From Trichoplax sp. H2 (taxonomy: Eukaryota): 64,000 nucleotides of DNA. Of this stretch, positions 1 through 64,000 are shown piece after piece. A program made the translations under genes and the position numbers. How positions within the stretch are numbered: the stretch's first letter is position 1; each line of letters begins with the position of its first letter. The stretch spans positions 992,001 to 1,056,000 of the forward strand of contig NOWV01000010.1 in assembly GCA_003344405.1 (NCBI GenBank), in the 5' to 3' direction. The notes beneath the pieces were generated by a model. That model was not told the DNA's origin, did not search any database, and saw only the letters and a list, made by a program, of their open reading frames with translations.

Positions 1-421
1 TATTACAACAAAGGGTTTATAAAAGTTATGCTTTATTGTAGGTTAGTAATGTGAAGTACAGTGAGGTAGTTACGGTAGATCAGCGTGCAAGCTGTCGTGA
101 GTAACGAGTAGAAGTATTAGACTGTGAGAGACTAACTAGAAGACTAACTGAGAGGCTAATGAACTCTGAGGTAGAAATCGCTGGTATTTATAGTTTTAAA
201 GATAGAGCACATGTAGAGAATAGGATTGTGGAATTAGATACAACATATACCATAACAGGTTACAAAATAGCAGATGATTGTAGAAAAACAGCGAGTACCG
301 TAATAACTAAATACAGTAGTCTATATATGAATGTAGAGTAAGCGGACTGTAGATCTGTCTAAATATAAGAGCAATACAACATGTCTATATTTAAGAGTAG
401 AATATAGTTACAGTATATTCT
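1..421 (-). mobile_element. Partial copy of a probable LTR (same family as 40740-41225), cut by the window edge and an assembly gap
   Basis: 1-421 aligns to 40794-41213 with about 15 differences by eye. Minus-strand TATAAATA (185-192) and AATAAA (32-37) are present in both copies. Confidence 0.7.
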
Positions 422-441
422 NNNNNNNNNNNNNNNNNNNN
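422..441. other. Assembly gap (20 N)
   Basis: Run of n directly after the repeat copy. Confidence 1.
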
Positions 442-2728
442 GCTAGATCCATAATATCTTATATTATAGAAGTCTTGTTCCGTTGATACTAGTGTGAGTA
501 ATTTGATTCTTTAATTTCGCTCTACGGAGCGCTAATAACCTCTTGTTACAACATTTACAATCTATTAGACTACTGCCACTATCAAAGGATTACAGTATAT
601 ACGTATATTCGTAGAGTGTATTCTCACTGTTCTCTGCAGCAACTTATGTATGCATATATTTTATTTCTATAGGACATGTAAGATATTTTTTCATCTGGCT
701 CAAGACAAAATAAAAATTTTAATAGTTTATAAGGACGATGAAGTTATATACAATATTTAAAACGATAACAATACTATGTTTCATTTTTATATTTCAACTG
801 AGTACGTATAATATTTTCCTATCCTTTTTAAAAGGTTGCATGATATATTGTGATTAGAAAATTCTTCCTGGTCGTAAGAAACAATCAAATTGTATCACAA
901 TAATAATCGATTCATAGTTGCTGCAATAGAATTAATGCTGTGATTTCATCTAGATTAAACTTTACTTGATACATTTGATATTTTACTAATCTTGTTTAAA
1001 CTAAAATTATATTTAGCAACATGACATTCTTACAGGTGGTAAGATGTAGTATGACAAAATTATATCTCAATAATAATAATAATAACAGCTGCTATAATAA
1101 AAAATATGAAGCTTTATTATATGGACAATCACAGTGAATAAGTGATTTATTTTTTGTTATATTGTATGTTATCCTCCTTTGAAATATATTGATTGCATAT
1201 TATATTATTTCTGACCGGAGACAACAATAAAGTTAAATAGTCGACGTAACATCATGATATAAATTATCTGATTTAATGCTCTATTTATGATAGTGGTTAT
1301 AATTCAAAGTCGTAATTTCTTATTCTCATGGATTTTATTTAAGACTTTAATATTGTTGTCATTCATATTATGAAAGTAATAAATAAAATAGATGTCTTAA
1401 GCTTGAATCAGACTAATGAATGATATCTAATTAGAATGATAATATATCGCTTTAATATAATATACTAGTATTACATAATGTCGTCGAACTTTTTTAATTA
1501 ATCGAAGTAAACAAAAAATTGAAGGTCAAAATTTTTCTTGATTTCTCTTGCTGGGGTAGTGCCTCAATAAATATTTTTAAAACAGTATAAGGGTGCCTAC
1601 AGTTAAATCTCATATATCTAACCTAACTTACGCTAATTCAATTACAATAATTTTGTCGATTTCATAATATCTATCAACTCAATTTCTTATTTCCCTATAT
1701 ACTGTGAACAATGTGCGCGATTGACTTTCAAAAATGGCTTAATGATTAAATTGTAACTACCTTAGTGGAGCAGATGTCATCTAATTCAGCCTATTTAATC
1801 CAGATTGAATGCAATGGCTTATTCCATGAAATATAACAATAGAGTGTGAACATAGATTGAATAATTGGAGCTAATAATTTTTTATGATATTTAACTTGCT
1901 CCTACGTATAATTAGTACTTTTCAAATTTTCAGCAAAACATCGCTGTTGGACACCACCACTATTAAGGTAAACATACGGTACAAGAAGATATTAACGGAC
2001 AATTGCAGAGTACAGTATACAATTTAGTCATAGTGATGTAGGGAAACACTTCAATTTGTTACAGTATTACAGTAGTTCATCCATGCAATTACCTGAAAGT
2101 AATGCGCACTGAATATAAATTATCGGTAATTACTACAATAGTAAAAAGTATTGATCATCATAATTGAGACTTTAGCGTCTATTACAGTATACATAGAAAT
2201 ATACAGGTATCGTATTTAATTTCAGTACATCTGCTAAATCTTAACGTAGTAATTAGTAATTGATATAATCATCTTAAAGAATTCAATTATCATAACCGTG
2301 AATTAGCAACACCCTCTGCTTTGATATACTGTAACATTAATACAAGTTTTAAATTTCTTTTCTGAAGAGTCGTTGATCGCTAATAAAATAGAAACATTAC
2401 GATATGAAATAAACGTAGGTGTACGCAAAGTCCATTAATAGCAGATTTAAGGGAAAAGAAAGCGTTGGAGCTACAACTATCTGGCCCGGTTGATCATAAT
2501 TGAAACTGAATTATAATCACCGTACTGTATCATTGATTTCTGATTAATATAAAGTACGACAACTAATCCCGAAGTACATATTTGTATGTATTCTAGAATA
2601 CGAGAGCATATAACGACTCAAATTGGGAACGGCACAATAAAATAATTTTGTAACTTAAACTTAGTCAAAGATTTTAAGTAATGTGAAATTCTTTTGTTTA
2701 TTTATACAAATCTTATTACAATCGTTTT

Positions 2729-5700
2729 CTAGCAAGATCGTCTATTTTTTAGATCAACTTGATCATAAAAATGAAATCCAGTTTTTCGCTTCTTGTTTAC
2801 TTCCTGTCTCTATAGGTATATTATTTAGACAATGTCAGAATCTGTTTTCATATGGCTAAGCATAATATCCACCGTAAAACTTATTTACAATGCCAATACC
2901 TTATATGGTTTATTAGAATTTCTCTTAGCACCTTTTCTATTTGCTTCTAATCGAGGTAGGAATCGAACAATTACGTACGGAAAGGAATAAAAATGTATAC
3001 TACAAATACCTAGTCGCAAAAGTAATAGAAAATTTACTTTCATTTCTTTAATTAGAATCATACTCACTTGATGTTGAATATTCATCGTCTCTTATATCAG
3101 CTTCTGGAGAATCACCTTTTGCAACAACGCAAATAACATTGTTTTTCGAGTAGACTTCATACGTCGACGTTGGTCGTTTTACATTTGATATATCAGTGTC
3201 CAAAGGATCATTTATACTTTTATTACTAGATAGATCAGTATTCAGATGAACATCACCAGATAGCTCGGTATCGTCGTCGCCATCCGATAATGTGCTTGAA
3301 GTCTCACTCTTTTCATCAGTTTTAAGGTCGTTATCTTCTTTATCCGAAGGACAAACCTCAAGATTGTTCTCCAAGCTTTCTAAAGTTGTATCCTTTAATG
3401 TAAGAACACCTTCAGAATTATCAGTAGAAATTTTTTTATCGGATAGAATGGCCTCTTTTGTTTCAGTGACCTGCTCGTCATCCAATTTCGGAGGAGAAAC
3501 AAAATAGGGTAATTTACCACGCTGCCAGTCATTGAGAATCATACGCGCAACCGAATTAAGATCACATTCTCCTCCCTGTTAGTTAAGGCAGAAAATAAGT
3601 GAAGTCTAGTTACAAAATCATTGGAGAGAACCTTTTCGGTACCTTTAATAGCTTGCCAGCTTTCTTAGCGATTTGCTCCAGGAAGTGTACAGCATCGTTC
3701 CAAGGCTGAATTTTATACGTGTTGAGTATATATTCAGGTTTGACTCTATCCAGAACGGCCTGAATATATTGAGAAGGTTCCTTTACTTTCTCTACTCGAA
3801 CCTAATTAATATGGAATAGGTACCAATAGGATAATTTAAGATACTACGATTCTTAGATGTTTAGTCTTGTCAATTAATTACCAGAATATCTCAACTTACA
3901 ACACCCTTAAGGATGATATCTGTTTCAGAGTCATCTGCAGGATATACGACACCAGGACAATCAATCAAAAAAATTCTCTTCATAAGAGTGATATACTGCC
4001 ACACCTGAAAATAATTATAGAATTTTTTTCAAAATTAACTATAAGTGGTGGATAATCGCCGTTTACTCTGTGACCCATTTCCTATGTATATTTTCTAAGC
4101 ATATTTGTAGAATATTGATCATATACATACTTTAGTTTCTCCGGCAATAGGAGCCACGCTACAGACCTTTTTGGCTCTTAGTGCATTAATTACAGAGCTT
4201 TTCCCAACATTTGGATATCCGATAAATCCAACACTACAACGTATGATCGATTTCATGATAACATAAGTATTACGAAATACAACAACAAATACATGAGTAT
4301 TTAGAATTACCTGATTTGTTTTTTATCCTTATGAAGCTGTCAAATGAGTACAAATTATATTAGCTTACTTCAAGTGGTAATAATGTTATGTGAATGCAAG
4401 TATGCATTAGACTTTCATAATTGCACTACGCAAGTCATTTTAAGAAGTCAAAGTTATAAAGGAATAGTATAGTATGATGTTAGATGAATATGACAACGAA
4501 ATTAGTTACCTTCCCAAATTGACGCAGCACATTAATTAATGATCCTTTACCAAAGGGATTTGTCATACTAGCATGAAAAGCAACAGTTGGCTTTTCCTTC
4601 GATAAGATTCCAACCCAACGTGACTATGAAAAGTAATCAGTTAAATCGGGAATAAGTAAATATGTATAATACCTAAACATGATCTTATCAAAAGCTGCTA
4701 AGGATCTGACGATTCACTCTAACTTCTATGTAATATAAAAGACTTGAAATGGTTTCTACTGATGTATAACTTACAGTTGCCCAAGTAGGTACAAGATCAC
4801 ATTTATTTAAAATGAAAATGAGATTTTTATGAGGCTTTTCCTTCGCGAGATAATTTTCTACATTCTTGCAGCGTGTTCCCATTGGATCTCTAGCATCCAA
4901 AACCTAATGAAAGTTCAAAGTGTTCACGTGCATTTACATGAATAAGGATATGTGATACCGGTTTTTAAAGAGGTAGAAGCAAGAATGAACGTAGTACCTC
5001 CGCTATAACGTCTGACGAATCGATCACCTATAATTAGTGAATAAGTGAAAAATAGTTTTAATTAAAAAGGTAGATGAGTACTTGATAGTTTACCGTTGTA
5101 CTATAACTGCATTACCTTATAGAGTTCATTCCAAATACGTTTAGATTGTCCAGCTGTAAATATCATCTCTTGAGTTTCATCTCTATATACATAGAATGTA
5201 ACAGACATTGAGCACGTAATTTGAAAAGGCAAAAGAGCACTATAAACAAATATTGTCAGAATAGGATGCGTTTTTCTACTTTGTATCCGGAGTTGCACGT
5301 TCTAAATCTTTATCTTGATTAGCATCGTAACTATCTGTTATATTAATAAAGATTCTGTCAAAAAATAAATTCAAAAGATTTATTATTCTGTAGCAATTTA
5401 CATACCGGTAGCCTTTTGAATTTGATCGACGTAACTCTGTATTATTAATTAGGGAGAGTATAATCGAGGCAGTTAGTTTAAAGCACTAGTGCTTCGGTAA
5501 TATAGTATATGCAATTTTATTAAATCTTGCCTGGAGGTCCTCTGACTGTATAGAAGGCTTCTTACGACGAGCTTTTGGACCAAAGGTATTTTCGAAACTC
5601 TCTACATCAAGAATATGAGCTCGATTTTTCTGCTCAATAAATTAATGCAATATTCTTAATATTAATATAAATAGTTACCATCATCACATTGAATAGTTTT

Positions 5701-7715
5701 ATAATCAGTAAAATTTAGACCACAAGATAAAATTGTGCCCTACCAACTAATACGTACCTTGGTACTTTCTCTTAATAGTGACATTGGTAATTTGCTTTGT
5801 CGTAAAATTACCTTCAGTATGGATAAAGGAACATTATTTAGATGTAAAGCTGATTTTATTAGGAACTTATGCTATTACTGGCGTGACACAGTGTATTGCA
5901 TAGCAACATTAGTTGCTGTAACTTCACTATCAGAAAGCCTACGGAATAACTGATATTCCTTCAATAACTGCACAGGATAGTCAGATACCAAACAGTAGTA
6001 CATAAATATGTAAACGTAACTACATGCTTTACCTGAAATGGATCCTTAGATACTTTACCCATTTCAGCCTGAAATTTTTGTAATGCATTTTGAGCAATTA
6101 CTTTCGTATTACCTAAATAAGAGAATATCTACATGTAAATACTTCTTTTAAAGAGGCATCATTTGGTTATTGCTTCAGCTAACTGGACAATGCATCACTT
6201 TGCTATGTAAATACAACAAGTATATTTAAAACACTATTAGCATATACAGTAGTGCACTGTAATGCAGTTTAATATTTCAAATATCGTCCAACGAGCATTT
6301 TTGTAATCACATTATCATAATTTATCCTTTGGAACTGCACGATAAATTTTTATCTATTTAGCTAAACTTACGATATTAACTGACTGATTGATATTTTATA
6401 TCACGTATTTACATAAATGGGGAATAGGACGTTGGCAATTGCAGACTAATAATAATTTTGTTATTGGAATAGAACTGGGCGAGGGCAAATATACATACCG
6501 AACCACTTTCGATTAGGTTCAATCCTAGCAACGCTTCCACTTTCAGCGTACGATTGGAATGCAGCTCGCTTTACTATTTTTCCAGATGAATTTCTAAAGA
6601 ATATGTGTGATTATTGAAATTTGCAGATGAAGGTGGCTAGTAAATTAGGCACATAGAACCGCTAAGGTTTGCGAAGATTCGTCATGCTGAAGAAAGTTCA
6701 CTTCTTATGCTACCTTATAAATTGTAATAATGTAGTTCAATAATCTAAATCAATCAATATACCTTCTAGATCTGCCAGTATCTCGGTACATATTAAGACG
6801 TTTAACCGTAGCCTTATCGCGCATTCTGCTGCCTGCGGCCGGCTTGGGACGATCTAGAAAAATTTAGCCAGATAGCAATATTATAATATCTGTGGCGCCT
6901 ATGTGTACTACTGTATTATAGCGATGCAATCTTAGCAAGATAGAATAAATCTATAGAGCAGTACATAACTGACAGCAACACTAGCTTCATTAAGGACCAA
7001 TGTGGTAAATTAGATTGAAACGGTTTAATGTGCGTGTATAGTCGCTTCAATTGTATTTGCGGAACTTAAAATATTGTAGTAACTAAACACTACTTCCATT
7101 AAGCGTGTACGAACAGTATACTGTAATAAGTTAGGCCGATATCAGAAGAAAACACCTTGAACATGGTATCGAGCTGCACACTAGCTATTCTTTTAACATT
7201 CAAACACAACAAATTTCACTCAGCCATTGACGCAGTACAATGATATACAATCTTCAATTTGTATCAAATGTTCTTCTCAATGGCATACGTGTACACAGTC
7301 AGTAGAATTTAGAATTACAAGAATTTATCGTGGTGGTTGGCAAGGTTTGTGATGCGATCATTATACCAAGCTTGGTATCAATTACTAGAGAATATCAAAC
7401 GCATTGTTTGACTTGTTAATTATTAACAACAATTTTGATGGCAAGGTAAGATGAGCCATTCCGAGCAATATAGGGAAATAATGACTTTCTTTATTCCACT
7501 TTTAACAGATCCTTGTTATTATAATTTGTCCTCACTGTCAATGAAGATCATTCTACTTTGCTCTACAAGTGATCGCATCGTTGTAGTTTCGAGGTTTTTT
7601 TAGAGCCGCACTTCCACATCTACGAGTCATGCGTTTTACCTGGATTTGTACTAGCAGTTGATTTATTAAATGTAGCATCGCCGCCCGATTTTTTGCTCCG
7701 TTTTCTGTTACCCAT
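2729..7715 (-). CDS. GNL2: Nucleolar GTP-binding protein 2 (Nog2/NGP-1), circularly permuted GTPase, multi-exon
   Basis: Exon 1 (7640-7715) reads MGNRKRSKK...KSTASTNP, then DRPK...[71 protein letters not shown] and [13 protein letters not shown]. The last exon reads [18 protein letters not shown] (stop 2729-2731). Confidence 0.96.
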
Positions 7716-8679
7716 GATGGCAATTTAAATAAATATATCAGTGAATCAATCTTTCAATTAAATTAGAGGCCGGAAACTTGATCGATATTCCACGGCTTGA
7801 TGTACAGTACTGTCATGGCTAGAGAATGCAGCAATCGTCATCGTCAGCCATACGCATGCGTATACAGTACAACATCGGCACATGTCATTCCGAAACAGTA
7901 TCGTACTATAGTGAAGTCGATTGCTGTTCAAGGCGTTTCAGCGATGTGTTTATACTTGCTATACTGTACAGTATAATATTTTAGCGTCCAGGCTACAGTA
8001 CACTATTATTAAGCTTATGGGAAAGACCACGCCGACGAAAGGCGTTCAGCGAGCTCCGGGGCTGCAACCTGCATGAATGAAAGCTGATCATCTGTTGATT
8101 TTGCTACCTTGCAACCAATCTATGAAATAGCTCTTGGGTTAGTTTGCTTTCTAATTCTTTGCATGGCAAGATCTGACAGTCTTGGAAGCATAACTCACAT
8201 TGAATAATTGACACTGTACTTTAAATGGTAGTTTAAATAAGCGTATTCAACGTAATACAGTAGAGTATTGTAGGTTGGTCAATTGCTAACAAGAGCAGGT
8301 ATGCAACTTGCAAGGATTAGACTTTTAATTTAATTTGAATTTATTGATGATACTCTATATTTTCTTTGTTATCCGCAACGGCTAGCTATCATTCCTTCCT
8401 TAGTTTTTGCTATGATTACGCATTTATTACAAGAATAATATTCATAGCTCGGTCTGATCATGAAACACCTCCCCTTTAGTCGTACTCTTAGTAACAGATT
8501 GGCACGTACAGTTTCATGCGGACAAGGCGACAATAGGATACGTATTTACGATAACAGTTTTGATCTGCTCATGTTATTCCTGACAACTACTGCATCTGGC
8601 ATGACTAGACAAGCATAAGAACTGTAATTTATTATAACGCTAAATATTACAACTACAATGTTGAAAATTATAGGAAAAC
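7716..8679. promoter_or_regulatory. Divergent (likely bidirectional) promoter region between GNL2 and AGPAT5, probably including an AGPAT5 5'UTR exon/intron
   Basis: Head-to-head start codons lie <1 kb apart. There is a CCGGAA (ETS-like) motif near 7770, clustered TACAGTA/TACTGTA motifs at 7800-8000, and an AG acceptor just before the AGPAT5 ATG. Confidence 0.55.
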
Positions 8680-11600
8680 ATGGTCTTACAATCGATTATA
8701 GTTTCTACAAGAAGTCTGAATTGGTGTGTGCCGGCTGTTGGCCTACTTACCGCTGCCCCGGGGTACTTTATAGCATTTTCGACTGCTAAGATGCTAACAT
8801 GTCTATTGCCTCAGCGGTTCTATGATAAACTAGATTCCGTTATGTATGACTCCTATCAGAAATTAGCTCTCTTCTTTTTCGAATCTTACTCCGGAGCTGA
8901 CGTAAGTTGATTAGCTACAGTACTAATGTAGACTACGGTAGCAGGCTTATTCAGCGGGACTAGTAAAGCCCAGTACAACAATACCTGTATTGAGATACTA
9001 ATTGATTAATCCATCAACATCTCTTGCTGCATGATATAAATGAATCGATTGCTACACATTACTCTTATTCCATGCAGTAGATGAAGTCATGTAATCAAAC
9101 TAACAGTGACTAAAGTTGAAACTTACCTCAAATCTTTGACAGCTTTAGTGAAGATAAGTAGCTTGAAAAGCTACTTATCAAACGCTATAAATTGCAGAGT
9201 ATGATAGAGCGACGCAACATTAACTTAATTCTGTCACGGAATATCAATTTTTATATATTGATAGAGCGGTTTACTTTATTAAATAACCCATAATCTTTTC
9301 GTATAAAATTGTGGTAGTTGGTGTGCAGTAGGAACAATATTTAATGTCACAGATTAATTAAACTACGTGTACTGTACATAGTGATAGCAATTACTTTCAA
9401 AAGCGAATTCCCTCGAAATGATTACGTACTCTTAATTCAGTGACGTCTGTAAGATCTGTACATGGATTGCTAAATTACTATAATAATTTAATATTCCATG
9501 ACTACATTGTACTACATTAATTATTGCATAAACAATATCAGATATGCGTTTGGGCACTTCGACTTGCAATCAGATTCACTTTAGCTCTATAGCTCACATA
9601 TCGGTCAATGGAGGGCAAGTATATAATTATAATTATTGATGATTTTGTTCATTTTTTACTCTAAAGATTGTCATCAGTGGAGATAAGCCTGATGGAAAAG
9701 AAAATGTGCTTTTCATTAGCAATCATCAATCGACCAGTGAGTAACATTGTTTCATCACTAACTGTAAATATGTGATTGCAATTCGAGGCATTGTGCTTAT
9801 TATTTAGAGCAAATTGCTGATCAACTTCATACTGCAATGCTATATGAATAACGTGGTATAGTACTGTATCGTGTCCTCGGAGTGTACCAATATTATTAAA
9901 CACATAGTTATTGTATCTTAGTTGAGAATTGCTATTCAGAATTTAAAATATAGCATAGGGAACAACGGGTATACTATATGTTATCTTTATCCTAAACTAA
10001 GAGATCGTATTATAATACCGTACAATTATATCAATTTCAATAAGTTCTTCCTTTAACACAGTGGATTGGGTCATCGTTGACATGGTTGCAGCTCGCTTCG
10101 GCTGTATTGGGAGAGTTAGATATATTCTGAAGGACGAATTAAAATTTATACCGTTGTACGGATTATATTTTCGGCAGGTAATCCAGTAACTGTAAGAGCT
10201 AAATTATTGCAGTAATCAGTGAAAGATGGATAAATGGGTAGATAGCTACAAACTTTCACATTATAAAATTTCCTGCATAAATTTGATACGTTTAACAAAT
10301 TATACTGTATTTTAATATCTTTCATTATCAAATTTTTATCACATTCAATTCTTACTGTATAGCACGGATGTCTGTACTTGAAGAGACAGAAGCAGTGGAA
10401 TCGAGAAAAGTTTATAAGGTACTCGTAATTATATATCATATTGCTAATGCTACGCTGCTGTTCGATTTGTGAAAATGAAAGATAGGGTACGAAAGTCAGT
10501 AGTTCTATAAACTAAAATTTTTGTATTTCGAATTCATGGATGTAAAATGCATATTAAAATTTCTTGTAGAATAACTTGAAATATTGAAGTCAACATTTAG
10601 ATATATTCTTTTATTTATAACTAGATACAGCTTTAAATTAGATTTTATCTATATCGATTCTTGTTTAATTAAAGGACATTTCATTTGATATTTTGCTTTA
10701 TTATTCCACACTTAGACAGCTAGATTCATATAAAGAAACTAAAATTCCGGTAAGTTACCTTTACTTGAAAATGTATTTTTACATATGGCACGTCAATGTC
10801 TTGTAAGCGATTAATAGTCAATCCAGAGTAATAATTATAAGAGTGCGCTTCAATTCGAATATGTCTTCTCGTTATTTCTTACGTATTCTTATTACTTGCT
10901 GTCTTCTAAAATTTTAAACAGTTGTGGTTAGTGGTATTTCCTGAGGGTACCCGTTTTAATATCACTAGGAAGGATGTACTTGAAAAGAGTCAAAATTATG
11001 CATTAGATCTTGGTATAAAACTTTCACTAATTTGTTTAATTTTTACCTTGTAAATCATATTCCCTTTCCGATATCGTATGGATACTTGAGATTTTCCATC
11101 TATATTCGCGTATGACTTGATAACAAAGAGTTTGAATTGCTTTCTTTATTAGGCTTACCTGTTCTATCTCAAGTACTTACTCCTAGAACAAAAGCTACCG
11201 AAGTAAATTGATCTTCGTATATTAATTTCTGAAGTCGACTCTTACTTTACTCGTTTTAAATATGAATATACTTATGGATAACTTTTCTATAGGTCAGTAT
11301 GGAGAGGCTGGGAGAATATTTTGATGCTGTATACGATATAACGATAGCTTATACAGATGATGCCAAAACTTATCAACAAGTAAGGGAACCCGCTCCTAGC
11401 ATGGGTGGTAAGTAGGTTGATACTAAATTAGGAAATTAATCGAAATAAACACATTTTTATAAATTTTACAAAAACTACGTTTATGTAGCTAATCTCGATC
11501 CTACGTATTACTTTCTTTTGTTGTCCTCTCTTATAGAGTTTTTTAATAATCCTAAGAGGAAATTACATATTTATTTACAACGCTACGCTACAAAGGATAT

Positions 11601-12111
11601 TCCGAAGGTATGTGGCAACAAAATTACTTGTTTTCATGTTAGTTTCTCATACCAATGTGTTTTCACAGGATATATCAAAAACGTTGGTATACAGCATTGA
11701 TCTACTACTGTTAGTCAATTATGGGTTTAGCATTCACTCTGTATTATTTATTAAAATGTCATTGATAGGATGAAGAGAGTCGAAAAAAATGGATATATGA
11801 CCTATTTTGTAAAAAAGAAAGGTAATGCCTTGATTTATGATAAAATCAGCTGTACTCATTCAATAACCAATATTAAATGCTATCATTTACTAATGCCTGG
11901 TAGGCTATTGGAAGATATGGTCCAGAACGGAAGATTTCCTGGGCCTGTTTGGTCTGGACCATTTCCTATTCTGTATACTCTACCTCATATAATACTATCT
12001 AGTGCTAGCCTTTACTTTATTCTAAGCAATAACAATACTCGAAAATCATTTTTTTATTTTACTATAGCAAGTATGTTCCTAACACCAGTCATATCATACT
12101 TTGCAATATAA
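8680..12111 (+). CDS. AGPAT5: 1-acyl-sn-glycerol-3-phosphate acyltransferase epsilon (LPAAT5), multi-exon
   Basis: The N-terminus resembles AGPAT5 (..LALFFFESYSGAD). Acyltransferase motifs present: ISNHQST/DW (~9715-10070), RYILKDELKFIPLYG, VVFPEGTRF (~10930), VLTPRTKA, DAVYDITIAY. Hydrophobic C-terminus with stop at 12109-12111. Confidence 0.93.
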
Positions 12112-13406
12112 TGTAGAACTTGAGTAGATAAGACTCCTAACTGCTACCCCATTTCAGACCTTTTTAATTTATTGCTTTTAATATACTTTCTATCAAATCG
12201 AAATTGTAATTAATGTTCCAATTTTATCTTTACCGCAAAGTTGTATCCTCTTAACTGTTTATGTAGAATTCTATTGACATGGGTAAAATTATTTTGCTTC
12301 TTGCTCAAGTGCTCGTTTGATACCGTGTTTTCAACTCAAAGTCATTATAACGCAGTAATACGATCATATACTGTTACTATGATTAAATTGTAGTTAAACG
12401 AATTATAAAGTAAAGTTTAAACGAGCTATCAAAAGTTAATATTCACTGCTTTTATTTAGGCAATCATATATCTATCAGACTAAGTAACAAAAAAGATAAA
12501 TTCAAGATGATTTAACTACTTTCCTCAGGCTATATTTTGTTGTAATGCAACATATTTAAGGTAGTTTACGTTTATAATGTGATACTATGCTCATTATTGA
12601 TTTCCTTATCATCAAGCTATTGCCGTTAGATGTCTATATATGGACTACTGTACTGTACAGGGGCTGATTTATTGTATTTCATATTGATGTTCTGTATGTT
12701 ATACGTGTATTCAATATCTGAAATTAGGACCATTATTACATAGACTGGGTGCAAAATCTTATTATCTTTTACTATGTAAAATCATCCTACGGCACGCTAT
12801 CGCATCCAATCGATTAGCCACGTACAATTCGATGTGCTAATGTTGGTGTTCTATAAGATATCCTATACGGTACTTCTGGGTTATTTTGCCTATTGTATAG
12901 TGGTTCATGATATACGTACAATAGTACAGTAAGGATATTTGAATTACCTACTGAAATTGACACTTACAAAGGGAATTTATTTTCTTGAAATCACATTACA
13001 CAACTGCACGTTAGGACCAATACTTCGACACATAAACGTAAGTATTATACGTGATGTCCTTCTGAACTCATGATTATCAAACTGACTATGTGAATGCATT
13101 TAACTCTATAAATGATGGTATCAAAGACATTATCACATCGAAAAATTGGCAATCCTATATATAAAGAGTCTTGACAAACATTGCTGTAATAACACTTGTA
13201 TTCAATATTGAGCTAAAACTCTTAAGCAGAGAATTAATTCTATTGAAATCATGCATGCAACTGCATATCATTCTCGATATTTCGACGCATAAAATCGTAC
13301 GAATTTTAATACAGATTATTCCTCCTATAGCTTAAGTACTGAAAATCTTACAACGCGATTTAGTTCCATTTTATTTTACGGAGTTTGGTACGTGACTACG
13401 CACCAA

Positions 13407-13740
13407 TGAATACTCTAATCCATAAAGCTAACAATGTGTATAGAATTCATTTTATCGAGGTCGTACCTAACTCCGCGTCAATGAATACTTTGACGCATAA
13501 GTCTGTCCATGTGTATAGAATTTATTTTATCGAAGTCGTACCTAACTCGACGTTAATGAACATTAAGACGCATAAAGCTAACTGTGCGTCAATGAATACT
13601 TTGACGTATAAGTCTGTCAATGTGTATAGAATTCATTTTATCGAAGTCGTACCTAACTGCGCCTCATTGAATACTTTAATGCATGAATCTAACAATGTAT
13701 ATAGTACTCCGCGTCAATAAATACTGTGAAGCATAAAAGT
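13407..13740. repeat. Imperfect tandem repeat, 75 bp unit (~4 copies, one truncated)
   Basis: Recurring atgaatact..cataa..tgtgtatagaatt.attttatcga.gtcgtacctaact..gc.tca. More diverged related segments lie at ~12960-13300 and ~13920. Confidence 0.85.
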
Positions 13741-14524
13741 CGCACGTGTTCAAGATGTGCCGTATCCTTCTGAACATAACGAAATTAAGCTATTTAGACG
13801 ACAGACTTTTTCTATATAAATCTATACGTTTTGCCATCAAATTTATTCTTTTCAATGCACAATTCAACGCATAATGGATCATAAAGTAGCTACACTCGGA
13901 TTAAGTACCAAACTTGAACAATTACAAAGAGAATTAATTTTATTGGAATCTTCATACCTTGCAACATCAAAGCAAGAATTAGTTGGAGAATTTGGCCAGT
14001 TATATCAACTACGACAATTATCGAAGTATTCAATTTAGTATTTTAAGCTCAGGCAGCGCTTTTTTAAGATTTCTTGCACTTTGGTAGTGTCGATATTTGA
14101 TATTGCGATAAATTTCACAGAAAAGATGAAGATTCTTTTAGCTTACACATTGACAAAATATTGATAATTATAGTATCCTACATTATTAACGCTGTCATTC
14201 TTCTTGCGATCAATAAAATAGAACTATGTAAATTACCATATTACATTGAATCTACAAATCATTAAAGCGGTTGATTTATATCAATAACATTATTAATATT
14301 ACTAAAAGAGTAGCTCAATTTTTTAAATATATATTCGACTAGCTTTCATTGCTAACAATACCGCAATATGTAAGAAATCACTCCTGGAATAAAGCCAGGC
14401 TAAATTTATCATAAATAGGGTGTTAGATACCATTTATATCCGTTTAACTTAGCTTTGTTATACCTTAACAAAGAGTAAATTTCTAATATACAACTTTAGT
14501 GAAAAAATAATACATGAATTACAG

Positions 14525-17101
14525 CGTCTACAAGCTGCAATTAAGAATAATATCTGGCACAATGAAGTAGGAAGCACGTTGACTAGTAGCAGCCAAAGAC
14601 GTTCATGGTCCAATTTAAGGTAGTCACCTTCCATACCAGTAGCCTTGTAATGGCATTTCATTAATTACATAATGTATAGCAACTTGTTTTAGGTTAAAAA
14701 TCTTATTACAGCACGATGTGAATATTTATAAAGGTTTACACGTTACAATGGAGTTTCAATGCTGCACAAAGATGCCCTACGACCTAAATCAACATCAAAG
14801 AAGCCCACTAATCGACAGACGGCATATAATTGTAGGCATTATATCGGCTGAATCTGCAACAACTGTAGTGATATCTATTTCTGTATAAATAAATAAAACA
14901 AAAGCTACTTTCCGGACTTCCTTATACTTTTTAGGGAAGTTGATTAAGGTCATTGGCATTTGCATTCATCTTCTGCAAACAAAAGCTATAATAACAAAAA
15001 GGTCAGAATTGCAGTCGCTTTTTGATATAAAGAGGATTTAATTCATGCTAAGTAATGTTTCTTCATCATACATTAATAATTAATATATTAAAATTTTGAT
15101 CCAAAGCCTGTTTATTACCTTTGATTTATTCTTTTCTTTAGAGATTTATACTACACTGATTCAGACTTTTTTGGTAGCCAAAACGTTGTCGATAGAATAC
15201 TTAATGACATTGCTTGCACGTTGCAAATACCTAGAAATTCTTTACACTGTGTAAGTCTACAGAAATAGATAGATTCCTCTATTTATTGCATCTTTTCTTA
15301 TTCTATAAGCATTTTAAAACTTTATTCTTGTAACTCTTTTATCACTTCTAACTTCAGGTAGCTTCACCAAAAGGTAGCAATTGACTATCAAAAAAGATAT
15401 AACTGATTAATGTATATCGCATGTTAAAGTATAGTACAGTATATTTAAAATTTAATATTTAAAAATGTTTTTACCATCTAAAGAAATCTGATATATCAAA
15501 GTGTTAACTTCTAGGCTTAATGGCGGGCGATTTTAGATTTATTATGAAGAGCGGACATTTTCTATGTGGCTCATTCGAAAATAAGGTTATAATTCTTAGA
15601 TAATAAATTAATTTCTTTGCAGTTAAAAAAATACTAAGAGAAATTTCTATCAAAACAACACATAAGATTTATGTTGATGAAAATTTATCTTTTAACGCTT
15701 TGTCTATATTAAATATCTTAGATACAAAGTATACCACTTGTAGCAGATATTGCAGGTAATAGTAAGATTTGTTAGCAGTTTGGCTTTCAGTACAGTATTA
15801 ATGATAGATACTACCGGACTCTACATTGAAACTATCGGCATTTATGAAATCAAATAGGTATAGAATCTACTGCAAAATTCGTCTTAATTGTTGAAAAAGA
15901 GGCAATTTTTCAAAGATTACTGGACGGAAATATTAAAGATAAACTTAATTCATGCATCGTAATTACCGTATGTATTTCGAATCTAATAATATAAAAATTT
16001 TTTTTGACTAATCAGATGCCTTCCTACTTAAAACGGATACATTTGATCTAATTTTATTATGCCTGAATTCATAATTAGGGTAAAGGTTATCCAGATATGA
16101 GCACACGTTTAATGATTCGCTTTTTATGGGATACCTTAAAATTACCAACTTTCGTATTGACTGATGCAGATCCATATGGTAATATAGGACGTCTACGATT
16201 AATTTTTTTAAGCAGAAACTGTAAATTATAGGCTTATAACAGTTTTTTTTACTCGTAAATCTGTGACATGAATAATGCAACGTAGGTCTAGAAATTTTTT
16301 GCGTTTATAAATATGGATCGAAGGTATTTGGATACTTGTAAGGACAATGTACCTTTACTGATCATATACATGATTAATCACTACTATTCCACGGAATAGA
16401 CGAAAATTAGTAGATTATAATTAGTATAAGAAATGTCGTTATATCTTTGCTTATCAGGGCTTTCTCTTTGCTAATTTACAGGAAATGTCTTTCGAAGCCG
16501 AAAATCTCTGTTTTCCGTTAATAAAATGGTTAGGAGTGCTACCAAGTGAATTCAACAAGTATACTAACGATAAAATACCTATATCTAAGACTATATTTCA
16601 CACATGGCGAAATAAATAATTTATAAATATACATATTCGTTTTACGGAACTACAATAAACTATGTTGATTTTTCATTGAAGACTCGGGATTCCGAAGAAG
16701 TTATTCATTTCAATGAGAGAAAATGAACGCAGTCGATTAAAGTCTATAATTAAAAGACCTTACATTACAGAGAACGAAGCTTTAGCAACTGAGGTGAAGT
16801 AAATAATTTTTAAAAATCGCATGCTATCGAATCTACTGTTTTGAAAATCATATGCGGGCGAAAAAAGCTTAAGCTTATGCGTACATATGAAGTGTAATCT
16901 GCGCGAAAGAAATTCATTAGTAAAGTAAATGCCTCTCTAATCAGGTGCTCTAATGCTATGGGCTTATTATATTTCAAACAGGCTAGAATTCTGCTGGATT
17001 ACAATCAAAAAATTGAGATCGAGGCACTCTACAACTATTCATTTGATTATCTTCTCGAAAATTACATACCATATAAATTACGATCGGGTTTATGGATTTA
17101 A
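14525..17101 (+). CDS. SPO11: Meiotic recombination protein SPO11 (TopoVI-A family), multi-exon; start codon not located (upstream of 14525)
   Basis: Spliced exons give TKRDLYYTD (catalytic Tyr at 15152-15154), VVDRILNDIAC, VASPKGLMAG, FVLIVEKEAIFQRL, ITGKGYPD, LTDADPYGLEIFCVYKYGS, IKWLGVLPSE and KIEIEAL...YIPYKL. Stop TAA at 17099-17101. Confidence 0.95.
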
Positions 17102-17852
17102 AATTATCTAACAAGAAAACTACATCATATTGTACCAAGCCTCGATTAATCACTGTAGTTCAACCGTTAATGACGGTTACATGTTACCAATAAAACGTCC
17201 ATCAATATTGTATAAAATACCTGTGATTTCATCTTCTGATAGCTATTGGCGTATCAATATAAAATAAAATTTATTGTCAGTACAATGCATATAGCTAAGA
17301 TAAGCCATTTACGAGTGATAACATAGCGTGGACAATGTATGAATTTTTCATAATATTAATTACATATTATACAATAGTATCCTATGCTAAAACACATTGA
17401 AAGACAGTCTGTCATACACTAAATACATTACATCAGTAACAATATCGTGAATTTTGGTGCACCCGCATATACGTTAGCGATTGCGTAAGTACAATATAAT
17501 ACCATACATCCTAGTTACTCGATGTAACTATATGTGATTAGAATACGTCTGGCAATGCACAACGTAAAAATTTTTAATAGAAATAGCTTATAAAGTGTCT
17601 CTAATTCGTAAACTTTCCACTTAATTATAATAATTATTAAAAAATTAATTAGATTAATTTCAAGGATATAGTCAGCTATATTACGAACAAATATTAGTGC
17701 AACTGACACAGTAATTAAATATAATAGACGGAGAATCTGCTAAATAAATATTAAATGATAATATAACTTAAGATTTGTGTTTCATGTGTAGAAATTTCAA
17801 TTTTATCAATTTTTTAAATAAGATTATTAGTGTACCAGAAGCACAAAACGAA

Positions 17853-20800
17853 TTAAAATAGGACTATCTTTTTTTCAATAGATCGGCGGCAAATTGGACA
17901 TTCTACGAGACGATCGCCACACATTTGACAAATTCCATGGCCACAAAGAAATACAAGGTTCTTTTTCCGGTCCATACATACGGGACACAATGTCTACATC
18001 ATAATAAAGGCAACACATTAGATGGGTTTTAGTTAAGAACTTAACATAAACTCAATGCATAATAAATTCTTAGGTTCCTTCTAAAGTCTCACCTTCTCTT
18101 TCAGTTCTTTTAATTCCTGCTTGAGATTTTCTACTTCATGAATACTACTACGTTTAGTTGGTGAGGGTTCATTTACAGGGCTAACTGCACGCGCTATTAA
18201 ACCAGAGGAGATAAGAAATCCTTATTAACTTAAATTGCACCAAGATAACTATAAGAAAATTCAATAACTCACCAGCTTCGCTATCAAGATCTGCATTTAA
18301 TAGTATTCGATCATCAATTCGAAGGCGACAAACTGGGCACTTGCGTTGCATAGAGCCGCAATCTGCGGATGTTAAAAAATTATTATATAAAGAATTATTA
18401 AATACCAATTGTTAATAAATCGATTGGGTACAACTAATAAATTACCTTTACAAGTTGAAATATGTCCGCAAGGTTTAAATATAGTTTCAGATACTTTCTT
18501 ATGACAAATCCGACAAGTTTCCAACTACATTTTAAGAGCAAATGTCCAAAAGGAATGATATTATGAAACATTTTTTATCAAATCTTGAGTGAATATCTAC
18601 GGAAACGTTTTTAGTTAACCTATTCCAAAAATGGAAATTTAATACATCGGGTATTTTGTGTCAACTTTATTTCACTTTTAGGAAACATTAAAGAATTCCG
18701 CAAAGGCGACAAACTTGACATATTGCTATCTGCACAGGAACAAAGCAACATAGCTAATGGTATCATAGCTAGCTACTGGCCTAAAGAATGTGCAGTGTAT
18801 CGGTCCATTTATAGCTTACTAATGGAACTAATCTGCGTTTACCGTCATACCAAAACGGACAAAAATACAACGCATAAACGATTCATTTTACGTAAACAAT
18901 TGCGCAGTATAATTAAAAATGTAACTATCGAGTTATTTAACATACAGTCTCAGAAATTACCTTTTCAAAGGTTTCAATGGATCTTTTGCACTTCAGGCAC
19001 TTTTTCATTCGTCCAGCGCAAGGCCAACACACAAGCGAGTGCTGGCAAGGAAGAAATATTGAATTTCTTACAGCGGTCGAACAAATCGCACATTTTGTGT
19101 CCTTGTTTGTAGCTTCACCATGATTAGAGCTATTATTTCGTAATAATCCAGCGTTTAAAATCATTTTATCAGATATTAAATATATTAGTTAACAACACAG
19201 ATATCCTATACCTAGATTGCTCTTCTTCATTTTGACAGTGCAATTTAATTAAGTAAAGCGTGAAATGATCACAAAGATCATAGGGTGTTGATCCTTCGTT
19301 GTCTTTTATGTTTATGTTCGCACCTTTCGACAGCAACATTGAGATGATGGAGAGTGCAGAAGTTTTCGCAATCTTGTCAAATAAATAGTTATTTATTAAT
19401 TTCTTAAATGTGCCAATGTAAAAAAAGAGTCAACATTTGAATGTAATAGGATGTACAAGGTAAGTGTCGACATACCTTCTCGTAAGTACCAGATTGTTTT
19501 TCTCTAGCTAAAATTTGGGTTAATGTACGGATAATTTTATGTAAAGGCGTATTACCAATCATGTCTTGAAGGTTAATATCTGCGTCTCTTTCAAGTAAGA
19601 GCTAAGAGACAAAATTTTAACATAATTATCATGTGGTAACCTTAATCTATGTAGATATATTCAATCTTGTACTAGTAATTCAGTACAATATTGGCGCCAT
19701 GTTTACCTCTATCATTTTCACATTTGCTTTGTCGATTGCTATATGTAGTGGAGTTTCACCATTAATGGCATTACAGGAATTTATATCAGCATGACCCTAT
19801 AAGAGAAAATTATTGGCAACGTTTACCCAAGCTTGTAATTTAGTTGTGAGAATTTACGTCCTCTTACCTGCTGTATAAGTAAGTCTGCTACTTCTATGTA
19901 ACTATTTAGGACCGCTATATGCAAGGCAGAATAGCCATCATCTTTCTTAATATTCACATACCAAGAATGGGGCATTTTTCTAATTAACGCTTGTATATTG
20001 CTGCAAAAGGTATGTAACAATTAAAACTCCTGTCCATGACAATTATAATCCATTTTCGAAATGGACAGAATCGTAATTTATTTATACTATAAAGCACTTT
20101 CTTTATAATCAATTGTATGTCATAGTCTACCTGACATTTCCAAGTTTCGTTGCTAAATGGATAGCATTAAATCCTTCATTATTTGTAACCGACATATCTG
20201 CCTTTCCTTGCAGTAAGGCATTGATGATACTTTCGTTATTTTTTATTAGAGCAAGATGTAATGGAGAATTTCCATCTACGTCCTAAAAACGATATAGTGA
20301 ATTACAAAACGTGTAATTATTCAACGCATAAGAGGCAAAATTTTACTGTGGGATAATTCAACTTGCCTGCAAACTAATATGACAACCACATTCCAGTAAA
20401 GCTTCAATAGCGTGAGCATTCTTTTTTAATACAGCTAAGTGCAAAGGGGTTTGACCCGAACTATTACGTGTATTTAGATCAACATCGTAACGGCTTATCA
20501 AGCGGATAACATCGTTTCTATTACGTATTCCCGCACAGTGGGCTATTCTATCGCCATGTTCATCCTAATCAAGTCAAATAAGGTAGAGGTAAATTGTGTG
20601 TAGACGGTATAATCTTCCTGACAATGAAATGAAGTAATTGGAGACTTACTTCTAATTCAAGGTTAGCGCCAGCTTTAATGAGAAACTCTATTACTGATAA
20701 TTGAGTCAAGTCTCTACTACTATCGTCGAAATTTTGACCATCTAACCGTAGACCAGCTTCAGATACAATGCTTACCATTTGATCGCTTGTTAAATTCGAC

Positions 20801-23800
20801 ATAATAACTTGTCGACAAATCTCCGAGAAACGATCTACAAATATTAGCTATGTTATCACTCACGTATGAATATAGCTAAGGTATAGGTTAATAATAGGAA
20901 ATTGACATAGAATAATGACAATACCAGCTTGATTTACTGCGAATTCCGGATTGCATTGTCTCGGCTGCAATTTAGTGATAACGCCCGGATTTAGGGTCCA
21001 AATTTGATTATCCACTTCCACCTAATGATGATGATAACAATTACTATTATTGAATAAATTCTATATTTTCGGTTTATAATGTAATCTAATCTTCCTAAAG
21101 ATTTTAATTAAGCATCAATACATTGCTATACCACTTACAAAGTCTTATAGTTTTTACAGTATATGAGTACGAAGATTTATTATACCTTAATATCACCATT
21201 CTCGTATATATGTGTTACACGACCAACCTTACCGAGACTCTGGAATACAGAAATTAAACACGTTAGGTTATAGTTATAATTATTATATACAACTATACTG
21301 GTTTAAGTAGATAATCATTGCTTAAACCAATGCATATCACTCTAAAATAGTAACTACTATCAGATATATTAGGCAGTAGATTGTAAAAATTTGCTGATAT
21401 GCAACGTACTGCAATCATAGAATCACACCAGCCGCCATGAGATGTCTGCATTACTCTAACTTGATCAACATCTGGATTTAGCCTTACAACATCACCAACA
21501 CATATCGTGCTTCTGTTAGTGTCTGGATTACTTGAATGTTCAGAATGAAGATGACTAGATGAAGCATTGAAACGTGGTGCAGCAGTTTCTCTGGATAACT
21601 TAGTAAGGACGTGAGGATTAAATGTCCACCTACATTATAGATAGGTTTGAGTACAGTTTTATTGATACAAGCAATACGAGTTAATATTTCGGAGATAGCT
21701 AAATCAATTTTGGAATAAGTGTGATTACATTACTTCATACCTGTTACCGTTTGCATATACAACGACTATATCTTGATCACGGTCTATATCTAGTACTTTT
21801 CCAATACTGTTCAAACACTAGATAAAATGCCATATGGAAATTTTACAATATTAATTACTTCATAATTACGGATTGTTACAGTTACTTTGCAATTACTTCT
21901 AATACTGATCAATAAATCATAGTCATCTAGAAATGTTGCGCATAAAGTAACATTATACCTCATGCATCTGGTCAATCCATCCGCCGTGACCTTGTTGTAG
22001 TGATCGAATCACCTCCTGTTCTAGGTTAATAGTTACGTAATCGCCAGGTGTAAAACTTACAGCTGCGGCATCCAAAAGGGAAGGTAATTCTATAATAGGT
22101 TATTGTATACAATTTAATGTCGCAATAATACGCATAACGATATACTAGCAATTTATTACTGAAATTTACTGATGTACAAATAGGCTAATTCTATGAATAT
22201 TTTTCTTGTTTGCTACTATAGCGTATCTAGGATGGACGTACCAGGATGGCTCTGAATAAATGGCATATGATCTCTATAAATTGCTCCTCCTTTGGTATCA
22301 GTTAAAGCTTTTAGGTCGGACTGTTCATTTAATAACATTGATAAATATTAAGCATTGATATCGAACACGAAAAGGATCTTGCAAATTGGAATACATCTTA
22401 CCATTCCACTGAATCCTAAACGATATAAATTTTTGTTACTGTTTTCCCACTGTACATAAACAGCACTACGAGGGCTTGCAGAAGTCCAATCTGAAATTTC
22501 TACTACTTTTCCACGACAACCAGGTCCACCTAGTAAGTTAAAGGTTATCTCTATGTCAGTTGATCGTAATTCACTTATACTCATAAAAACTAAATAGGAC
22601 TAATTTTATTGTACAGCACCTGTCATCTGTGATACAATTAAAGCCAATAAAATACAGCTTGGAATAGTAAAACAATCTTTTTACAATTCTAGATAAAGTA
22701 TGCGATTGGACTTACCATCTTGATCCTCCCAACTCCAGTCATATCCACGCACAACACGAGCACCTGGAAAGATACCACGAACGGAAATTTTTTTACTCTT
22801 TCGGCGACTTTCCATTTTGTACCTGAGAAATTAATGTAAAAAAATAAAAGATTGATTATTTTATACAGTTCCAATCTAAATTTTTATTCGGCATACAAAA
22901 ATTTATCCAAGACTAGTTATTTCTATAATAACAGGAAAAATTTATCATCAGTAAATAAGACGACACTAATCATTATACAAGCAGTACAGCGATTGAAAAA
23001 AAGTGTTTTATCGCCAATAATAATAATTGTATGAAGAGAAAAATCTCTAAGCTAGCTACCTTAAGATATTATATGTCAATAGTATCGTACCGTAGTTGCA
23101 ACAACAATATTGATTGATGCAAAACACTCTAATAAACTCTACATTGACGCTATTGAAAATTGTACAATTTTTCTCCATCTTAATTCTCAGACAAAGTTTA
23201 GCTGTGTTATCATAGATAAGAAGGTATCTTTTATAATCACTGCTTGTATTGGATTCAACCGGATGAAAAGAAATTATTCAAATTTTGATTCTCTTACGGC
23301 TGAGCGTTGGGTATCCTAATCCGATAGAAACGATGACGTAAGTTATGTTTATCCGAATTATAACATAGAGTACATAGGTCGCAACTAGGACATTCAACGC
23401 ATTTCCAACGCGTCCCATAGATCGGCATCATCCGACAGCCTTCACACATGGAACCAGTGTGTTCAATGCCTGATGATTTTCATTTGAAAGGAGTAGAAAA
23501 TTAATTAGCAGAATGATTCGATCGATTGAGAATAAGTGTTACATTAATGGAATAGTTATGATCAAGAATGATCAATTACAACAAGTTTGATGTCATTGAC
23601 AATTCAACATTTTGATTACTTTGTACTTTATTAGCACTCATTCTAACATACAGTATAGAATATTTTGTAATTTGATCAGTATCTGCGTGGTAAGTCTTTG
23701 AAGAAGCAACAAAAGTTGATAAAGTAAGGCAGGAAAGATGATCACGATGATTATAATCTGCTATTTGTCGTTAATTAAACAACAGTACTGTATAAACTTC

Positions 23801-26800
23801 TAGATTGTATCAGCAGCTATGAATTTGTAAAGGTACATTTTTCTGAAGAATTCAATTTTCGCGTATGGGTTGTTGGTACACGCAAATTAAGAAAAAAACG
23901 CATGATCTTGCGTTGTATCAAGGCCTAGCTGTATATCTAACATCGATGACATGAGTTTGTTTTCAATAAAAACAACGCTAATCTAGTGGGCTAGATTTAT
24001 TTAGAAATTACGAAATTAATACTAACTACTTATTTTATTTTACTAGCTTAATCAAACAATATGGCTAACACAAACAGAGGAAGAAAATAATACAAATAAG
24101 GTATACTATACATAGTTAAGTCTACCCTGTGTTCTTGACAATAATATTTGATTATTTGTGCATTACTAAGGCACAAAATCAATAGCGATCCGTTTTGCCG
24201 TATGATCAGTTTGTTATCCTATAGTAATAACTGTACTATATAGTACGGTACTGTAAATTGGTTAATAATTAAGATAGAAGTTTTATTTTTTCAGAATTTT
24301 TTAGAAGAAAAAAAGAATTCATTTTGTAATGTGACTAGTAGCATGAATTGTAAGCAGCATTGTATAGCATGTTAGTGTACTTGCTTCCTCAACTTGTAAC
24401 ATCACATCATTTATAAATTGTATCAACTCTGAGGCAATTTTCAGATATCATTATATGCTTTAATTATAGTTTTTGACAATATTCAAACGGTGAAAAGATT
24501 ATTATGTTAAAATGATAAATGATCTCAACAACTGGATAGTACAGTAGATTACCAATCCATTATATCTGTGATGGTGAAAAATATAATTATACGCGTTTAT
24601 CGAATAATTTTCTTCACTTTAAATAAGATGGCATGGTGATTCTACAGTACTGTACGAGTGAGTACAGTATCCAAGATCATGATTGACATGTTTGGCGTAG
24701 ATTGCACAGTAAGGGAAAGAAAAAGCATTCCTAAACTAGCAATAAATACTTTCTAGTTTGTTGTGATAATATCTGTGGAATGATAGCGACGACATGAAGG
24801 GTTAAGTTAAATATTTTCATAATTGTTACGTCTTCACACTCTACAGCCAAACAAGAATGTAACGCAATAGTATGAAATACTCAAAATTGACTGCGATTCT
24901 GGTCTCTATGGACTAAGTGAATATGAAACTGCTATTGAAAGGGAATGTACGCTATTTTAACATGGTTAACTTGATGATTGATGTTCTCAAATTTTTATAT
25001 CGTTCAAATCAGTAGAATCATCTATGCCACTTTCCCAAATTATAGATAATACTATTAATTTCAGTTATGGAGTAATGATCATTGAATAAATTACTGTCGG
25101 CAAAAATTGTGCAGCATCGAAATTTACTGAATTGTTTGCCTGCTCTATGAGTACACGGTAAACTAAAAAATTTTGAACTCTCTTGCTTTATACGATAGGT
25201 ATACGTAGGTGCAAATTGTATAGAAGAAGAGAAAAAAAAATTCTATGAGAAAAAGTGATTTTAATTGTACCGTAGTGGTCTACTGCATGAGGTTAATGAC
25301 TGTATAAAAAATTGGTTTTTCGCACAGGGCTATAGCTATTGTTCAATCAATCTGCATAGTATAATTAATTATAACTAATTGAAGAATAATAAAAAATTTT
25401 CTCTTACTCTTTGGGAGCGAGATATACAAATTAGTGAGAAAACAGCGATGTCGTGTGTCTTTAATACCATAATACATTCAATACGGAGGTAAAGAAATTA
25501 AAGAAATTAAAATACAGGAAAAGATAATACATCAAATGAGTAGAAAAAGCTCTGTTTTCTCACACTAGCATCTAGCTTCGATTGAAAATCAATGACGGTA
25601 AAAAAAATTCTCATAGAATCGTTTCGTAAACATATATCATCTCGTTGATTACAAAAGGGAATCTTTAGAAAAATTATTACTATGCTTTTTAATGGTCTCG
25701 TCTACGCTATAATTACTAGCGTCTATTTCGCATTCTTTGCAACATGACGTCAAGTATTATTTTTTCTCTTCCCTTTTCACATAGTATAGTTTAGTTTGCT
25801 ATCGACTTTGCAAGTGTAAAGTCTGGTTTCTTCTTACGGGCTTGGATAGTACCTTATTGGGCATTTGACAGTAAAAGAATCTGTGCATAGTAGTGTAGAA
25901 TTATGGTGGTTAATTAAAGGTAGATGTTCTCTTGGATATCGTAGTTGATCTACGTTTAGCACAATAAATAATTAATTGTATAATACAGTGAAAATGTGTG
26001 GAGGAAAGTAGTTCTCGTTCGGTTTGAAAAATGATAGAAAAAAAGGTACTTGCTGAGTCAATTCCATCAATAATAGTCTTACTCTTCATAGTACAATATT
26101 TGAGAAATCAAAAATAGATAGTATGCCGTCACGGCGGAAATCTACTTGTACGTCCATCATTACTATATGCTATATGCATGGTTGATTAGAGACGAACAAA
26201 ATTCTAACAACTCTTAATAAATATAAAAATTGAATAATGAATAAGTAAAATGAAAAGTTGACAAAAAAACGGAAAACTTGTTTAAGGAAATACAGTGAAC
26301 TGTACTGTATCTGCGTATACACGCTTAGGCAGCATGGCATTCCTGTAGTTACAGTGAAATAGTGAGGCCTGTAAAAACCATATCGGGACGATTAAGGGCA
26401 AATCAAGTCAAACGTCTACTCTTTAAGTTATGACTAACGATCGTTTATATTGTAAAGGAGAAATGGCGCAATTTTTCCCAATCGATTTGAATTCAAGTTG
26501 GTGAGAAAACCATGCAAGACCCGTTTCACCTTCATAAGTACAGTATTGACTTTTTGTTTTTTTGACGTAGAGTATTTACGTACACACTTCGGCAACTAGG
26601 ACTAAAGACAAATCAACTTTAACATCGATCATTCTCATTCAAGTTATGATTACAGATCGTCTATACAAAATGAGAAATTGGATAATTTATTTATTCAATC
26701 GTCTCTTAATTCAAGTTGGCAGGCAAAGGGATAGAATTTATTTTTTTTCAATTGTTGGTGACATAATGATGCAGACAGAGTCTTTCTGTACAACTTTGTG

Positions 26801-27294
26801 CAGTTTGGAGTTTAAAATTACTCTGTTGGCCTGATACAGCGATGACTGCTAGTTGTTGGAGTTTGGAAATGAAGAATGGCAATCACCATTATGATTTGTT
26901 GGTAAGCTATCTAATTTATCTACATTAATTAATAAAGGTAACAAAGTCAAAATATGCCATGCCGTAGTGCACTTGAGTGATCATCTTCATTACTACAAAG
27001 TAGAGTAGGACTTTGTATCGATGTCGGCAAGATGGGCAAAGTACAAAGTAAAAACTTGATTGACTTACCGGTAGCACTATCATCGAATGTGCGTAAATCG
27101 TAAGCATCGCAACATCGATAATTTGCAGCAGTGCCATTATCCCAAACGACAAACGCATCGGATCCTTCCATACTTCTGACGGTGCCAACATGGCCTTCAC
27201 CGCCATCTTGCTTGCCCCATTTCCAATCGGGTCCACGAATGACACGAGCACCGATACAAGGTAACAATCCTCTGGTCGAGCTGAGATTGCTCAT
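17853..27294 (-). CDS. MIB1: E3 ubiquitin ligase Mind bomb (Mib-Herc2, ZZ, Mib-Herc2, 2 Mib repeats, ankyrins, 3 RINGs)
   Basis: Exon 1 [27 protein letters not shown] finger [13 protein letters not shown] (~23300-23469). Second Herc2 [17 protein letters not shown]. Ankyrin exons at 19200-20560. Three RINGs, the last [44 protein letters not shown] (stop 17853-17855). Confidence 0.96.
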
Positions 27295-27939
27295 GCTTTC
27301 TTCTCCGTTACTGTTTTCCTAACCCCGAATAACTATCATATCAAGATGGAAATGATGGATTCACTAACCCATTGACATTTTCAACATCCATATTGATTTG
27401 TATTAAAATATCAAGGAAAAAAAAAAAAAAAATAGCTCAAAATGAAATTTCTATTAGCAAGTTGATGATACGAACATTTTTTTTTCCCCTTGCTCCTGTC
27501 GTATTCCAAAACTTGCAATCAATATGTTGAATTAAGAGTTGATTATACGCCTGTATGACCGACGGGATACTTTGATCGTTATTTTCAACAAGCAAATGAT
27601 GTTGTTACTATTGTACACTTGTCCAATATATTCAGAATAAGCGAATTGTTGGATGGCGGATACGACGTTAGTAGATCAAAGACGGCCAATGTTGTCAATC
27701 ATCATAGCCACAATATGTACAGTAAATATCAATCGCTTCTTCTCTTGTAAACTGTTGTAACAACAAAATCAAACTATTAATATCCTTCCTCCTCCATTTC
27801 AATCCTACCTCTCCAAGGCAATCAAATAATGTCGATCTTCTATAAACGAGTAGAATAGATGCAATGATGGAAAATAAAAAAAAGCGCTTACTAATACTTT
27901 AATCTTCCACTCTACAACAATCGCCTCGGTAAGCATGAT

Positions 27940-28860
27940 CTTGTTCTACTTACTTCAATTACTGTTCCACCGATCGCAGCTTGACAATACTGGTGATTGA
28001 CGCGCAAAAGCGCCTCACTATGAAATGTGAAATGGACGTGGTCTACAGTCTACAGTCGTGCTCTACAATGTATAGTACTGTATCAGACTACAATGTACTG
28101 TGAAGGTTACAGTATACAGTACTCTACTCTACAGTGTACAGTACTCGTACTGTATAAAATTCCTTTTGTTTTTCTTGTTCTACTTACAGTACTGTACACT
28201 GAGTGTACAGTACTTCAATAACTCTATTCCACCGATCTCAGGTTGACAATACTGGTGATTGAAGCGCTAAAGCGCCTGACTATGAAATGTGAACTGGACG
28301 TGGTCTACAGTCTAGTACTGTACTCTACAGTTTATAGTACTGTACTAGACTACAATGTACTGTGGAGACGTACAGTATACAGTACTCTACTCTACAGTAC
28401 TAGTACTGTAGAAAATGCCTTTTGTTTTTTGATATCTACAGTACCTACTTTCAATAACTGTACTGTACAGTACAGTATTCCACCGATCTTAGGTTGACAA
28501 TACTGGTGATTGATACGCAAAAGCGCCTGACTATGAAATGTGAAATGGACGTGGTCTACAGTCTACAGTAGTGCTCTACAGTGTATAGTACTGTACTAGA
28601 CTAACATGTACTGTATTGTGGAGGTGTACTGTACTGTACTGTACAGTACAGTACAGTATACAGTACTCTACTCTACAGTACTAGTACTGTAGAAAATTCC
28701 TTTTTGTTTTTTCATATTCTACTTACTTCAATAACTCTATTCCACCGATCTCATGTTGACAATACTGGTGATTGAAGCGCTAAAGCGCCTGACTATGAAA
28801 TGTGAACTGGACGTGGTCTACAGTCTTGTCCTCTACAGTGTACAAGTACTGTACTGTATG
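27940..28860. repeat. Tandem array of ~251-262 bp units (~3.5 copies): conserved ~90 bp core plus TACAG/TACTG-rich variable part
   Basis: The core ttccaccgatc..ttgacaatactggtgattga..cgc.aaagcgcct.actatgaaatgtgaa.tggacgtggtctacagtct starts at 27965, 28227, 28478 and 28740. Confidence 0.95.
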
Positions 28861-29016
28861 CCATGAAGAGATACTGTACAGTACTGTGTACAGATACCAG
28901 CATGTCGTCAAGTGGCCGGCCGTTCATTCACAAAAAATGTCCGCACGTCTGTATTCGTAGCACTCCAATGAAATTAGGGACTACTGTACTAAGTAAGAGT
29001 CGCTGCTGGTACAGTG

Positions 29017-29066
29017 GTACTACCTAGAGACCCTTCTATGACATAGAGAGGGTCTCTTGTACTACC
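29017..29066. mobile_element. 34 bp palindromic mini-element (29025-29058) flanked by a perfect 8 bp direct repeat GTACTACC; possible hAT-derived remnant
   Basis: gtactacc-tagagacccttctatg-a-catagagagggtctctt-gtactacc. Confidence 0.5.
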
Positions 29067-31874
29067 ATGCAATGCAAAACCAGGGACTACTCAAAATTGT
29101 GAATAGCTCCTGACAAAATCAACATGGCAGCTCATGGAGACGACCATCGTAGACAGTATAGTGTACGGTTATAGACATGTAGCTCACTTGAAATGCCCAG
29201 TATGATGATCGACATTCATATTTGTAGTCCATACAACGTCGATCTCCGGTCCCTCTCTCCTTTTATTGTAGCGACATTGCTTCAGTCTAAAAGTTAAAAT
29301 TACACTGTAGGTCTGGTCATCCAATACCGTAGAATGGCGAATTTTACAACAATAACGGTACACTATCAATTGCTCAAAAAGAGGGTTATAGACATTGATA
29401 TCGTCAAAATAAACTATACAGCCATCTTCTTTAGACCTTCCTCTTTTGCCTCATATCAATTCGATACAACTCGTCGCTAAAATTGATCACGAGGATATGC
29501 ACCGATTAATCTGAAATGAAAAACATCACGCTCTACCTCTACAGTATGGTCGACGGAATTGTACCACTGTACATTGTAGTAGTACCAGTAGACAACCCAA
29601 AGCGCCCAAAGGGAAAAAGTAATGGACAACTTGAAAGTTTATTATTCGCACATACTTAAACTAGTACACTGTGGTATTGCCTCATCGTTGTTATTTGATG
29701 TACTAAAACAGTCTGTACCTTTTAAAAGCTAGAATAAAAGTATTCATGAATTCATTTACTGCTCTTGAAGCATGGACCATTCTTAGCAGTACTGTATACC
29801 ATTCAAACACAAGTAGAAATTGAATAGAATGGACTTTACTGTAGTATAGGACAGTGAATATCAACATTATATATCACTAATTCACTATCGCCATACTCTA
29901 CAGTGCACATTATACTGTATAATGCACTAGACTGGACTCAGTAACCTGTTGATTGAAATTAGACTCCCTAGTTCCGTATAATATTTTTCACCCTTTGGAG
30001 CGTTATGTACTCACTGTCTTGACTCCTTGAATACTGGACGTGCCGTCATTAATAATAATATATACGGGTATATATAATTAATTAATGATATCTTGATTAA
30101 ATCGATAGTACACGAATAACTACAAATAATAATCTCTATACTCATCAACTAACACTGTTAACCATTCCATATTTATCTACCTAGAGTAACAACCTATATA
30201 TACATACGTGTATATATATAACATATACGTATATATGGTATACATAGATTATAATCTTACGTAATATGTCACTAAGCACATGCTGTACTTATTCTTATTC
30301 AATTCTTTCTAAATAAGTATACGCATGATAATTGACCATATCGAAAGTGTAGTACACATACATATAGATGTTCTGCTACCAAGTATCATATCAAACTGTT
30401 CATTGATAAAATTACAAATTAATTACAGCCTGTGCACAGTATTTAACCAACGCCTGCCTGTTCAATAATTATATAATTAATGAATGAATGATGATATAGA
30501 AAAGTAGTCAAATGTACTGTATGACCTACAGTACTATGCTAGCAATGGTTGTAAATTAAGCACAGTTGGGTATTTGGCTTCAAGTAATCTTATAATAACA
30601 GTCACCTGCAGTAAATTCAACTAGAATCAAGTTGATATAATACATGCTTAAGTCATAATAAATCTCTATGATCTCTCTCCTACCATTCAATATAAAACAA
30701 AAGTCGACAACTTTCCAATCTAACTCTATTAATTTAAATACCAATCTAATGGCTGGTTCATCTAGTTTTATACCATCAATTTAATTGCTTAAGATTGTAA
30801 ATCTTATTGTCGGGATACATTTACTCTGATCAATCTCTGGGATTGCTTCAATTTTTAGCTTTTAGCGATGCTATAGATCCATGCTAATGTCATTGCATTA
30901 AATTGCCTTTCTATGCATTCATATACTAATTCGAGAGCTACTTTATTTAGCTATATACGGTCAATTTAATTAGTTAATATTAGGTATATTTATGTCTGGA
31001 AGTATGTATTTACTTCGATTAATCTCCTAGATAATTTCAGTTTCACCTTCAAATTATGCGTATACAGTAATACTGTATCGTTGTACTAAATTTTACTTCT
31101 ATACATTAACAACAAAACGTGCTGCTATTACCGATTAACTCCATACATTATCCGCCTACGGGTAACCTTTCCTCACTATTCTTATTCAAGCAATTCAAAC
31201 GTTTAATACATCTTTAAGCACAAAAACTATTAAATAAATTACTTTTTGAGTAACATCTTGAACGTATAAATGTATGTGAAGTTATTTCATTATCAAATCG
31301 ACATCCATACATAACCTACAATAAATAGTAAACATCATTCAACAACAAGCACATTAACATTACAATGGCTTAATTTTAGGCGATGTCATGGTAATACACT
31401 ATATTGAAATCTATAATATTGTATATAAAACTTTATACCCATTAGTGTCCCTATTGTAACTCATTGCATTATATCGTTCTGTCCTGTCATATTTACTGCC
31501 AGAATTTTACGTCTGTAAATTTATTGCATTCCGTTTAGGCAACTACTCCAAGGCTACGCTTGGAAGATAAGCTAAAATATTGGTTACCAAGGTTATGAAT
31601 TTCGTTATCGCAAAGTAAATTATGATCGGTTCATATTTTACAATATTATGACTTATAAACTGCTAGTCCTTTGCCAACAACTTAAAGTTAATACTTTTCT
31701 TATTGGGTTTACTCAAGTTAAACAACTACCATAGATTGATAAGACATGATCGATTTTACGTATTTTGGAATACGCTAAGTTGCGATTGTTTACCTTCATC
31801 TTGAAAAAGTAATTAACCAATCAACCTTATCTTTACCTTGAACGAGATTAGAGAAATTGAGGTAATTATTTAAA

Positions 31875-34800
31875 ATGAGTACAGCAACTATTTCCGATCA
31901 ACTAGTACTGACTACTGAGGCATTCCTTCTTACTTTCAACGTCGATCGAGCCCAATGTCTCCCATACAGTCGATTCAAGGTAATTTCATATTTAAAATAT
32001 GAGAAGGAAATGGTAGTGATAGTTACCAAGTTACTGTTGTGTGTTTAATAAACAATGTTATATGATAGTTTCAATCAGTGGTTAGGTACCATCTAAAAGC
32101 AATAATAAGTTATGGAATGGCTAGTGTAGTTAGTATGAATGTTATAAACAAGATTAAGAAGGCAGTGTATCTATAAAATTCATCGGTAATACTAATTTAA
32201 TATTTTAAACGACAATCTCCGGAAGCTAGAAGAGCATTTCAAGATAAGCTTAACTTTACTTATGGTAATATTTTGTTTTTACTGTTACTACTTATTTCCG
32301 ATTATAGAATTCTACTCTTAGCAATTTGGAGAGCATAACAATCATCAACATTACTGGTATAGGACAATTAACCGATATATTTTTAAGCCTACTACTAAAA
32401 AATTGTCCTAAAATAGCGACTTTGATCTGTGATGGATGTAACAACTTAACAGATGCTGTATTTCAGTCATTAATTGAATATTGCCAGGATCTAACGACTA
32501 TTAGCTTCAATTATTGCCCAAAATTAACGCATAAGGCACTACAGATATTAGGCAATTCAACATTAAAGCTCAAGAGTGCGTCATTTGTATCTTGTAATAT
32601 CATATACATCCCCTCAAATTTTGTCACATCAATAGCTAATCAAGATGGAGCTTACGATTTGAAAGGAAATCCAATCCTAAATATCGATCATAAATATTTG
32701 AAGTGTGTCAATGTCAATTCTATCGAGGATAAAATATTCAAAAATGTTCATAAACAGGATATTAGTTTTAGGTAATTAAAGTCAATCATAGTCGTTTATA
32801 ATTATAAAATGGTAGAGAATGTAGTTACGCTATCGTAGCCATTTCCTCTTACATTGATATAACTTCTTCATCATGCATCTTACTATTCATACTTATACAG
32901 AATTAATGTTATTGGCAATCGTGGAGTTGGAAAATCAACCTTTATAGCAAATTTATTGTCTTTTGCTAAGCAAACATCCAAAGATACCAATAGCAATCAT
33001 ATTCTTCATCAAGAAATTAACTCAAATCTAACTATCGATTGGAATATAACAGAGTGCACAAGTCAGGTATAAATACGCGTATACATGCTTATATTTATGG
33101 TTACATCCTATCGCTTAAGTTTATCCAAAATAAGAGATAATTTCAATATAATAAAATTGAACAAAGAGTGGTAGCAAACAGTAAAAATCATTCATTAATT
33201 AAATTTTAGTACTGAGATCGTAGTGTCATGAATCAGGAGTAATTGAAAATGAATATAACTACAATCCTGCCAATCTAGATGTACAGTATACGTACGATAT
33301 TATTGCTTGTAAGGTGACTCATATCATAAATTCAGTATATAAATGTAATATAATCTTTGCAGGTAATCTGTATGGATGAATAGTTTATTCTTAATGCTAT
33401 CATATAGTTTGATTATTCTTTGATTATTTTTTCACGATTTTAGGCTATGGCCTATCTTGCAACGGAGGAGTGCCCTCTTAATCTAATTATGTTTGATTTG
33501 ACAAACCCCGAATTCTTACATTGGTTAAATCTCGTAAATTATAAGGTTAATAACTCAACATTGGATAAGATAATGGATTGTAATCGTTATTCATACTTAC
33601 GTATAAAGTTACGTTGCTTCGTTTTATTATCTAGATAGCTAATCACAGATATTAGGAATGGGATTAACTTCATTTCGTATAATATCTTTCGTCTATCTAT
33701 CAATAAAAAATTTAAACATTTTCCATTGTCTTGTATTTTTTAATAGTGCCCAAATAGTATAACTATTCTTGTTGGCACTCATGCTGAAGAATTTAACGAC
33801 GCCTCCATGGAATGTGAATTAATTTATCAGAAAGTGGCAAACCCCAAAGATAGCCCGATAGAAGATCACTTATCGAAAGATAAATTGGATCAGATATTGG
33901 CTTCAGCGTAAGTTAATTTCTAACATTGAAACGAAATATAATTGGGCTTCTAAAGATATACCGATGCCTAAGTTCAGTGGCTACGGAACGAAACTTACAC
34001 CTAATCATTATAATTATAATTAGTTTATAATAATTGATTGTTGATATCAATAGTTACTATCGGTATAGCACATCAAATTATAACTGGTTATTGTTTAGAT
34101 GAAGAAGTACAGTAAGTATATCCCAACAATCACGCATTTGATAACCATTATTATCGAAACTTTAAGCCTTTTAACAATAAATCATTGATTGCTATTGTAG
34201 TTATTATGGAGTGTAATTATAATTAATTTACGGGTTAATATTTACTATAAGAGATAATATATCTATCTTGTAATTTAATTAGAGACTGGACTGAGGCAGT
34301 AGATTCTGACCTTGATAATCAAAGAAATGTGAAAGCTATTTGCGAATTAGCTAAATCTTCGACAAAGATTCACAAAAGCGTTTATGCGGTTAGCAACAGA
34401 AAAAATGACGAGGTTATTTACTAATTTTTATTGGAAAAATTATCTTATAACTGCTATTTGCATTAATAAAATAAATAGTTCATAATGCTAATGCGATTTA
34501 ACATTAATATAATGAGAGGTATTAATAATTGATATGATTATAAATAGGAAATGGCAAAAATTTTAGACACTTTCTTACAATGTGGCAAAGAAATTTTCGA
34601 TAATCAAGCTCAGCCATACTATTCAGTATCGAAAGATTATGAAGAGCTCTATGAAGATATCCTGAATCTATCCAATCAATATCCTTACTTTCGATTTTCT
34701 AAACTTCACTTGACCTTATCGGAAAAATATGAATCTACCATGAAAAACAATCTATTGAAACCTATACTAAAGCATTTGCATCTTCAGGTTGATAAAACTT

Positions 34801-37800
34801 TAGAGTGTATTTAGTGTTAAAATATTTGTATTTATGATTGATACGCACATAAAAGTATTAATACTTAAAAGGCCCGCCAGTAATGAAAACTGAATCAAAT
34901 CGCAATAAAAAAATATTTTCAGTGTTATTATTGACTTTGGTCATACAGAATAGATTACATTTGAACTCATAGGATTTAATGGCGCATAACCTGCTTATAA
35001 ATGCAATGTTGTGATATTATTTCTTAAGTTAGGAACAGTGTATTCCAATCGTTTATAAATTATTAACATTCATTTCTGCATTTTTTATTCTTCTATCAAT
35101 CAATTAGGGAAAGCTGTTCTTTTTAGACAGCTTTGCTGATCCATTTGTTATTTTTAATAAGAGCTGGTTAAACCAATGTCTTACTAGTAATATTCCTTAC
35201 GATCAACATGTTGATGAAACATTCCAGGTATGAACATTAGTGATAGTATTTTAGAATTTTACCGTCACAGTATGCAATAAAGTCGTTCTATCCTAAATGG
35301 GTCTTTACGTATAGTATATCGCTACTGACACATTTCAAATAATGTCCTGTATTATCTATCATGACGAGATATTAACTATTAATAAGCTATTAAACAATAA
35401 TAATTACCACAGGTGAACATTTCATCATTGTATATTAAATAGTGATAACTTTCTCCAATTGGAAATATAATTATGTGTCGTAGTCTATTCTCCATCTTAA
35501 TACCTGGCATACTACTAAATCATAACTTTTAAATAACATGATAGAGAAATATTGACGAACTGCTAATCAACACTGGAGCTTGTTATATATCTTATTTCAA
35601 CTACGACGCTATTAATGAAAGTAACGGAAAGACATATACTGCAGATTTGCCAGATTCATCGGGGCTAGACATGGTAAATATGAGTAGTTGATTTGGATTA
35701 TATTAGTATTTAAATAAAATAGATATGTAAAAAGTAGATTGGAGAATAAAATTTAGTATGTAATCGCAACTACAGAGAATTCTAGCAATAATATCTTATC
35801 CTATATGGATCTAACTCATCATGAAAGATTTTTCGTGCTCACTAGATATTTAAATGAACCAAGCACATTAGATGTTACGTCCTAAGGAATCTATACTGAT
35901 TTACATTCAGAGTCTACCCTTAGAAACTTCAAAATATTTATGACTTTGTATAAAAGATTATTAGCCTTTAAACATTTAAATCATCAACAAAGCTATTGAA
36001 TGTTGTGATTCCAAAAGATGTATAATAATGTAAAGTAGCTATAAGTATTCACAGATTTTCGAAATATCCATAACTTTGCTTCGGCAAATTATTGGCTTTT
36101 AAATATTCAAATTAATGACACTATTGAATATTGGGATGATCAAAATGTGTAATAATTTACCGTACTAATCAACATTTTAAAGTTTACAAGATGCTTGCGA
36201 CTTTTAATTAGGAAAACTGTTGGCCTACAGTAGATGAAGCTGAATTTAGCACTGAAATCAAGTATACGATTTGGAACCTTCCTGTGATAGTGTTAAATCC
36301 TTTACTGGATAAAGCTATAGCACAGTGTTGTCGATTAGCTACTAATATAATTTTATCCTGGAAAGAAGGAGTACTCTTGCGATGTGGTCATATTCAATGT
36401 TTAATTATAAGGAAAGATAACAGCAAAATCTTGGAAGATAAAAATATGACTTTGCAGTTATTTGCAAAATGTTATGATATCGATGACAAAGAAGAAATAT
36501 GCCAAGAAAGTTTCTGGAATGTCGTATTGGATTTAGGATTATGTATCGAAGCAGTTCTGCATACTTCAAAGTTGATAGTCAAGGTAATGAGTTTATACTT
36601 ACATCTTCAATATTTATATTTGGTTTCTCAGTTAAAAAATTGCATATTTGTCTTGCGTTATATTGGGCTCCATAATCATTACATAAGTGTAATAAATTTC
36701 CTATGCATGTAATCATGCGATTAAAACTGATAAATCATGACTTTTAATATAAATTCTATCTAAAGTACATTTTAGTCCTTGGTATCCAACTAATGCACGC
36801 TAATTAAATAAAAATTTTAGTCAGAGCTCAATCTCAGTCATATTTATGTTCAAATTTACGATCATAAAGAGATAGAGATTTAGATTTTACTCAGAAATAC
36901 CAAGTCATTTTTTAAATTTTGGTCAAATCTCTGACTCAGTCGTATTAGTATGCGAAGATACATAGAAGAATGGCTACTATACCATAGGATCGTAGTCTGC
37001 GTATGAATAGGTATTGCCTTTGCTGAAAAAAGGATCTCAAACATGGAGAGATTGAAATAGTACTTCTTACATTATTGTGAGCTGATTAGGTTAAAGTTGA
37101 TTCTTCTTTCGTCCTGTTGCTTGTTTCAATGAATACTTGAAGGTTTTAGTATATACTAGTATTCTATTAATTATCGTAACAGTTTAATGAAAAAATGACT
37201 AACGATTGCCGTAGAGTAAAATAAGATCTTTGATTTATTATGCTAGAAAATTCTTTAATCATGAAAAGCTTATACCTTTATCTATAGAAAGAAGTAGCTT
37301 GTCCTAATTGCGTTAAAAATACAACATCGAAAATGCACTACCTTGGTATTAATGAAGTCAAGCAAACTCTGGCAAGCAATTCCGGTAAAGAATTAGTTTG
37401 TCAACAACAGAACAAGAGTATTTCTGTCCGTGATATACAATATTTTGGTAAGATTATCTTACTTCGTAACTATTGCATCATATCTTAATGGCTATTTTCG
37501 GATATTTTAAGTACGAGCCGCGAGATTTTGTCGTCTGAAACTGATAAATTCTTTACTATTATTTGCCTAATCCTATAAACTTTACTTTCGAAAAAATAAA
37601 TTTGATGTAAATCAATAGTATTACTCAGTTAAAATTAATGTCATAAATGAGATCTAAAATTAGCAATTCAAGCCGTTTTAACTAAATTCTAACCCACTTT
37701 CAACAATTTTTATTAGTCAATGGCAAATCATCATTTTGCGTAGGCCATCAATTAAGTTATTCTAATGATACTTTAGGCTGTACACTGTGCAAAAGGTTTG

Positions 37801-40800
37801 TTAACATTATCAAAGAAATGCATTATACACTTTTAGAAGATATGAATTACGTTATTAGAACTGCTACTGACCATCTATTTCTCCTAAATTCAATCGTAGA
37901 TATCCGAATTCCTTTATACCAGTGCTTTGTTGTCAAGACTGTGGTCGATGTCATCGCTGTCTTACCGACTTTAAAGTAAATTTTTATTTTTTAAATGATT
38001 AAATACATTTTTATACTTTATCCGTTCAATTATAATATTCGAGCAAGTATAGTATTCATTACAGTAATGTGTTTGATGACCTTTGCTGATTTTATTTCAG
38101 TGGTTGAATAATTTAATCATTTTCTTGTGTAGAAATGTTATTTACTTATGGTTATATTATTTCATATAGGTATTAATGGAAAGTTTAGAATGTAAAAAAC
38201 TAATTAATCGCTCGTTCTGGAGCGAAACTAGCAATATTATAAGCATTGGCTCTGTTTTACAAGCCTGTGGTGAATATGCTTGCAGTGCTATTGGTGCAGT
38301 CTCACTAGACACAATCTATCCAAATAAATTTGAATTTTCAGTGGATGCGCTGTTATCTTCCGTCTTTTACTTCTATTTTGGCTTAGTATCGGAGCATCAT
38401 GATAGTAGATTACCTCCAGGATTTACTGATAAATCTGTTGGCTTCTCTTTAATCGATAATAAACTTTTTATTAACGCTAAAGAAACCGATTACAGTCACC
38501 ATGATACATCATTTCAATTGGGATCACATAATAAACTTTCTTGTTGTTTAGATCGGATATCACAAACTGAGGTAATGGGATAACAGTAGGATGTGAAATT
38601 TTCTGAACAGCTCACGAAATATTAATTCTCATTTATATTTAATAGTATTTCTGTGGCATGGTCTTCCTATTTTATTCTATTGATCCTTTGCTTCGTTATG
38701 TTTAAATTTTATTTTATTTTAGGTTCGCGTATCATTCGTAGTGGACAGTATCATTATCGCATCTTTTGTGCATGAATATCACAATCAAGGGTATTACCCA
38801 ATGATATTTTGTTCTCATGACTGTTCTCGATTATTTATTCATTCAACTATACCTGCAGTAAGTGTTGAAATTAGATTTTAAGTTGGACTTATAGCATTAA
38901 ATATTATAAAGGGCAGATATATATGTCATTAATATACAGGTATGACATATAATCTAATAATTGTGATCATTTTCCGACTCTTTCGCACGGCAGATTGACC
39001 AAGTAGGAAAGCGAGCTGCTATACCGGTATCAAAAAGGAAAAATTATGTTGATATTGGTGTAGTTATTAAAGACTACAGCAAATTGGTAAGCTGTACATA
39101 CATTAAGACTAGTATTTTTAATATTTTCTGTATTGGATAGACTACTGATGATTTTAGTGAAAACCGATGACATATCATCAATCAATGACATCAATCTCAA
39201 AATAAGTACAGTAATAGCCTTAATAGCGTACTTTACACGGACTAAATATCGCAGTGGATTAGATTCCTATTTCATCAAGATTGTCGCTATGTTGACAGAA
39301 TTCCCTCTAGATACAAAATATAAATATAAAGTCATTTCCTGTGACCTTTCCTGATATAAAAAGATATATTAAAATATGTTACTCTCTAATTATATAAAAA
39401 ATGATAAGATTGTCTATATTAGATTAGAATAAAATTGATCAATGATGATTGCAGTCATTACAAGTCAATCGTATGCCAATTTAGCTACTAAATTGCTATA
39501 CTATATTAATTAAAAGATTGGACTTTGATTGATACACGATAGAAGAAAATAGAGATAATTAATTAAAAAAGTCAGGCACTGGGTTGCCCGCTTGAGGCAA
39601 TTTACATCTACGTAGTTTACTGTATTTTCTTCTCTACGATATTCGTCTTTCATAAAATGGTTTTCACGATTGGAATAATCATATTTATTTTTACTAAAAT
39701 TATAAACCAAACAAGAAATATGACCGCTAATTGTTATTTATTTAGAATACCAATTATATAGCATCTTCGATTGGAGAGATTGTTCATATATTAGAAAAGA
39801 CAAATAATGACCACTATAAAGCGAAAAATTTATCTGAACAGAGCGGTTTAATTCCTATAGACTGCATCAAGGTTTTATCCACAAATAGTATTAGATAAAG
39901 ATTTTAATGATTGAATTTAATATCATTATCATAACCTCTACTACTAAATGACTAATTTCAGAAAATATTGGCCATTGAGAAAGCTAGCTTACAAAAAGGA
40001 GATTGGATAGAATTTTTTGATGCAGCTGATAAAAGCAATGCTGAAGTCCACATCCTTCAAGTGAGTGCTGTTAAATTGCAAGAAATTGATGTTGAAATCC
40101 AAGTAGACTTGCAAAAAAAAGAGAAGCGAACGATTCCTATTGACAGTCCTAATATCCATCCACTTGGATGGGCTCTCTCAACAAAATATGAAGTCACTTC
40201 ACCTACAGGTCTTTACTTTAATACCATATCAGCAGAATTTAGATTTCTGAAGGACTTGAGTTTTGTTCATTTAAGCTAAAGTATACTCTATCCTCTTATT
40301 AAACTAAACATGTCCCTTTATTTTCATTTGATATAGGTTATGTCTCCAAACTTACTAACGCTATTAGTGATGGTAAACTCTATTATAAGGGTCAACGAGT
40401 TGAAATAAAGTATTCCAGTAGTTGGTATAAAGGAACTGTGTTAAAGACGAGATATTGCGATACATTCAAGGTATGATAAATAAATGCAATATGATAGCTT
40501 GCAGAATTGATATACAAACTTGATAAACTGTTAGAGAATTTCAATCGAGATATAAGTTTGATCTACTAGTGGTGTAGTTGATTTATATATAGGATCTTTT
40601 CCATACCTTATTCACGTAAGGATTGAAAATGTGATATCTTTAATAGACGAGTTATGTGGATTCAGAATGGCATAGCGTAGCCAGAGTAAATTAATTACTA
40701 GCATGAACCACAAGAAGTTTTCTTTTAGTATTTCGTATTTGTGATGGAGGGTTCAATATCTCAGAGTATTGAGATTTAGTCGCCATTTACAATTATTACA

Positions 40801-43800
40801 CCAAAGGGTTTATAAAAGTTATGCTTTATTGTAGGTTAGAAATGTGAAGTACAGTGAGGTAGTTACGGTAGATCAGCGTGCGAGCTATCGTGAGTAACGA
40901 GTAGAAGTATTAGACTGTAAGAGACAAACTAGAAGACTAACTGAGAGGCTAACGATTTCTGAGGTAGAAATCGCCGGTATTTATAGTTTTAAAGATAGAG
41001 CATATGCAGAGAATAGGATTGTGGAATTAGATACAACATATACCATAACAGGTTACAAAATAGCAGATGATTGTAGAAAAAAGCGAGTACCGTAATAACT
41101 AAATACAGTAGTCTATATATGATTGTAGAGTAAGCGGACTGTAGATCTGTCTAAATATTAGAGCAATACAACATGTCTATATTTAAGAGTAGAATATAGT
41201 TACAGTATATTCTAAATACACTACAATATTAATTGCTCCGGCATATTAACATGCAGTATAAAGGCTATTTATGCATAGAAGCACTAAACCCTAAAATCTT
41301 TCTCAGGTAAATCGATGCATTCAGAACACTATAAGGCAATCAAAATAAATCAATAGCGCGGATTATTAGAAGATTTGTTCTAGTACTCTCTACTGATAGA
41401 TACAGTTTACTAAGAAACAGTATAAAACCTTTTGCAATATACAGCGATTAAATACTTTAGTCTTTTCAGACAATTCCATGTGTTTAATCTTTAACTGTAT
41501 TATGTAGCTAAGGTAAATTAATAGACAGACCATGCATGATTTTCTTCTAGTAGGCTATGCTAATAATTACAGTAAGCTAACATATAAAGCTATTGTATAG
41601 AATGATTATGTATTTATTGTATATGAGCACAGCTTTATTGATTTAGTTAAGCATCAAAGTACTTTCCAACTCCTTGCTGTATCGAGAATACACATCTTAT
41701 ACTGTATATGCTATTCTAAGTACATATTAATCTACATAATACTATGTTAGGCTACAGTGCTGCATCATAATATGAAAGTAGCACTTCGTCTTAATTATGT
41801 ATAAATTGTATGTATGTATAGATATACGTCTAATTAGTTATACCATGGCTATACAATTACACATTAATTACATATACTCGTACGTAAATCTTAATAGCGT
41901 TTTTCACTACAATATTAAAGTTATTTTTCAGACAAATGCATCAGTAATAATATACAGCTGTCAAAGAAGATTATCATGCAAAAATTGTATCTATGGATTT
42001 GTAACTGTAAATGTTGTCAACAATAATAAATGCTATTAAATTGGCGCATATAAAATACGAAAATACACGTATGCTGTTATAAGTAAATGATTAAAATTCT
42101 TTCATTCGTTGCTGAAATCATTTTTTATCAGATTCATTACGATGGCTGGCAAGATTCCTATGATGAGACGATAAGTCGAGAAGTATTAAGGGGTAGAGAT
42201 AAGACAGCAATTTCACCCGATACTTCTATTAAAGTTGGCGATAAGGTGGAGGCTAAGTGGCATTCTACTTGGTATAAAGCAACAATTTTGCAGTGTTTCG
42301 AGAAAGAACAGGCAGCCTTCGTTAGATATGATGGTTATAGCTCCAGCTGGGATACTTGGTTCTCCGGTGATAGTCTTAAACCGTTAAAATCAAAGGATGA
42401 TAGCGAAGGTAATAAAACTATAGACAATGCTTATCAGAATTTTGATAATGTAATTGCATCCTATCCTTCGTCCCATTATATATTACTGATACATAATGTA
42501 AATGACTATTGAATAATATCAGAGCGTAAAGGAAAACCATTAAATCTTATTGAATGTATACAAGCTGAAAATGGACGTCCAGCTCCGTGCTATGCCTTTA
42601 ATGAGGTTTGCATTTGCTTTCATTATTTCATATATTGGAACTTTATATATTTTGATACTTTATATATGTGTTATACTAGATGAAAATGTAAGTATATAGC
42701 TATTATTGATTCTCGTTTCTGCTTTTAAATAGGAGCAAATAAGAATTAATCCAAAAAACTATCAATCTTGTCGTAGTATTCAAGGAAATTACTCAGGTTT
42801 GAAAGAAGATAATCGTATCCTAATATTCTACAACTAAGGTTACTTAATTTAGCGCTAATTTTTTATATCTATTAGCTGTACTACTAATAATGCTATCTCA
42901 GACACTGACCTAAACTATGATTATATGCCTACAATATATCAACTTAGAAAACTTTGTATATCATCTTTTTGCTTCATATGACGGATATTCTGCTTAGACG
43001 ACAATATTAGCCCTTAATATAAAGATGATACAATAACGCCCGTGTTTAAAGAATATTCAGGGTGACAGAAATATTTTACTTCTGACTTTCAACGTAATGA
43101 GCAGAACATCGATTACTTTTTATCGTTATCAGTAGATCGAGTTGTAATACTAATCTAGTTCGAGCCCTCCAAGTAATTGCACTGTAGCAGTTAATTTACA
43201 TTATTAAGAGTAGATTAAGTTTCAATCAGATAGCTTAAGTCCTTTGAATAGTAAAATATTTTGCAACAGCTGTACTTTAGATTGTTATGAAAGCTCTCAG
43301 AGTATTTACTCGTATATTGTAATTTCGTAGCGCCTACTATTCGTTGGTAGAATAGATCGAGTTCAAACTATCCAAGTGATTTGCTTTGCATACACACAAT
43401 TAAATTAGATATCTAATAGTTACTGTAAGTTCTCCGAGTACAAATTATATTGCCATAGAAATTGCTTTATATTATTACGTTTACATGAATTTTTCAAGAA
43501 ATAAAAGTCTTATGCAATTATTATTAACTGTTAGTGATCGAGAGACTGTCAGAAAGAAACTTAGCTATCGTTCTGAAAGAGATACTGGATGCTAGACGGT
43601 GGCAATATCCTATTATGATGTTAACATTACCAGAATTTACTGATTTAATCCAATTAAGCTGCCCTGTGCTGTCCCAGTTACAATATTGCCAAAGTTCAGT
43701 TGTTCACTGCTTATGCTATTCTCCAGGTAAATCGAAATAAATTTTTCTAGACAATTTTAAATCACATCTAGCCCTACACTACATATATTCTCATAATATC

Positions 43801-46800
43801 GCCCTACCCTAAATATTCTATGACAATTTAGCTAGTAAAAAATGCCGACCAATTTATCACAGGGTAGTACGTAATGGTTTACTTATTATGTATTCTTAAT
43901 TATATGCATTCTATGTAGGATTTCAACGTGGAATATCTCCGGCATTAGACCTGCATTTTCTTGCTAAGGAAGGTGATAAACTGGCTAAGAAAATTAATTT
44001 TTTAAATCCTAGCCAAGAAGATGCTCCTCTTCTGTGGTTTATAACGACCCTTTGCAAAACTTCTGCAATGGTATAAAAAATTACTTGATACAGTATTTGT
44101 GTTGTCTGAGCTAGAAATACTTAACCTTCAAATAGTAATTAAAAAATTTTTCTCATATTTATGGTAATTGCACATTCTTGTAAATTTTCAGGATTTAGTT
44201 GCCAGTACTGACGTTGCTGATGCGTTAGTAGGTACTAGCCTGGGACAAAACCCTGGTTTATCATTTCATCAAGTAAGGGCTGCACCTGTCTACACATTAT
44301 TACATTTATGTGTATACCAATAGCATCATTTACCTTTGGACCTGCAATTTAAAAATTTTTTAATCTTGTATCTATTCAGAAGTACTATTAACAAAGCTAT
44401 AGCGAATAAGTTTAAAAATTATATATTTTAATTTAGATCCAAAGGGCAATCAGGGAAACTATTGATATGATTAAAGCTCAAACCCAATTTAGCATGTATT
44501 GCTACAATTTATTAGATAGAGCTTCCCGGCTACGGAAGGAAATCAAAGACAGCATTATGGTAAACGAGACTTAAACATACAATTATAAGAGAAACGTCAC
44601 GTAGGACGAATAGAGTATAATGGCAATACTTTCAAGTTATATGATAATTTAGCCACCATTAAGGAACGAAAAATCAATAATAGTTTTAGCCTTTACGTGT
44701 GGCTATTAAATTTCACACACTCATAAAGATTTGATCTATTTATAATTTTAACTTAATGTATAGGAAATAGCGGAATATTCACCACGAACTGCAGATAAAT
44801 CTCATAGCCTTTTAAACAAGTATGATACTGGATATGGGCGCATTTTTGCATGTAACATTCACCATCAAGCAACTTTAAGCAGCAATTTACAATTAGAACA
44901 TTTCCCTATGTCACAGTGTACTTCTATGCCGACTTTGACTTATATTAACTTTTCTGATAATTGTATTACTCATCTACCAGCAGAATTCTTTCAGACATTT
45001 ACTCAACTTCTGTCCTTGAACTTGAACGGAAATTTACTCTCTTGTTTACCTAAAGGGATTAGTAAATTGAAAAAATTAAAATATTTGAATTTATCCAACA
45101 ATAAATTGACCGATTTGCCCGACGATTTCAAAGATTGCAGTCGAAATTTGCAGGAGTTAAATCTTGCCAGCAATTACTTAACATCTTTACCTAATTATAT
45201 TGGCAGCTTTATAAGCCTATTGGAGCTTGATCTTAGCTATAATCTCATTTCATCTTTACCCACCTCTCTATGCCGATTAACATCGTTAATAACCTTAAAT
45301 TTAGCAGGTCATCAACTCAAAGTACTACCATCGGGCTTAGATCAGTTATCATTATTGAAAAATTTAAATTTAAGTGGCATGCCAGTCATGGAGATTACTG
45401 AAGCATCGGTTTTACATCGAAATAACATGAGGGTTACATTAACCAAAGGTCAACCGAATCGACCTGTTAACGGATATGATAACGATGTAAGTAAATACAA
45501 TATTCAAACGAATCTAATATAAAATTTTGGGCACTGTTACAATACAAGATATCATACAAGTGTCGCTCGTATATGGTATCTCAAGGAGTATTAACCATTA
45601 TTAACTTATTAACAGGATTATTTAGATCTCTTTCAAGCTTGTGATGAAGATGGCAATCATGTTCTGGATTATCTAGAGTTAAATAAGCTGAATAACCTGC
45701 TATTTACTAAAATTGTCCGTTTGAACGAAATGTTTGATGAGAATAATGACAATCAGCAAAATGCATGGCCAATATTGGGACTTAAGAATCTGGAGAATTT
45801 AACGCTAGATTACTTGCCTATAAGATCAATCCCTGAAGATTTTGGAAACTGTTTAACCAATTTGAAAACATTAAGTTTACGCCATTGCTTACTATTGGAA
45901 TCGTTACCAGCATCATTAGGGGGATTGCATCTAACAAAGCTAGAAATTGTTGGTACAGAAAAAATGAGAACTCCGCCACCTGAAATCACAGCTAGAGGAT
46001 TAAATTCAGTGATGGCCTACTTAAAGCGCTTATCATATGGATCATCAGAATGTAAGCGTACCAAACTTATGATGGTAGGACTTGGAGGAGCTGGCAAAAC
46101 TAGGTATAAAGGCGTATACATCTTAAATAGTTTTATAGTAATCTTAACTGAATTTATAACATCTACTATGGCCGCGAAATTACGTTACTGATACTGTATA
46201 TTTGTTCTATTCTTGCTATCATTTGTCCGGTGTATATATATACTTGTCTAATGTCTATCTTAATTCATTAATATTATTACATAAATACCTGATAAATTTA
46301 TGCCAGTAATTAGTTCTTGCCTCTTAAGGCAGTTATTAGTATAGTGTAAAATATGACAGAAATTTACCAATGACATTTTTTAATTAAAATTTTTTCCAGT
46401 CTGTCTCGGTCGTTAAGATCAGCTTCCTTTAGTGATAAAACAACTGGTGAAGAAGCCATTACTGATGGAATTGATATTGCCATTTGGACTGTTGAAACAC
46501 CTGATAAACAAAAAATTGAATATAGTTTATGGGATTTCGCAGGACAGACATTATATTATAATACACATCAGGTTAGAATAGAATTAATTTGAAATAGCTT
46601 ATCTTTATTAACTAATTAATATACAGTATTCTCTGATAACAGACATACTATACGTTGCAATGATAAAACTTAATGATAATATCTTAATATTATTTATTAT
46701 CCATATATAGTTTTTCTTATCCAATCGTGCAGTGTACCTGCTGGTTTGGAATACACGTCTTGGCTACGAGCATGCTGGTTTGGAATTTTGGCTTAGCTCT

Positions 46801-49800
46801 ATATCTTGTCATGCCCCAGAAGCTCCGATTTTTGTTGTTGGTACACATTGTGATAAAGTAAGTACGGAAGAAAATGAAAACTAAAATAGACCAGAAGTTA
46901 AACTATCAAAATTTTATTAGTATTAATTGTAAAGTAAGCTTTAGTTCTGAACAATTAACAAGGTTGAAAAAAGTGAAATACCAAAAGGTCGCCTCCAAAA
47001 GTTTTATCCGCAGATCCAAGGCTTTTTTACAGTTAGCTCAGCAACTGGCCAAGTTAGTATTGTAGATTAGCAGTGCCCTAATGAATTCATTATAGGAACA
47101 AAATCTTTGACTTTTACTAAATCGCCTTCTTTAGACCTTCCTAAAAACTTTGTCATAGAGCGATACCACGATAGAGTCAATTAGTAAACTGGAAGGCATA
47201 AATAGTCTCTAATTATATAATTAAATTTCCAGTTTATCTTCATCGTAAATGATATCATTTTTCAATTTACGGAGCAAGTTTTGCATCATCTGGTCTTGTA
47301 AGTCCAATTATTTTGATACCTTTAGGGCATCCAAAAACTTTATGGCGATTTAATCGCTGTTACGTTGAAGCAAAAGTACATGGGTGAAAAAATTCCAAAC
47401 ATTTGGTTGGAGTATGAGAACTCTATTATAAGGTGAAATAGTTTGGAAGTCCTGTAAATTAAATTCATTATGAGATGTAAATATAGAAATTACTTAAAAT
47501 AATTTTCCAGTAAGAGGTTTACTATCAGGCTTAATCTTTGATATTTGCCTATTCTAGATAAGCTTTAGATGGTACATGACTTTACATTTATAAAAATGAA
47601 AATATTAATATATATTAAATCGTTAAATAAATTAATAGCTGCCGTAATAGGAGTAGTGTCCTATCGTGGAAGGAGATAACAGAAATTGCTTGCAACCATG
47701 GAATTTTCCAAGATGATGAAGTAATTTCTATATGATAATTAATTGGATTCTCATGTATGTGTTTGAAACTGAAATTTATAGAGATAGTAAAACAACAAAT
47801 CTCCTTCTCGGTTGCCCTCTTTAGCATCTTAAGTAGTTCAGTGACATCCCATTTTAATTACCGTAAAGTAAGTGTAGAAACAGCTTTGCAGCATCGCTTA
47901 TACATGAACCAACGCCAATTTGATTAGGTATACAAATAAATAGCATACGTATTATGAAAATAAACCTCATGTTTAATCATAGGAGAGAGCATGTGAAAAC
48001 ACGAGCAGTTTAATGGAGTCCGTTGTGTAACTCGGAATGCTAACAATTGCTCATCATCAACTACAGTAATCGCATATTTCCATTGCATTAACTATATAGA
48101 CATAAAATTAGACTAAAATATGCGCAGATAATATTAGAAAAATTACCATTACCTAAATGCGATCGATACTAATCAACTACTTCTATATATTATTAACTAT
48201 CACTTCTTAATTAAAATTATTACGATACGTTATTAGATTCGCGAAGCTGTCAAGTTACTAACAGATCTTGGATCAATCCAACATTTCGATACGGAAATGT
48301 TAAGAGAGGTAGTTGTAATCAATCCTCAGTGGATTGTAGATGTTATGGCTTGCGTTGTATCGGTCCACGATAGCCCTATAAAGGTAATTATGTAAGGGAA
48401 ATCAACCATTACCTTTTAAAATATTTAACTTGCAGTTATACCTATCGGCAACTTCTATCTAACAGTGAATGTTGTAACTGAATTCATGTTTGCATTGCTT
48501 CTTATTAATGATAAAAGACCGACTTCATATAATTCATTATTTTATAGAATGGTCGATTTCATCATAGTGACATGCAAAAGATTTGGTCAAAATATAATTC
48601 CAACTTACATAAATGGTTATTGGGCCTGACTGAACAATTCGATCTAAGCTTCTCACTACCTAATAAAAACACTAATTTAGTTCCATGCTTGTTAAACGAT
48701 GATGACGAAGAAGTAAGTATTTTATTTTTCAATACAAGTGCTTGAAAATTTTAATAATCGGATGCAAATTATAAGATTGAATCCAAACTTGTTCTATTTC
48801 ACGTTCTTCAAATTTTACTTCGTTATTAGACTGATGATTTAGATAAAGAAACCTTAGAAATGGACGGTATGAAGGAAACTAAAATGGTTTATACTTTTCA
48901 GTATCTGCCAGCAGGCTTATTTAATCGACTGCAGGTATGACCATGTTATAACGTTACTTTTCACATCCAGCTATAGTTAAAAGGATTTAGAATTTTGATG
49001 AACGAATCATAACATTAGGTCATAATACAAATTTTGTTACTTTGTAAATGTTAGGTTCGGCTATGTGAATTTACTGAAGACCAAACTATTAGCAAGCGAG
49101 GATCCAAATTAAAGAAGAATGGAAATTTTGCCGTCTTAAAACAATCAGAGTTAGTGATATAGCTAAAATTTCTTGTTTGACCTTTTTAGATATTAGATTA
49201 AACCTTTCATGGCTGTCATGTGAGAAATTAATTTTTTATATAGTCTTTTGAAACTCATATGGTCTCAAATAGCTAAAATTTCCCATTTAATTCTTTCTAG
49301 ACTTGAAATTAAGAGTTTTTTAGTTCTATTTAAATGTATTGATTAATTTATAAGTACTTAGCCTCAAGGTAAAACTTGCATTATCAAGATTTATCAGAAT
49401 TTCACGTTTAATCTTCTCTAGAAGCAGAGTTAAAAGTTTTGCTTACTTGAAAGCAATAGATTTATTTATATACAGTTCATTTAAGATAGTAAATATAATG
49501 TAAAAGGAAACAATCTATCAATTTACTGACATCTCCCAATCTATATGAATAACATTACTACCTTATCGATAATATCATGAATACCGAAATTAGGGCATTA
49601 AAATACGAGTATTGATTACAGTCGCACTCCGCTAACAGCCAGATTTACTGGAATTATTTAAGATTTCTTAGTAAATAAGAGTTTGATAATTAGCATTTAA
49701 TTATATCTGGAACATTCATACGCCTATAATCACAAATTGCCTTCCTTGCGACAACTGAAATTATATGTCCAAAATTAGAATTTCATTTTAATTTATTTGC

Positions 49801-52800
49801 ACACTTATCAGTTTGAAATTCACTCATAATCAGCTGTTTACGAGTTAATGACGAATTACCATGCGTTTGCTTACCTTCTTGTGTCATAAGAGATTACTCA
49901 CCTTTAATAACTGGAATTATTGATCAGAGAATGATTTAAGATTATAAAGTATACTTACTGATCTATTTATTTCATATAATGGCAATAGAAATAACTTAAT
50001 AGACCTTAACGTCAATGGTTTACGACCTGAAAATATGCTGTATCTAGTCAATGAGGTTTTGGAATCGTTAACTGCAGACGCTTTTCATGGCGTTCATTTT
50101 TACTATTTGGTACCTTGCCCTCACTGTTTACAAAATGTAAAGTTAACAAGTTTTATTTACTTTAGAGCTAGATTATAATTAAGTTTTGAAATGTTAAATA
50201 CTAATATGAGATCATGTTTTTGCATGATGGCGTAGGGATCTCGCGATCCATCCATGTTTTCTTCTAAGCGAATACGTAGGGCAAGAGAAGTCAAGGCGAT
50301 ATTTCTGCAATGTGATGCCAATTTCCATACAGTTTCCATTTCAGAGTTAGAAAGTATGGCATTATTTCTACTTAAAACTATGTTATAACTTAATCTTGTG
50401 ATCCTGATTACACAAATTTTGCAAGATGGAGATGCTTGAATGCATACTAAGATTATAAATACAATATATATACTATATTTGATACCAAAATCAAGGAATC
50501 TTACCACCAACATCCAGTGATGAATTCGACGTTCACTTACAAAATGCAATGCAAGGCTTGGATGCTTTAAGCGATAGTATTATGACAGACGTATACGTAA
50601 GTTACTGCGAAGATGATTTACCTGCAGAAGAAAATTCTAATGAAACATTACATGTCAAGAGACTGATGAAATCACTAGAGGGTGAAGGCTATAAATGGTA
50701 AACAGAATAGCGATTTTAATAATACTCTCCAGTAAAATGAAATATTAAGAGTTTCTACATAGAAAACAGATGTTGGCTAATGTCATTTAATATTTAAAAT
50801 TAATTTATGATTAAGCTATTCTCTAAGAATACGTTGCTTTTTATTGCTCCTGTGAACAAAGTGTTTCTAATAAAAATCTTACCTTTATTAACTCATGAGT
50901 TGTTAAAAATTATATCAATGTAGACGATGGAGATATGTGAAAATTGATATTGATATAAATTTTGATTTAATAGCGATGCTAGAGATTATCGAGAAAACTA
51001 TAGCCTAGAAAATATAGCTGTTGGAATGAAACAGTCACGAGTAAGTTCGTAGTCTATCCCTAGATAGCTTCTAGGTTACAACTTTCATGAAATAATTTCG
51101 AATGCATCTAACCCACTTACGCTATTTTAATGAGAGTCTAAATCCAAATATGTTTGATGTTGAAGAAATAATATCTATTTTAGGTCGATAATAGCTACTT
51201 TAATGTTAATAATAGTGCGCAAATTTTAGCCAAATATCCATGTGAATGTTTCTTTATTTAAACTGAAAATTCGAGGAGATAATAATCAATCAATCTGATT
51301 TCTAATCATTGCTCAATTTAGGCTATTATAATTATGTTGTCTGATAATTATGAACGTAATGAACAGTGCCGATCTGAATTCTCTCATGCTTATGAACTGT
51401 TAAAAAAACCAATCATTTTAGCGGTTATTGGTAAAACTAATAATTGGACAAAAACAAATCTTGGCTTTCTTGTATCTAGTATGGTAAGAAGTGAATATCA
51501 TAAGCCTAAAACTGTTTTCTTTGTTCATACATAGGCATTCTTTAAAAATTTTATATGTTATTTCACATAATGCTGTTACTAATATGATATATTTTATCTA
51601 CCAGTTATATATAGATTTTTCCAATATGCAATTATACAATGAGAAACTAGATGAAATTATTGATCAAGTAGAAAAAAAGACCCATAAGAAAGTGGTAAGC
51701 ATATAATCATTAGGTAATTTAAATAAACATATTAAATGGAAGGCTTTCATCACGAGTAATAACACCTACTAATTGGGTTTCATTATTGATTTTATACGTG
51801 AATATATATTATTGATTTCTTTCCTTTAGCAACATTTGCAGCAGACGGATTGCTTTATTAGTTACTGCTGGAAAAATTCAGCCAATGCTTGCGAATTAGG
51901 AATTCAGCAGGTGGATGGTGCAATTGGAAAAGGTTTGTGAACTATCCAGCTAATATAATGTAAATCTATATTGAACTCACACTTTCAACTAATAAATTGA
52001 ACGCGTCTAAGTTTTCAAAGTCTTTTGTAGCCGATATAGACGGGATTAACTTTAAATTATGTGTCTTGAACTGCTAATAGCTAAATTGTTTATATGAATT
52101 AATATAATTAATCTAATTTGCACATTTACTATAATTCTCATAATGGCAGTTGATCCTAGAGACTTGAAGGATCAACTGAAAGCAAAGGGAATAACTTGTT
52201 GGATGGACATAGAACAGCTAGGAAAGGTATTAGCACATCCATTACTCAGAAGAAATAAGTTTTTATAAAAACTTGCAGATGATTCATTATGAATTTTCTA
52301 TACTTTTTTTAAAAGATTAAATACTTGAAAGTTATCGTAATTGACTTGATCTACTTATATGCAAACTAACCAACGTTTAAATATTTGTGGTATTGGTATA
52401 ACTTTCTTCAGGCGGGTTTATTTGAAGAAATTTCCATTGGTCTACGGAAATCAAAATTGTTTGTAGCTTGTGTTTCCGATGAGGTAAAGCTAGCTTTGAC
52501 ATAATAGTTTATGTATGTTATATTATCGGTTGCAGATGGTTTTATAACATAATATTAATTTACTAGAACTTCTCTAATAACTTTGCTTTATAACAATAAT
52601 TTGCTCTATTAGATTAGGTATCATTTATTAAATTTCTTCGTTCGCTTTTAATAGTACGTGAAATCCAATAATTGCATAATGGAATTTCGGTTTGCTGTGA
52701 CTACATTACGACTACCAACCGTTTTAGCCATTATAGGAACAGGCATCAAATGGCAGTATTCAGAAGTACGAATAGGATGAGATTACTTTAATTTTTTATT

Positions 52801-55114
52801 ATAAGTTTATGTAAGGGTTTCAATTAAAAAACTTTAAAGTATAGCTAGCTGAAGAATAATTTTATTGTCGACGGGTATTTTATAGGTTGGAATGTTGGCA
52901 GCTAATTTGCCCATGGTAAGTGCCATATTCTTTTACAGTAATTAATTAAGTTAAATTAAATAAATGAATAAAAAATAATTATTAAATCCTTAAAATCTTT
53001 TTATATATACTTGTACAGTTCAATTTGCAAGGAAATGATTCAGAAATGTCGTCCGAAAAACTTCTATCATTCATAGTGGAGAAAATTTCTACTTTAATCA
53101 AGCCCGAAGACAATCTATTGGCAACAGCCCCTAATATTGGAAAGGAAAGGAAATTACAGGACCGATCAGCCCAATTTCAGGTAAATTTAATGGATAGTAA
53201 ATAACTACAGTGAAAGTTACATTGTTACGTAAAATCATTATTACTGCTGATAAAAATTTGCGACATGATACTACGAGACACAGTATATCGACATCTGATA
53301 CTCTGACACTGCTAGATACAGAAATAATTTTCAATTTTATCGCTATAAGAATATCAAGTGGTTGATTCTTAATATTATAATGTTTAAGAGATTAATCTGG
53401 CATGATTTAGATTATTGTATCAAATTCATAACTTACGCTAAGAGATATTGTTTTATTTATAAAATCTTGATTAAGTAATTGCTTTCTCTACGATTTAATT
53501 ACATATTATCGATGCAATATTCACTTATATTTTGTAAGGTAAAATGATATCATTGAGAAATATTGCGGTGAATTTAAGAAATTTTTATTCTTATAGGAAA
53601 TGCTTGAATTAGCACAGCGAAATTTAATTCGCCAAGTCAGCAGTGTAGCTAATAGAATATCGACATCGTACCCTCGGCTATTCCTCATCGATTGGGACGA
53701 TAAACATGACGTAATACACGTATATTGCGGATAACTTATTTGACTGAATTTTCATTTAACTATGAAATTAAAATACGGTTAACAAGCATTTTAAATCGCA
53801 TTAAATTCGAGATGTGTTGTTACTATTTAGTAATTGATACTAAAAATTGTGTATTAAACAATCAATAGATTTACAAACTGCTTTCAACTATCGTCTGTGT
53901 CAGTCTGATAGTCACAATTAATGAAGTAAAATTAAAATTTACTCCATCATGAAGACTATCAATATCGAAATAGGAATCTTTGCAACTGATCCAATTTTAT
54001 CAACTTAGGGATCAGCAAATTTGGAATCCTCTAGAGAGTATTACATAAAAGTATTATGTGAGCATGAAGAGGTAAATTGCTTTACAGATATTATTATGAT
54101 ATCTTATGTCGCATTTAGTGCAGATAACTGGATGATTTTCTAGTAGACAAAAGTATAAATAGATTAAAAGGCAAGCGTAAAATGAGTAAAGGTTACGCAT
54201 AGAATTGCTATATATTATTCATACGATTAATTGGATAATTTTTATTGCAGGGTTGGCATTGTCCAGAAAGTGGAGGCACATTTCCCATCCCAGGTGGTTC
54301 ATCACAAATGAAATTGTTGGTAAAAAATACAGCAAAACATTTACTTCGAGTTATGTCTATCATGAAGCACAACAATACAGGATTTAATTCGCTTAATCAA
54401 TCGAATGAAGATGAATTTTTTGATTATGTAGCATCGGTATGTTACAGAGTTTATATTATAAATGTTATAAATTCCAACTTTCAACAAAATCAATTTATAA
54501 TCAAATGATTAACCAATTATCCCTCCCTCCTTTACTAGGCTGCTAAATCAAGTGATCTTAATATCGGACTTAATTTTACATCTTTCATATCATTTATGGA
54601 TGAATTAAAAATTGAAAATATCGGATTATCAAGGTTAGTAGATAGATTCACTAACTATAGCTCGCTGACCATAAAAATTATAAGTACGTATAACTGGTGT
54701 TGACTTCTGTCTTTAACTGTTCTTTTCTTGCTTCTATGCAAATAACTAGTGTGTGTGCTTTATATCCAGTTTGTGCACTGCTCCACTGTGATCATCTTTA
54801 ATCATACTAAAGCTATTAATTGTAGTCATCAATTTCAATTTTGTTGTTCTATCAAATACAGGACTCATCTTCCGAATGGTAAAGTGTTATGGTTATGCGA
54901 CAAGCATAAAGCTGCTAAACATTTTACTTTAGATCATCTAAGTAGTGACTCATCGAATCAACAAGCCAAGCAGATTAATCATGTCGCTGATGTTCAACAA
55001 CCAAGTGTTACATTGGCAAAGCCAAGGACTAAATTTGCAGCAGCTGCAGTTACTGTAGCGGCATCCCAGGGATTATCCAAGAGTTCAAAGTCTAGCGTTT
55101 GCTCTGTTATGTAA
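31875..55114 (+). CDS. Giant kinase-less Roco-family protein: LRR-Roc/COR(degenerate)-Cys rich-SPRY-SH3-MBT-Tudor-Tudor-LRR/EF-Roc-COR-TIR-TIR-Cys/His domain-CaaX; >50 exons, ~2,800-3,000 aa
   Basis: GT-AG exons join in compatible phase from a probable ATG at 31875 to TAA 55112-55114. The second Roc is canonical (KLMMVGLGGAGKTSL, TDGIDI, WDFAGQTLYYNTHQFF, VVGTHCDK) and its COR reads VVINPQWIVDVM. The start and a few small exons are uncertain. Confidence 0.85.
32308..32771 (+). other. Roco gene: N-terminal cysteine-containing (FBXL/AMN1-type) LRRs
   Basis: CPKIATLICDGCNNLTDAVFQSLIEYCQDLTTISFNYCPKLTHKAL. Confidence 0.85.
32901..37447 (+). other. Roco gene: first, degenerate Roc-COR module
   Basis: P-loop RINVIGNRGVGKST. 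WLNLVNYKCPNSITILVGTHAE parallels Roc2 WLSSISCHAPEAPIFVVGTHCD. COR-like LKHLHLQGKLFFLDSFADPFVIFNKSWL, LSWKEGVLL and VACPNC. No DxxG G3 motif seen. Confidence 0.7.
38170..38857 (+). other. Roco gene: SPRY-like domain
   Basis: FGLVSEHHDSRLPPGFTDKSVGFSLIDNKLF..KLSCCLD..VSFVVD..GYYPMI matches the SPRY PGW..S.gy/GCG/yP pattern. Confidence 0.7.
39050..39870 (+). other. Roco gene: SH3 domain (two exons)
   Basis: VVIKDYSKLNTNYIASSIGEIVHILEKTNNDHYKAKNLSEQSGLIPIDCIK. Confidence 0.7.
39962..42408 (+). other. Roco gene: MBT-like repeat followed by two Tudor/chromo-barrel domains
   Basis: LQKGDWIE..IDSPNIHPLGWALSTKYEVTSPTG (MBT); KGQRVEIKYSSSWYKGTV..KIHYDGWQDSYDE; KVGDKVEAKWHSTWYKATI..FVRYDGYSSSWDTW. Confidence 0.75.
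40740..41225 (-). mobile_element. Probable solo LTR (~486 bp) inside a Roco-gene intron, antisense to the host
   Basis: On the minus strand it starts TGTAGTG and ends CATCACA. TATAAATA (40978-40985) lies upstream of AATAAA (40825-40830). Flanks are GTATT/ATATT (4 of 5 match, possible TSD). A second copy is at 1-421. Confidence 0.6.
44908..46030 (+). other. Roco gene: typical LRR array interrupted by an EF-hand-like motif
   Basis: Repeated LxxLNLSxNxLxxLP. Loop DEDGNHVLDYLE at 45643-45678. Confidence 0.9.
46053..50350 (+). other. Roco gene: canonical Roc GTPase and COR domain
   Basis: G1 GLGGAGKT, G2 TDG, G3 WDFAGQ, G4 GTHCD, G5 VSS. COR MGEKIPNIW, LTDLGSIQHF, LPAGLFNRLQVRL, LVPCPHC. Confidence 0.95.
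50495..53180 (+). other. Roco gene: two tandem TIR (TIR_2-like) domains
   Basis: TIR1: DVYVSY..IAVGMKQSRAIIIMLSDNYERNEQCRSEF. TIR2: DCFISYCW..LKAKGITCWMDIEQLGKAGLFEEISIGLRKSKLFVACVSDEYVKSNNCIMEF. Confidence 0.9.
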
Positions 55115-56829
55115 AATTTGGCTGTATATTTTTGTTACAATTACATAGACAAACTCGACTAGGAACTCCTTAAAATAATTCTCCTTTTTAAAAAACTCTC
55201 AAGTATTCCTTATTAATGAGTAAAACTGTTTCAAGAGTACCAGACTCGATTCTGTTCGACATCTTTTAAACTTATTTATCATAATTTAAATATGATTACT
55301 ATTTCAACATCAGCTCTACTAATAATAGATACAATACTCTGTCATGTTGGATAAGTGATTGACTATTGATCAATAATTTGAGTATAGCATCTCCGAATAG
55401 ATTATTCACACGATATTCACCCCAAATTGTCAATAGATTGTTTGACTTAACTAGCGATGATATAATATTTACTTTATTTTTTCCTTTAATGAAACTTTAT
55501 CTGTACTATTCATTTATAAACTAACTGTAGATTCTAGACCAGACGAAAATGATTGAGAAAAATCATTTAAAATGTAACATTGCCTTTACCGATAAGTACA
55601 TCTAACGTAATGTAAGTGAACTTGTATTCATATAACTTGATCTTACCTTATTGTTTATAGCATCGTCATAATATTTCATAGCGCAACGTATTTGTACTCT
55701 TGATTATTCATAGTGGTTGATTGTAGATTATAGACCAAGCAGAATAACTATATAATGTCGATTAAGACGCAATTTATTCTTGTTGATCAGTCGGTCAAGG
55801 TATCATAAGTGAGCTTGGATTACATGATTGTATCATATCCTGTATAACGGCACTTGCCACTCTATTTAATGTTAGGAATCATAAATTAATTATTATAGAT
55901 CAACGAAACGATTGGACAAGATTATTGTTTAAAATACAGTTTATTGCTACTGATGACTTGGTCTAATGTACTGTAAATGAGTTTGGATTGATATGATGGC
56001 ATCTTTGTTGTGTTACTGATATTTATCATGAAGTTTTATGACAGTAATCATAAATTATAGGTCAACAAACCATCTAGATAGGATCGTTTAAAATGATATT
56101 TATCCCTACGGATGAGTTGATCTAATGTGCTACAGTTATGCTTGTATTGACGCAATTGCATCTTGTGGTGTTTATATCGTTTGTTATGACATTTTATGGC
56201 ATCTTTATATCCTCGATTATTTGTAGAGGATGACTAATGAAGATAATAAGCATAATTTGGCAATAGTTTTGATATACCGTAATAACCTCTAAACCCATGT
56301 TCCAAAGGAACTTGTACTGTTTATCCATGAGTTTTAAGTGATTCTAATTACAAGCTTTTAACCGTGGATATTTCGATCGTCTATTTTCCTTGTTATATTA
56401 TTATTTCATTATGCTCATATTTTCTTTGTCATGTATTACGTATGATAACAATTATACACTCATACTAAAAATAAAATATATAGATTAGAACAACGAATAA
56501 AGTACTATTATAAGAGGATTGATAACTATAGTGTCGACCAACTTCTGGTGATATCCTTTTGTGTTCAAATGTGCTGTAGTAAAGCTATAATAATTAGGAC
56601 TGATTTATACATTTAACCTACGATGTATCAATATAGTATTACTATTTATATGTATGCTATGGTATAGACCAACTTCTACTGATATCATTTTATGTTCAAA
56701 TGTAGAGTATTCAAGTTTTAAGAATATTAGGATTAACTTATACATCCAACCTACAATGACGACGTTCGGTAGTGTTATAAGGTATACATGCACAATAGTA
56801 CATATAGTCTAGTTAACGTAAGATGAGCT

Positions 56830-57085
56830 GGATACAATTACATGGAAATCAAGCTTGAGTTTGTAATATTTCAATATACTGTACGTGACAAAATACTGCA
56901 TGTCATTAAGTGAAAATCCAATTTTAAATTTGTAATATTCCAATAGATACGATGAAATACTATATACAATTATATGGAAATCAAGATTGAATTTATAATA
57001 TTTCGATAGATGCGGCAAGATACTGCATATCTAGTACAGTGAATTATATACTTTAAATTTACAATATTCCGATATATGCGGCATC
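56830..57085. repeat. Degenerate tandem repeat (~60-70 bp segments)
   Basis: caatta.atggaaatcaag.ttga.ttt.taatatttc at ~56835 and ~56967, with related aaattt..aatattcc segments. Confidence 0.6.
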
Positions 57086-57546
57086 CAGATGATTACAATT
57101 AGTCACTGATTGCTATTGCCATGCTAGGCAATCTGATCATTCTAATGCAATTTGTAGTTCCACTTGTAGTCACGATAATTTACTATAGTATATATAATTG
57201 CTGTAAAGTATACACTAGATCCTTAAAGAACTTACTCCATTCACAGTACTACTACCGATACACTAGACCGCGTGCTATACTGTGGCCTATAAACGATCTG
57301 GAATGTATATCTTCTCTACTAAGACCCTATCGTAGTTCACTAGTGTAAAGCTAGTACAAATACTATACTGTAACCAGACGAGGACACCTCTTGCTCCATT
57401 CGTCTTATTAAATTGCAGGAAGAGGCAGTTTTGGGAGAAGATTCCGTCCTAAAAAGTATTTTTAATATTAAATTACATCATTCATTGCAATCTCCTGGTA
57501 CTGTAGTAAGGCGAGTTGAGCTGTAAAAACCGCTATAGCAGCTACG

Positions 57547-60500
57547 ATGGAAGATACATATAAATTAGAAAGAAATGATCATCAACAGGATGATGAGAGG
57601 TAAGCTAAAGAGTAGGTTAGTAGTCGTTTTTGCGTTGCTGCATGGGAGGAAATGAGATATCACTGCTGTTAATTGGAAAATTGCACAGATACTTTTATCA
57701 ATATTGCGTGAGATAGAGCTATTCTTGAGTCCTTAACGACAAAACTTGGATATGACAGATGTAGATAGATACCTTGAAGACAGTACTGTATTGTTCATGG
57801 TCTTGATTACTCTTTGCCATCGTTGGTATTCGTTTTGCGTTGCCAAATAGGAAGAAATGAACTATCACTACATTCATTACATGATTGCACAGTTACGAGT
57901 ACATTTATCAACATCGAATGAGATAGAGCTATTCTTGAGTCCCTGATGACAGAACTTGGATATGATAGATGTAGATAAATACCTTAACGACAGTACTGTA
58001 TTGTCCATACTCTTGATTTCCTATTCTATGCTATCGTTAGCATTCGTTTTGCGTTGCCAAATGAGAAGAAGTTACCTATTGATACTTTGCAATGCTTAGA
58101 TTAAAAGTACTGCATTGCCCATGGTCTAGATTTCCTACTCTATTCTATCGTGTACACCTATGCAGCAGACTTAAGCCACGAATGTAGTTAATAGCATGTT
58201 GCATAGTGGCCTCCTTTTATACTTGACTATTCCCTAATTCATTGCAATATTATTATTAATAATAACGGTTGCAGGAGATCTGACATAACCCGATACTTTA
58301 TTATCTACAGTGCCAAGATTTAAAACCTCTGAAGGTTCAACAACATCCAATAGACATAACTCAGTTTTATACAAATTATTCGTACAGTTTATACCATTCA
58401 GTATAAACAGGAACTAATCAATTATAGTCTTATGCTACTATTATCTTGATTTAGTGGCTACAATTTGGTGCGAAGCTAAAGAATTCATCGTTCACAATAT
58501 ATTATTGCTGCTGAGGCAGTCTTGACTGCCGATTCTTCGTTGATCATTTAAAGATTACATCGCGTACTTGAATCAACTTATCTTCGATATCCCATCACCT
58601 TATAGCGTATATAAAATGTTATTTTATAGCCACTGATTTCAGATGCTTTGCTTCTATAGTTTATAAAAATTTATGGCAATTAATCGTTTTCAAGATTACT
58701 ACTATAGTATAATCATACAATGCAATCGATATGACTACAAGTAGCTTACACTACACATGACTGTGTTAACCATTTAAAAATTTTTTCTTCTTTTTATAGA
58801 TTCCAAGCTGGTTAGTGTTATGCTAGATTAGGATAAGTATTGGGGTTCAGCTGATTTATATCAAAGATCGAAGCTTCTTTATGTCTTACGAGATATACGT
58901 ATCACACTAATTATTAATATTTGTCCTGTTGCTCTTTATATCTATGGTCGAAAGAGCATGAAGATGACTACGAACAGTGGGATGAAGAAGAAGATGAAGA
59001 TTTCGAAATAGATTGGACCCGATCTAGTGGTAAACCTGAACCTAATACTCGTATACTAGTAAAATTCTTTCAACGTAGATTTCAAGCTAGGGTATACAGT
59101 ACGGTAGATTTGTTTTTATCTATACTAATGTAAATTTTTACTATCATTTCTTTCCTATATAATATTATGATAGATTTGACCAAAAAGCTTAACACTTCCA
59201 CTAATTTTAAGGTATGTACCGTACCGTATGTGTTTCTTATGAGACTTTCTTTTTTGCAGCCTATACTAATTTTCCTATGATTTACTAACTGTTTAATTGC
59301 ACCACTTTGTCGTGGAGTAGATATTAATTGACTATTAATTTTATACATGTATCCTATCCTTGGAAAAATTAACTCACTTATCTGATTCTAAATATCAGAC
59401 TAATGGTAATACGTTGCAGGTACTCTTGATAATTTTCAATTTTTAGTTGTATCCATTAGTATTCTTGGTTTCTTACCATTTTATTTAAACCACCTCTGCA
59501 CTGTGTAGATGCAAGACCTTCAAAGCTATTTGTTAATTTATTCGATGTCTTTCATTGTTTAATAGCCAAAGCAAAAATCGTACGGAAAATATGCAAATCG
59601 AATTTGTTTAGGTATTTATTTTAAAAATATTTCCTTAAATTGAGGTGTTATTATTTTATAGTAATTATTAGGTGCATCCTATCTTTCAACTCCCAACCTT
59701 ACCCTTATTCGCTAGATAAACTTGATGTCACTTTATCTAAGGAAGCCGCAAATTTGGTTCTAGAAACAGAAAAGAGAAATTCGTCTTCTCGGTTAGTAAA
59801 CTTAATCCATCTAGAAACCTCTGCAATATTGACATACGAATGCAATAGAATAGAAAAAGATATTATTTATACTATAGAATCAGATGTTTGTTGCAGATAT
59901 AATTTAGCACTTTCTTTAAACTAGTTCATTCGATTAAGGGATAAAATTTCTCTTAGTAGCAATTGATATGTTCTAATTGAATATAACTAATAATTATATA
60001 TTATTAATTTCAGACTGCGTGAGAAAGATAAGGCTGATCGAGCTACTGTTGAACAGGTATGAGCTAAAGATTATGTTAGCATTTTACTTATCGGCCGGGT
60101 TTTATAGTGTTATGTTATCTAATCCACTATCTGTTAGGTACTCGATCCGAGGACAAGAATGATCCTTTTTAAACTACTTGACCGAAATATCATAAGCAGC
60201 ATAAACGGTTGTGTTAGTACAGGGAAGGAGGTAAAAGTTTAACTCAATATGAACGTACTAAAATTAAATTCTCCATTTCTATACCGTGATTACATCATTA
60301 TATTACAGGCTAACGTTTATCACGCATCTGTTAATAATGGAGAAGAAAGAGCAATAAAGGTTTGTATGTCACTGTAGTTTTTTAAATGACTCTTTAAGTG
60401 CAATTTGTCATCAAGTGTTAAAATATCTTTTTCTATAGATCTATAAAACCTCAATATTAGTCTTTAAGGATCGCGATAAATATGTTAGCGGAGAATTTAG

Positions 60501-62532
60501 GTATTACTTGTTGATGCTTCACAGTAAAATATATAGCCTACTTCAAGAAAATCGTTCTTTGTAAACTTGCTATTAAAACTGAATAGGTTTCGACATGGTT
60601 ATTCCAAACACAATCCTCGTAAAATGGTGAAAACTTGGGCGGAAAAGGAAATGAGAAATTTGCATAGGCAAGACTTACTCTCTAGGGCGAAATAATATTT
60701 AAATTAATAATTATGTGGGCATTGCAGCCATGATAATACTGAATGATATTGAATAATAATATTTCATTACAGACTGTATACTGCTGAAATTCCTTGTCCA
60801 AAACCACTATTACTCAAGAGCCATGTTTTACTTATGGAGTTTATAGGAACTAATGGATGGTAAATATTGTAATTTTACTTGTGGTTTGATGATACAATTG
60901 TAATTGATAAGCTTTAATTAAAAAGCTTGGCTTGTAATCACGTTTAGGGCATCTCCAAGGTTAAAAGATGTGCAAATATCAGAGAGCAAAGCTAGGGAGT
61001 TATACATGCAGTGTATTAATATTATGAGACGAATGTACTGGAAATGTAAATTGGTTCATGCTGATTTAAGTGAATTTAATATTTTGTAAGTTATATGCAA
61101 TACGTAAAATATTTTAAGAAATTATGTAATACTGAATATTTCTACCTCCTTATATATGTAGATACCATAAAGGTAGCTTAATCATAATTGATGTATCACA
61201 GTCAGTGGAACATGATCATCCGCACGCTTTGGAATTTTTAAGAAAGGACTGTTCGAATATAACTGGTATAAGCGATATTAATATTTCATTGATACGTGAA
61301 AAATGGATTAATTATTATTCTATTTAAAATTATTTTTGGTCTAGATTATTTTCGAAAAAGACAAGTTTGTACAATGACTGTTAAAGAGCTTTTTGATTTC
61401 ATCACTGATCCTAATATCACGGATGATAATATTGATGACTATCTTGAAAAGGTTAATAACAATTGTTTGCATCACTAAGTAATTTAATTTCATTAAATTA
61501 ATCTTTTTGAAGTGACTATGTACAGGCACTATTAACTCGAATCTAGCTATTGTATGGGTGATTTTTCAATTTCTAAAAAATCTTACAGTAAATTCTTACG
61601 TCCCGTAGGCTCAAGAAATTGCAGCTGCCCGTGGATTTAGTGAAGCTCATCCGGAAGACGCAGTAAATGAGGAAGTGTTTATGCGTACCTTTATTCCCAA
61701 TAGATTAGATGAAGTAGCGGACTTTGAATCTGATATTATGAAAGTACAATCTGGGGACACCGAGGATGTTAGTGAATGTATAATAGCATACAATAATTTT
61801 CTGTGTAAAACTTCTTTTTATATTACTTCTAATTTTTTAAGAGTATATACTCATTAATAATCCTATTATTTGCTAGATTCACTACCAAACCATCACAGGT
61901 TTAAGAAAAGATCTTAGTGGTCCATCGCAGGTATTTGGGTTATAAATTGTGCTAAAAAATGAAACCTTTAGAATTTTAGATTAGAACAAATATATAAAAG
62001 CTTCACTCTAGTGTCCACGGAGGTAGAATTTTTAACTATCGTTCCATAACGAATGGAATTAGTTCTTATTCAGTTTAATTGATATCGTTTCAACTTGACC
62101 TAACAAATAGGAACCATCAATCCTTACAGAACAAGCAATCGAAGATGATTCGGAAGATAGTTCAAGTACAGAATCTTCGGATGATAGTGATACTGAAACA
62201 GTCAGATCCGCGAAAGAAGAAAAAGGTCCAAAATGTAAAAGGAACGAAGATAAAGATAGCAAAAGGGTAAGTTGTACATTATCACGCGTGAGTAAGTGTA
62301 ATTTTTCTAATTTTGCAATCAGTTAGCTAGGATAATAGTACTACTGGAATAACAATCTCTATATACGCGTATTTGACTTAATTTATTTGATTGATGATTA
62401 TGCAAAAACATCAATTTTAAGGAACGAAAGAAATTAGCGAAGGAAGCCCAGAGAGAGAAAAGAAAAAACAAAACTCCGAAACACGTTAAGAAAAGGAAAG
62501 AAAAGGTTGCTAGAATGAAGAAAGGAAAATAA
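57547..62532 (+). CDS. RIOK1: Serine/threonine-protein kinase RIO1, multi-exon
   Basis: [116 protein letters not shown]. Basic tail [12 protein letters not shown] with stop at 62530-62532. The ATG at 57547 is probable. Confidence 0.96.
57624..58150. repeat. ~210 bp tandem duplication (2 full copies and 1 deleted copy) in RIOK1 intron 1
   Basis: tcgttttgcgttgc at ~57624, ~57830 and ~58044. gagatagagctattcttgagtcc..aacttggatatga.agatgtagata is shared by the first two copies. Confidence 0.9.
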
Positions 62533-64000
62533 ATTGTGTCTTGTAAATGGATCAAGTAATCGTGTCGTTATACGCACAATATGCATTACCATATTTGCTG
62601 TAAACATGGAATGGATATATGCAACATTTGTCGCTTGAAGTGAAAGATTCGTATAAAATATGATACGATTAAATCGGTGTTCCGGTTTGAACTCTGTATT
62701 ACTTGTTAAAGCTTTAAATAGAAAAAAGATCCTACTATCTTTAAAATTCAATTTTAAGATAACAATAAGCGAAGGAATTAGTGTAAAATGAGAGACACAG
62801 TTAATTAAATCAATGTTCAGGTTTGGACTCTGTATTAATTATTCATTAAGGTCAATACTGAAATGCCATAAGGCCTTGCTACCGGTACGCTACACATTCA
62901 CTCTTAGAAGTAATAGCTGTATTATTAACCATTCTCTATGGTCACATAGTATTTTTTAAAGACCACCTAATCTGAAGTTCAATACAGTCAGGAAGGCAAT
63001 AAAATGTGAAAATAACTTTATTAAAATATTAGCATCAACATTATACTAACTAATGTACTACTTGAAAGTATGCAAGTACAAGAAGACGCAGCCTAGTAAC
63101 AATGCTATGTGTAGCTTGTCGTTCGAGAATCATAGCTACGCGCGTGCAATCCTAATGACTATTTTAACACATAAGAATAATTTACACACTTTAGTATTAC
63201 AGTTCTAACTGTATATAAATTAGTCATCATGAGCTGACGTAATAAACGTTATAGAAGCAAGAATAAAGTAAAGTCATAACTTCTTTCCTTAAGGATGTAA
63301 CAGAAATGGTTACCTGAGTATTTAAATTATTATATAGCTTCAATCTTATTGATTTTATATCATCAATAATAAACATATGCGTTCCATTGCATATTAACTT
63401 AATATATTCGAGGAACGATAGTCAGTTAATTCTTGCCAAAAGCTGGTTAGGCAAATCTTATACAATAATTATCACATGATAAAATTAGTAAGTTTGATAA
63501 ATTGGACATTTCTGTTAGTTTCATAGAATTAGTACTGTAGCTTACCCGTTATCGTAACGTAAATATTAAGTAATTATTGAACGTAGAAATTCATCATGAA
63601 CTGATGAATTACAGATAGATTTTTATTGAAACAAATAGCACAATTTTAGATTTGAAACATTTTTAAGCAGAGAATGTACAAATAGTGTTCAATATTCATC
63701 TTAATTCTTGCTTGTTAGGTAGAATTTGGCATTATCGTTGAGTCGGAGTTTAATCACATTCGTCGATAACTGGAGTTTCTTAATTATACAAAGGCATAAA
63801 GAGTATGAGCTGAATTTTATTATTCAGCAGAGATCAATGCAGCCCTTGCATAGTTTACTCTTTCATTTGTTGTTCAACCATATCTTACTTATTTGACTAA
63901 TTGGTCATTTCCATTGCTCTCATTTCTATCAAGATCTGAACCGCCTGAAATTGTTCGTATCCTATCTTTACGGGTATTTCGATTGTAACATAGATAATTT

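What the first reader, a model, noticed from the sequence alone, without database searches (positions are those of the whole stretch)
31875..55114. One-gene signalling machine: kinase-less double Roc-COR protein with SPRY, SH3, MBT/Tudor readers, tandem TIRs and a CaaX box
Seen: more than 50 exons splice in compatible phases into one ORF carrying these motifs in order. Known: well-studied animal Roco proteins (LRRK1/2, DAPK1, MFHAS1) have a single Roc-COR, and none has TIR, MBT or Tudor domains. Inference: this is a membrane-anchored, GTP-switched sensor-effector, analogous to an innate immune receptor, with LRR/SPRY inputs and TIR output replacing the kinase. I do not recognise a characterised protein with this architecture, though unstudied invertebrate homologues may exist.
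Basis: partly seen in the sequence, partly recalled or inferred. Interest (0 to 1): 0.9.

Follow-up and report, generated by a model that had tools for sequence, protein, structure and literature searches.

The report
Known Trichoplax Roco–TIR giant gene
This is a real 54-exon placozoan gene for a 2,928-residue kinase-less Roco GTPase with TIR domains and a lipid-anchor motif; it is already annotated and belongs to a widespread but functionally unstudied invertebrate family.

Summary
I built a gene model from splice sites, spliced RNA contigs and homologues. It has 54 GT-AG exons, 31875-55114, and encodes 2928 aa. It is letter-for-letter identical to GenBank RDD46213.1 of Trichoplax sp. H2. 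It is the same gene as T. adhaerens TRIADDRAFT_57945.

RNA contigs splice across the suspected break (42796>43535) in 3 of 4 runs, in frame. That supports one gene.

- **At or above Pfam cut-off:** LRR, Roc, COR-A, COR-B, two TIRs, MBT, a chromo/Tudor-like barrel and, marginally, SH3.
- **By profile-profile comparison only:** SPRY (95%) and the N-terminal second Roc-COR (99%).
- **By conservation:** 99 of 133 fetched relatives end in Cxxx.
- **Absent:** a kinase domain.

It is not new. A 2014 review names TRIADDRAFT_57945 as a ROCO protein with an extra N-terminal Ras-like domain. A 2019 paper describes two ~3000-aa LRR+TIR placozoan proteins as ecTIR-DC 14. One search found 156 long relatives, from hemichordates to rotifers.

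Function is untested. Possibly new here are the conserved cryptic second Roc-COR and the near-invariant TIR2 glutamate.

The parts
31875..55114 (+). Whole coding region: 54 exons, 2928 codons plus stop. Exon 1 also carries a 5' UTR that runs upstream of 31800.
   Evidence: Model. Identical to P0137. RNA contigs; X9 record 16 holds 483 nt upstream of 32306.
32308..32771 (+). Exon 2: N-terminal cysteine-containing LRR region (residues 36-190).
   Evidence: RNA block 32306-32769. Family consensus GC..LTD repeats. Pfam only sub-threshold: LRR_RPS2 E 0.051. The relative P0020 has LRR_4 at the equivalent place.
32901..33907 (+). Exons 3-5: Roc1, a divergent G domain (about residues 190-335). P-loop G195-T203 is intact. 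Switch II reads DLTN, with no Gly. G4 reads THAE.
   Evidence: hhalign of the N module against the Roc-COR2 profile: 99.1%, E 1.8e-18. Pfam gives only P-loop-level hits. Motifs read.
34283..37447 (+). Exons 6-11: COR1, covering COR-A-like and COR-B-like parts (about residues 336-715). It ends in the VACPNC motif.
   Evidence: hhalign searches cover template positions 7-443 of 446. COR-B tail E 0.11 on exon 11. W589/G592 are nearly invariant.
37717..37975 (+). Exons 12-13: conserved Cys/His cluster, a putative zinc finger of unclassified type.
   Evidence: C754 and C757 are invariant; H727 and G758 are nearly invariant in 34 sequences. Exons fixed by the 315-nt contig constraint. No Pfam hit.
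38170..38857 (+). Exons 14-15: SPRY-like domain (about residues 800-947).
   Evidence: hhalign against Pfam-validated SPRY segments of relatives: 95.3%, E 2.4e-8; reversed control 0.3%. Language-model neighbours are Neuralized 0.93 and SPRY 0.89. No Pfam or PDB sequence hit.
38994..39871 (+). Exons 16-17: SH3 domain (residues 969-1021).
   Evidence: SH3_2 at 22.2 bits against a cut-off of 21.8 on P0137. SH3_1 E 2.6e-4 on exon 17 alone.
39962..40208 (+). Exon 18: MBT repeat (residues 1043-1104).
   Evidence: PF02820 at 38.7 bits, cut-off 22. 29.6 bits on the exon alone.
40337..42408 (+). Exons 19-20, with a 1.66-kb intron between them: two Tudor-knot/chromo-barrel-like units (residues 1121-1169 and 1180-1230).
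   Evidence: On P0137: Chromo_MORC2_6th 27.0 bits (cut-off 27), MSL3 chromo-like 24.1, Agenet 22.4. On exon 20 alone: Tudor-knot 26.7 bits (cut-off 20.8).
40794..41213 (.). Dispersed repeat inside intron 19. It is not part of the protein.
   Evidence: A 96.4% copy lies at window 1-421. Very high RNA-contig depth and many different loose ends at 40739/41225.
42523..44559 (+). Exons 21-26: linker that joins the two halves. It includes the splice 42796>43535 across the suspected gene break.
   Evidence: Joints in X4, X6 and X9. In-frame translation. Contig arithmetic: 250+83+64 = 397 nt upstream of 43535.
44764..46062 (+). Exons 27-28: SHOC2-like LRR block, plus an EF-hand-like loop at 45643-45678.
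   Evidence: LRR_8 at 70 bits in 5 stretches. Best solved matches are SHOC-2 and LRRD1. EF-hand-like consensus DxDxxGxLDxxE in the family; EF-hand_1 E 0.068 in P0020.
46063..46854 (+). Roc2 GTPase (residues 1862-1980), with canonical G1, G3 and G4 motifs.
   Evidence: PF08477 at 91.6 bits. GK[T] 131/131, DFAGQ 131/131 at D, G and Q, THxD Asp 129/131.
47395..50352 (+). COR-A2 (residues 2035-2172) and COR-B2 (2193-2333).
   Evidence: PF16095 at 123.8 bits and PF25497 at 130.6 bits. LRRK2 E 1.6e-76 and C. tepidum Roco E 2.5e-64 in the PDB.
50496..51694 (+). Exons 40-43: TIR1 (Pfam TIR 2377-2451). It has Glu2442 where most relatives have L, M or I.
   Evidence: PF01582 at 33 bits. Glu at this column in 9 of 122 sequences. 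All joints seen in RNA contigs.
51830..52915 (+). Exons 44-48: TIR2 (TIR_2, best stretch 2546-2618), with Glu2601.
   Evidence: PF13676 at 78.3 bits in 2 stretches. Glu in 116 of 121 sequences and invariant in alignment A1. Aligned to a Glu of the Cat1 TIR, E 2.7e-4.
53597..54940 (+). Exons 50-54, first part: conserved C-terminal region with no known family (about residues 2693-2870).
   Evidence: Colinear with P0001, P0018 and P0006. Invariant E2693, E2696, R2700, C2747, E2748 and H2754. No Pfam family.
55100..55111 (+). CaaX box: CSVM, Cys2925.
   Evidence: 99 of 133 fetched relatives end in Cxxx, typically KS[KR]AC-a-a-[MLSQ]. C2925 is nearly invariant.

Best explanation
Shown: this is one expressed 54-exon gene. 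It is the Trichoplax gene annotated as RDD46213.1 (H2) and TRIADDRAFT_57945 (T. adhaerens). It encodes a 2928-aa kinase-less ROCO protein of the invertebrate family that Kamm et al. call ecTIR-DC 14.

Domain order: Cys-type LRR, degenerate Roc1-COR1, Cys/His cluster, SPRY-like, SH3, MBT, two Tudor/chromo barrels, linker, SHOC2-like LRR with an EF-hand-like loop, canonical Roc2-COR2, TIR1, TIR2, a conserved unnamed C-terminal region, CaaX.

Inferred mechanism:
- The CaaX Cys is prenylated and holds the protein on a membrane.
- The canonical LRR-Roc2-COR2 unit works as in other Roco proteins, as a nucleotide-dependent conformational and dimerisation switch.
- Switching brings the TIR domains together. 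TIR2 keeps the glutamate that enzymatic TIRs need, so the output is either NAD+ cleavage or TIR-TIR scaffolding.
- The N-terminal half supplies partner or ligand recognition and regulation through its LRR, pseudo-Roc-COR, SPRY, SH3, MBT and Tudor modules.

I put identity and architecture at about 0.95 and the mechanism at about 0.4.
For: - Gene model: 54 GT-AG exons, identical to P0137 over 2928 aa. The JGI model P0023 spans the same locus from 31875 to 55111.
- RNA: the joint 42796>43535 appears in 3 of 4 runs. 15 joints are listed, and two ~3.3-4.7 kb contigs run from the Tudor exon into Roc2 and beyond. The chain is in frame. Depth agrees with the model in 23 of 28 bins.
- Domains: Pfam on P0137.
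- Second Roc-COR: hhalign 96.9% with 3 sequences and 99.1%, E 1.8e-18, over 392 columns with 83 sequences; reversed control 0.1%. P0020 has 2 stretches each of COR-A and COR-B. N-terminal COR-like hits occur in 13 of 134 relatives.
- SPRY: 95.3%.
- CaaX: 99 of 133.
- Roc2 motifs are invariant; the TIR2 Glu is present in 116 of 121.
- Background: enzymatic TIRs need a conserved Glu and self-association (PMC10022894, introduction passage). Roc-COR acts as a functional unit (PMC4104024, section 5).
Against: - Pfam sees no Roc, COR or SPRY in the N-terminal half of P0137, P0023 or P0018.
- A plain Roc-COR2 HMM finds no N-terminal hit in the placozoan proteins.
- BLASTP of half 1 against half 2 finds nothing.
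- Roc1 lacks the switch II Gly and the G4 Asp. The paralogue P0018 has also lost the P-loop. Roc1 may therefore not bind or hydrolyse GTP.
- The TIR1 Glu is not conserved: 9 of 122.
- I did not verify that the Glu of Cat1 aligned is its catalytic residue.
- The RNA evidence is assembled contigs, not reads. Only 15 of 41 joints were printed. X4 and X9 are only guessed to be RNA. Several links rest on arithmetic from contig lengths and depths.
- No experiment on any family member was found.
Confidence: 0.75

Rival explanations
1. The TIR domains are non-enzymatic adaptors. On this reading the protein is a scaffold in a Toll/IL-1-like pathway and recruits other TIR proteins, as proposed in general terms for ecTIR-DC proteins.
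For: Kamm et al. report that adaptor or regulator roles have been hypothesised for ecTIR-DC proteins, and that these may stand in for MyD88 (PMC6321704, passages). TIR1 lacks the Glu in 113 of 122 relatives. That fits at least one scaffold-type TIR.
Against: The TIR2 Glu is present in 116 of 121 sequences and is invariant in the 34-sequence alignment. The best solved match of TIR2 is an NAD-degrading CRISPR-associated TIR (its activity is recalled, not checked). Conservation of one residue does not prove catalysis, so this rival stays open.
Confidence: 0.3
2. The protein has a non-immune role. On this reading it regulates the cytoskeleton, vesicle traffic or chromatin-linked signalling. The MBT, Tudor and SH3 modules would read cellular partners rather than pathogens.
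For: Civiero et al. link Roco proteins of Dictyostelium and LRRK2 to chemotaxis, the cytoskeleton and vesicle traffic (PMC4104024, section 5). MBT and Tudor-like folds are usually methyl-lysine or methyl-arginine readers (recalled). The gene is covered in RNA-type runs X4, X6 and X9, from three studies, with no stated immune challenge.
Against: A conserved CaaX argues against a mainly nuclear chromatin role. Tandem TIRs are rare outside immunity and cell-death signalling (recalled). Nothing here discriminates firmly between the readings.
Confidence: 0.2
3. The N-terminal module is not a Roc-COR. On this reading it is an unrelated P-loop region, and the profile match is an artefact of iterative searching.
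For: Pfam and the plain HMM miss it in the placozoan proteins. Identity in the hhalign match is only 14%. The 83-sequence profile came from three rounds of my own HMM search.
Against: The un-iterated 3-sequence profile already gives 96.9%, E 1.4e-10, over 391 columns in the right order. The reversed control gives 0.1%. All 83 segments end at least 200 residues before the main Roc-COR, and 1 of 84 was dropped for overlap. Independent Pfam COR-A and COR-B second stretches occur in P0020. Shared W..G and CPxC motifs are visible.
Confidence: 0.07
4. These are two adjacent genes, split near 42.8-43.5 kb, joined only by read-through or by assembly chimeras.
For: The two halves share no detectable pairwise similarity. 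Shorter relatives exist that have only the second half, for example P0001 at 1373 aa. Contigs cannot prove single molecules (tool note).
Against: A GT..AG joint 42796>43535 appears in 3 of 4 runs, with in-frame coding exons on both sides. Two independent annotations give one gene. The paralogue P0018 and 82 relatives of 2500 aa or more have the same colinear layout.
Confidence: 0.03

Closest known systems
RDD46213.1 'putative serine/threonine-protein kinase pats1' (Trichoplax sp. H2) and XP_002113972.1 TRIADDRAFT_57945 (T. adhaerens)
   Same: This is the same gene. The H2 protein is identical to the window's product over 2928 aa. The T. adhaerens model covers the same exons from 31875 to 55111.
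   Different: The T. adhaerens model is 114 residues shorter because some exons are missing or mis-set. The database names ('pats1 kinase', 'non-specific serine/threonine protein kinase') do not fit, since no kinase domain is present.
ecTIR-DC 14 family (label from Kamm et al. 2019 after Gerdol et al. 2017): long invertebrate LRR-Roc-COR-TIR-TIR-CaaX proteins, e.g. Ptychodera P0020, Branchiostoma P0021/22/24, Lineus P0025, many molluscs
   Same: 45-56% identity over Roc-COR. The order is the same: N-terminal LRR, cryptic Roc-COR, often MBT or SPRY, LRR, Roc-COR, two TIRs, conserved C-terminal region, CaaX.
   Different: The middle 'reader' modules vary. SPRY is Pfam-clear in 23 relatives but cryptic here. 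The SH3 and the double Tudor-like unit were seen by Pfam in few of the others. This protein keeps a Roc1 P-loop that the few alignable relatives lack. I could not read Gerdol 2017 or the supplement of Kamm 2019, so the label rests on the text of Kamm 2019.
Paralogue RDD43325.1 (Trichoplax sp. H2, 3019 aa) = TRIADDRAFT_58269 + TRIADDRAFT_64096
   Same: Colinear over both halves: 22% identity for residues 50-946 and 45% for residues 1499-2860. It also ends in a CaaX, CILL.
   Different: Its Roc1 P-loop is lost (GSEDSHKN) and its G4 is degenerate. Pfam calls no SH3 or Tudor-like domain in it.
LRRK2, LRRK1 and Chlorobium tepidum Roco (solved Roc-COR proteins)
   Same: LRR followed by Roc, COR-A and COR-B. 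PDB profile hits: LRRK2 E 1.6e-76, CtRoco E 2.5e-64, LRRK1 E 5.6e-62.
   Different: This protein has no kinase or WD40 output and carries TIR domains instead. It also has a second, degenerate Roc-COR, reader domains and a CaaX box.
MFHAS1 (kinase-less animal LRR-Roc-COR)
   Same: A kinase-less LRR-Roc-COR core. One Branchiostoma relative is even labelled MFHAS1 by its source.
   Different: As described in PMC4104024 (section 5), MFHAS1 is the simplest arrangement: LRR plus ROC-COR only. It has no TIRs, CaaX, second Roc-COR or reader modules.
Plant TIR-NLRs and SARM1 (it may work like these; it is not a member)
   Same: A repeat sensor, a nucleotide switch and a TIR output that needs self-association and a conserved Glu (PMC10022894, passage). 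Glu2601 is conserved.
   Different: The switch is a Roc GTPase, not a STAND ATPase (NACHT reaches only E 0.11 on the P-loop exon). The domain order is reversed, with the TIRs C-terminal. Enzymatic activity is untested.

Membership tests
ROCO proteins | A Roc GTPase domain directly followed by COR | tested here: met
   On P0137: Roc 91.6 bits (residues 1862-1980), COR-A 123.8 bits (2035-2172), COR-B 130.6 bits (2193-2333). LRRK2 and CtRoco are the best solved Roc-COR matches.
ROCO proteins | Canonical G1, G3 and G4 motifs in Roc | tested here: met
   Roc2 has GLGGAGKTS, WDFAGQ and GTHCD, near-invariant across 131 sequences. Roc1 meets only G1 (GNRGVGKST). Its G3 reads DLTN and its G4 reads THAE.
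Second (N-terminal) Roc-COR module | Homology to Roc, COR-A and COR-B over the whole module | tested here: met
   hhalign 99.1%, E 1.8e-18, 392 columns, template positions 7-443 of 446; reversed control 0.1%. The un-iterated profile gives 96.9%. Pfam and the plain HMM fail on this protein. The fold was not tested.
LRRK/pats1-type Roco kinases (the name given by the databases) | A protein kinase domain C-terminal of COR | tested here: not met
   No kinase family appears among the Pfam hits at E<=0.1 on P0137 (25 of 27 shown, the rest weaker than E 0.027). The region after COR-B holds TIR domains.
ecTIR-DC 14 (Gerdol 2017, as cited by Kamm 2019) | About 3000 aa, LRR plus TIR, no transmembrane segment, conserved among invertebrates and absent from vertebrates | tested here: inconclusive
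   Length 2928 aa, LRR and TIR are met. Relatives were listed from hemichordates, amphioxus, nemerteans, molluscs, brachiopods, annelids, rotifers and a nematode, with no vertebrate among the 120 listed. I did not test for transmembrane segments. The defining paper is not held, and the supplement naming the two H2 proteins is closed.
Enzymatic (NADase) TIR domains | TIR fold with the conserved catalytic glutamate | tested here: inconclusive
   TIR_2 at 78.3 bits. Glu2601 is present in 116 of 121 relatives and aligns with a Glu of the Cat1 TIR. That this column is the catalytic one rests on motif recall. TIR1 has Glu in only 9 of 122.
Enzymatic (NADase) TIR domains | NAD+ cleavage on self-association | not testable with these tools
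   This needs a biochemical assay.
CaaX-prenylated proteins | C-terminal Cys-aliphatic-aliphatic-X | tested here: met
   The protein ends in CSVM. 99 of 133 fetched relatives end in Cxxx. Prenylation itself was not tested.
SPRY/B30.2 domains | Match to the SPRY profile | tested here: inconclusive
   Pfam SPRY does not hit, and PDB phmmer gives 0 hits. hhalign against SPRY segments of relatives, whose seeds reach Pfam E 7.9e-20 to 1.5e-12, gives 95.3%. Language-model neighbours are Neuralized and SPRY.
MBT repeat | Pfam PF02820 above its cut-off | tested here: met
   38.7 bits against 22.
SH3 | A Pfam SH3 family above its cut-off | tested here: met
   SH3_2 at 22.2 bits against 21.8, which is marginal. 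SH3_1 at 15.4 bits is below 22.9.
Tudor/chromo-barrel | A Pfam Tudor-knot or chromo-like family above its cut-off | tested here: met
   Chromo_MORC2_6th at 27.0 against 27 on P0137. On exon 20 alone: Tudor-knot 26.7 against 20.8, and MSL3 chromo-like 31.1 against 28. These are royal-family barrels, not a canonical PF00567 Tudor.
NLR/STAND immune receptors | A NACHT or NB-ARC ATPase | tested here: not met
   Only a P-loop-level NACHT hit, E 0.11, on exon 3. None appears on P0137.

The most novel reading that the evidence does not exclude
The whole family, from placozoans to amphioxus, may carry a so far unrecognised, degenerate second Roc-COR at its N-terminus. Roco GTPases act through COR-mediated dimers. 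The two modules of one chain could therefore form a built-in pseudo-dimer, with a pseudo-GTPase partner gating the active Roc2. On a membrane this would control oligomerisation of a catalytically competent TIR2. That would be a Roco-based animal counterpart of the plant TIR-NLR logic.
Probability: 0.2. Interest if true: 0.7.

Novelty: already known. Interest (0 to 1): 0.38.

Why it matters
The gene and its family are already on record, so the finding adds no new entity. The family is still worth attention. It is large, conserved from placozoans to cephalochordates, expanded in molluscs, and has no experimental study that my searches found.

It joins a LRRK2-type GTPase switch to TIR domains with a near-invariant glutamate and a lipid anchor. 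If the TIR output is enzymatic, it would be an animal example of a non-STAND nucleotide switch driving a TIR effector. If the N-terminal module is a pseudo-Roc-COR partner, it would offer a natural single-chain model for Roc-COR dimer regulation, which is a debated point for LRRK2.

Tried and rejected
Gene-model attempts
- The first-pass exon chaining missed or mis-set many exons.
- Self-trained chaining over-split the gene into 180 exons and was discarded.
- One enumeration found nothing because its splice-score threshold excluded the true donor after 47432. It was solved by homology.

Searches that gave little
- Per-exon Pfam gave nothing significant for Roc1, COR1, the Cys cluster, SPRY or most TIR exons.
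- PDB phmmer with the SPRY exon gave 0 hits.
- phmmer of exon 10 against 1.84 billion representatives gave 2 hits: a 139-aa fragment, and a low-complexity insect protein that I take as spurious. This missed the gene's own database entry.
- BLASTP of half 1 against half 2 found no similarity.
- A plain HMM search with the SPRY-like region reached only the paralogue P0018.
- The scan's own notes held nothing for this place or these words.

I used P0018 by id instead.
- Gerdol et al. 2017 is not held. Supplements are closed, so I could not confirm which two H2 proteins Kamm et al. mean.
- PMC8494770 held none of my search terms.

No verdict or not used
- Complex prediction of COR-B1 (535-715) with COR-B2 (2190-2335) gave score 0.00 and no verdict. 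The alignment was not used and the fold was uncertain.
- Run X5 showed only short unspliced contigs and no joints, so I did not use it as support.

Literature phrase searches
- Searches for 'two/tandem/double/second ROC-COR' and 'two Roc domains' returned 21 papers. None of the 15 listed appeared, from title and abstract, to concern two modules in one chain.
- For 'ROCO' + 'TIR domain' + 'NADase', none of the 12 papers listed, out of 499 holding at least two of the terms, held 'roco'.
Full report
**What the window is**

The window is AT-rich (28-39% GC). In 31-56 kb the + strand holds many short open frames with recognisable motifs. An LRR/P-loop exon searched against longer proteins found invertebrate LRR-Roc-COR-TIR proteins. 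The best named placozoan hit was T. adhaerens TRIADDRAFT_58269 at 45% identity. tblastn of those proteins onto the window gave colinear matches from 44845 to 53695. The second half is therefore an ordinary member of that family.

**RNA evidence**

A word search found 17 runs holding the stretch 38000-47999. Shares of about 0.3-0.45 fit the exonic fraction. I laid four runs from four studies on 31800-51799. X6 is on record as RNA. X4, X5 and X9 are only guessed to be RNA.

X4, X6 and X9 carry spliced contigs. X5 has only short unspliced pieces. Fifteen GT..AG joints were printed and 26 more were counted but not shown.

The key joint is 42794>43533, which reads as 42796>43535 once the 2-letter cut ambiguity is allowed for.

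Two contigs link the halves. X6 record 15 (4723 nt) and X4 record 4 (3296 nt) each hold 395 nt upstream of 43533. By their depth values they also cover place 42225, in the Tudor exon. With exons 42132-42408, 42523-42605 and 42733-42796 the count is exact: 250+83+64 = 397 = 395+2. The chain from 42132 to 47052 translates without a stop, from the Tudor-like domain through the LRRs into Roc2.

This is contig evidence, not read evidence. It cannot by itself prove single molecules.

**Gene model**

All 18 introns read from the RNA contigs are GT..AG. Fifteen come from listed joints, one from a loose end and two from contig arithmetic. An exon-chaining script trained on them recovered 17 of the 18 without hints. 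With hints it gave a 54-exon chain.

I then corrected uncertain exons:
- Contig lengths fixed two stretches: 315 nt between 36583 and 38170, and 735 nt between 38571 and 42132.
- Homologues fixed others.

The final model has 54 exons, all GT-AG, with an 8787-nt CDS of 2928 aa. It starts at the ATG at 31875 and ends ...SKSSVCSVM.

Two checks on the model:
- It has 42 introns in the laid stretch. The tool counted 41 joints plus one dropped at a repeat.
- Exonic letters implied by depth match the model within 10 nt in 23 of 28 bins for X9, and almost exactly in the second half for X4 and X6.

**Identity**

A search with the paralogue's Roc-COR region among long proteins returned TRIADDRAFT_57945 (P0023, 2814 aa). 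That protein lies on the same exons from 31875 to 55111. Its 90% cluster holds P0137, which is RDD46213.1, 'putative serine/threonine-protein kinase pats1', Trichoplax sp. H2, 2928 aa.

My independently built protein equals P0137 at every residue.

**Domains**

Pfam on P0137 gives:

| Domain | Residues | Bits (cut-off) |
|---|---|---|
| Roc | 1862-1980 | 91.6 |
| COR-A | 2035-2172 | 123.8 |
| COR-B | 2193-2333 | 130.6 |
| LRR_8 | five stretches | 70 |
| TIR | 2377-2451 | 33 |
| TIR_2 | two stretches, best 2546-2618 | 78.3 |
| MBT | 1043-1104 | 38.7 |
| SH3_2 | 969-1021 | 22.2 (21.8) |
| Chromo_MORC2_6th | 1181-1228 | 27.0 (27) |

MSL3 chromo-like, Agenet and Tudor-knot fall below their cut-offs on the full protein. 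Tudor-knot and MSL3 chromo-like pass on exon 20 alone. No kinase family appears. The database names 'pats1 kinase' and 'non-specific serine/threonine protein kinase' are therefore misnomers.

*The N-terminal Roc-COR.* In the N-terminal half Pfam sees only P-loop-level hits at 186-252.

Evidence against a second Roc-COR:
- The two halves show no BLASTP similarity.
- A plain Roc-COR2 HMM does not hit the N-terminus of the placozoan proteins.

Evidence for it:
- A profile of residues 185-730 with the paralogue P0018 and the 139-aa fragment P0015 aligns with a 15-sequence Roc-COR2 profile at 96.9%, E 1.4e-10, over 391 columns.
- Three rounds of local HMM search collected N-terminal segments from 84 long relatives. 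After dropping one that overlapped a main Roc-COR, the 83-sequence profile gives 99.1%, E 1.8e-18, over 392 columns covering 7-443 of 446 template positions. The reversed control gives 0.1%.
- The hemichordate relative P0020 has two Pfam stretches each of COR-A and COR-B.
- 13 of 134 relatives show an extra N-terminal COR-like hit with the plain HMM.

I accept a second, divergent Roc-COR.

Its G domain is partly degenerate. The P-loop GNRGVGKST is intact here. Switch II reads DLTN and G4 reads THAE. The paralogue has lost even the P-loop. Among the few relatives alignable at these columns, only this protein keeps it.

*SPRY.* Pfam and PDB sequence searches fail. Language-model neighbours are Neuralized (0.93) and SPRY (0.89), which is a lead only. 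Relatives carry Pfam-clear SPRY domains at the equivalent position after the N-terminal module, with E from 7.9e-20 to 1.5e-12. A profile of the window's region with its paralogue aligns to 52 such segments at 95.3%, E 2.4e-8. The reversed control gives 0.3%.

*Other conserved features.*
- A Cys/His cluster precedes the SPRY-like domain. C754 and C757 are invariant.
- An EF-hand-like loop precedes Roc2.
- A C-terminal region is conserved but has no family.

*CaaX.* 99 of 133 fetched relatives end in Cxxx, typically KS[KR]AC-a-a-[MLSQ]. Many of the 34 exceptions are labelled partial or are shorter Roco proteins.

*Roc2 and the TIR glutamates.*
- Roc2 motifs are essentially invariant.
- The TIR2 glutamate, E2601 in the CxMEF motif, is present in 116 of 121 relatives. 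It aligns with a Glu of the CRISPR-associated TIR Cat1.
- The equivalent TIR1 position is Glu in only 9 of 122, this protein among them.
- Enzymatic TIRs need a conserved Glu and self-association (PMC10022894, introduction passage).
- That E2601 is that residue is an inference from the motif.

**What is known**

- Civiero et al. 2014 (PMC4104024; section 5 and the Figure 1 legend read) report at least 17 ROCO genes in T. adhaerens. They list MBT, SH3, LRR, CARD and TIR among the domains drawn. They name TRIADDRAFT_57945 as one of three proteins with a Ras-like domain N-terminal of ROC, and they call that arrangement novel. I could not see the figure.
- Kamm et al. 2019 (PMC6321704; passages) state that the only two TIR proteins of Trichoplax sp. 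H2 with LRRs are about 3000 aa. They classify both as ecTIR-DC 14 II after Gerdol et al. 2017, and they consider functional prediction speculative. RDD46213.1 (2928 aa) and RDD43325.1 (3019 aa) fit that description. The supplement that would confirm it is closed, and Gerdol 2017 is not held.
- One search found 156 relatives of 1660-5284 aa, of which the best 120 were listed. They come from hemichordates, amphioxus, nemerteans, molluscs, brachiopods, annelids, rotifers and a nematode.
- Phrase searches found no paper on two Roc-COR modules in one chain, or on ROCO with TIR NADase. This covers only the held library and those phrases.

**Mechanism**

The evidence best fits a prenylated, membrane-bound Roco switch. 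Its canonical LRR-Roc2-COR2 unit would control the proximity of the C-terminal TIRs. TIR2 is the likely active or signalling unit, and the N-terminal half would provide recognition and regulation.

Shown: the gene structure, expression as spliced RNA contigs, the domain content and the conservation patterns. Inferred: prenylation, GTP switching, the TIR output and any immune role. An attempt to predict binding of the two COR-B parts gave no verdict.

**Verdict**

The novelty claim is not, because the gene, its family and part of its odd architecture are on record. The family-wide cryptic second Roc-COR and the conservation pattern of the two TIRs may be new details worth a specialist's look.

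Noticed in passing
window 40794-41213 and window 1-421: A dispersed repeat of about 420 bp lies in intron 19, with a 96.4% copy at the very start of the window. That copy abuts a 20-N gap at 422-441. The intronic copy has very high RNA-contig depth and many different flanks, so it is multi-copy and transcribed somewhere. Its 65-aa ORF (40898-41095) has no Pfam hit.
   Followed up: partly
window 21293-27318, minus strand: The upstream neighbour on the opposite strand looks like a Mind bomb-type E3 ligase gene. MIB_HERC2 matches at 26947-27318 (58 bits), and the Mind bomb SH3 repeat matches at 21293-21634 (32.6 bits).
   Followed up: partly
window 45643-45678 (residues 1722-1733): An EF-hand-like loop, DEDGNHVLDYLE, sits just before the last LRRs and Roc2. 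The family consensus is DxDxxGxLDxxE, and P0020 has a weak EF-hand_1 hit, E 0.068.
   Followed up: partly
window 53597-54940 (residues about 2693-2870): A conserved C-terminal region lies between TIR2 and the CaaX box. It has invariant Glu, Arg, Cys and His residues and motifs such as LCEHE.GWH and NGK..WLC. It is shared with hemichordate and mollusc relatives but belongs to no Pfam family.
   Followed up: partly
window 31497-31874: The 5' UTR is long. X9 record 16 holds 483 nt upstream of the exon 2 acceptor, which places the transcript start at or before about 31497 if exon 1 is contiguous. An in-frame stop lies just upstream of the ATG at 31875.
   Followed up: no
window 3048-3578, minus strand: A 176-aa open frame has an acidic, serine-rich tail and no Pfam hit at E<=0.01. 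It is probably the last exon of another gene.
   Followed up: no
P0137 cluster and UniRef names: Source names for this family are inconsistent with the domain content found here. They include 'pats1 kinase', 'non-specific serine/threonine protein kinase', 'LRRK1' and 'MFHAS1'.
   Followed up: yes

Follow-up and report, generated by a model that had tools for sequence, protein, structure and literature searches.

A Trichoplax ROCO protein with tandem TIR domains: a diverged TIR1 followed by a conserved, probably NAD-processing TIR2

Tandem TIR domains encoded behind a Roc-COR module in Trichoplax sp. H2 raise the question whether both are NAD+-processing enzymes brought together by a GTPase switch. 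The initial annotation of this locus had proposed exactly this, on the grounds that each TIR retains a glutamate of the catalytic type. We examined the gene in a stretch of 64,000 nucleotides (contig NOWV01000010.1, positions 992,001 to 1,056,000, forward strand), referred to as the window; coordinates below are those of the window.

Direct reading of the DNA confirmed the two TIR domains and both Glu codons at the positions first given for them, and the Roc-COR module that had been placed directly upstream is real as well (Pfam COR-A/COR-B matches, Roc motifs in the translation). The range originally assigned, 50495-53180, begins one base before the exon that opens at 50496, and its end coincides with the donor site 53180. 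The region 50496-53180 (+ strand) is a series of short GT..AG exons in a spliced multi-exon gene, whose frame is open across the 1470 aa of the partial model. GT..AG joints and long spliced contigs were seen in all four RNA runs (4/4), thus the gene is expressed. At least 15 joints are listed from these runs, including 52483/52655, 52765/52886, 52915/53019 and 53180/53597, and all fit the gene model. The upstream reader-domain exon lies in the same transcript, as the same RNA contigs span 42000-42406 and 44763-45486. The features are as follows:

42087..42406, + strand: exon of a chromo/Tudor-knot/MBT-like reader domain (Pfam MSL3_chromo-like E 1.3e-8, Tudor-knot E 5.5e-6)
44764..46062, + strand: LRR exons (44764-45486 and the 5' part of 45616-46103; Pfam LRR_8 E 1.6e-21)
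46063..47052, + strand: Roc GTPase exons (end of 45616-46103, 46400-46571, 46711-46857, 46963-47052), from the spliced translation
47326..50353, + strand: COR-A and COR-B exons (47326-47432, 47639-47720, 48237-48383, 48548-48712, 48830-48934, 49055-49149, 49950-50136, 50236-50353)
50496..51694, + strand: conserved helical linker and TIR1 (exons 50496-50697, 50974-51040, 51322-51483, 51605-51694), from DNA reading and tblastn colinearity with four homologs
51376..51378, + strand: TIR1 Glu codon GAA in the frame reading NEQCRSEF, residue 984 of the partial model, located in alpha-C where it corresponds to the catalytic Glu
51830..53180, + strand: TIR2 (exons 51830-51932, 52150-52226, 52412-52483, 52655-52765, 52886-52915, 53019-53180)
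52682..52684, + strand: TIR2 Glu codon GAA in the frame reading SNNCIMEF, residue 1143 of the partial model, the probable catalytic Glu
53597..55099, + strand: C-terminal domain and Ser/Lys-rich tail (exons 53597-53710, 54009-54071, 54251-54436, 54539-54633, 54862-55114), from homolog alignment
55100..55114, + strand: CaaX-like C-terminus CSVM and stop codon, from the translation
55115..56490, + strand: probable 3' untranslated region, from unspliced RNA contig pieces 54860 to 56490

The support for individual joints varies along the gene. All Roc joints are present in 4/4 RNA runs, as are the last four TIR2 junctions. The COR joints are RNA-backed through 48934/49055; the last three were placed by GT/AG sites, frame and homology and are hence uncertain, and the same caution applies to the junction 54633/54862 within the C-terminal domain. 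The six junctions between 50697 and 52412, which comprise those of TIR1 and the first three of TIR2, were set by GT/AG sites, an open frame and colinearity with homologs. Both LRR exons are covered by RNA contig pieces and are colinear with the LRRs of homologs; this region (44764..46062) also contains a weak EF-hand-like stretch. The spliced translation of Roc contains the motifs GLGGAGKT (G1), DFAGQ (G3) and THCD (G4), and window exons match COR-A (E 2e-9) and COR-B (E 4.9e-11). Among homologs the Pfam match to Roc is at E about 1e-21, with values for Roc, COR-A and COR-B ranging from 1e-21 to 1e-34. The gene therefore has the arrangement that marks a ROCO protein, Roc followed immediately by COR-A and COR-B.

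The gene is an ordinary member of a widespread, barely studied invertebrate family, in which the TIR tandem is the effector end of a large ROCO protein. Its architecture is not new; it has already been published, and the window gene adds another member. From the protist Thecamonas to amphioxus, the family layout is chromo/MBT-LRR-Roc-COR-TIR1-TIR2-C-terminal domain-CaaX, and Roc-COR is present in 25/25 tandem-TIR proteins that have at least 450 aa upstream. Searches returned 3284 representatives with a threshold of E<=1e-3; at E<=1e-30 there remained 145. The Branchiostoma lanceolatum protein CAH1232773.1, annotated as 'MFHAS1', is 42% identical to the window protein over 1462 aa. Together with the 'TLR-like' MBT/EF-hand-LRR-ROC-COR-TIR proteins of Aplysia, as given in the accessible part of that report (PMC9334734), it has the same domain order and a colinear sequence: a chromo/MBT-type N-terminal domain, LRR, Roc, COR-A/B, tandem TIR_2, C-terminal domain and CaaX. 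The closest tandem in the databases is 45.6% identical to that of the window, with no close ortholog there, and our literature search found no functional study of the ROCO tandem-TIR family.

Profile and structure work on the TIR domains was carried out with homologs in place of the spliced window sequence. Single, unspliced window exons are short queries, and against Pfam TIR_2 they gave 16.7 bits (cut-off 28; E 0.011) for 51322-51534 and E 0.13 for 52098-52268. The TIR1 exon alone, too short a query, had 0 matches in a set of 5.8 billion proteins, and the equally short TIR1 and TIR2 exons, searched singly against PDB sequences, gave 0 matches and 1 irrelevant match. Colinear homologs pass the TIR_2 threshold with two stretches each (90.7 bits for P0001, 94.2 bits for P0016). 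For P0001, a homolog 38-46% identical to the window tandem, the AF2 model of the two TIRs (pLDDT 86.8) shows the flavodoxin-like, five-stranded alpha/beta TIR fold twice. Solved TIRs are matched at Z 14-16.1 both by residues 25-169 and by residues 176-330, and the first half reaches Z 15.7 with the RUN1 TIR. Structural alignment to the SARM1 TIR, which the initial annotation had put forward as a check, succeeded with the second TIR of the homolog (Z 15.5, rmsd 2.4 A, 129 residues, SARM1 561-700), and SARM1 is the top Foldseek match of the homolog TIR model. Fold similarity does not tell an enzyme from an adaptor here: Hydra TRR-2 (Z 16.1) and MyD88 (Z 15.4) score within 1 Z of SARM1 and RUN1.

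The two domains differ in their conservation. The TIR2 Glu column holds Glu in 53/54 full tandems and in 138/146 aligned TIR2 segments; 23/150 TIR2 columns are at least 90% conserved, as against 1/144 for TIR1, which indicates relaxed constraint on TIR1. Window TIR2 carries all 22 of the 22 family signature residues, and these near-invariant positions are concentrated in the AA loop, at the end of beta-B and in alpha-C. The best PDB sequence match of the family profile, and by this measure its closest solved structure, is Cat1, a CRISPR-associated TIR NADase (PDB 9mud; E 4.6e-5), with about 60 residues from beta-B to alpha-C aligned. In this profile alignment the family-invariant D, S and E of TIR2 stand opposite Cat1 D33, S68 and E74 (the Glu of CWDEL). 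According to the accessible text of the Cat1 paper, these three residues line the NADase site and their changes to Ala are defective (PMC12162218). The same Glu column is also opposite the Glu of the plant TIR 7xoz motif WCLDEL, and MyD88 has Q there. Glu and pocket residues are jointly conserved across orthologs in TIR2 only. As far as TIR2 is concerned, the initial claim of a catalytic Glu is supported by the alignment to Cat1 E74 and the plant TIR Glu and by retention in 53/54 tandems. TIR2 is probably an NAD-processing enzyme, whose catalytic residue would be the Glu encoded at 52682-52684.

What TIR2 would make is a separate matter. The family-specific motifs S-Y.W.NS and DPR are strongly conserved, and nothing corresponds to them in the Cat1 alignment, limited as it is to beta-B to alpha-C; the specificity of the pocket may therefore differ. 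A 2',3'-cNMP synthetase activity on nucleic acid has been reported for some plant TIRs. TIR2 could have such an activity, or catalyse base exchange or ADPR transfer, instead of plain NAD+ hydrolysis or cyclisation; we consider this highly improbable, as there is no sign of nucleic-acid binding. In addition, the animal TIR activities tested in a 2026 screen from the Sorek lab are all NAD+-derived in the accessible part of that report (10.64898/2026.04.20.719644).

TIR1 presents a different picture. Its column holds Glu in 11/54 full tandems and lacks it in 43/54. None of the 20 named bilaterians has Glu there (0/20), all having L, I, M, Q, A, S or F, unlike the window protein; the named non-bilaterian members Thecamonas and Stylophora have Glu in both TIRs (2/2). 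In the window, the TIR1 Glu lies three residues past the conserved Cys, with the spacing of TIR2, and occupies the same helix position in the homolog model. Window TIR1 keeps 12/22 signature residues (family median 7.5), among them the second half of the signature, S-Y..C..E-A-P-G-W. Ten have been lost, including W.NS in the AA loop, DPR, the Trp of W.D and the Ser opposite Cat1 S68. The proposal that both TIRs retain a catalytic-type Glu hence stands for the residues themselves in the window, but not as a feature of the family in the case of TIR1.

FastTree placed the window protein beside amphioxus, within the clade that lacks the TIR1 Glu. A reading of this tree in which the TIR1 Glu was regained was dropped, as the neighbouring MIB1 exon indicates a placozoan-like source and an AU test allows the window protein to lie outside the bilaterian clade and its 37 crown rows (p 0.918, from a comparison in which the held-together tree is 42 log-likelihood units above a short free search and the groups were named after viewing the first tree). 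The TIR1 Glu of the window protein may therefore be an ancestral, still-used residue.

These data bear on the strong form of the original proposal, in which TIR1 and TIR2 are both active NADases and a Roc-COR dimer unites four catalytic TIRs. The equivalent alpha-C position of the Glu, the retained half of the signature with its above-median count, the two non-bilaterian members with Glu in both TIRs and the AU result, which leaves room for an ancestral Glu, all speak for it; the absence of the residue from most full tandems and all named bilaterians, the lost AA-loop, DPR, W.D and S68-aligned residues and the single column at or above 90% conservation speak against it, and we regard it as very unlikely. 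With 12/22 signature residues in TIR1 and 22/22 in TIR2, the two domains are not to be treated as equivalent enzymes. Four active TIRs per dimer are unlikely because a Glu in TIR1 does not characterise the family and the TIR1 signature is partly lost; judged by these residues, two active TIRs per dimer are the better guess. The TIR1 Glu would be expected to matter, if at all, only in non-bilaterian members such as this one, and the TIR2 Glu everywhere.

The Glu itself carries less weight than its presence in both TIRs first suggested. It is found in more than 70% of all TIRs, adaptor TIRs included (PMC7075850), and in the accessible part of the Sorek-lab screen a product was obtained from 12/61 Glu-bearing animal TIRs, 49/61 giving none in E. 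coli (10.64898/2026.04.20.719644). For these two reasons the Glu alone is weak evidence of activity. The same portion of that report describes TLR2 as inactive despite its Glu and diverse animal TIRs as making cADPR in a Glu-dependent manner; according to its Figure 3 legend, the domain architectures found active include LRR, Roc and COR, although the Roc-COR protein tested may be unrelated to this family or of non-animal origin.

The high proportion of inactive TIRs in the screen is compatible with a tandem that only scaffolds other TIR proteins, in TLR or MyD88-like signalling, with a structural role for the Glu. So are the equal fold matches of adaptors and enzymes, and the Aplysia immunome paper, whose accessible text assigns the MBT/EF-hand-LRR-ROC-COR-TIR proteins to signalling of a TLR-like or MyD88-like kind (PMC9334734). 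However, the 22 near-invariant TIR2 residues sit in the elements aligned to the NAD site of Cat1. Box 2 (RDxxPG), assigned to the TLR, IL-1R, TIRAP and MyD88 groups in a TIR survey (PMC7075850), cannot be read in either window TIR; by reading, TIR2 has W-M-D-I-E-Q-L-G there. Moreover, the family predates the animal TLR/MyD88 pathways, because an LRR-Roc-COR-TIR-TIR protein occurs in the protist Thecamonas. On balance, we consider an adaptor-only role somewhat unlikely.

The reading that we prefer, at a probability of roughly 55%, is that of an expressed ROCO protein in which TIR2 is an NAD+-processing enzyme, TIR1 its diverged partner, and clustering is brought about by Roc-COR and a membrane anchor. 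The gene structure and its expression, the domains, the pattern of conservation in the family and the match of TIR2 residues to a solved NADase active site come from the data themselves; that TIR2 catalyses, what TIR1 does, the gating by the GTPase and the prenylation are steps that we infer. Along the chain, the protein would consist of a chromo/MBT-like reader, LRRs, Roc, COR-A/B, a conserved helix, TIR1, TIR2, the C-terminal domain and the CaaX motif. The LRRs and N-terminal domains would form the sensing or autoinhibitory part. Upon activation, the Roc-COR switch and the membrane anchor would gather molecules such that the TIR modules cluster; TIR2 would then act as a cADPR-type signal synthase or as an NAD+ consumer through its Glu at 52682-52684. 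TIR1 would help in assembly or contribute the other half of a composite active site, and would itself be non-catalytic despite its Glu in the window protein.

Several known systems resemble parts of this scheme. SARM1 activity depends on TIR clustering. The likeness of the family to SARM1 lies in the fold match of the homolog TIR2 and in the Glu in alpha-C; the PDB profile search gave no match to SARM1 at the sequence level. The ARM-SAM-SAM-TIR architecture of SARM1 differs from that of the family, with no Pfam match to ARM or SAM domains in six homologs or the scanned window exons. Whereas SARM1 has a single TIR and oligomerises through its SAM ring, the window protein has a tandem, for which Roc-COR and the membrane would do so. 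The active site of Cat1 is formed by two stacked TIRs, according to the accessible text (PMC12162218). In contrast to the window protein, Cat1 is a bacterial CARF-TIR with cA4-triggered filamentation, and its alignment to the family is limited to those approximately 60 residues. Plant TNLs and bacterial LRR-Roc-COR-TIR proteins follow the same logic as the window protein, in which LRRs sense, an NTPase switches and a TIR is the effector, and plant TIRs match the homolog fold at Z 14-15.7; Roc-COR conflict systems are treated elsewhere (PMC7159879). TNLs differ in having a STAND NB-ARC ATPase and an N-terminal TIR, whereas the window protein has a Ras-like Roc GTPase ahead of a C-terminal tandem. 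If TIR2 is active, the family would be a GTPase-gated animal TIR enzyme, joining a ROCO switch of the LRRK/MFHAS1 type to NAD-derived signalling, with a logic shared with plant TNLs and bacterial TIR defence systems.

A bolder version of the preferred reading may be considered, in which the tandem is an asymmetric in-chain pair. The pseudo-enzyme TIR1 would complete or gate the TIR2 site, a farnesyl-tethered Roc-COR would switch it on, and the C-terminal domain would read or relay the nucleotide signal. The family would then parallel, in animals and before them, the signalling of plant TNLs and of bacterial systems of the Thoeris type, and vertebrates would have lost it. Taken as a whole, we hold this to be quite unlikely.

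The C-terminal domain is conserved in the alignment of homologs, and the homolog model has a pLDDT of 86.6 and a pTM of 0.81. The domain had no match in Pfam or in the ESM Atlas; its model gave a best Foldseek E of 1.6 against the PDB, with none at E<=0.001, and a best Z of 3.8 in a VIA search of 48,161 chains, with none at Z>=5.

The direction of GTPase control could be either way: according to a Roco review, CtRoco is mostly a monomer when GTP is bound and a dimer when free of nucleotide, therefore it should not be assumed that GTP drives dimerisation. The same review describes membrane-associated LRRK2 as dimeric or oligomeric and more active, which by analogy fits a CaaX-anchored ROCO protein. 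The window protein would be prenylated through its CSVM motif, and a C-x-x-x ending is present in 20/29 family members that have the C-terminal domain.

The window DNA is eukaryotic, with a GC content of ~0.28-0.39 and few long ORFs. On the + strand, stop-to-stop frames and direct reading of the DNA gave a series of short GT..AG exons that encode a ROCO protein with two successive TIR domains (TIR1 and TIR2):

42087-42406, + strand: chromo/Tudor-knot/MBT-like reader domain (MSL3_chromo-like, E 1.3e-8), RNA-joined to the LRR exon
window exons, + strand: LRR_8 (Pfam, E 1.6e-21)
window exons, + strand: COR-A (Pfam, E 2e-9)
window exons, + strand: COR-B (Pfam, E 4.9e-11)
50496-51694, + strand: conserved helical linker, then TIR1
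51830-53180, + strand: TIR2
53597-55114, + strand: conserved domain of ~200 residues, then a Ser/Lys-rich tail and the CaaX-like end CSVM (homolog alignment, translation)

The Roc motifs GLGGAGKT, DFAGQ and THCD are present in the spliced translation and, together with the COR-A and COR-B matches, substantiate the Roc-COR module that the initial annotation had placed next to the tandem. Its limits for the tandem, 50495-53180, start one base before the derived exon (50496) and end at a donor site. Tested singly, the window TIR exons score under the Pfam cut-off, and the TIR domain analysis was done via homologs.

Public RNA runs cover about one third of the locus, corresponding to the exons. 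Four runs on 42000-58000 gave at least 15 GT..AG joints, each in 4/4 runs (the 15 being those listed, of 15 + 19 in total). Among the joints listed, nine junctions are confirmed for Roc-COR, four for the TIR2 region (52483/52655, 52765/52886, 52915/53019, 53180/53597) and two more farther downstream of TIR2. For TIR1, and for the first three junctions of TIR2, the model is based on GT/AG sites, open frame and homolog colinearity; 49149/49950, 50136/50236, 50353/50496 and 54633/54862 are uncertain. From 44764, the gene model yields 1470 residues with no internal stop and ends in CSVM-stop at 55114. As 42000-42406 is joined to the LRR exon in the same RNA contigs, the transcript reaches farther upstream. 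The window contains 20 N, none within the translated exons. Single-letter differences between the window and RNA contigs of the various runs occur in the TIR exons (T>C 50602, G>A 53121, C>T 53129) and at ~80 other places in 42000-58000; most are transitions, and they probably reflect strains or alleles.

The gene in the window is expressed and is a regular member of an invertebrate ROCO-TIR family that is already annotated. Searching with the LRR-Roc exon yielded 14 proteins, five of which have TIR_2 (one each from a hemichordate, a gastropod, a nemertean, a bivalve and a flatworm). Four of these five are colinear with the window by tblastn through Roc, COR, TIR1, TIR2 and one more C-terminal exon, and Pfam finds two TIR_2 stretches in the colinear homologs. 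With a cut-off of E<=1e-3, a profile of the tandem region matched 3284 cluster representatives, of which 145 reached E<=1e-30; named family members include Branchiostoma (annotated MFHAS1, 3282 aa), Haliotis, Lingula, Pecten, Stylophora, the apusomonad Thecamonas trahens, Rotaria, Dimorphilus, Macrostomum, Cichlidogyrus, Tubulanus and several molluscs. Among 54 aligned sequences that span both TIRs (full tandems), Roc-COR was found in 25/25 with at least 450 aa upstream. In the available portion of one study, Aplysia MBT or EF-hand-LRR-ROC-COR-TIR proteins are called TLR-like (PMC9334734).

Reading of the DNA placed GAA at 51376-51378 within NEQCRSEF of TIR1 and at 52682-52684 within SNNCIMEF of TIR2, exactly the two codons proposed to encode retained NADase glutamates. 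The tandem and both Glu codons are thus real, but the equivalence of the two TIRs implied by that reading does not hold: judged by conservation across the family, TIR1 and TIR2 are not equivalent, which is the main correction to it. With the window included, the Glu is present in 53/54 full tandems in TIR2 but in only 11/54 in TIR1, where the other rows have L (16), I (8), M (6), Q (4), A (4), V (3), S (1) or F (1); over all aligned segments the counts are 138/146 and 19/107. Columns conserved at 90% or more number 23/150 in TIR2 versus 1/144 in TIR1. Of a signature of 22 such TIR2 columns, the window protein has 22/22 in TIR2 and 12/22 in TIR1, against family medians of 22 (minimum 18) and 7.5 (range 2-15), and it has the consensus residue at 32/33 columns conserved at 80% or more. 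The window TIR1 lacks the AA-loop W.NS, the DPR motif, the W of the W.D motif and the Ser before the conserved Cys. Its Glu lies three residues past that Cys, as the sixth residue of helix alpha-C, placed as in TIR2. This placement would suit an enzyme with two catalytic TIRs, a reading that the absence of the residue from most TIR1 copies makes improbable.

By sequence profile, the best solved relative is Cat1, a CRISPR-associated TIR NADase (E 4.6e-5), and the invariant D (CW.D), S (S.NC) and E of TIR2 fall opposite its residues 33, 68 and 74. According to the accessible part of the Cat1 report, the NADase site is lined by D33, S68 and E74 together with K121 and Y122 from a second TIR, and alanine mutants of site residues are defective (PMC12162218). 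The TIR2 Glu column also aligns to the Glu of the plant TIR motif WCLDEL, while MyD88 has a Q there. In an AF2 model of the hemichordate tandem, which is 38% identical to that of the window (pLDDT 86.8, pTM 0.62), SARM1 was the top Foldseek match. With VIA-align, the likeness to the SARM1 TIR was recovered for TIR2 (residues 176-330; Z 15.5, rmsd 2.4 A, 129 aligned), but the adaptor MyD88 ties with it (Z 15.4), and Hydra TRR-2 scored Z 16.1; TIR1 (25-169) matched RUN1 (Z 15.7, rmsd 2.8 A, 137 aligned) and SPARTA (Z 15.7). Since enzymes and adaptors tie, the fold goes no further than identifying both halves as TIR domains.

A Glu at the catalytic position is, alone, weak evidence of activity. 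More than 70% of TIRs carry it (PMC7075850). In the accessible portion of a 2026 Sorek-lab preprint, 12 of 61 Glu-bearing animal TIRs tested were active, and TLR2 was inactive although its Glu is present (10.64898/2026.04.20.719644). Such cases, like the MyD88 tie, would fit TIRs that serve solely as adaptors, which we consider unlikely given the Cat1-like residues of TIR2. In the same portion of the preprint, diverse animal TIRs other than TLRs are shown to make cADPR in a Glu-dependent way, and LRR, Roc and COR appear among the architectures of active proteins, by the domain names in its Figure 3 legend. A different TIR chemistry we regard as very improbable.

We favor, at a probability of roughly 55%, a protein in which TIR2 would process NAD+ and TIR1, having diverged, would act as its partner in assembly or in a composite site between two TIRs as in Cat1 (PMC12162218, in the part available), with Roc-COR as the putative switch and the CaaX motif tying the protein to the membrane. 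According to the Roco review, CtRoco is a dimer in the nucleotide-free state and mainly a monomer with GTP, and LRRK2 is more active on the membrane, where it forms dimers or oligomers. Clustering at the membrane would therefore be a better-founded trigger than 'GTP-induced dimerisation'.

The TIR1 Glu is found in 0/20 named bilaterians; of the full rows, two belong to named non-bilaterians, Thecamonas and the Stylophora cluster, and both carry it. By its MIB1 exon, which is closest to Trichoplax sp. H2, the window DNA is probably of placozoan-like origin. FastTree places the window protein beside amphioxus, inside a clade without this Glu. In an AU comparison with a short free search and groups named after a tree was seen, grouping 37 crown rows without the window protein was not rejected (p 0.918). 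Ancestral or regained alike, the TIR1 Glu is, on the alignment, no conserved family feature.

The C-terminal domain, with motifs AQR.F.RQ, YPRLF, LCEHE.GWH and GK..WLC..H, was detected with the window's copy as query in 29/43 full tandems with at least 180 aa downstream, and 20/29 of these end in C-x-x-x. It has no Pfam match. The Haliotis copy gave a confident fold model (pLDDT 86.6, pTM 0.81), which resembled no solved structure (best Foldseek E 1.6; best VIA Z 3.8 over 48,161 chains). The ROCO-TIR architecture itself is already known from the annotated family; for the tandem asymmetry, the unmatched C-terminal domain and the conserved CaaX end, no description was found in the literature searched, supplements being outside its scope.

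Exon 42087-42406 gives this ROCO-TIR protein a domain of methyl-lysine-reader type. Among its relatives, MBT repeats occur in amphioxus (two, additional to the shared domains), Trichoplax and Aplysia, and a Tudor domain in Stylophora. Farther upstream on the same strand, two long open frames (32308-32775 and 36212-36712), with no Pfam family above threshold, show weak similarity to N-terminal parts of the Haliotis (E 5.7e-4) and Trichoplax (E 1e-3) relatives, so that the LRR exon may lie more than 12 kb downstream of the start of the gene. The Trichoplax adhaerens P0002 model TRIADDRAFT_58269 (MBT-LRR-Roc-COR) stops ~48 residues into the stretch aligned to the window linker and TIR1 start (q1697-1744 of 1784); it is probably truncated and may lack a tandem TIR that belongs there. 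The gene next to it, on the opposite strand, encodes a MIB1-type E3 ligase (26947-27318 and 21293-21634, - strand; MIB_HERC2 E 8.8e-16), whose exon has as best full-coverage match the Trichoplax sp. H2 MIB1 (71% identity over 93% of the query).
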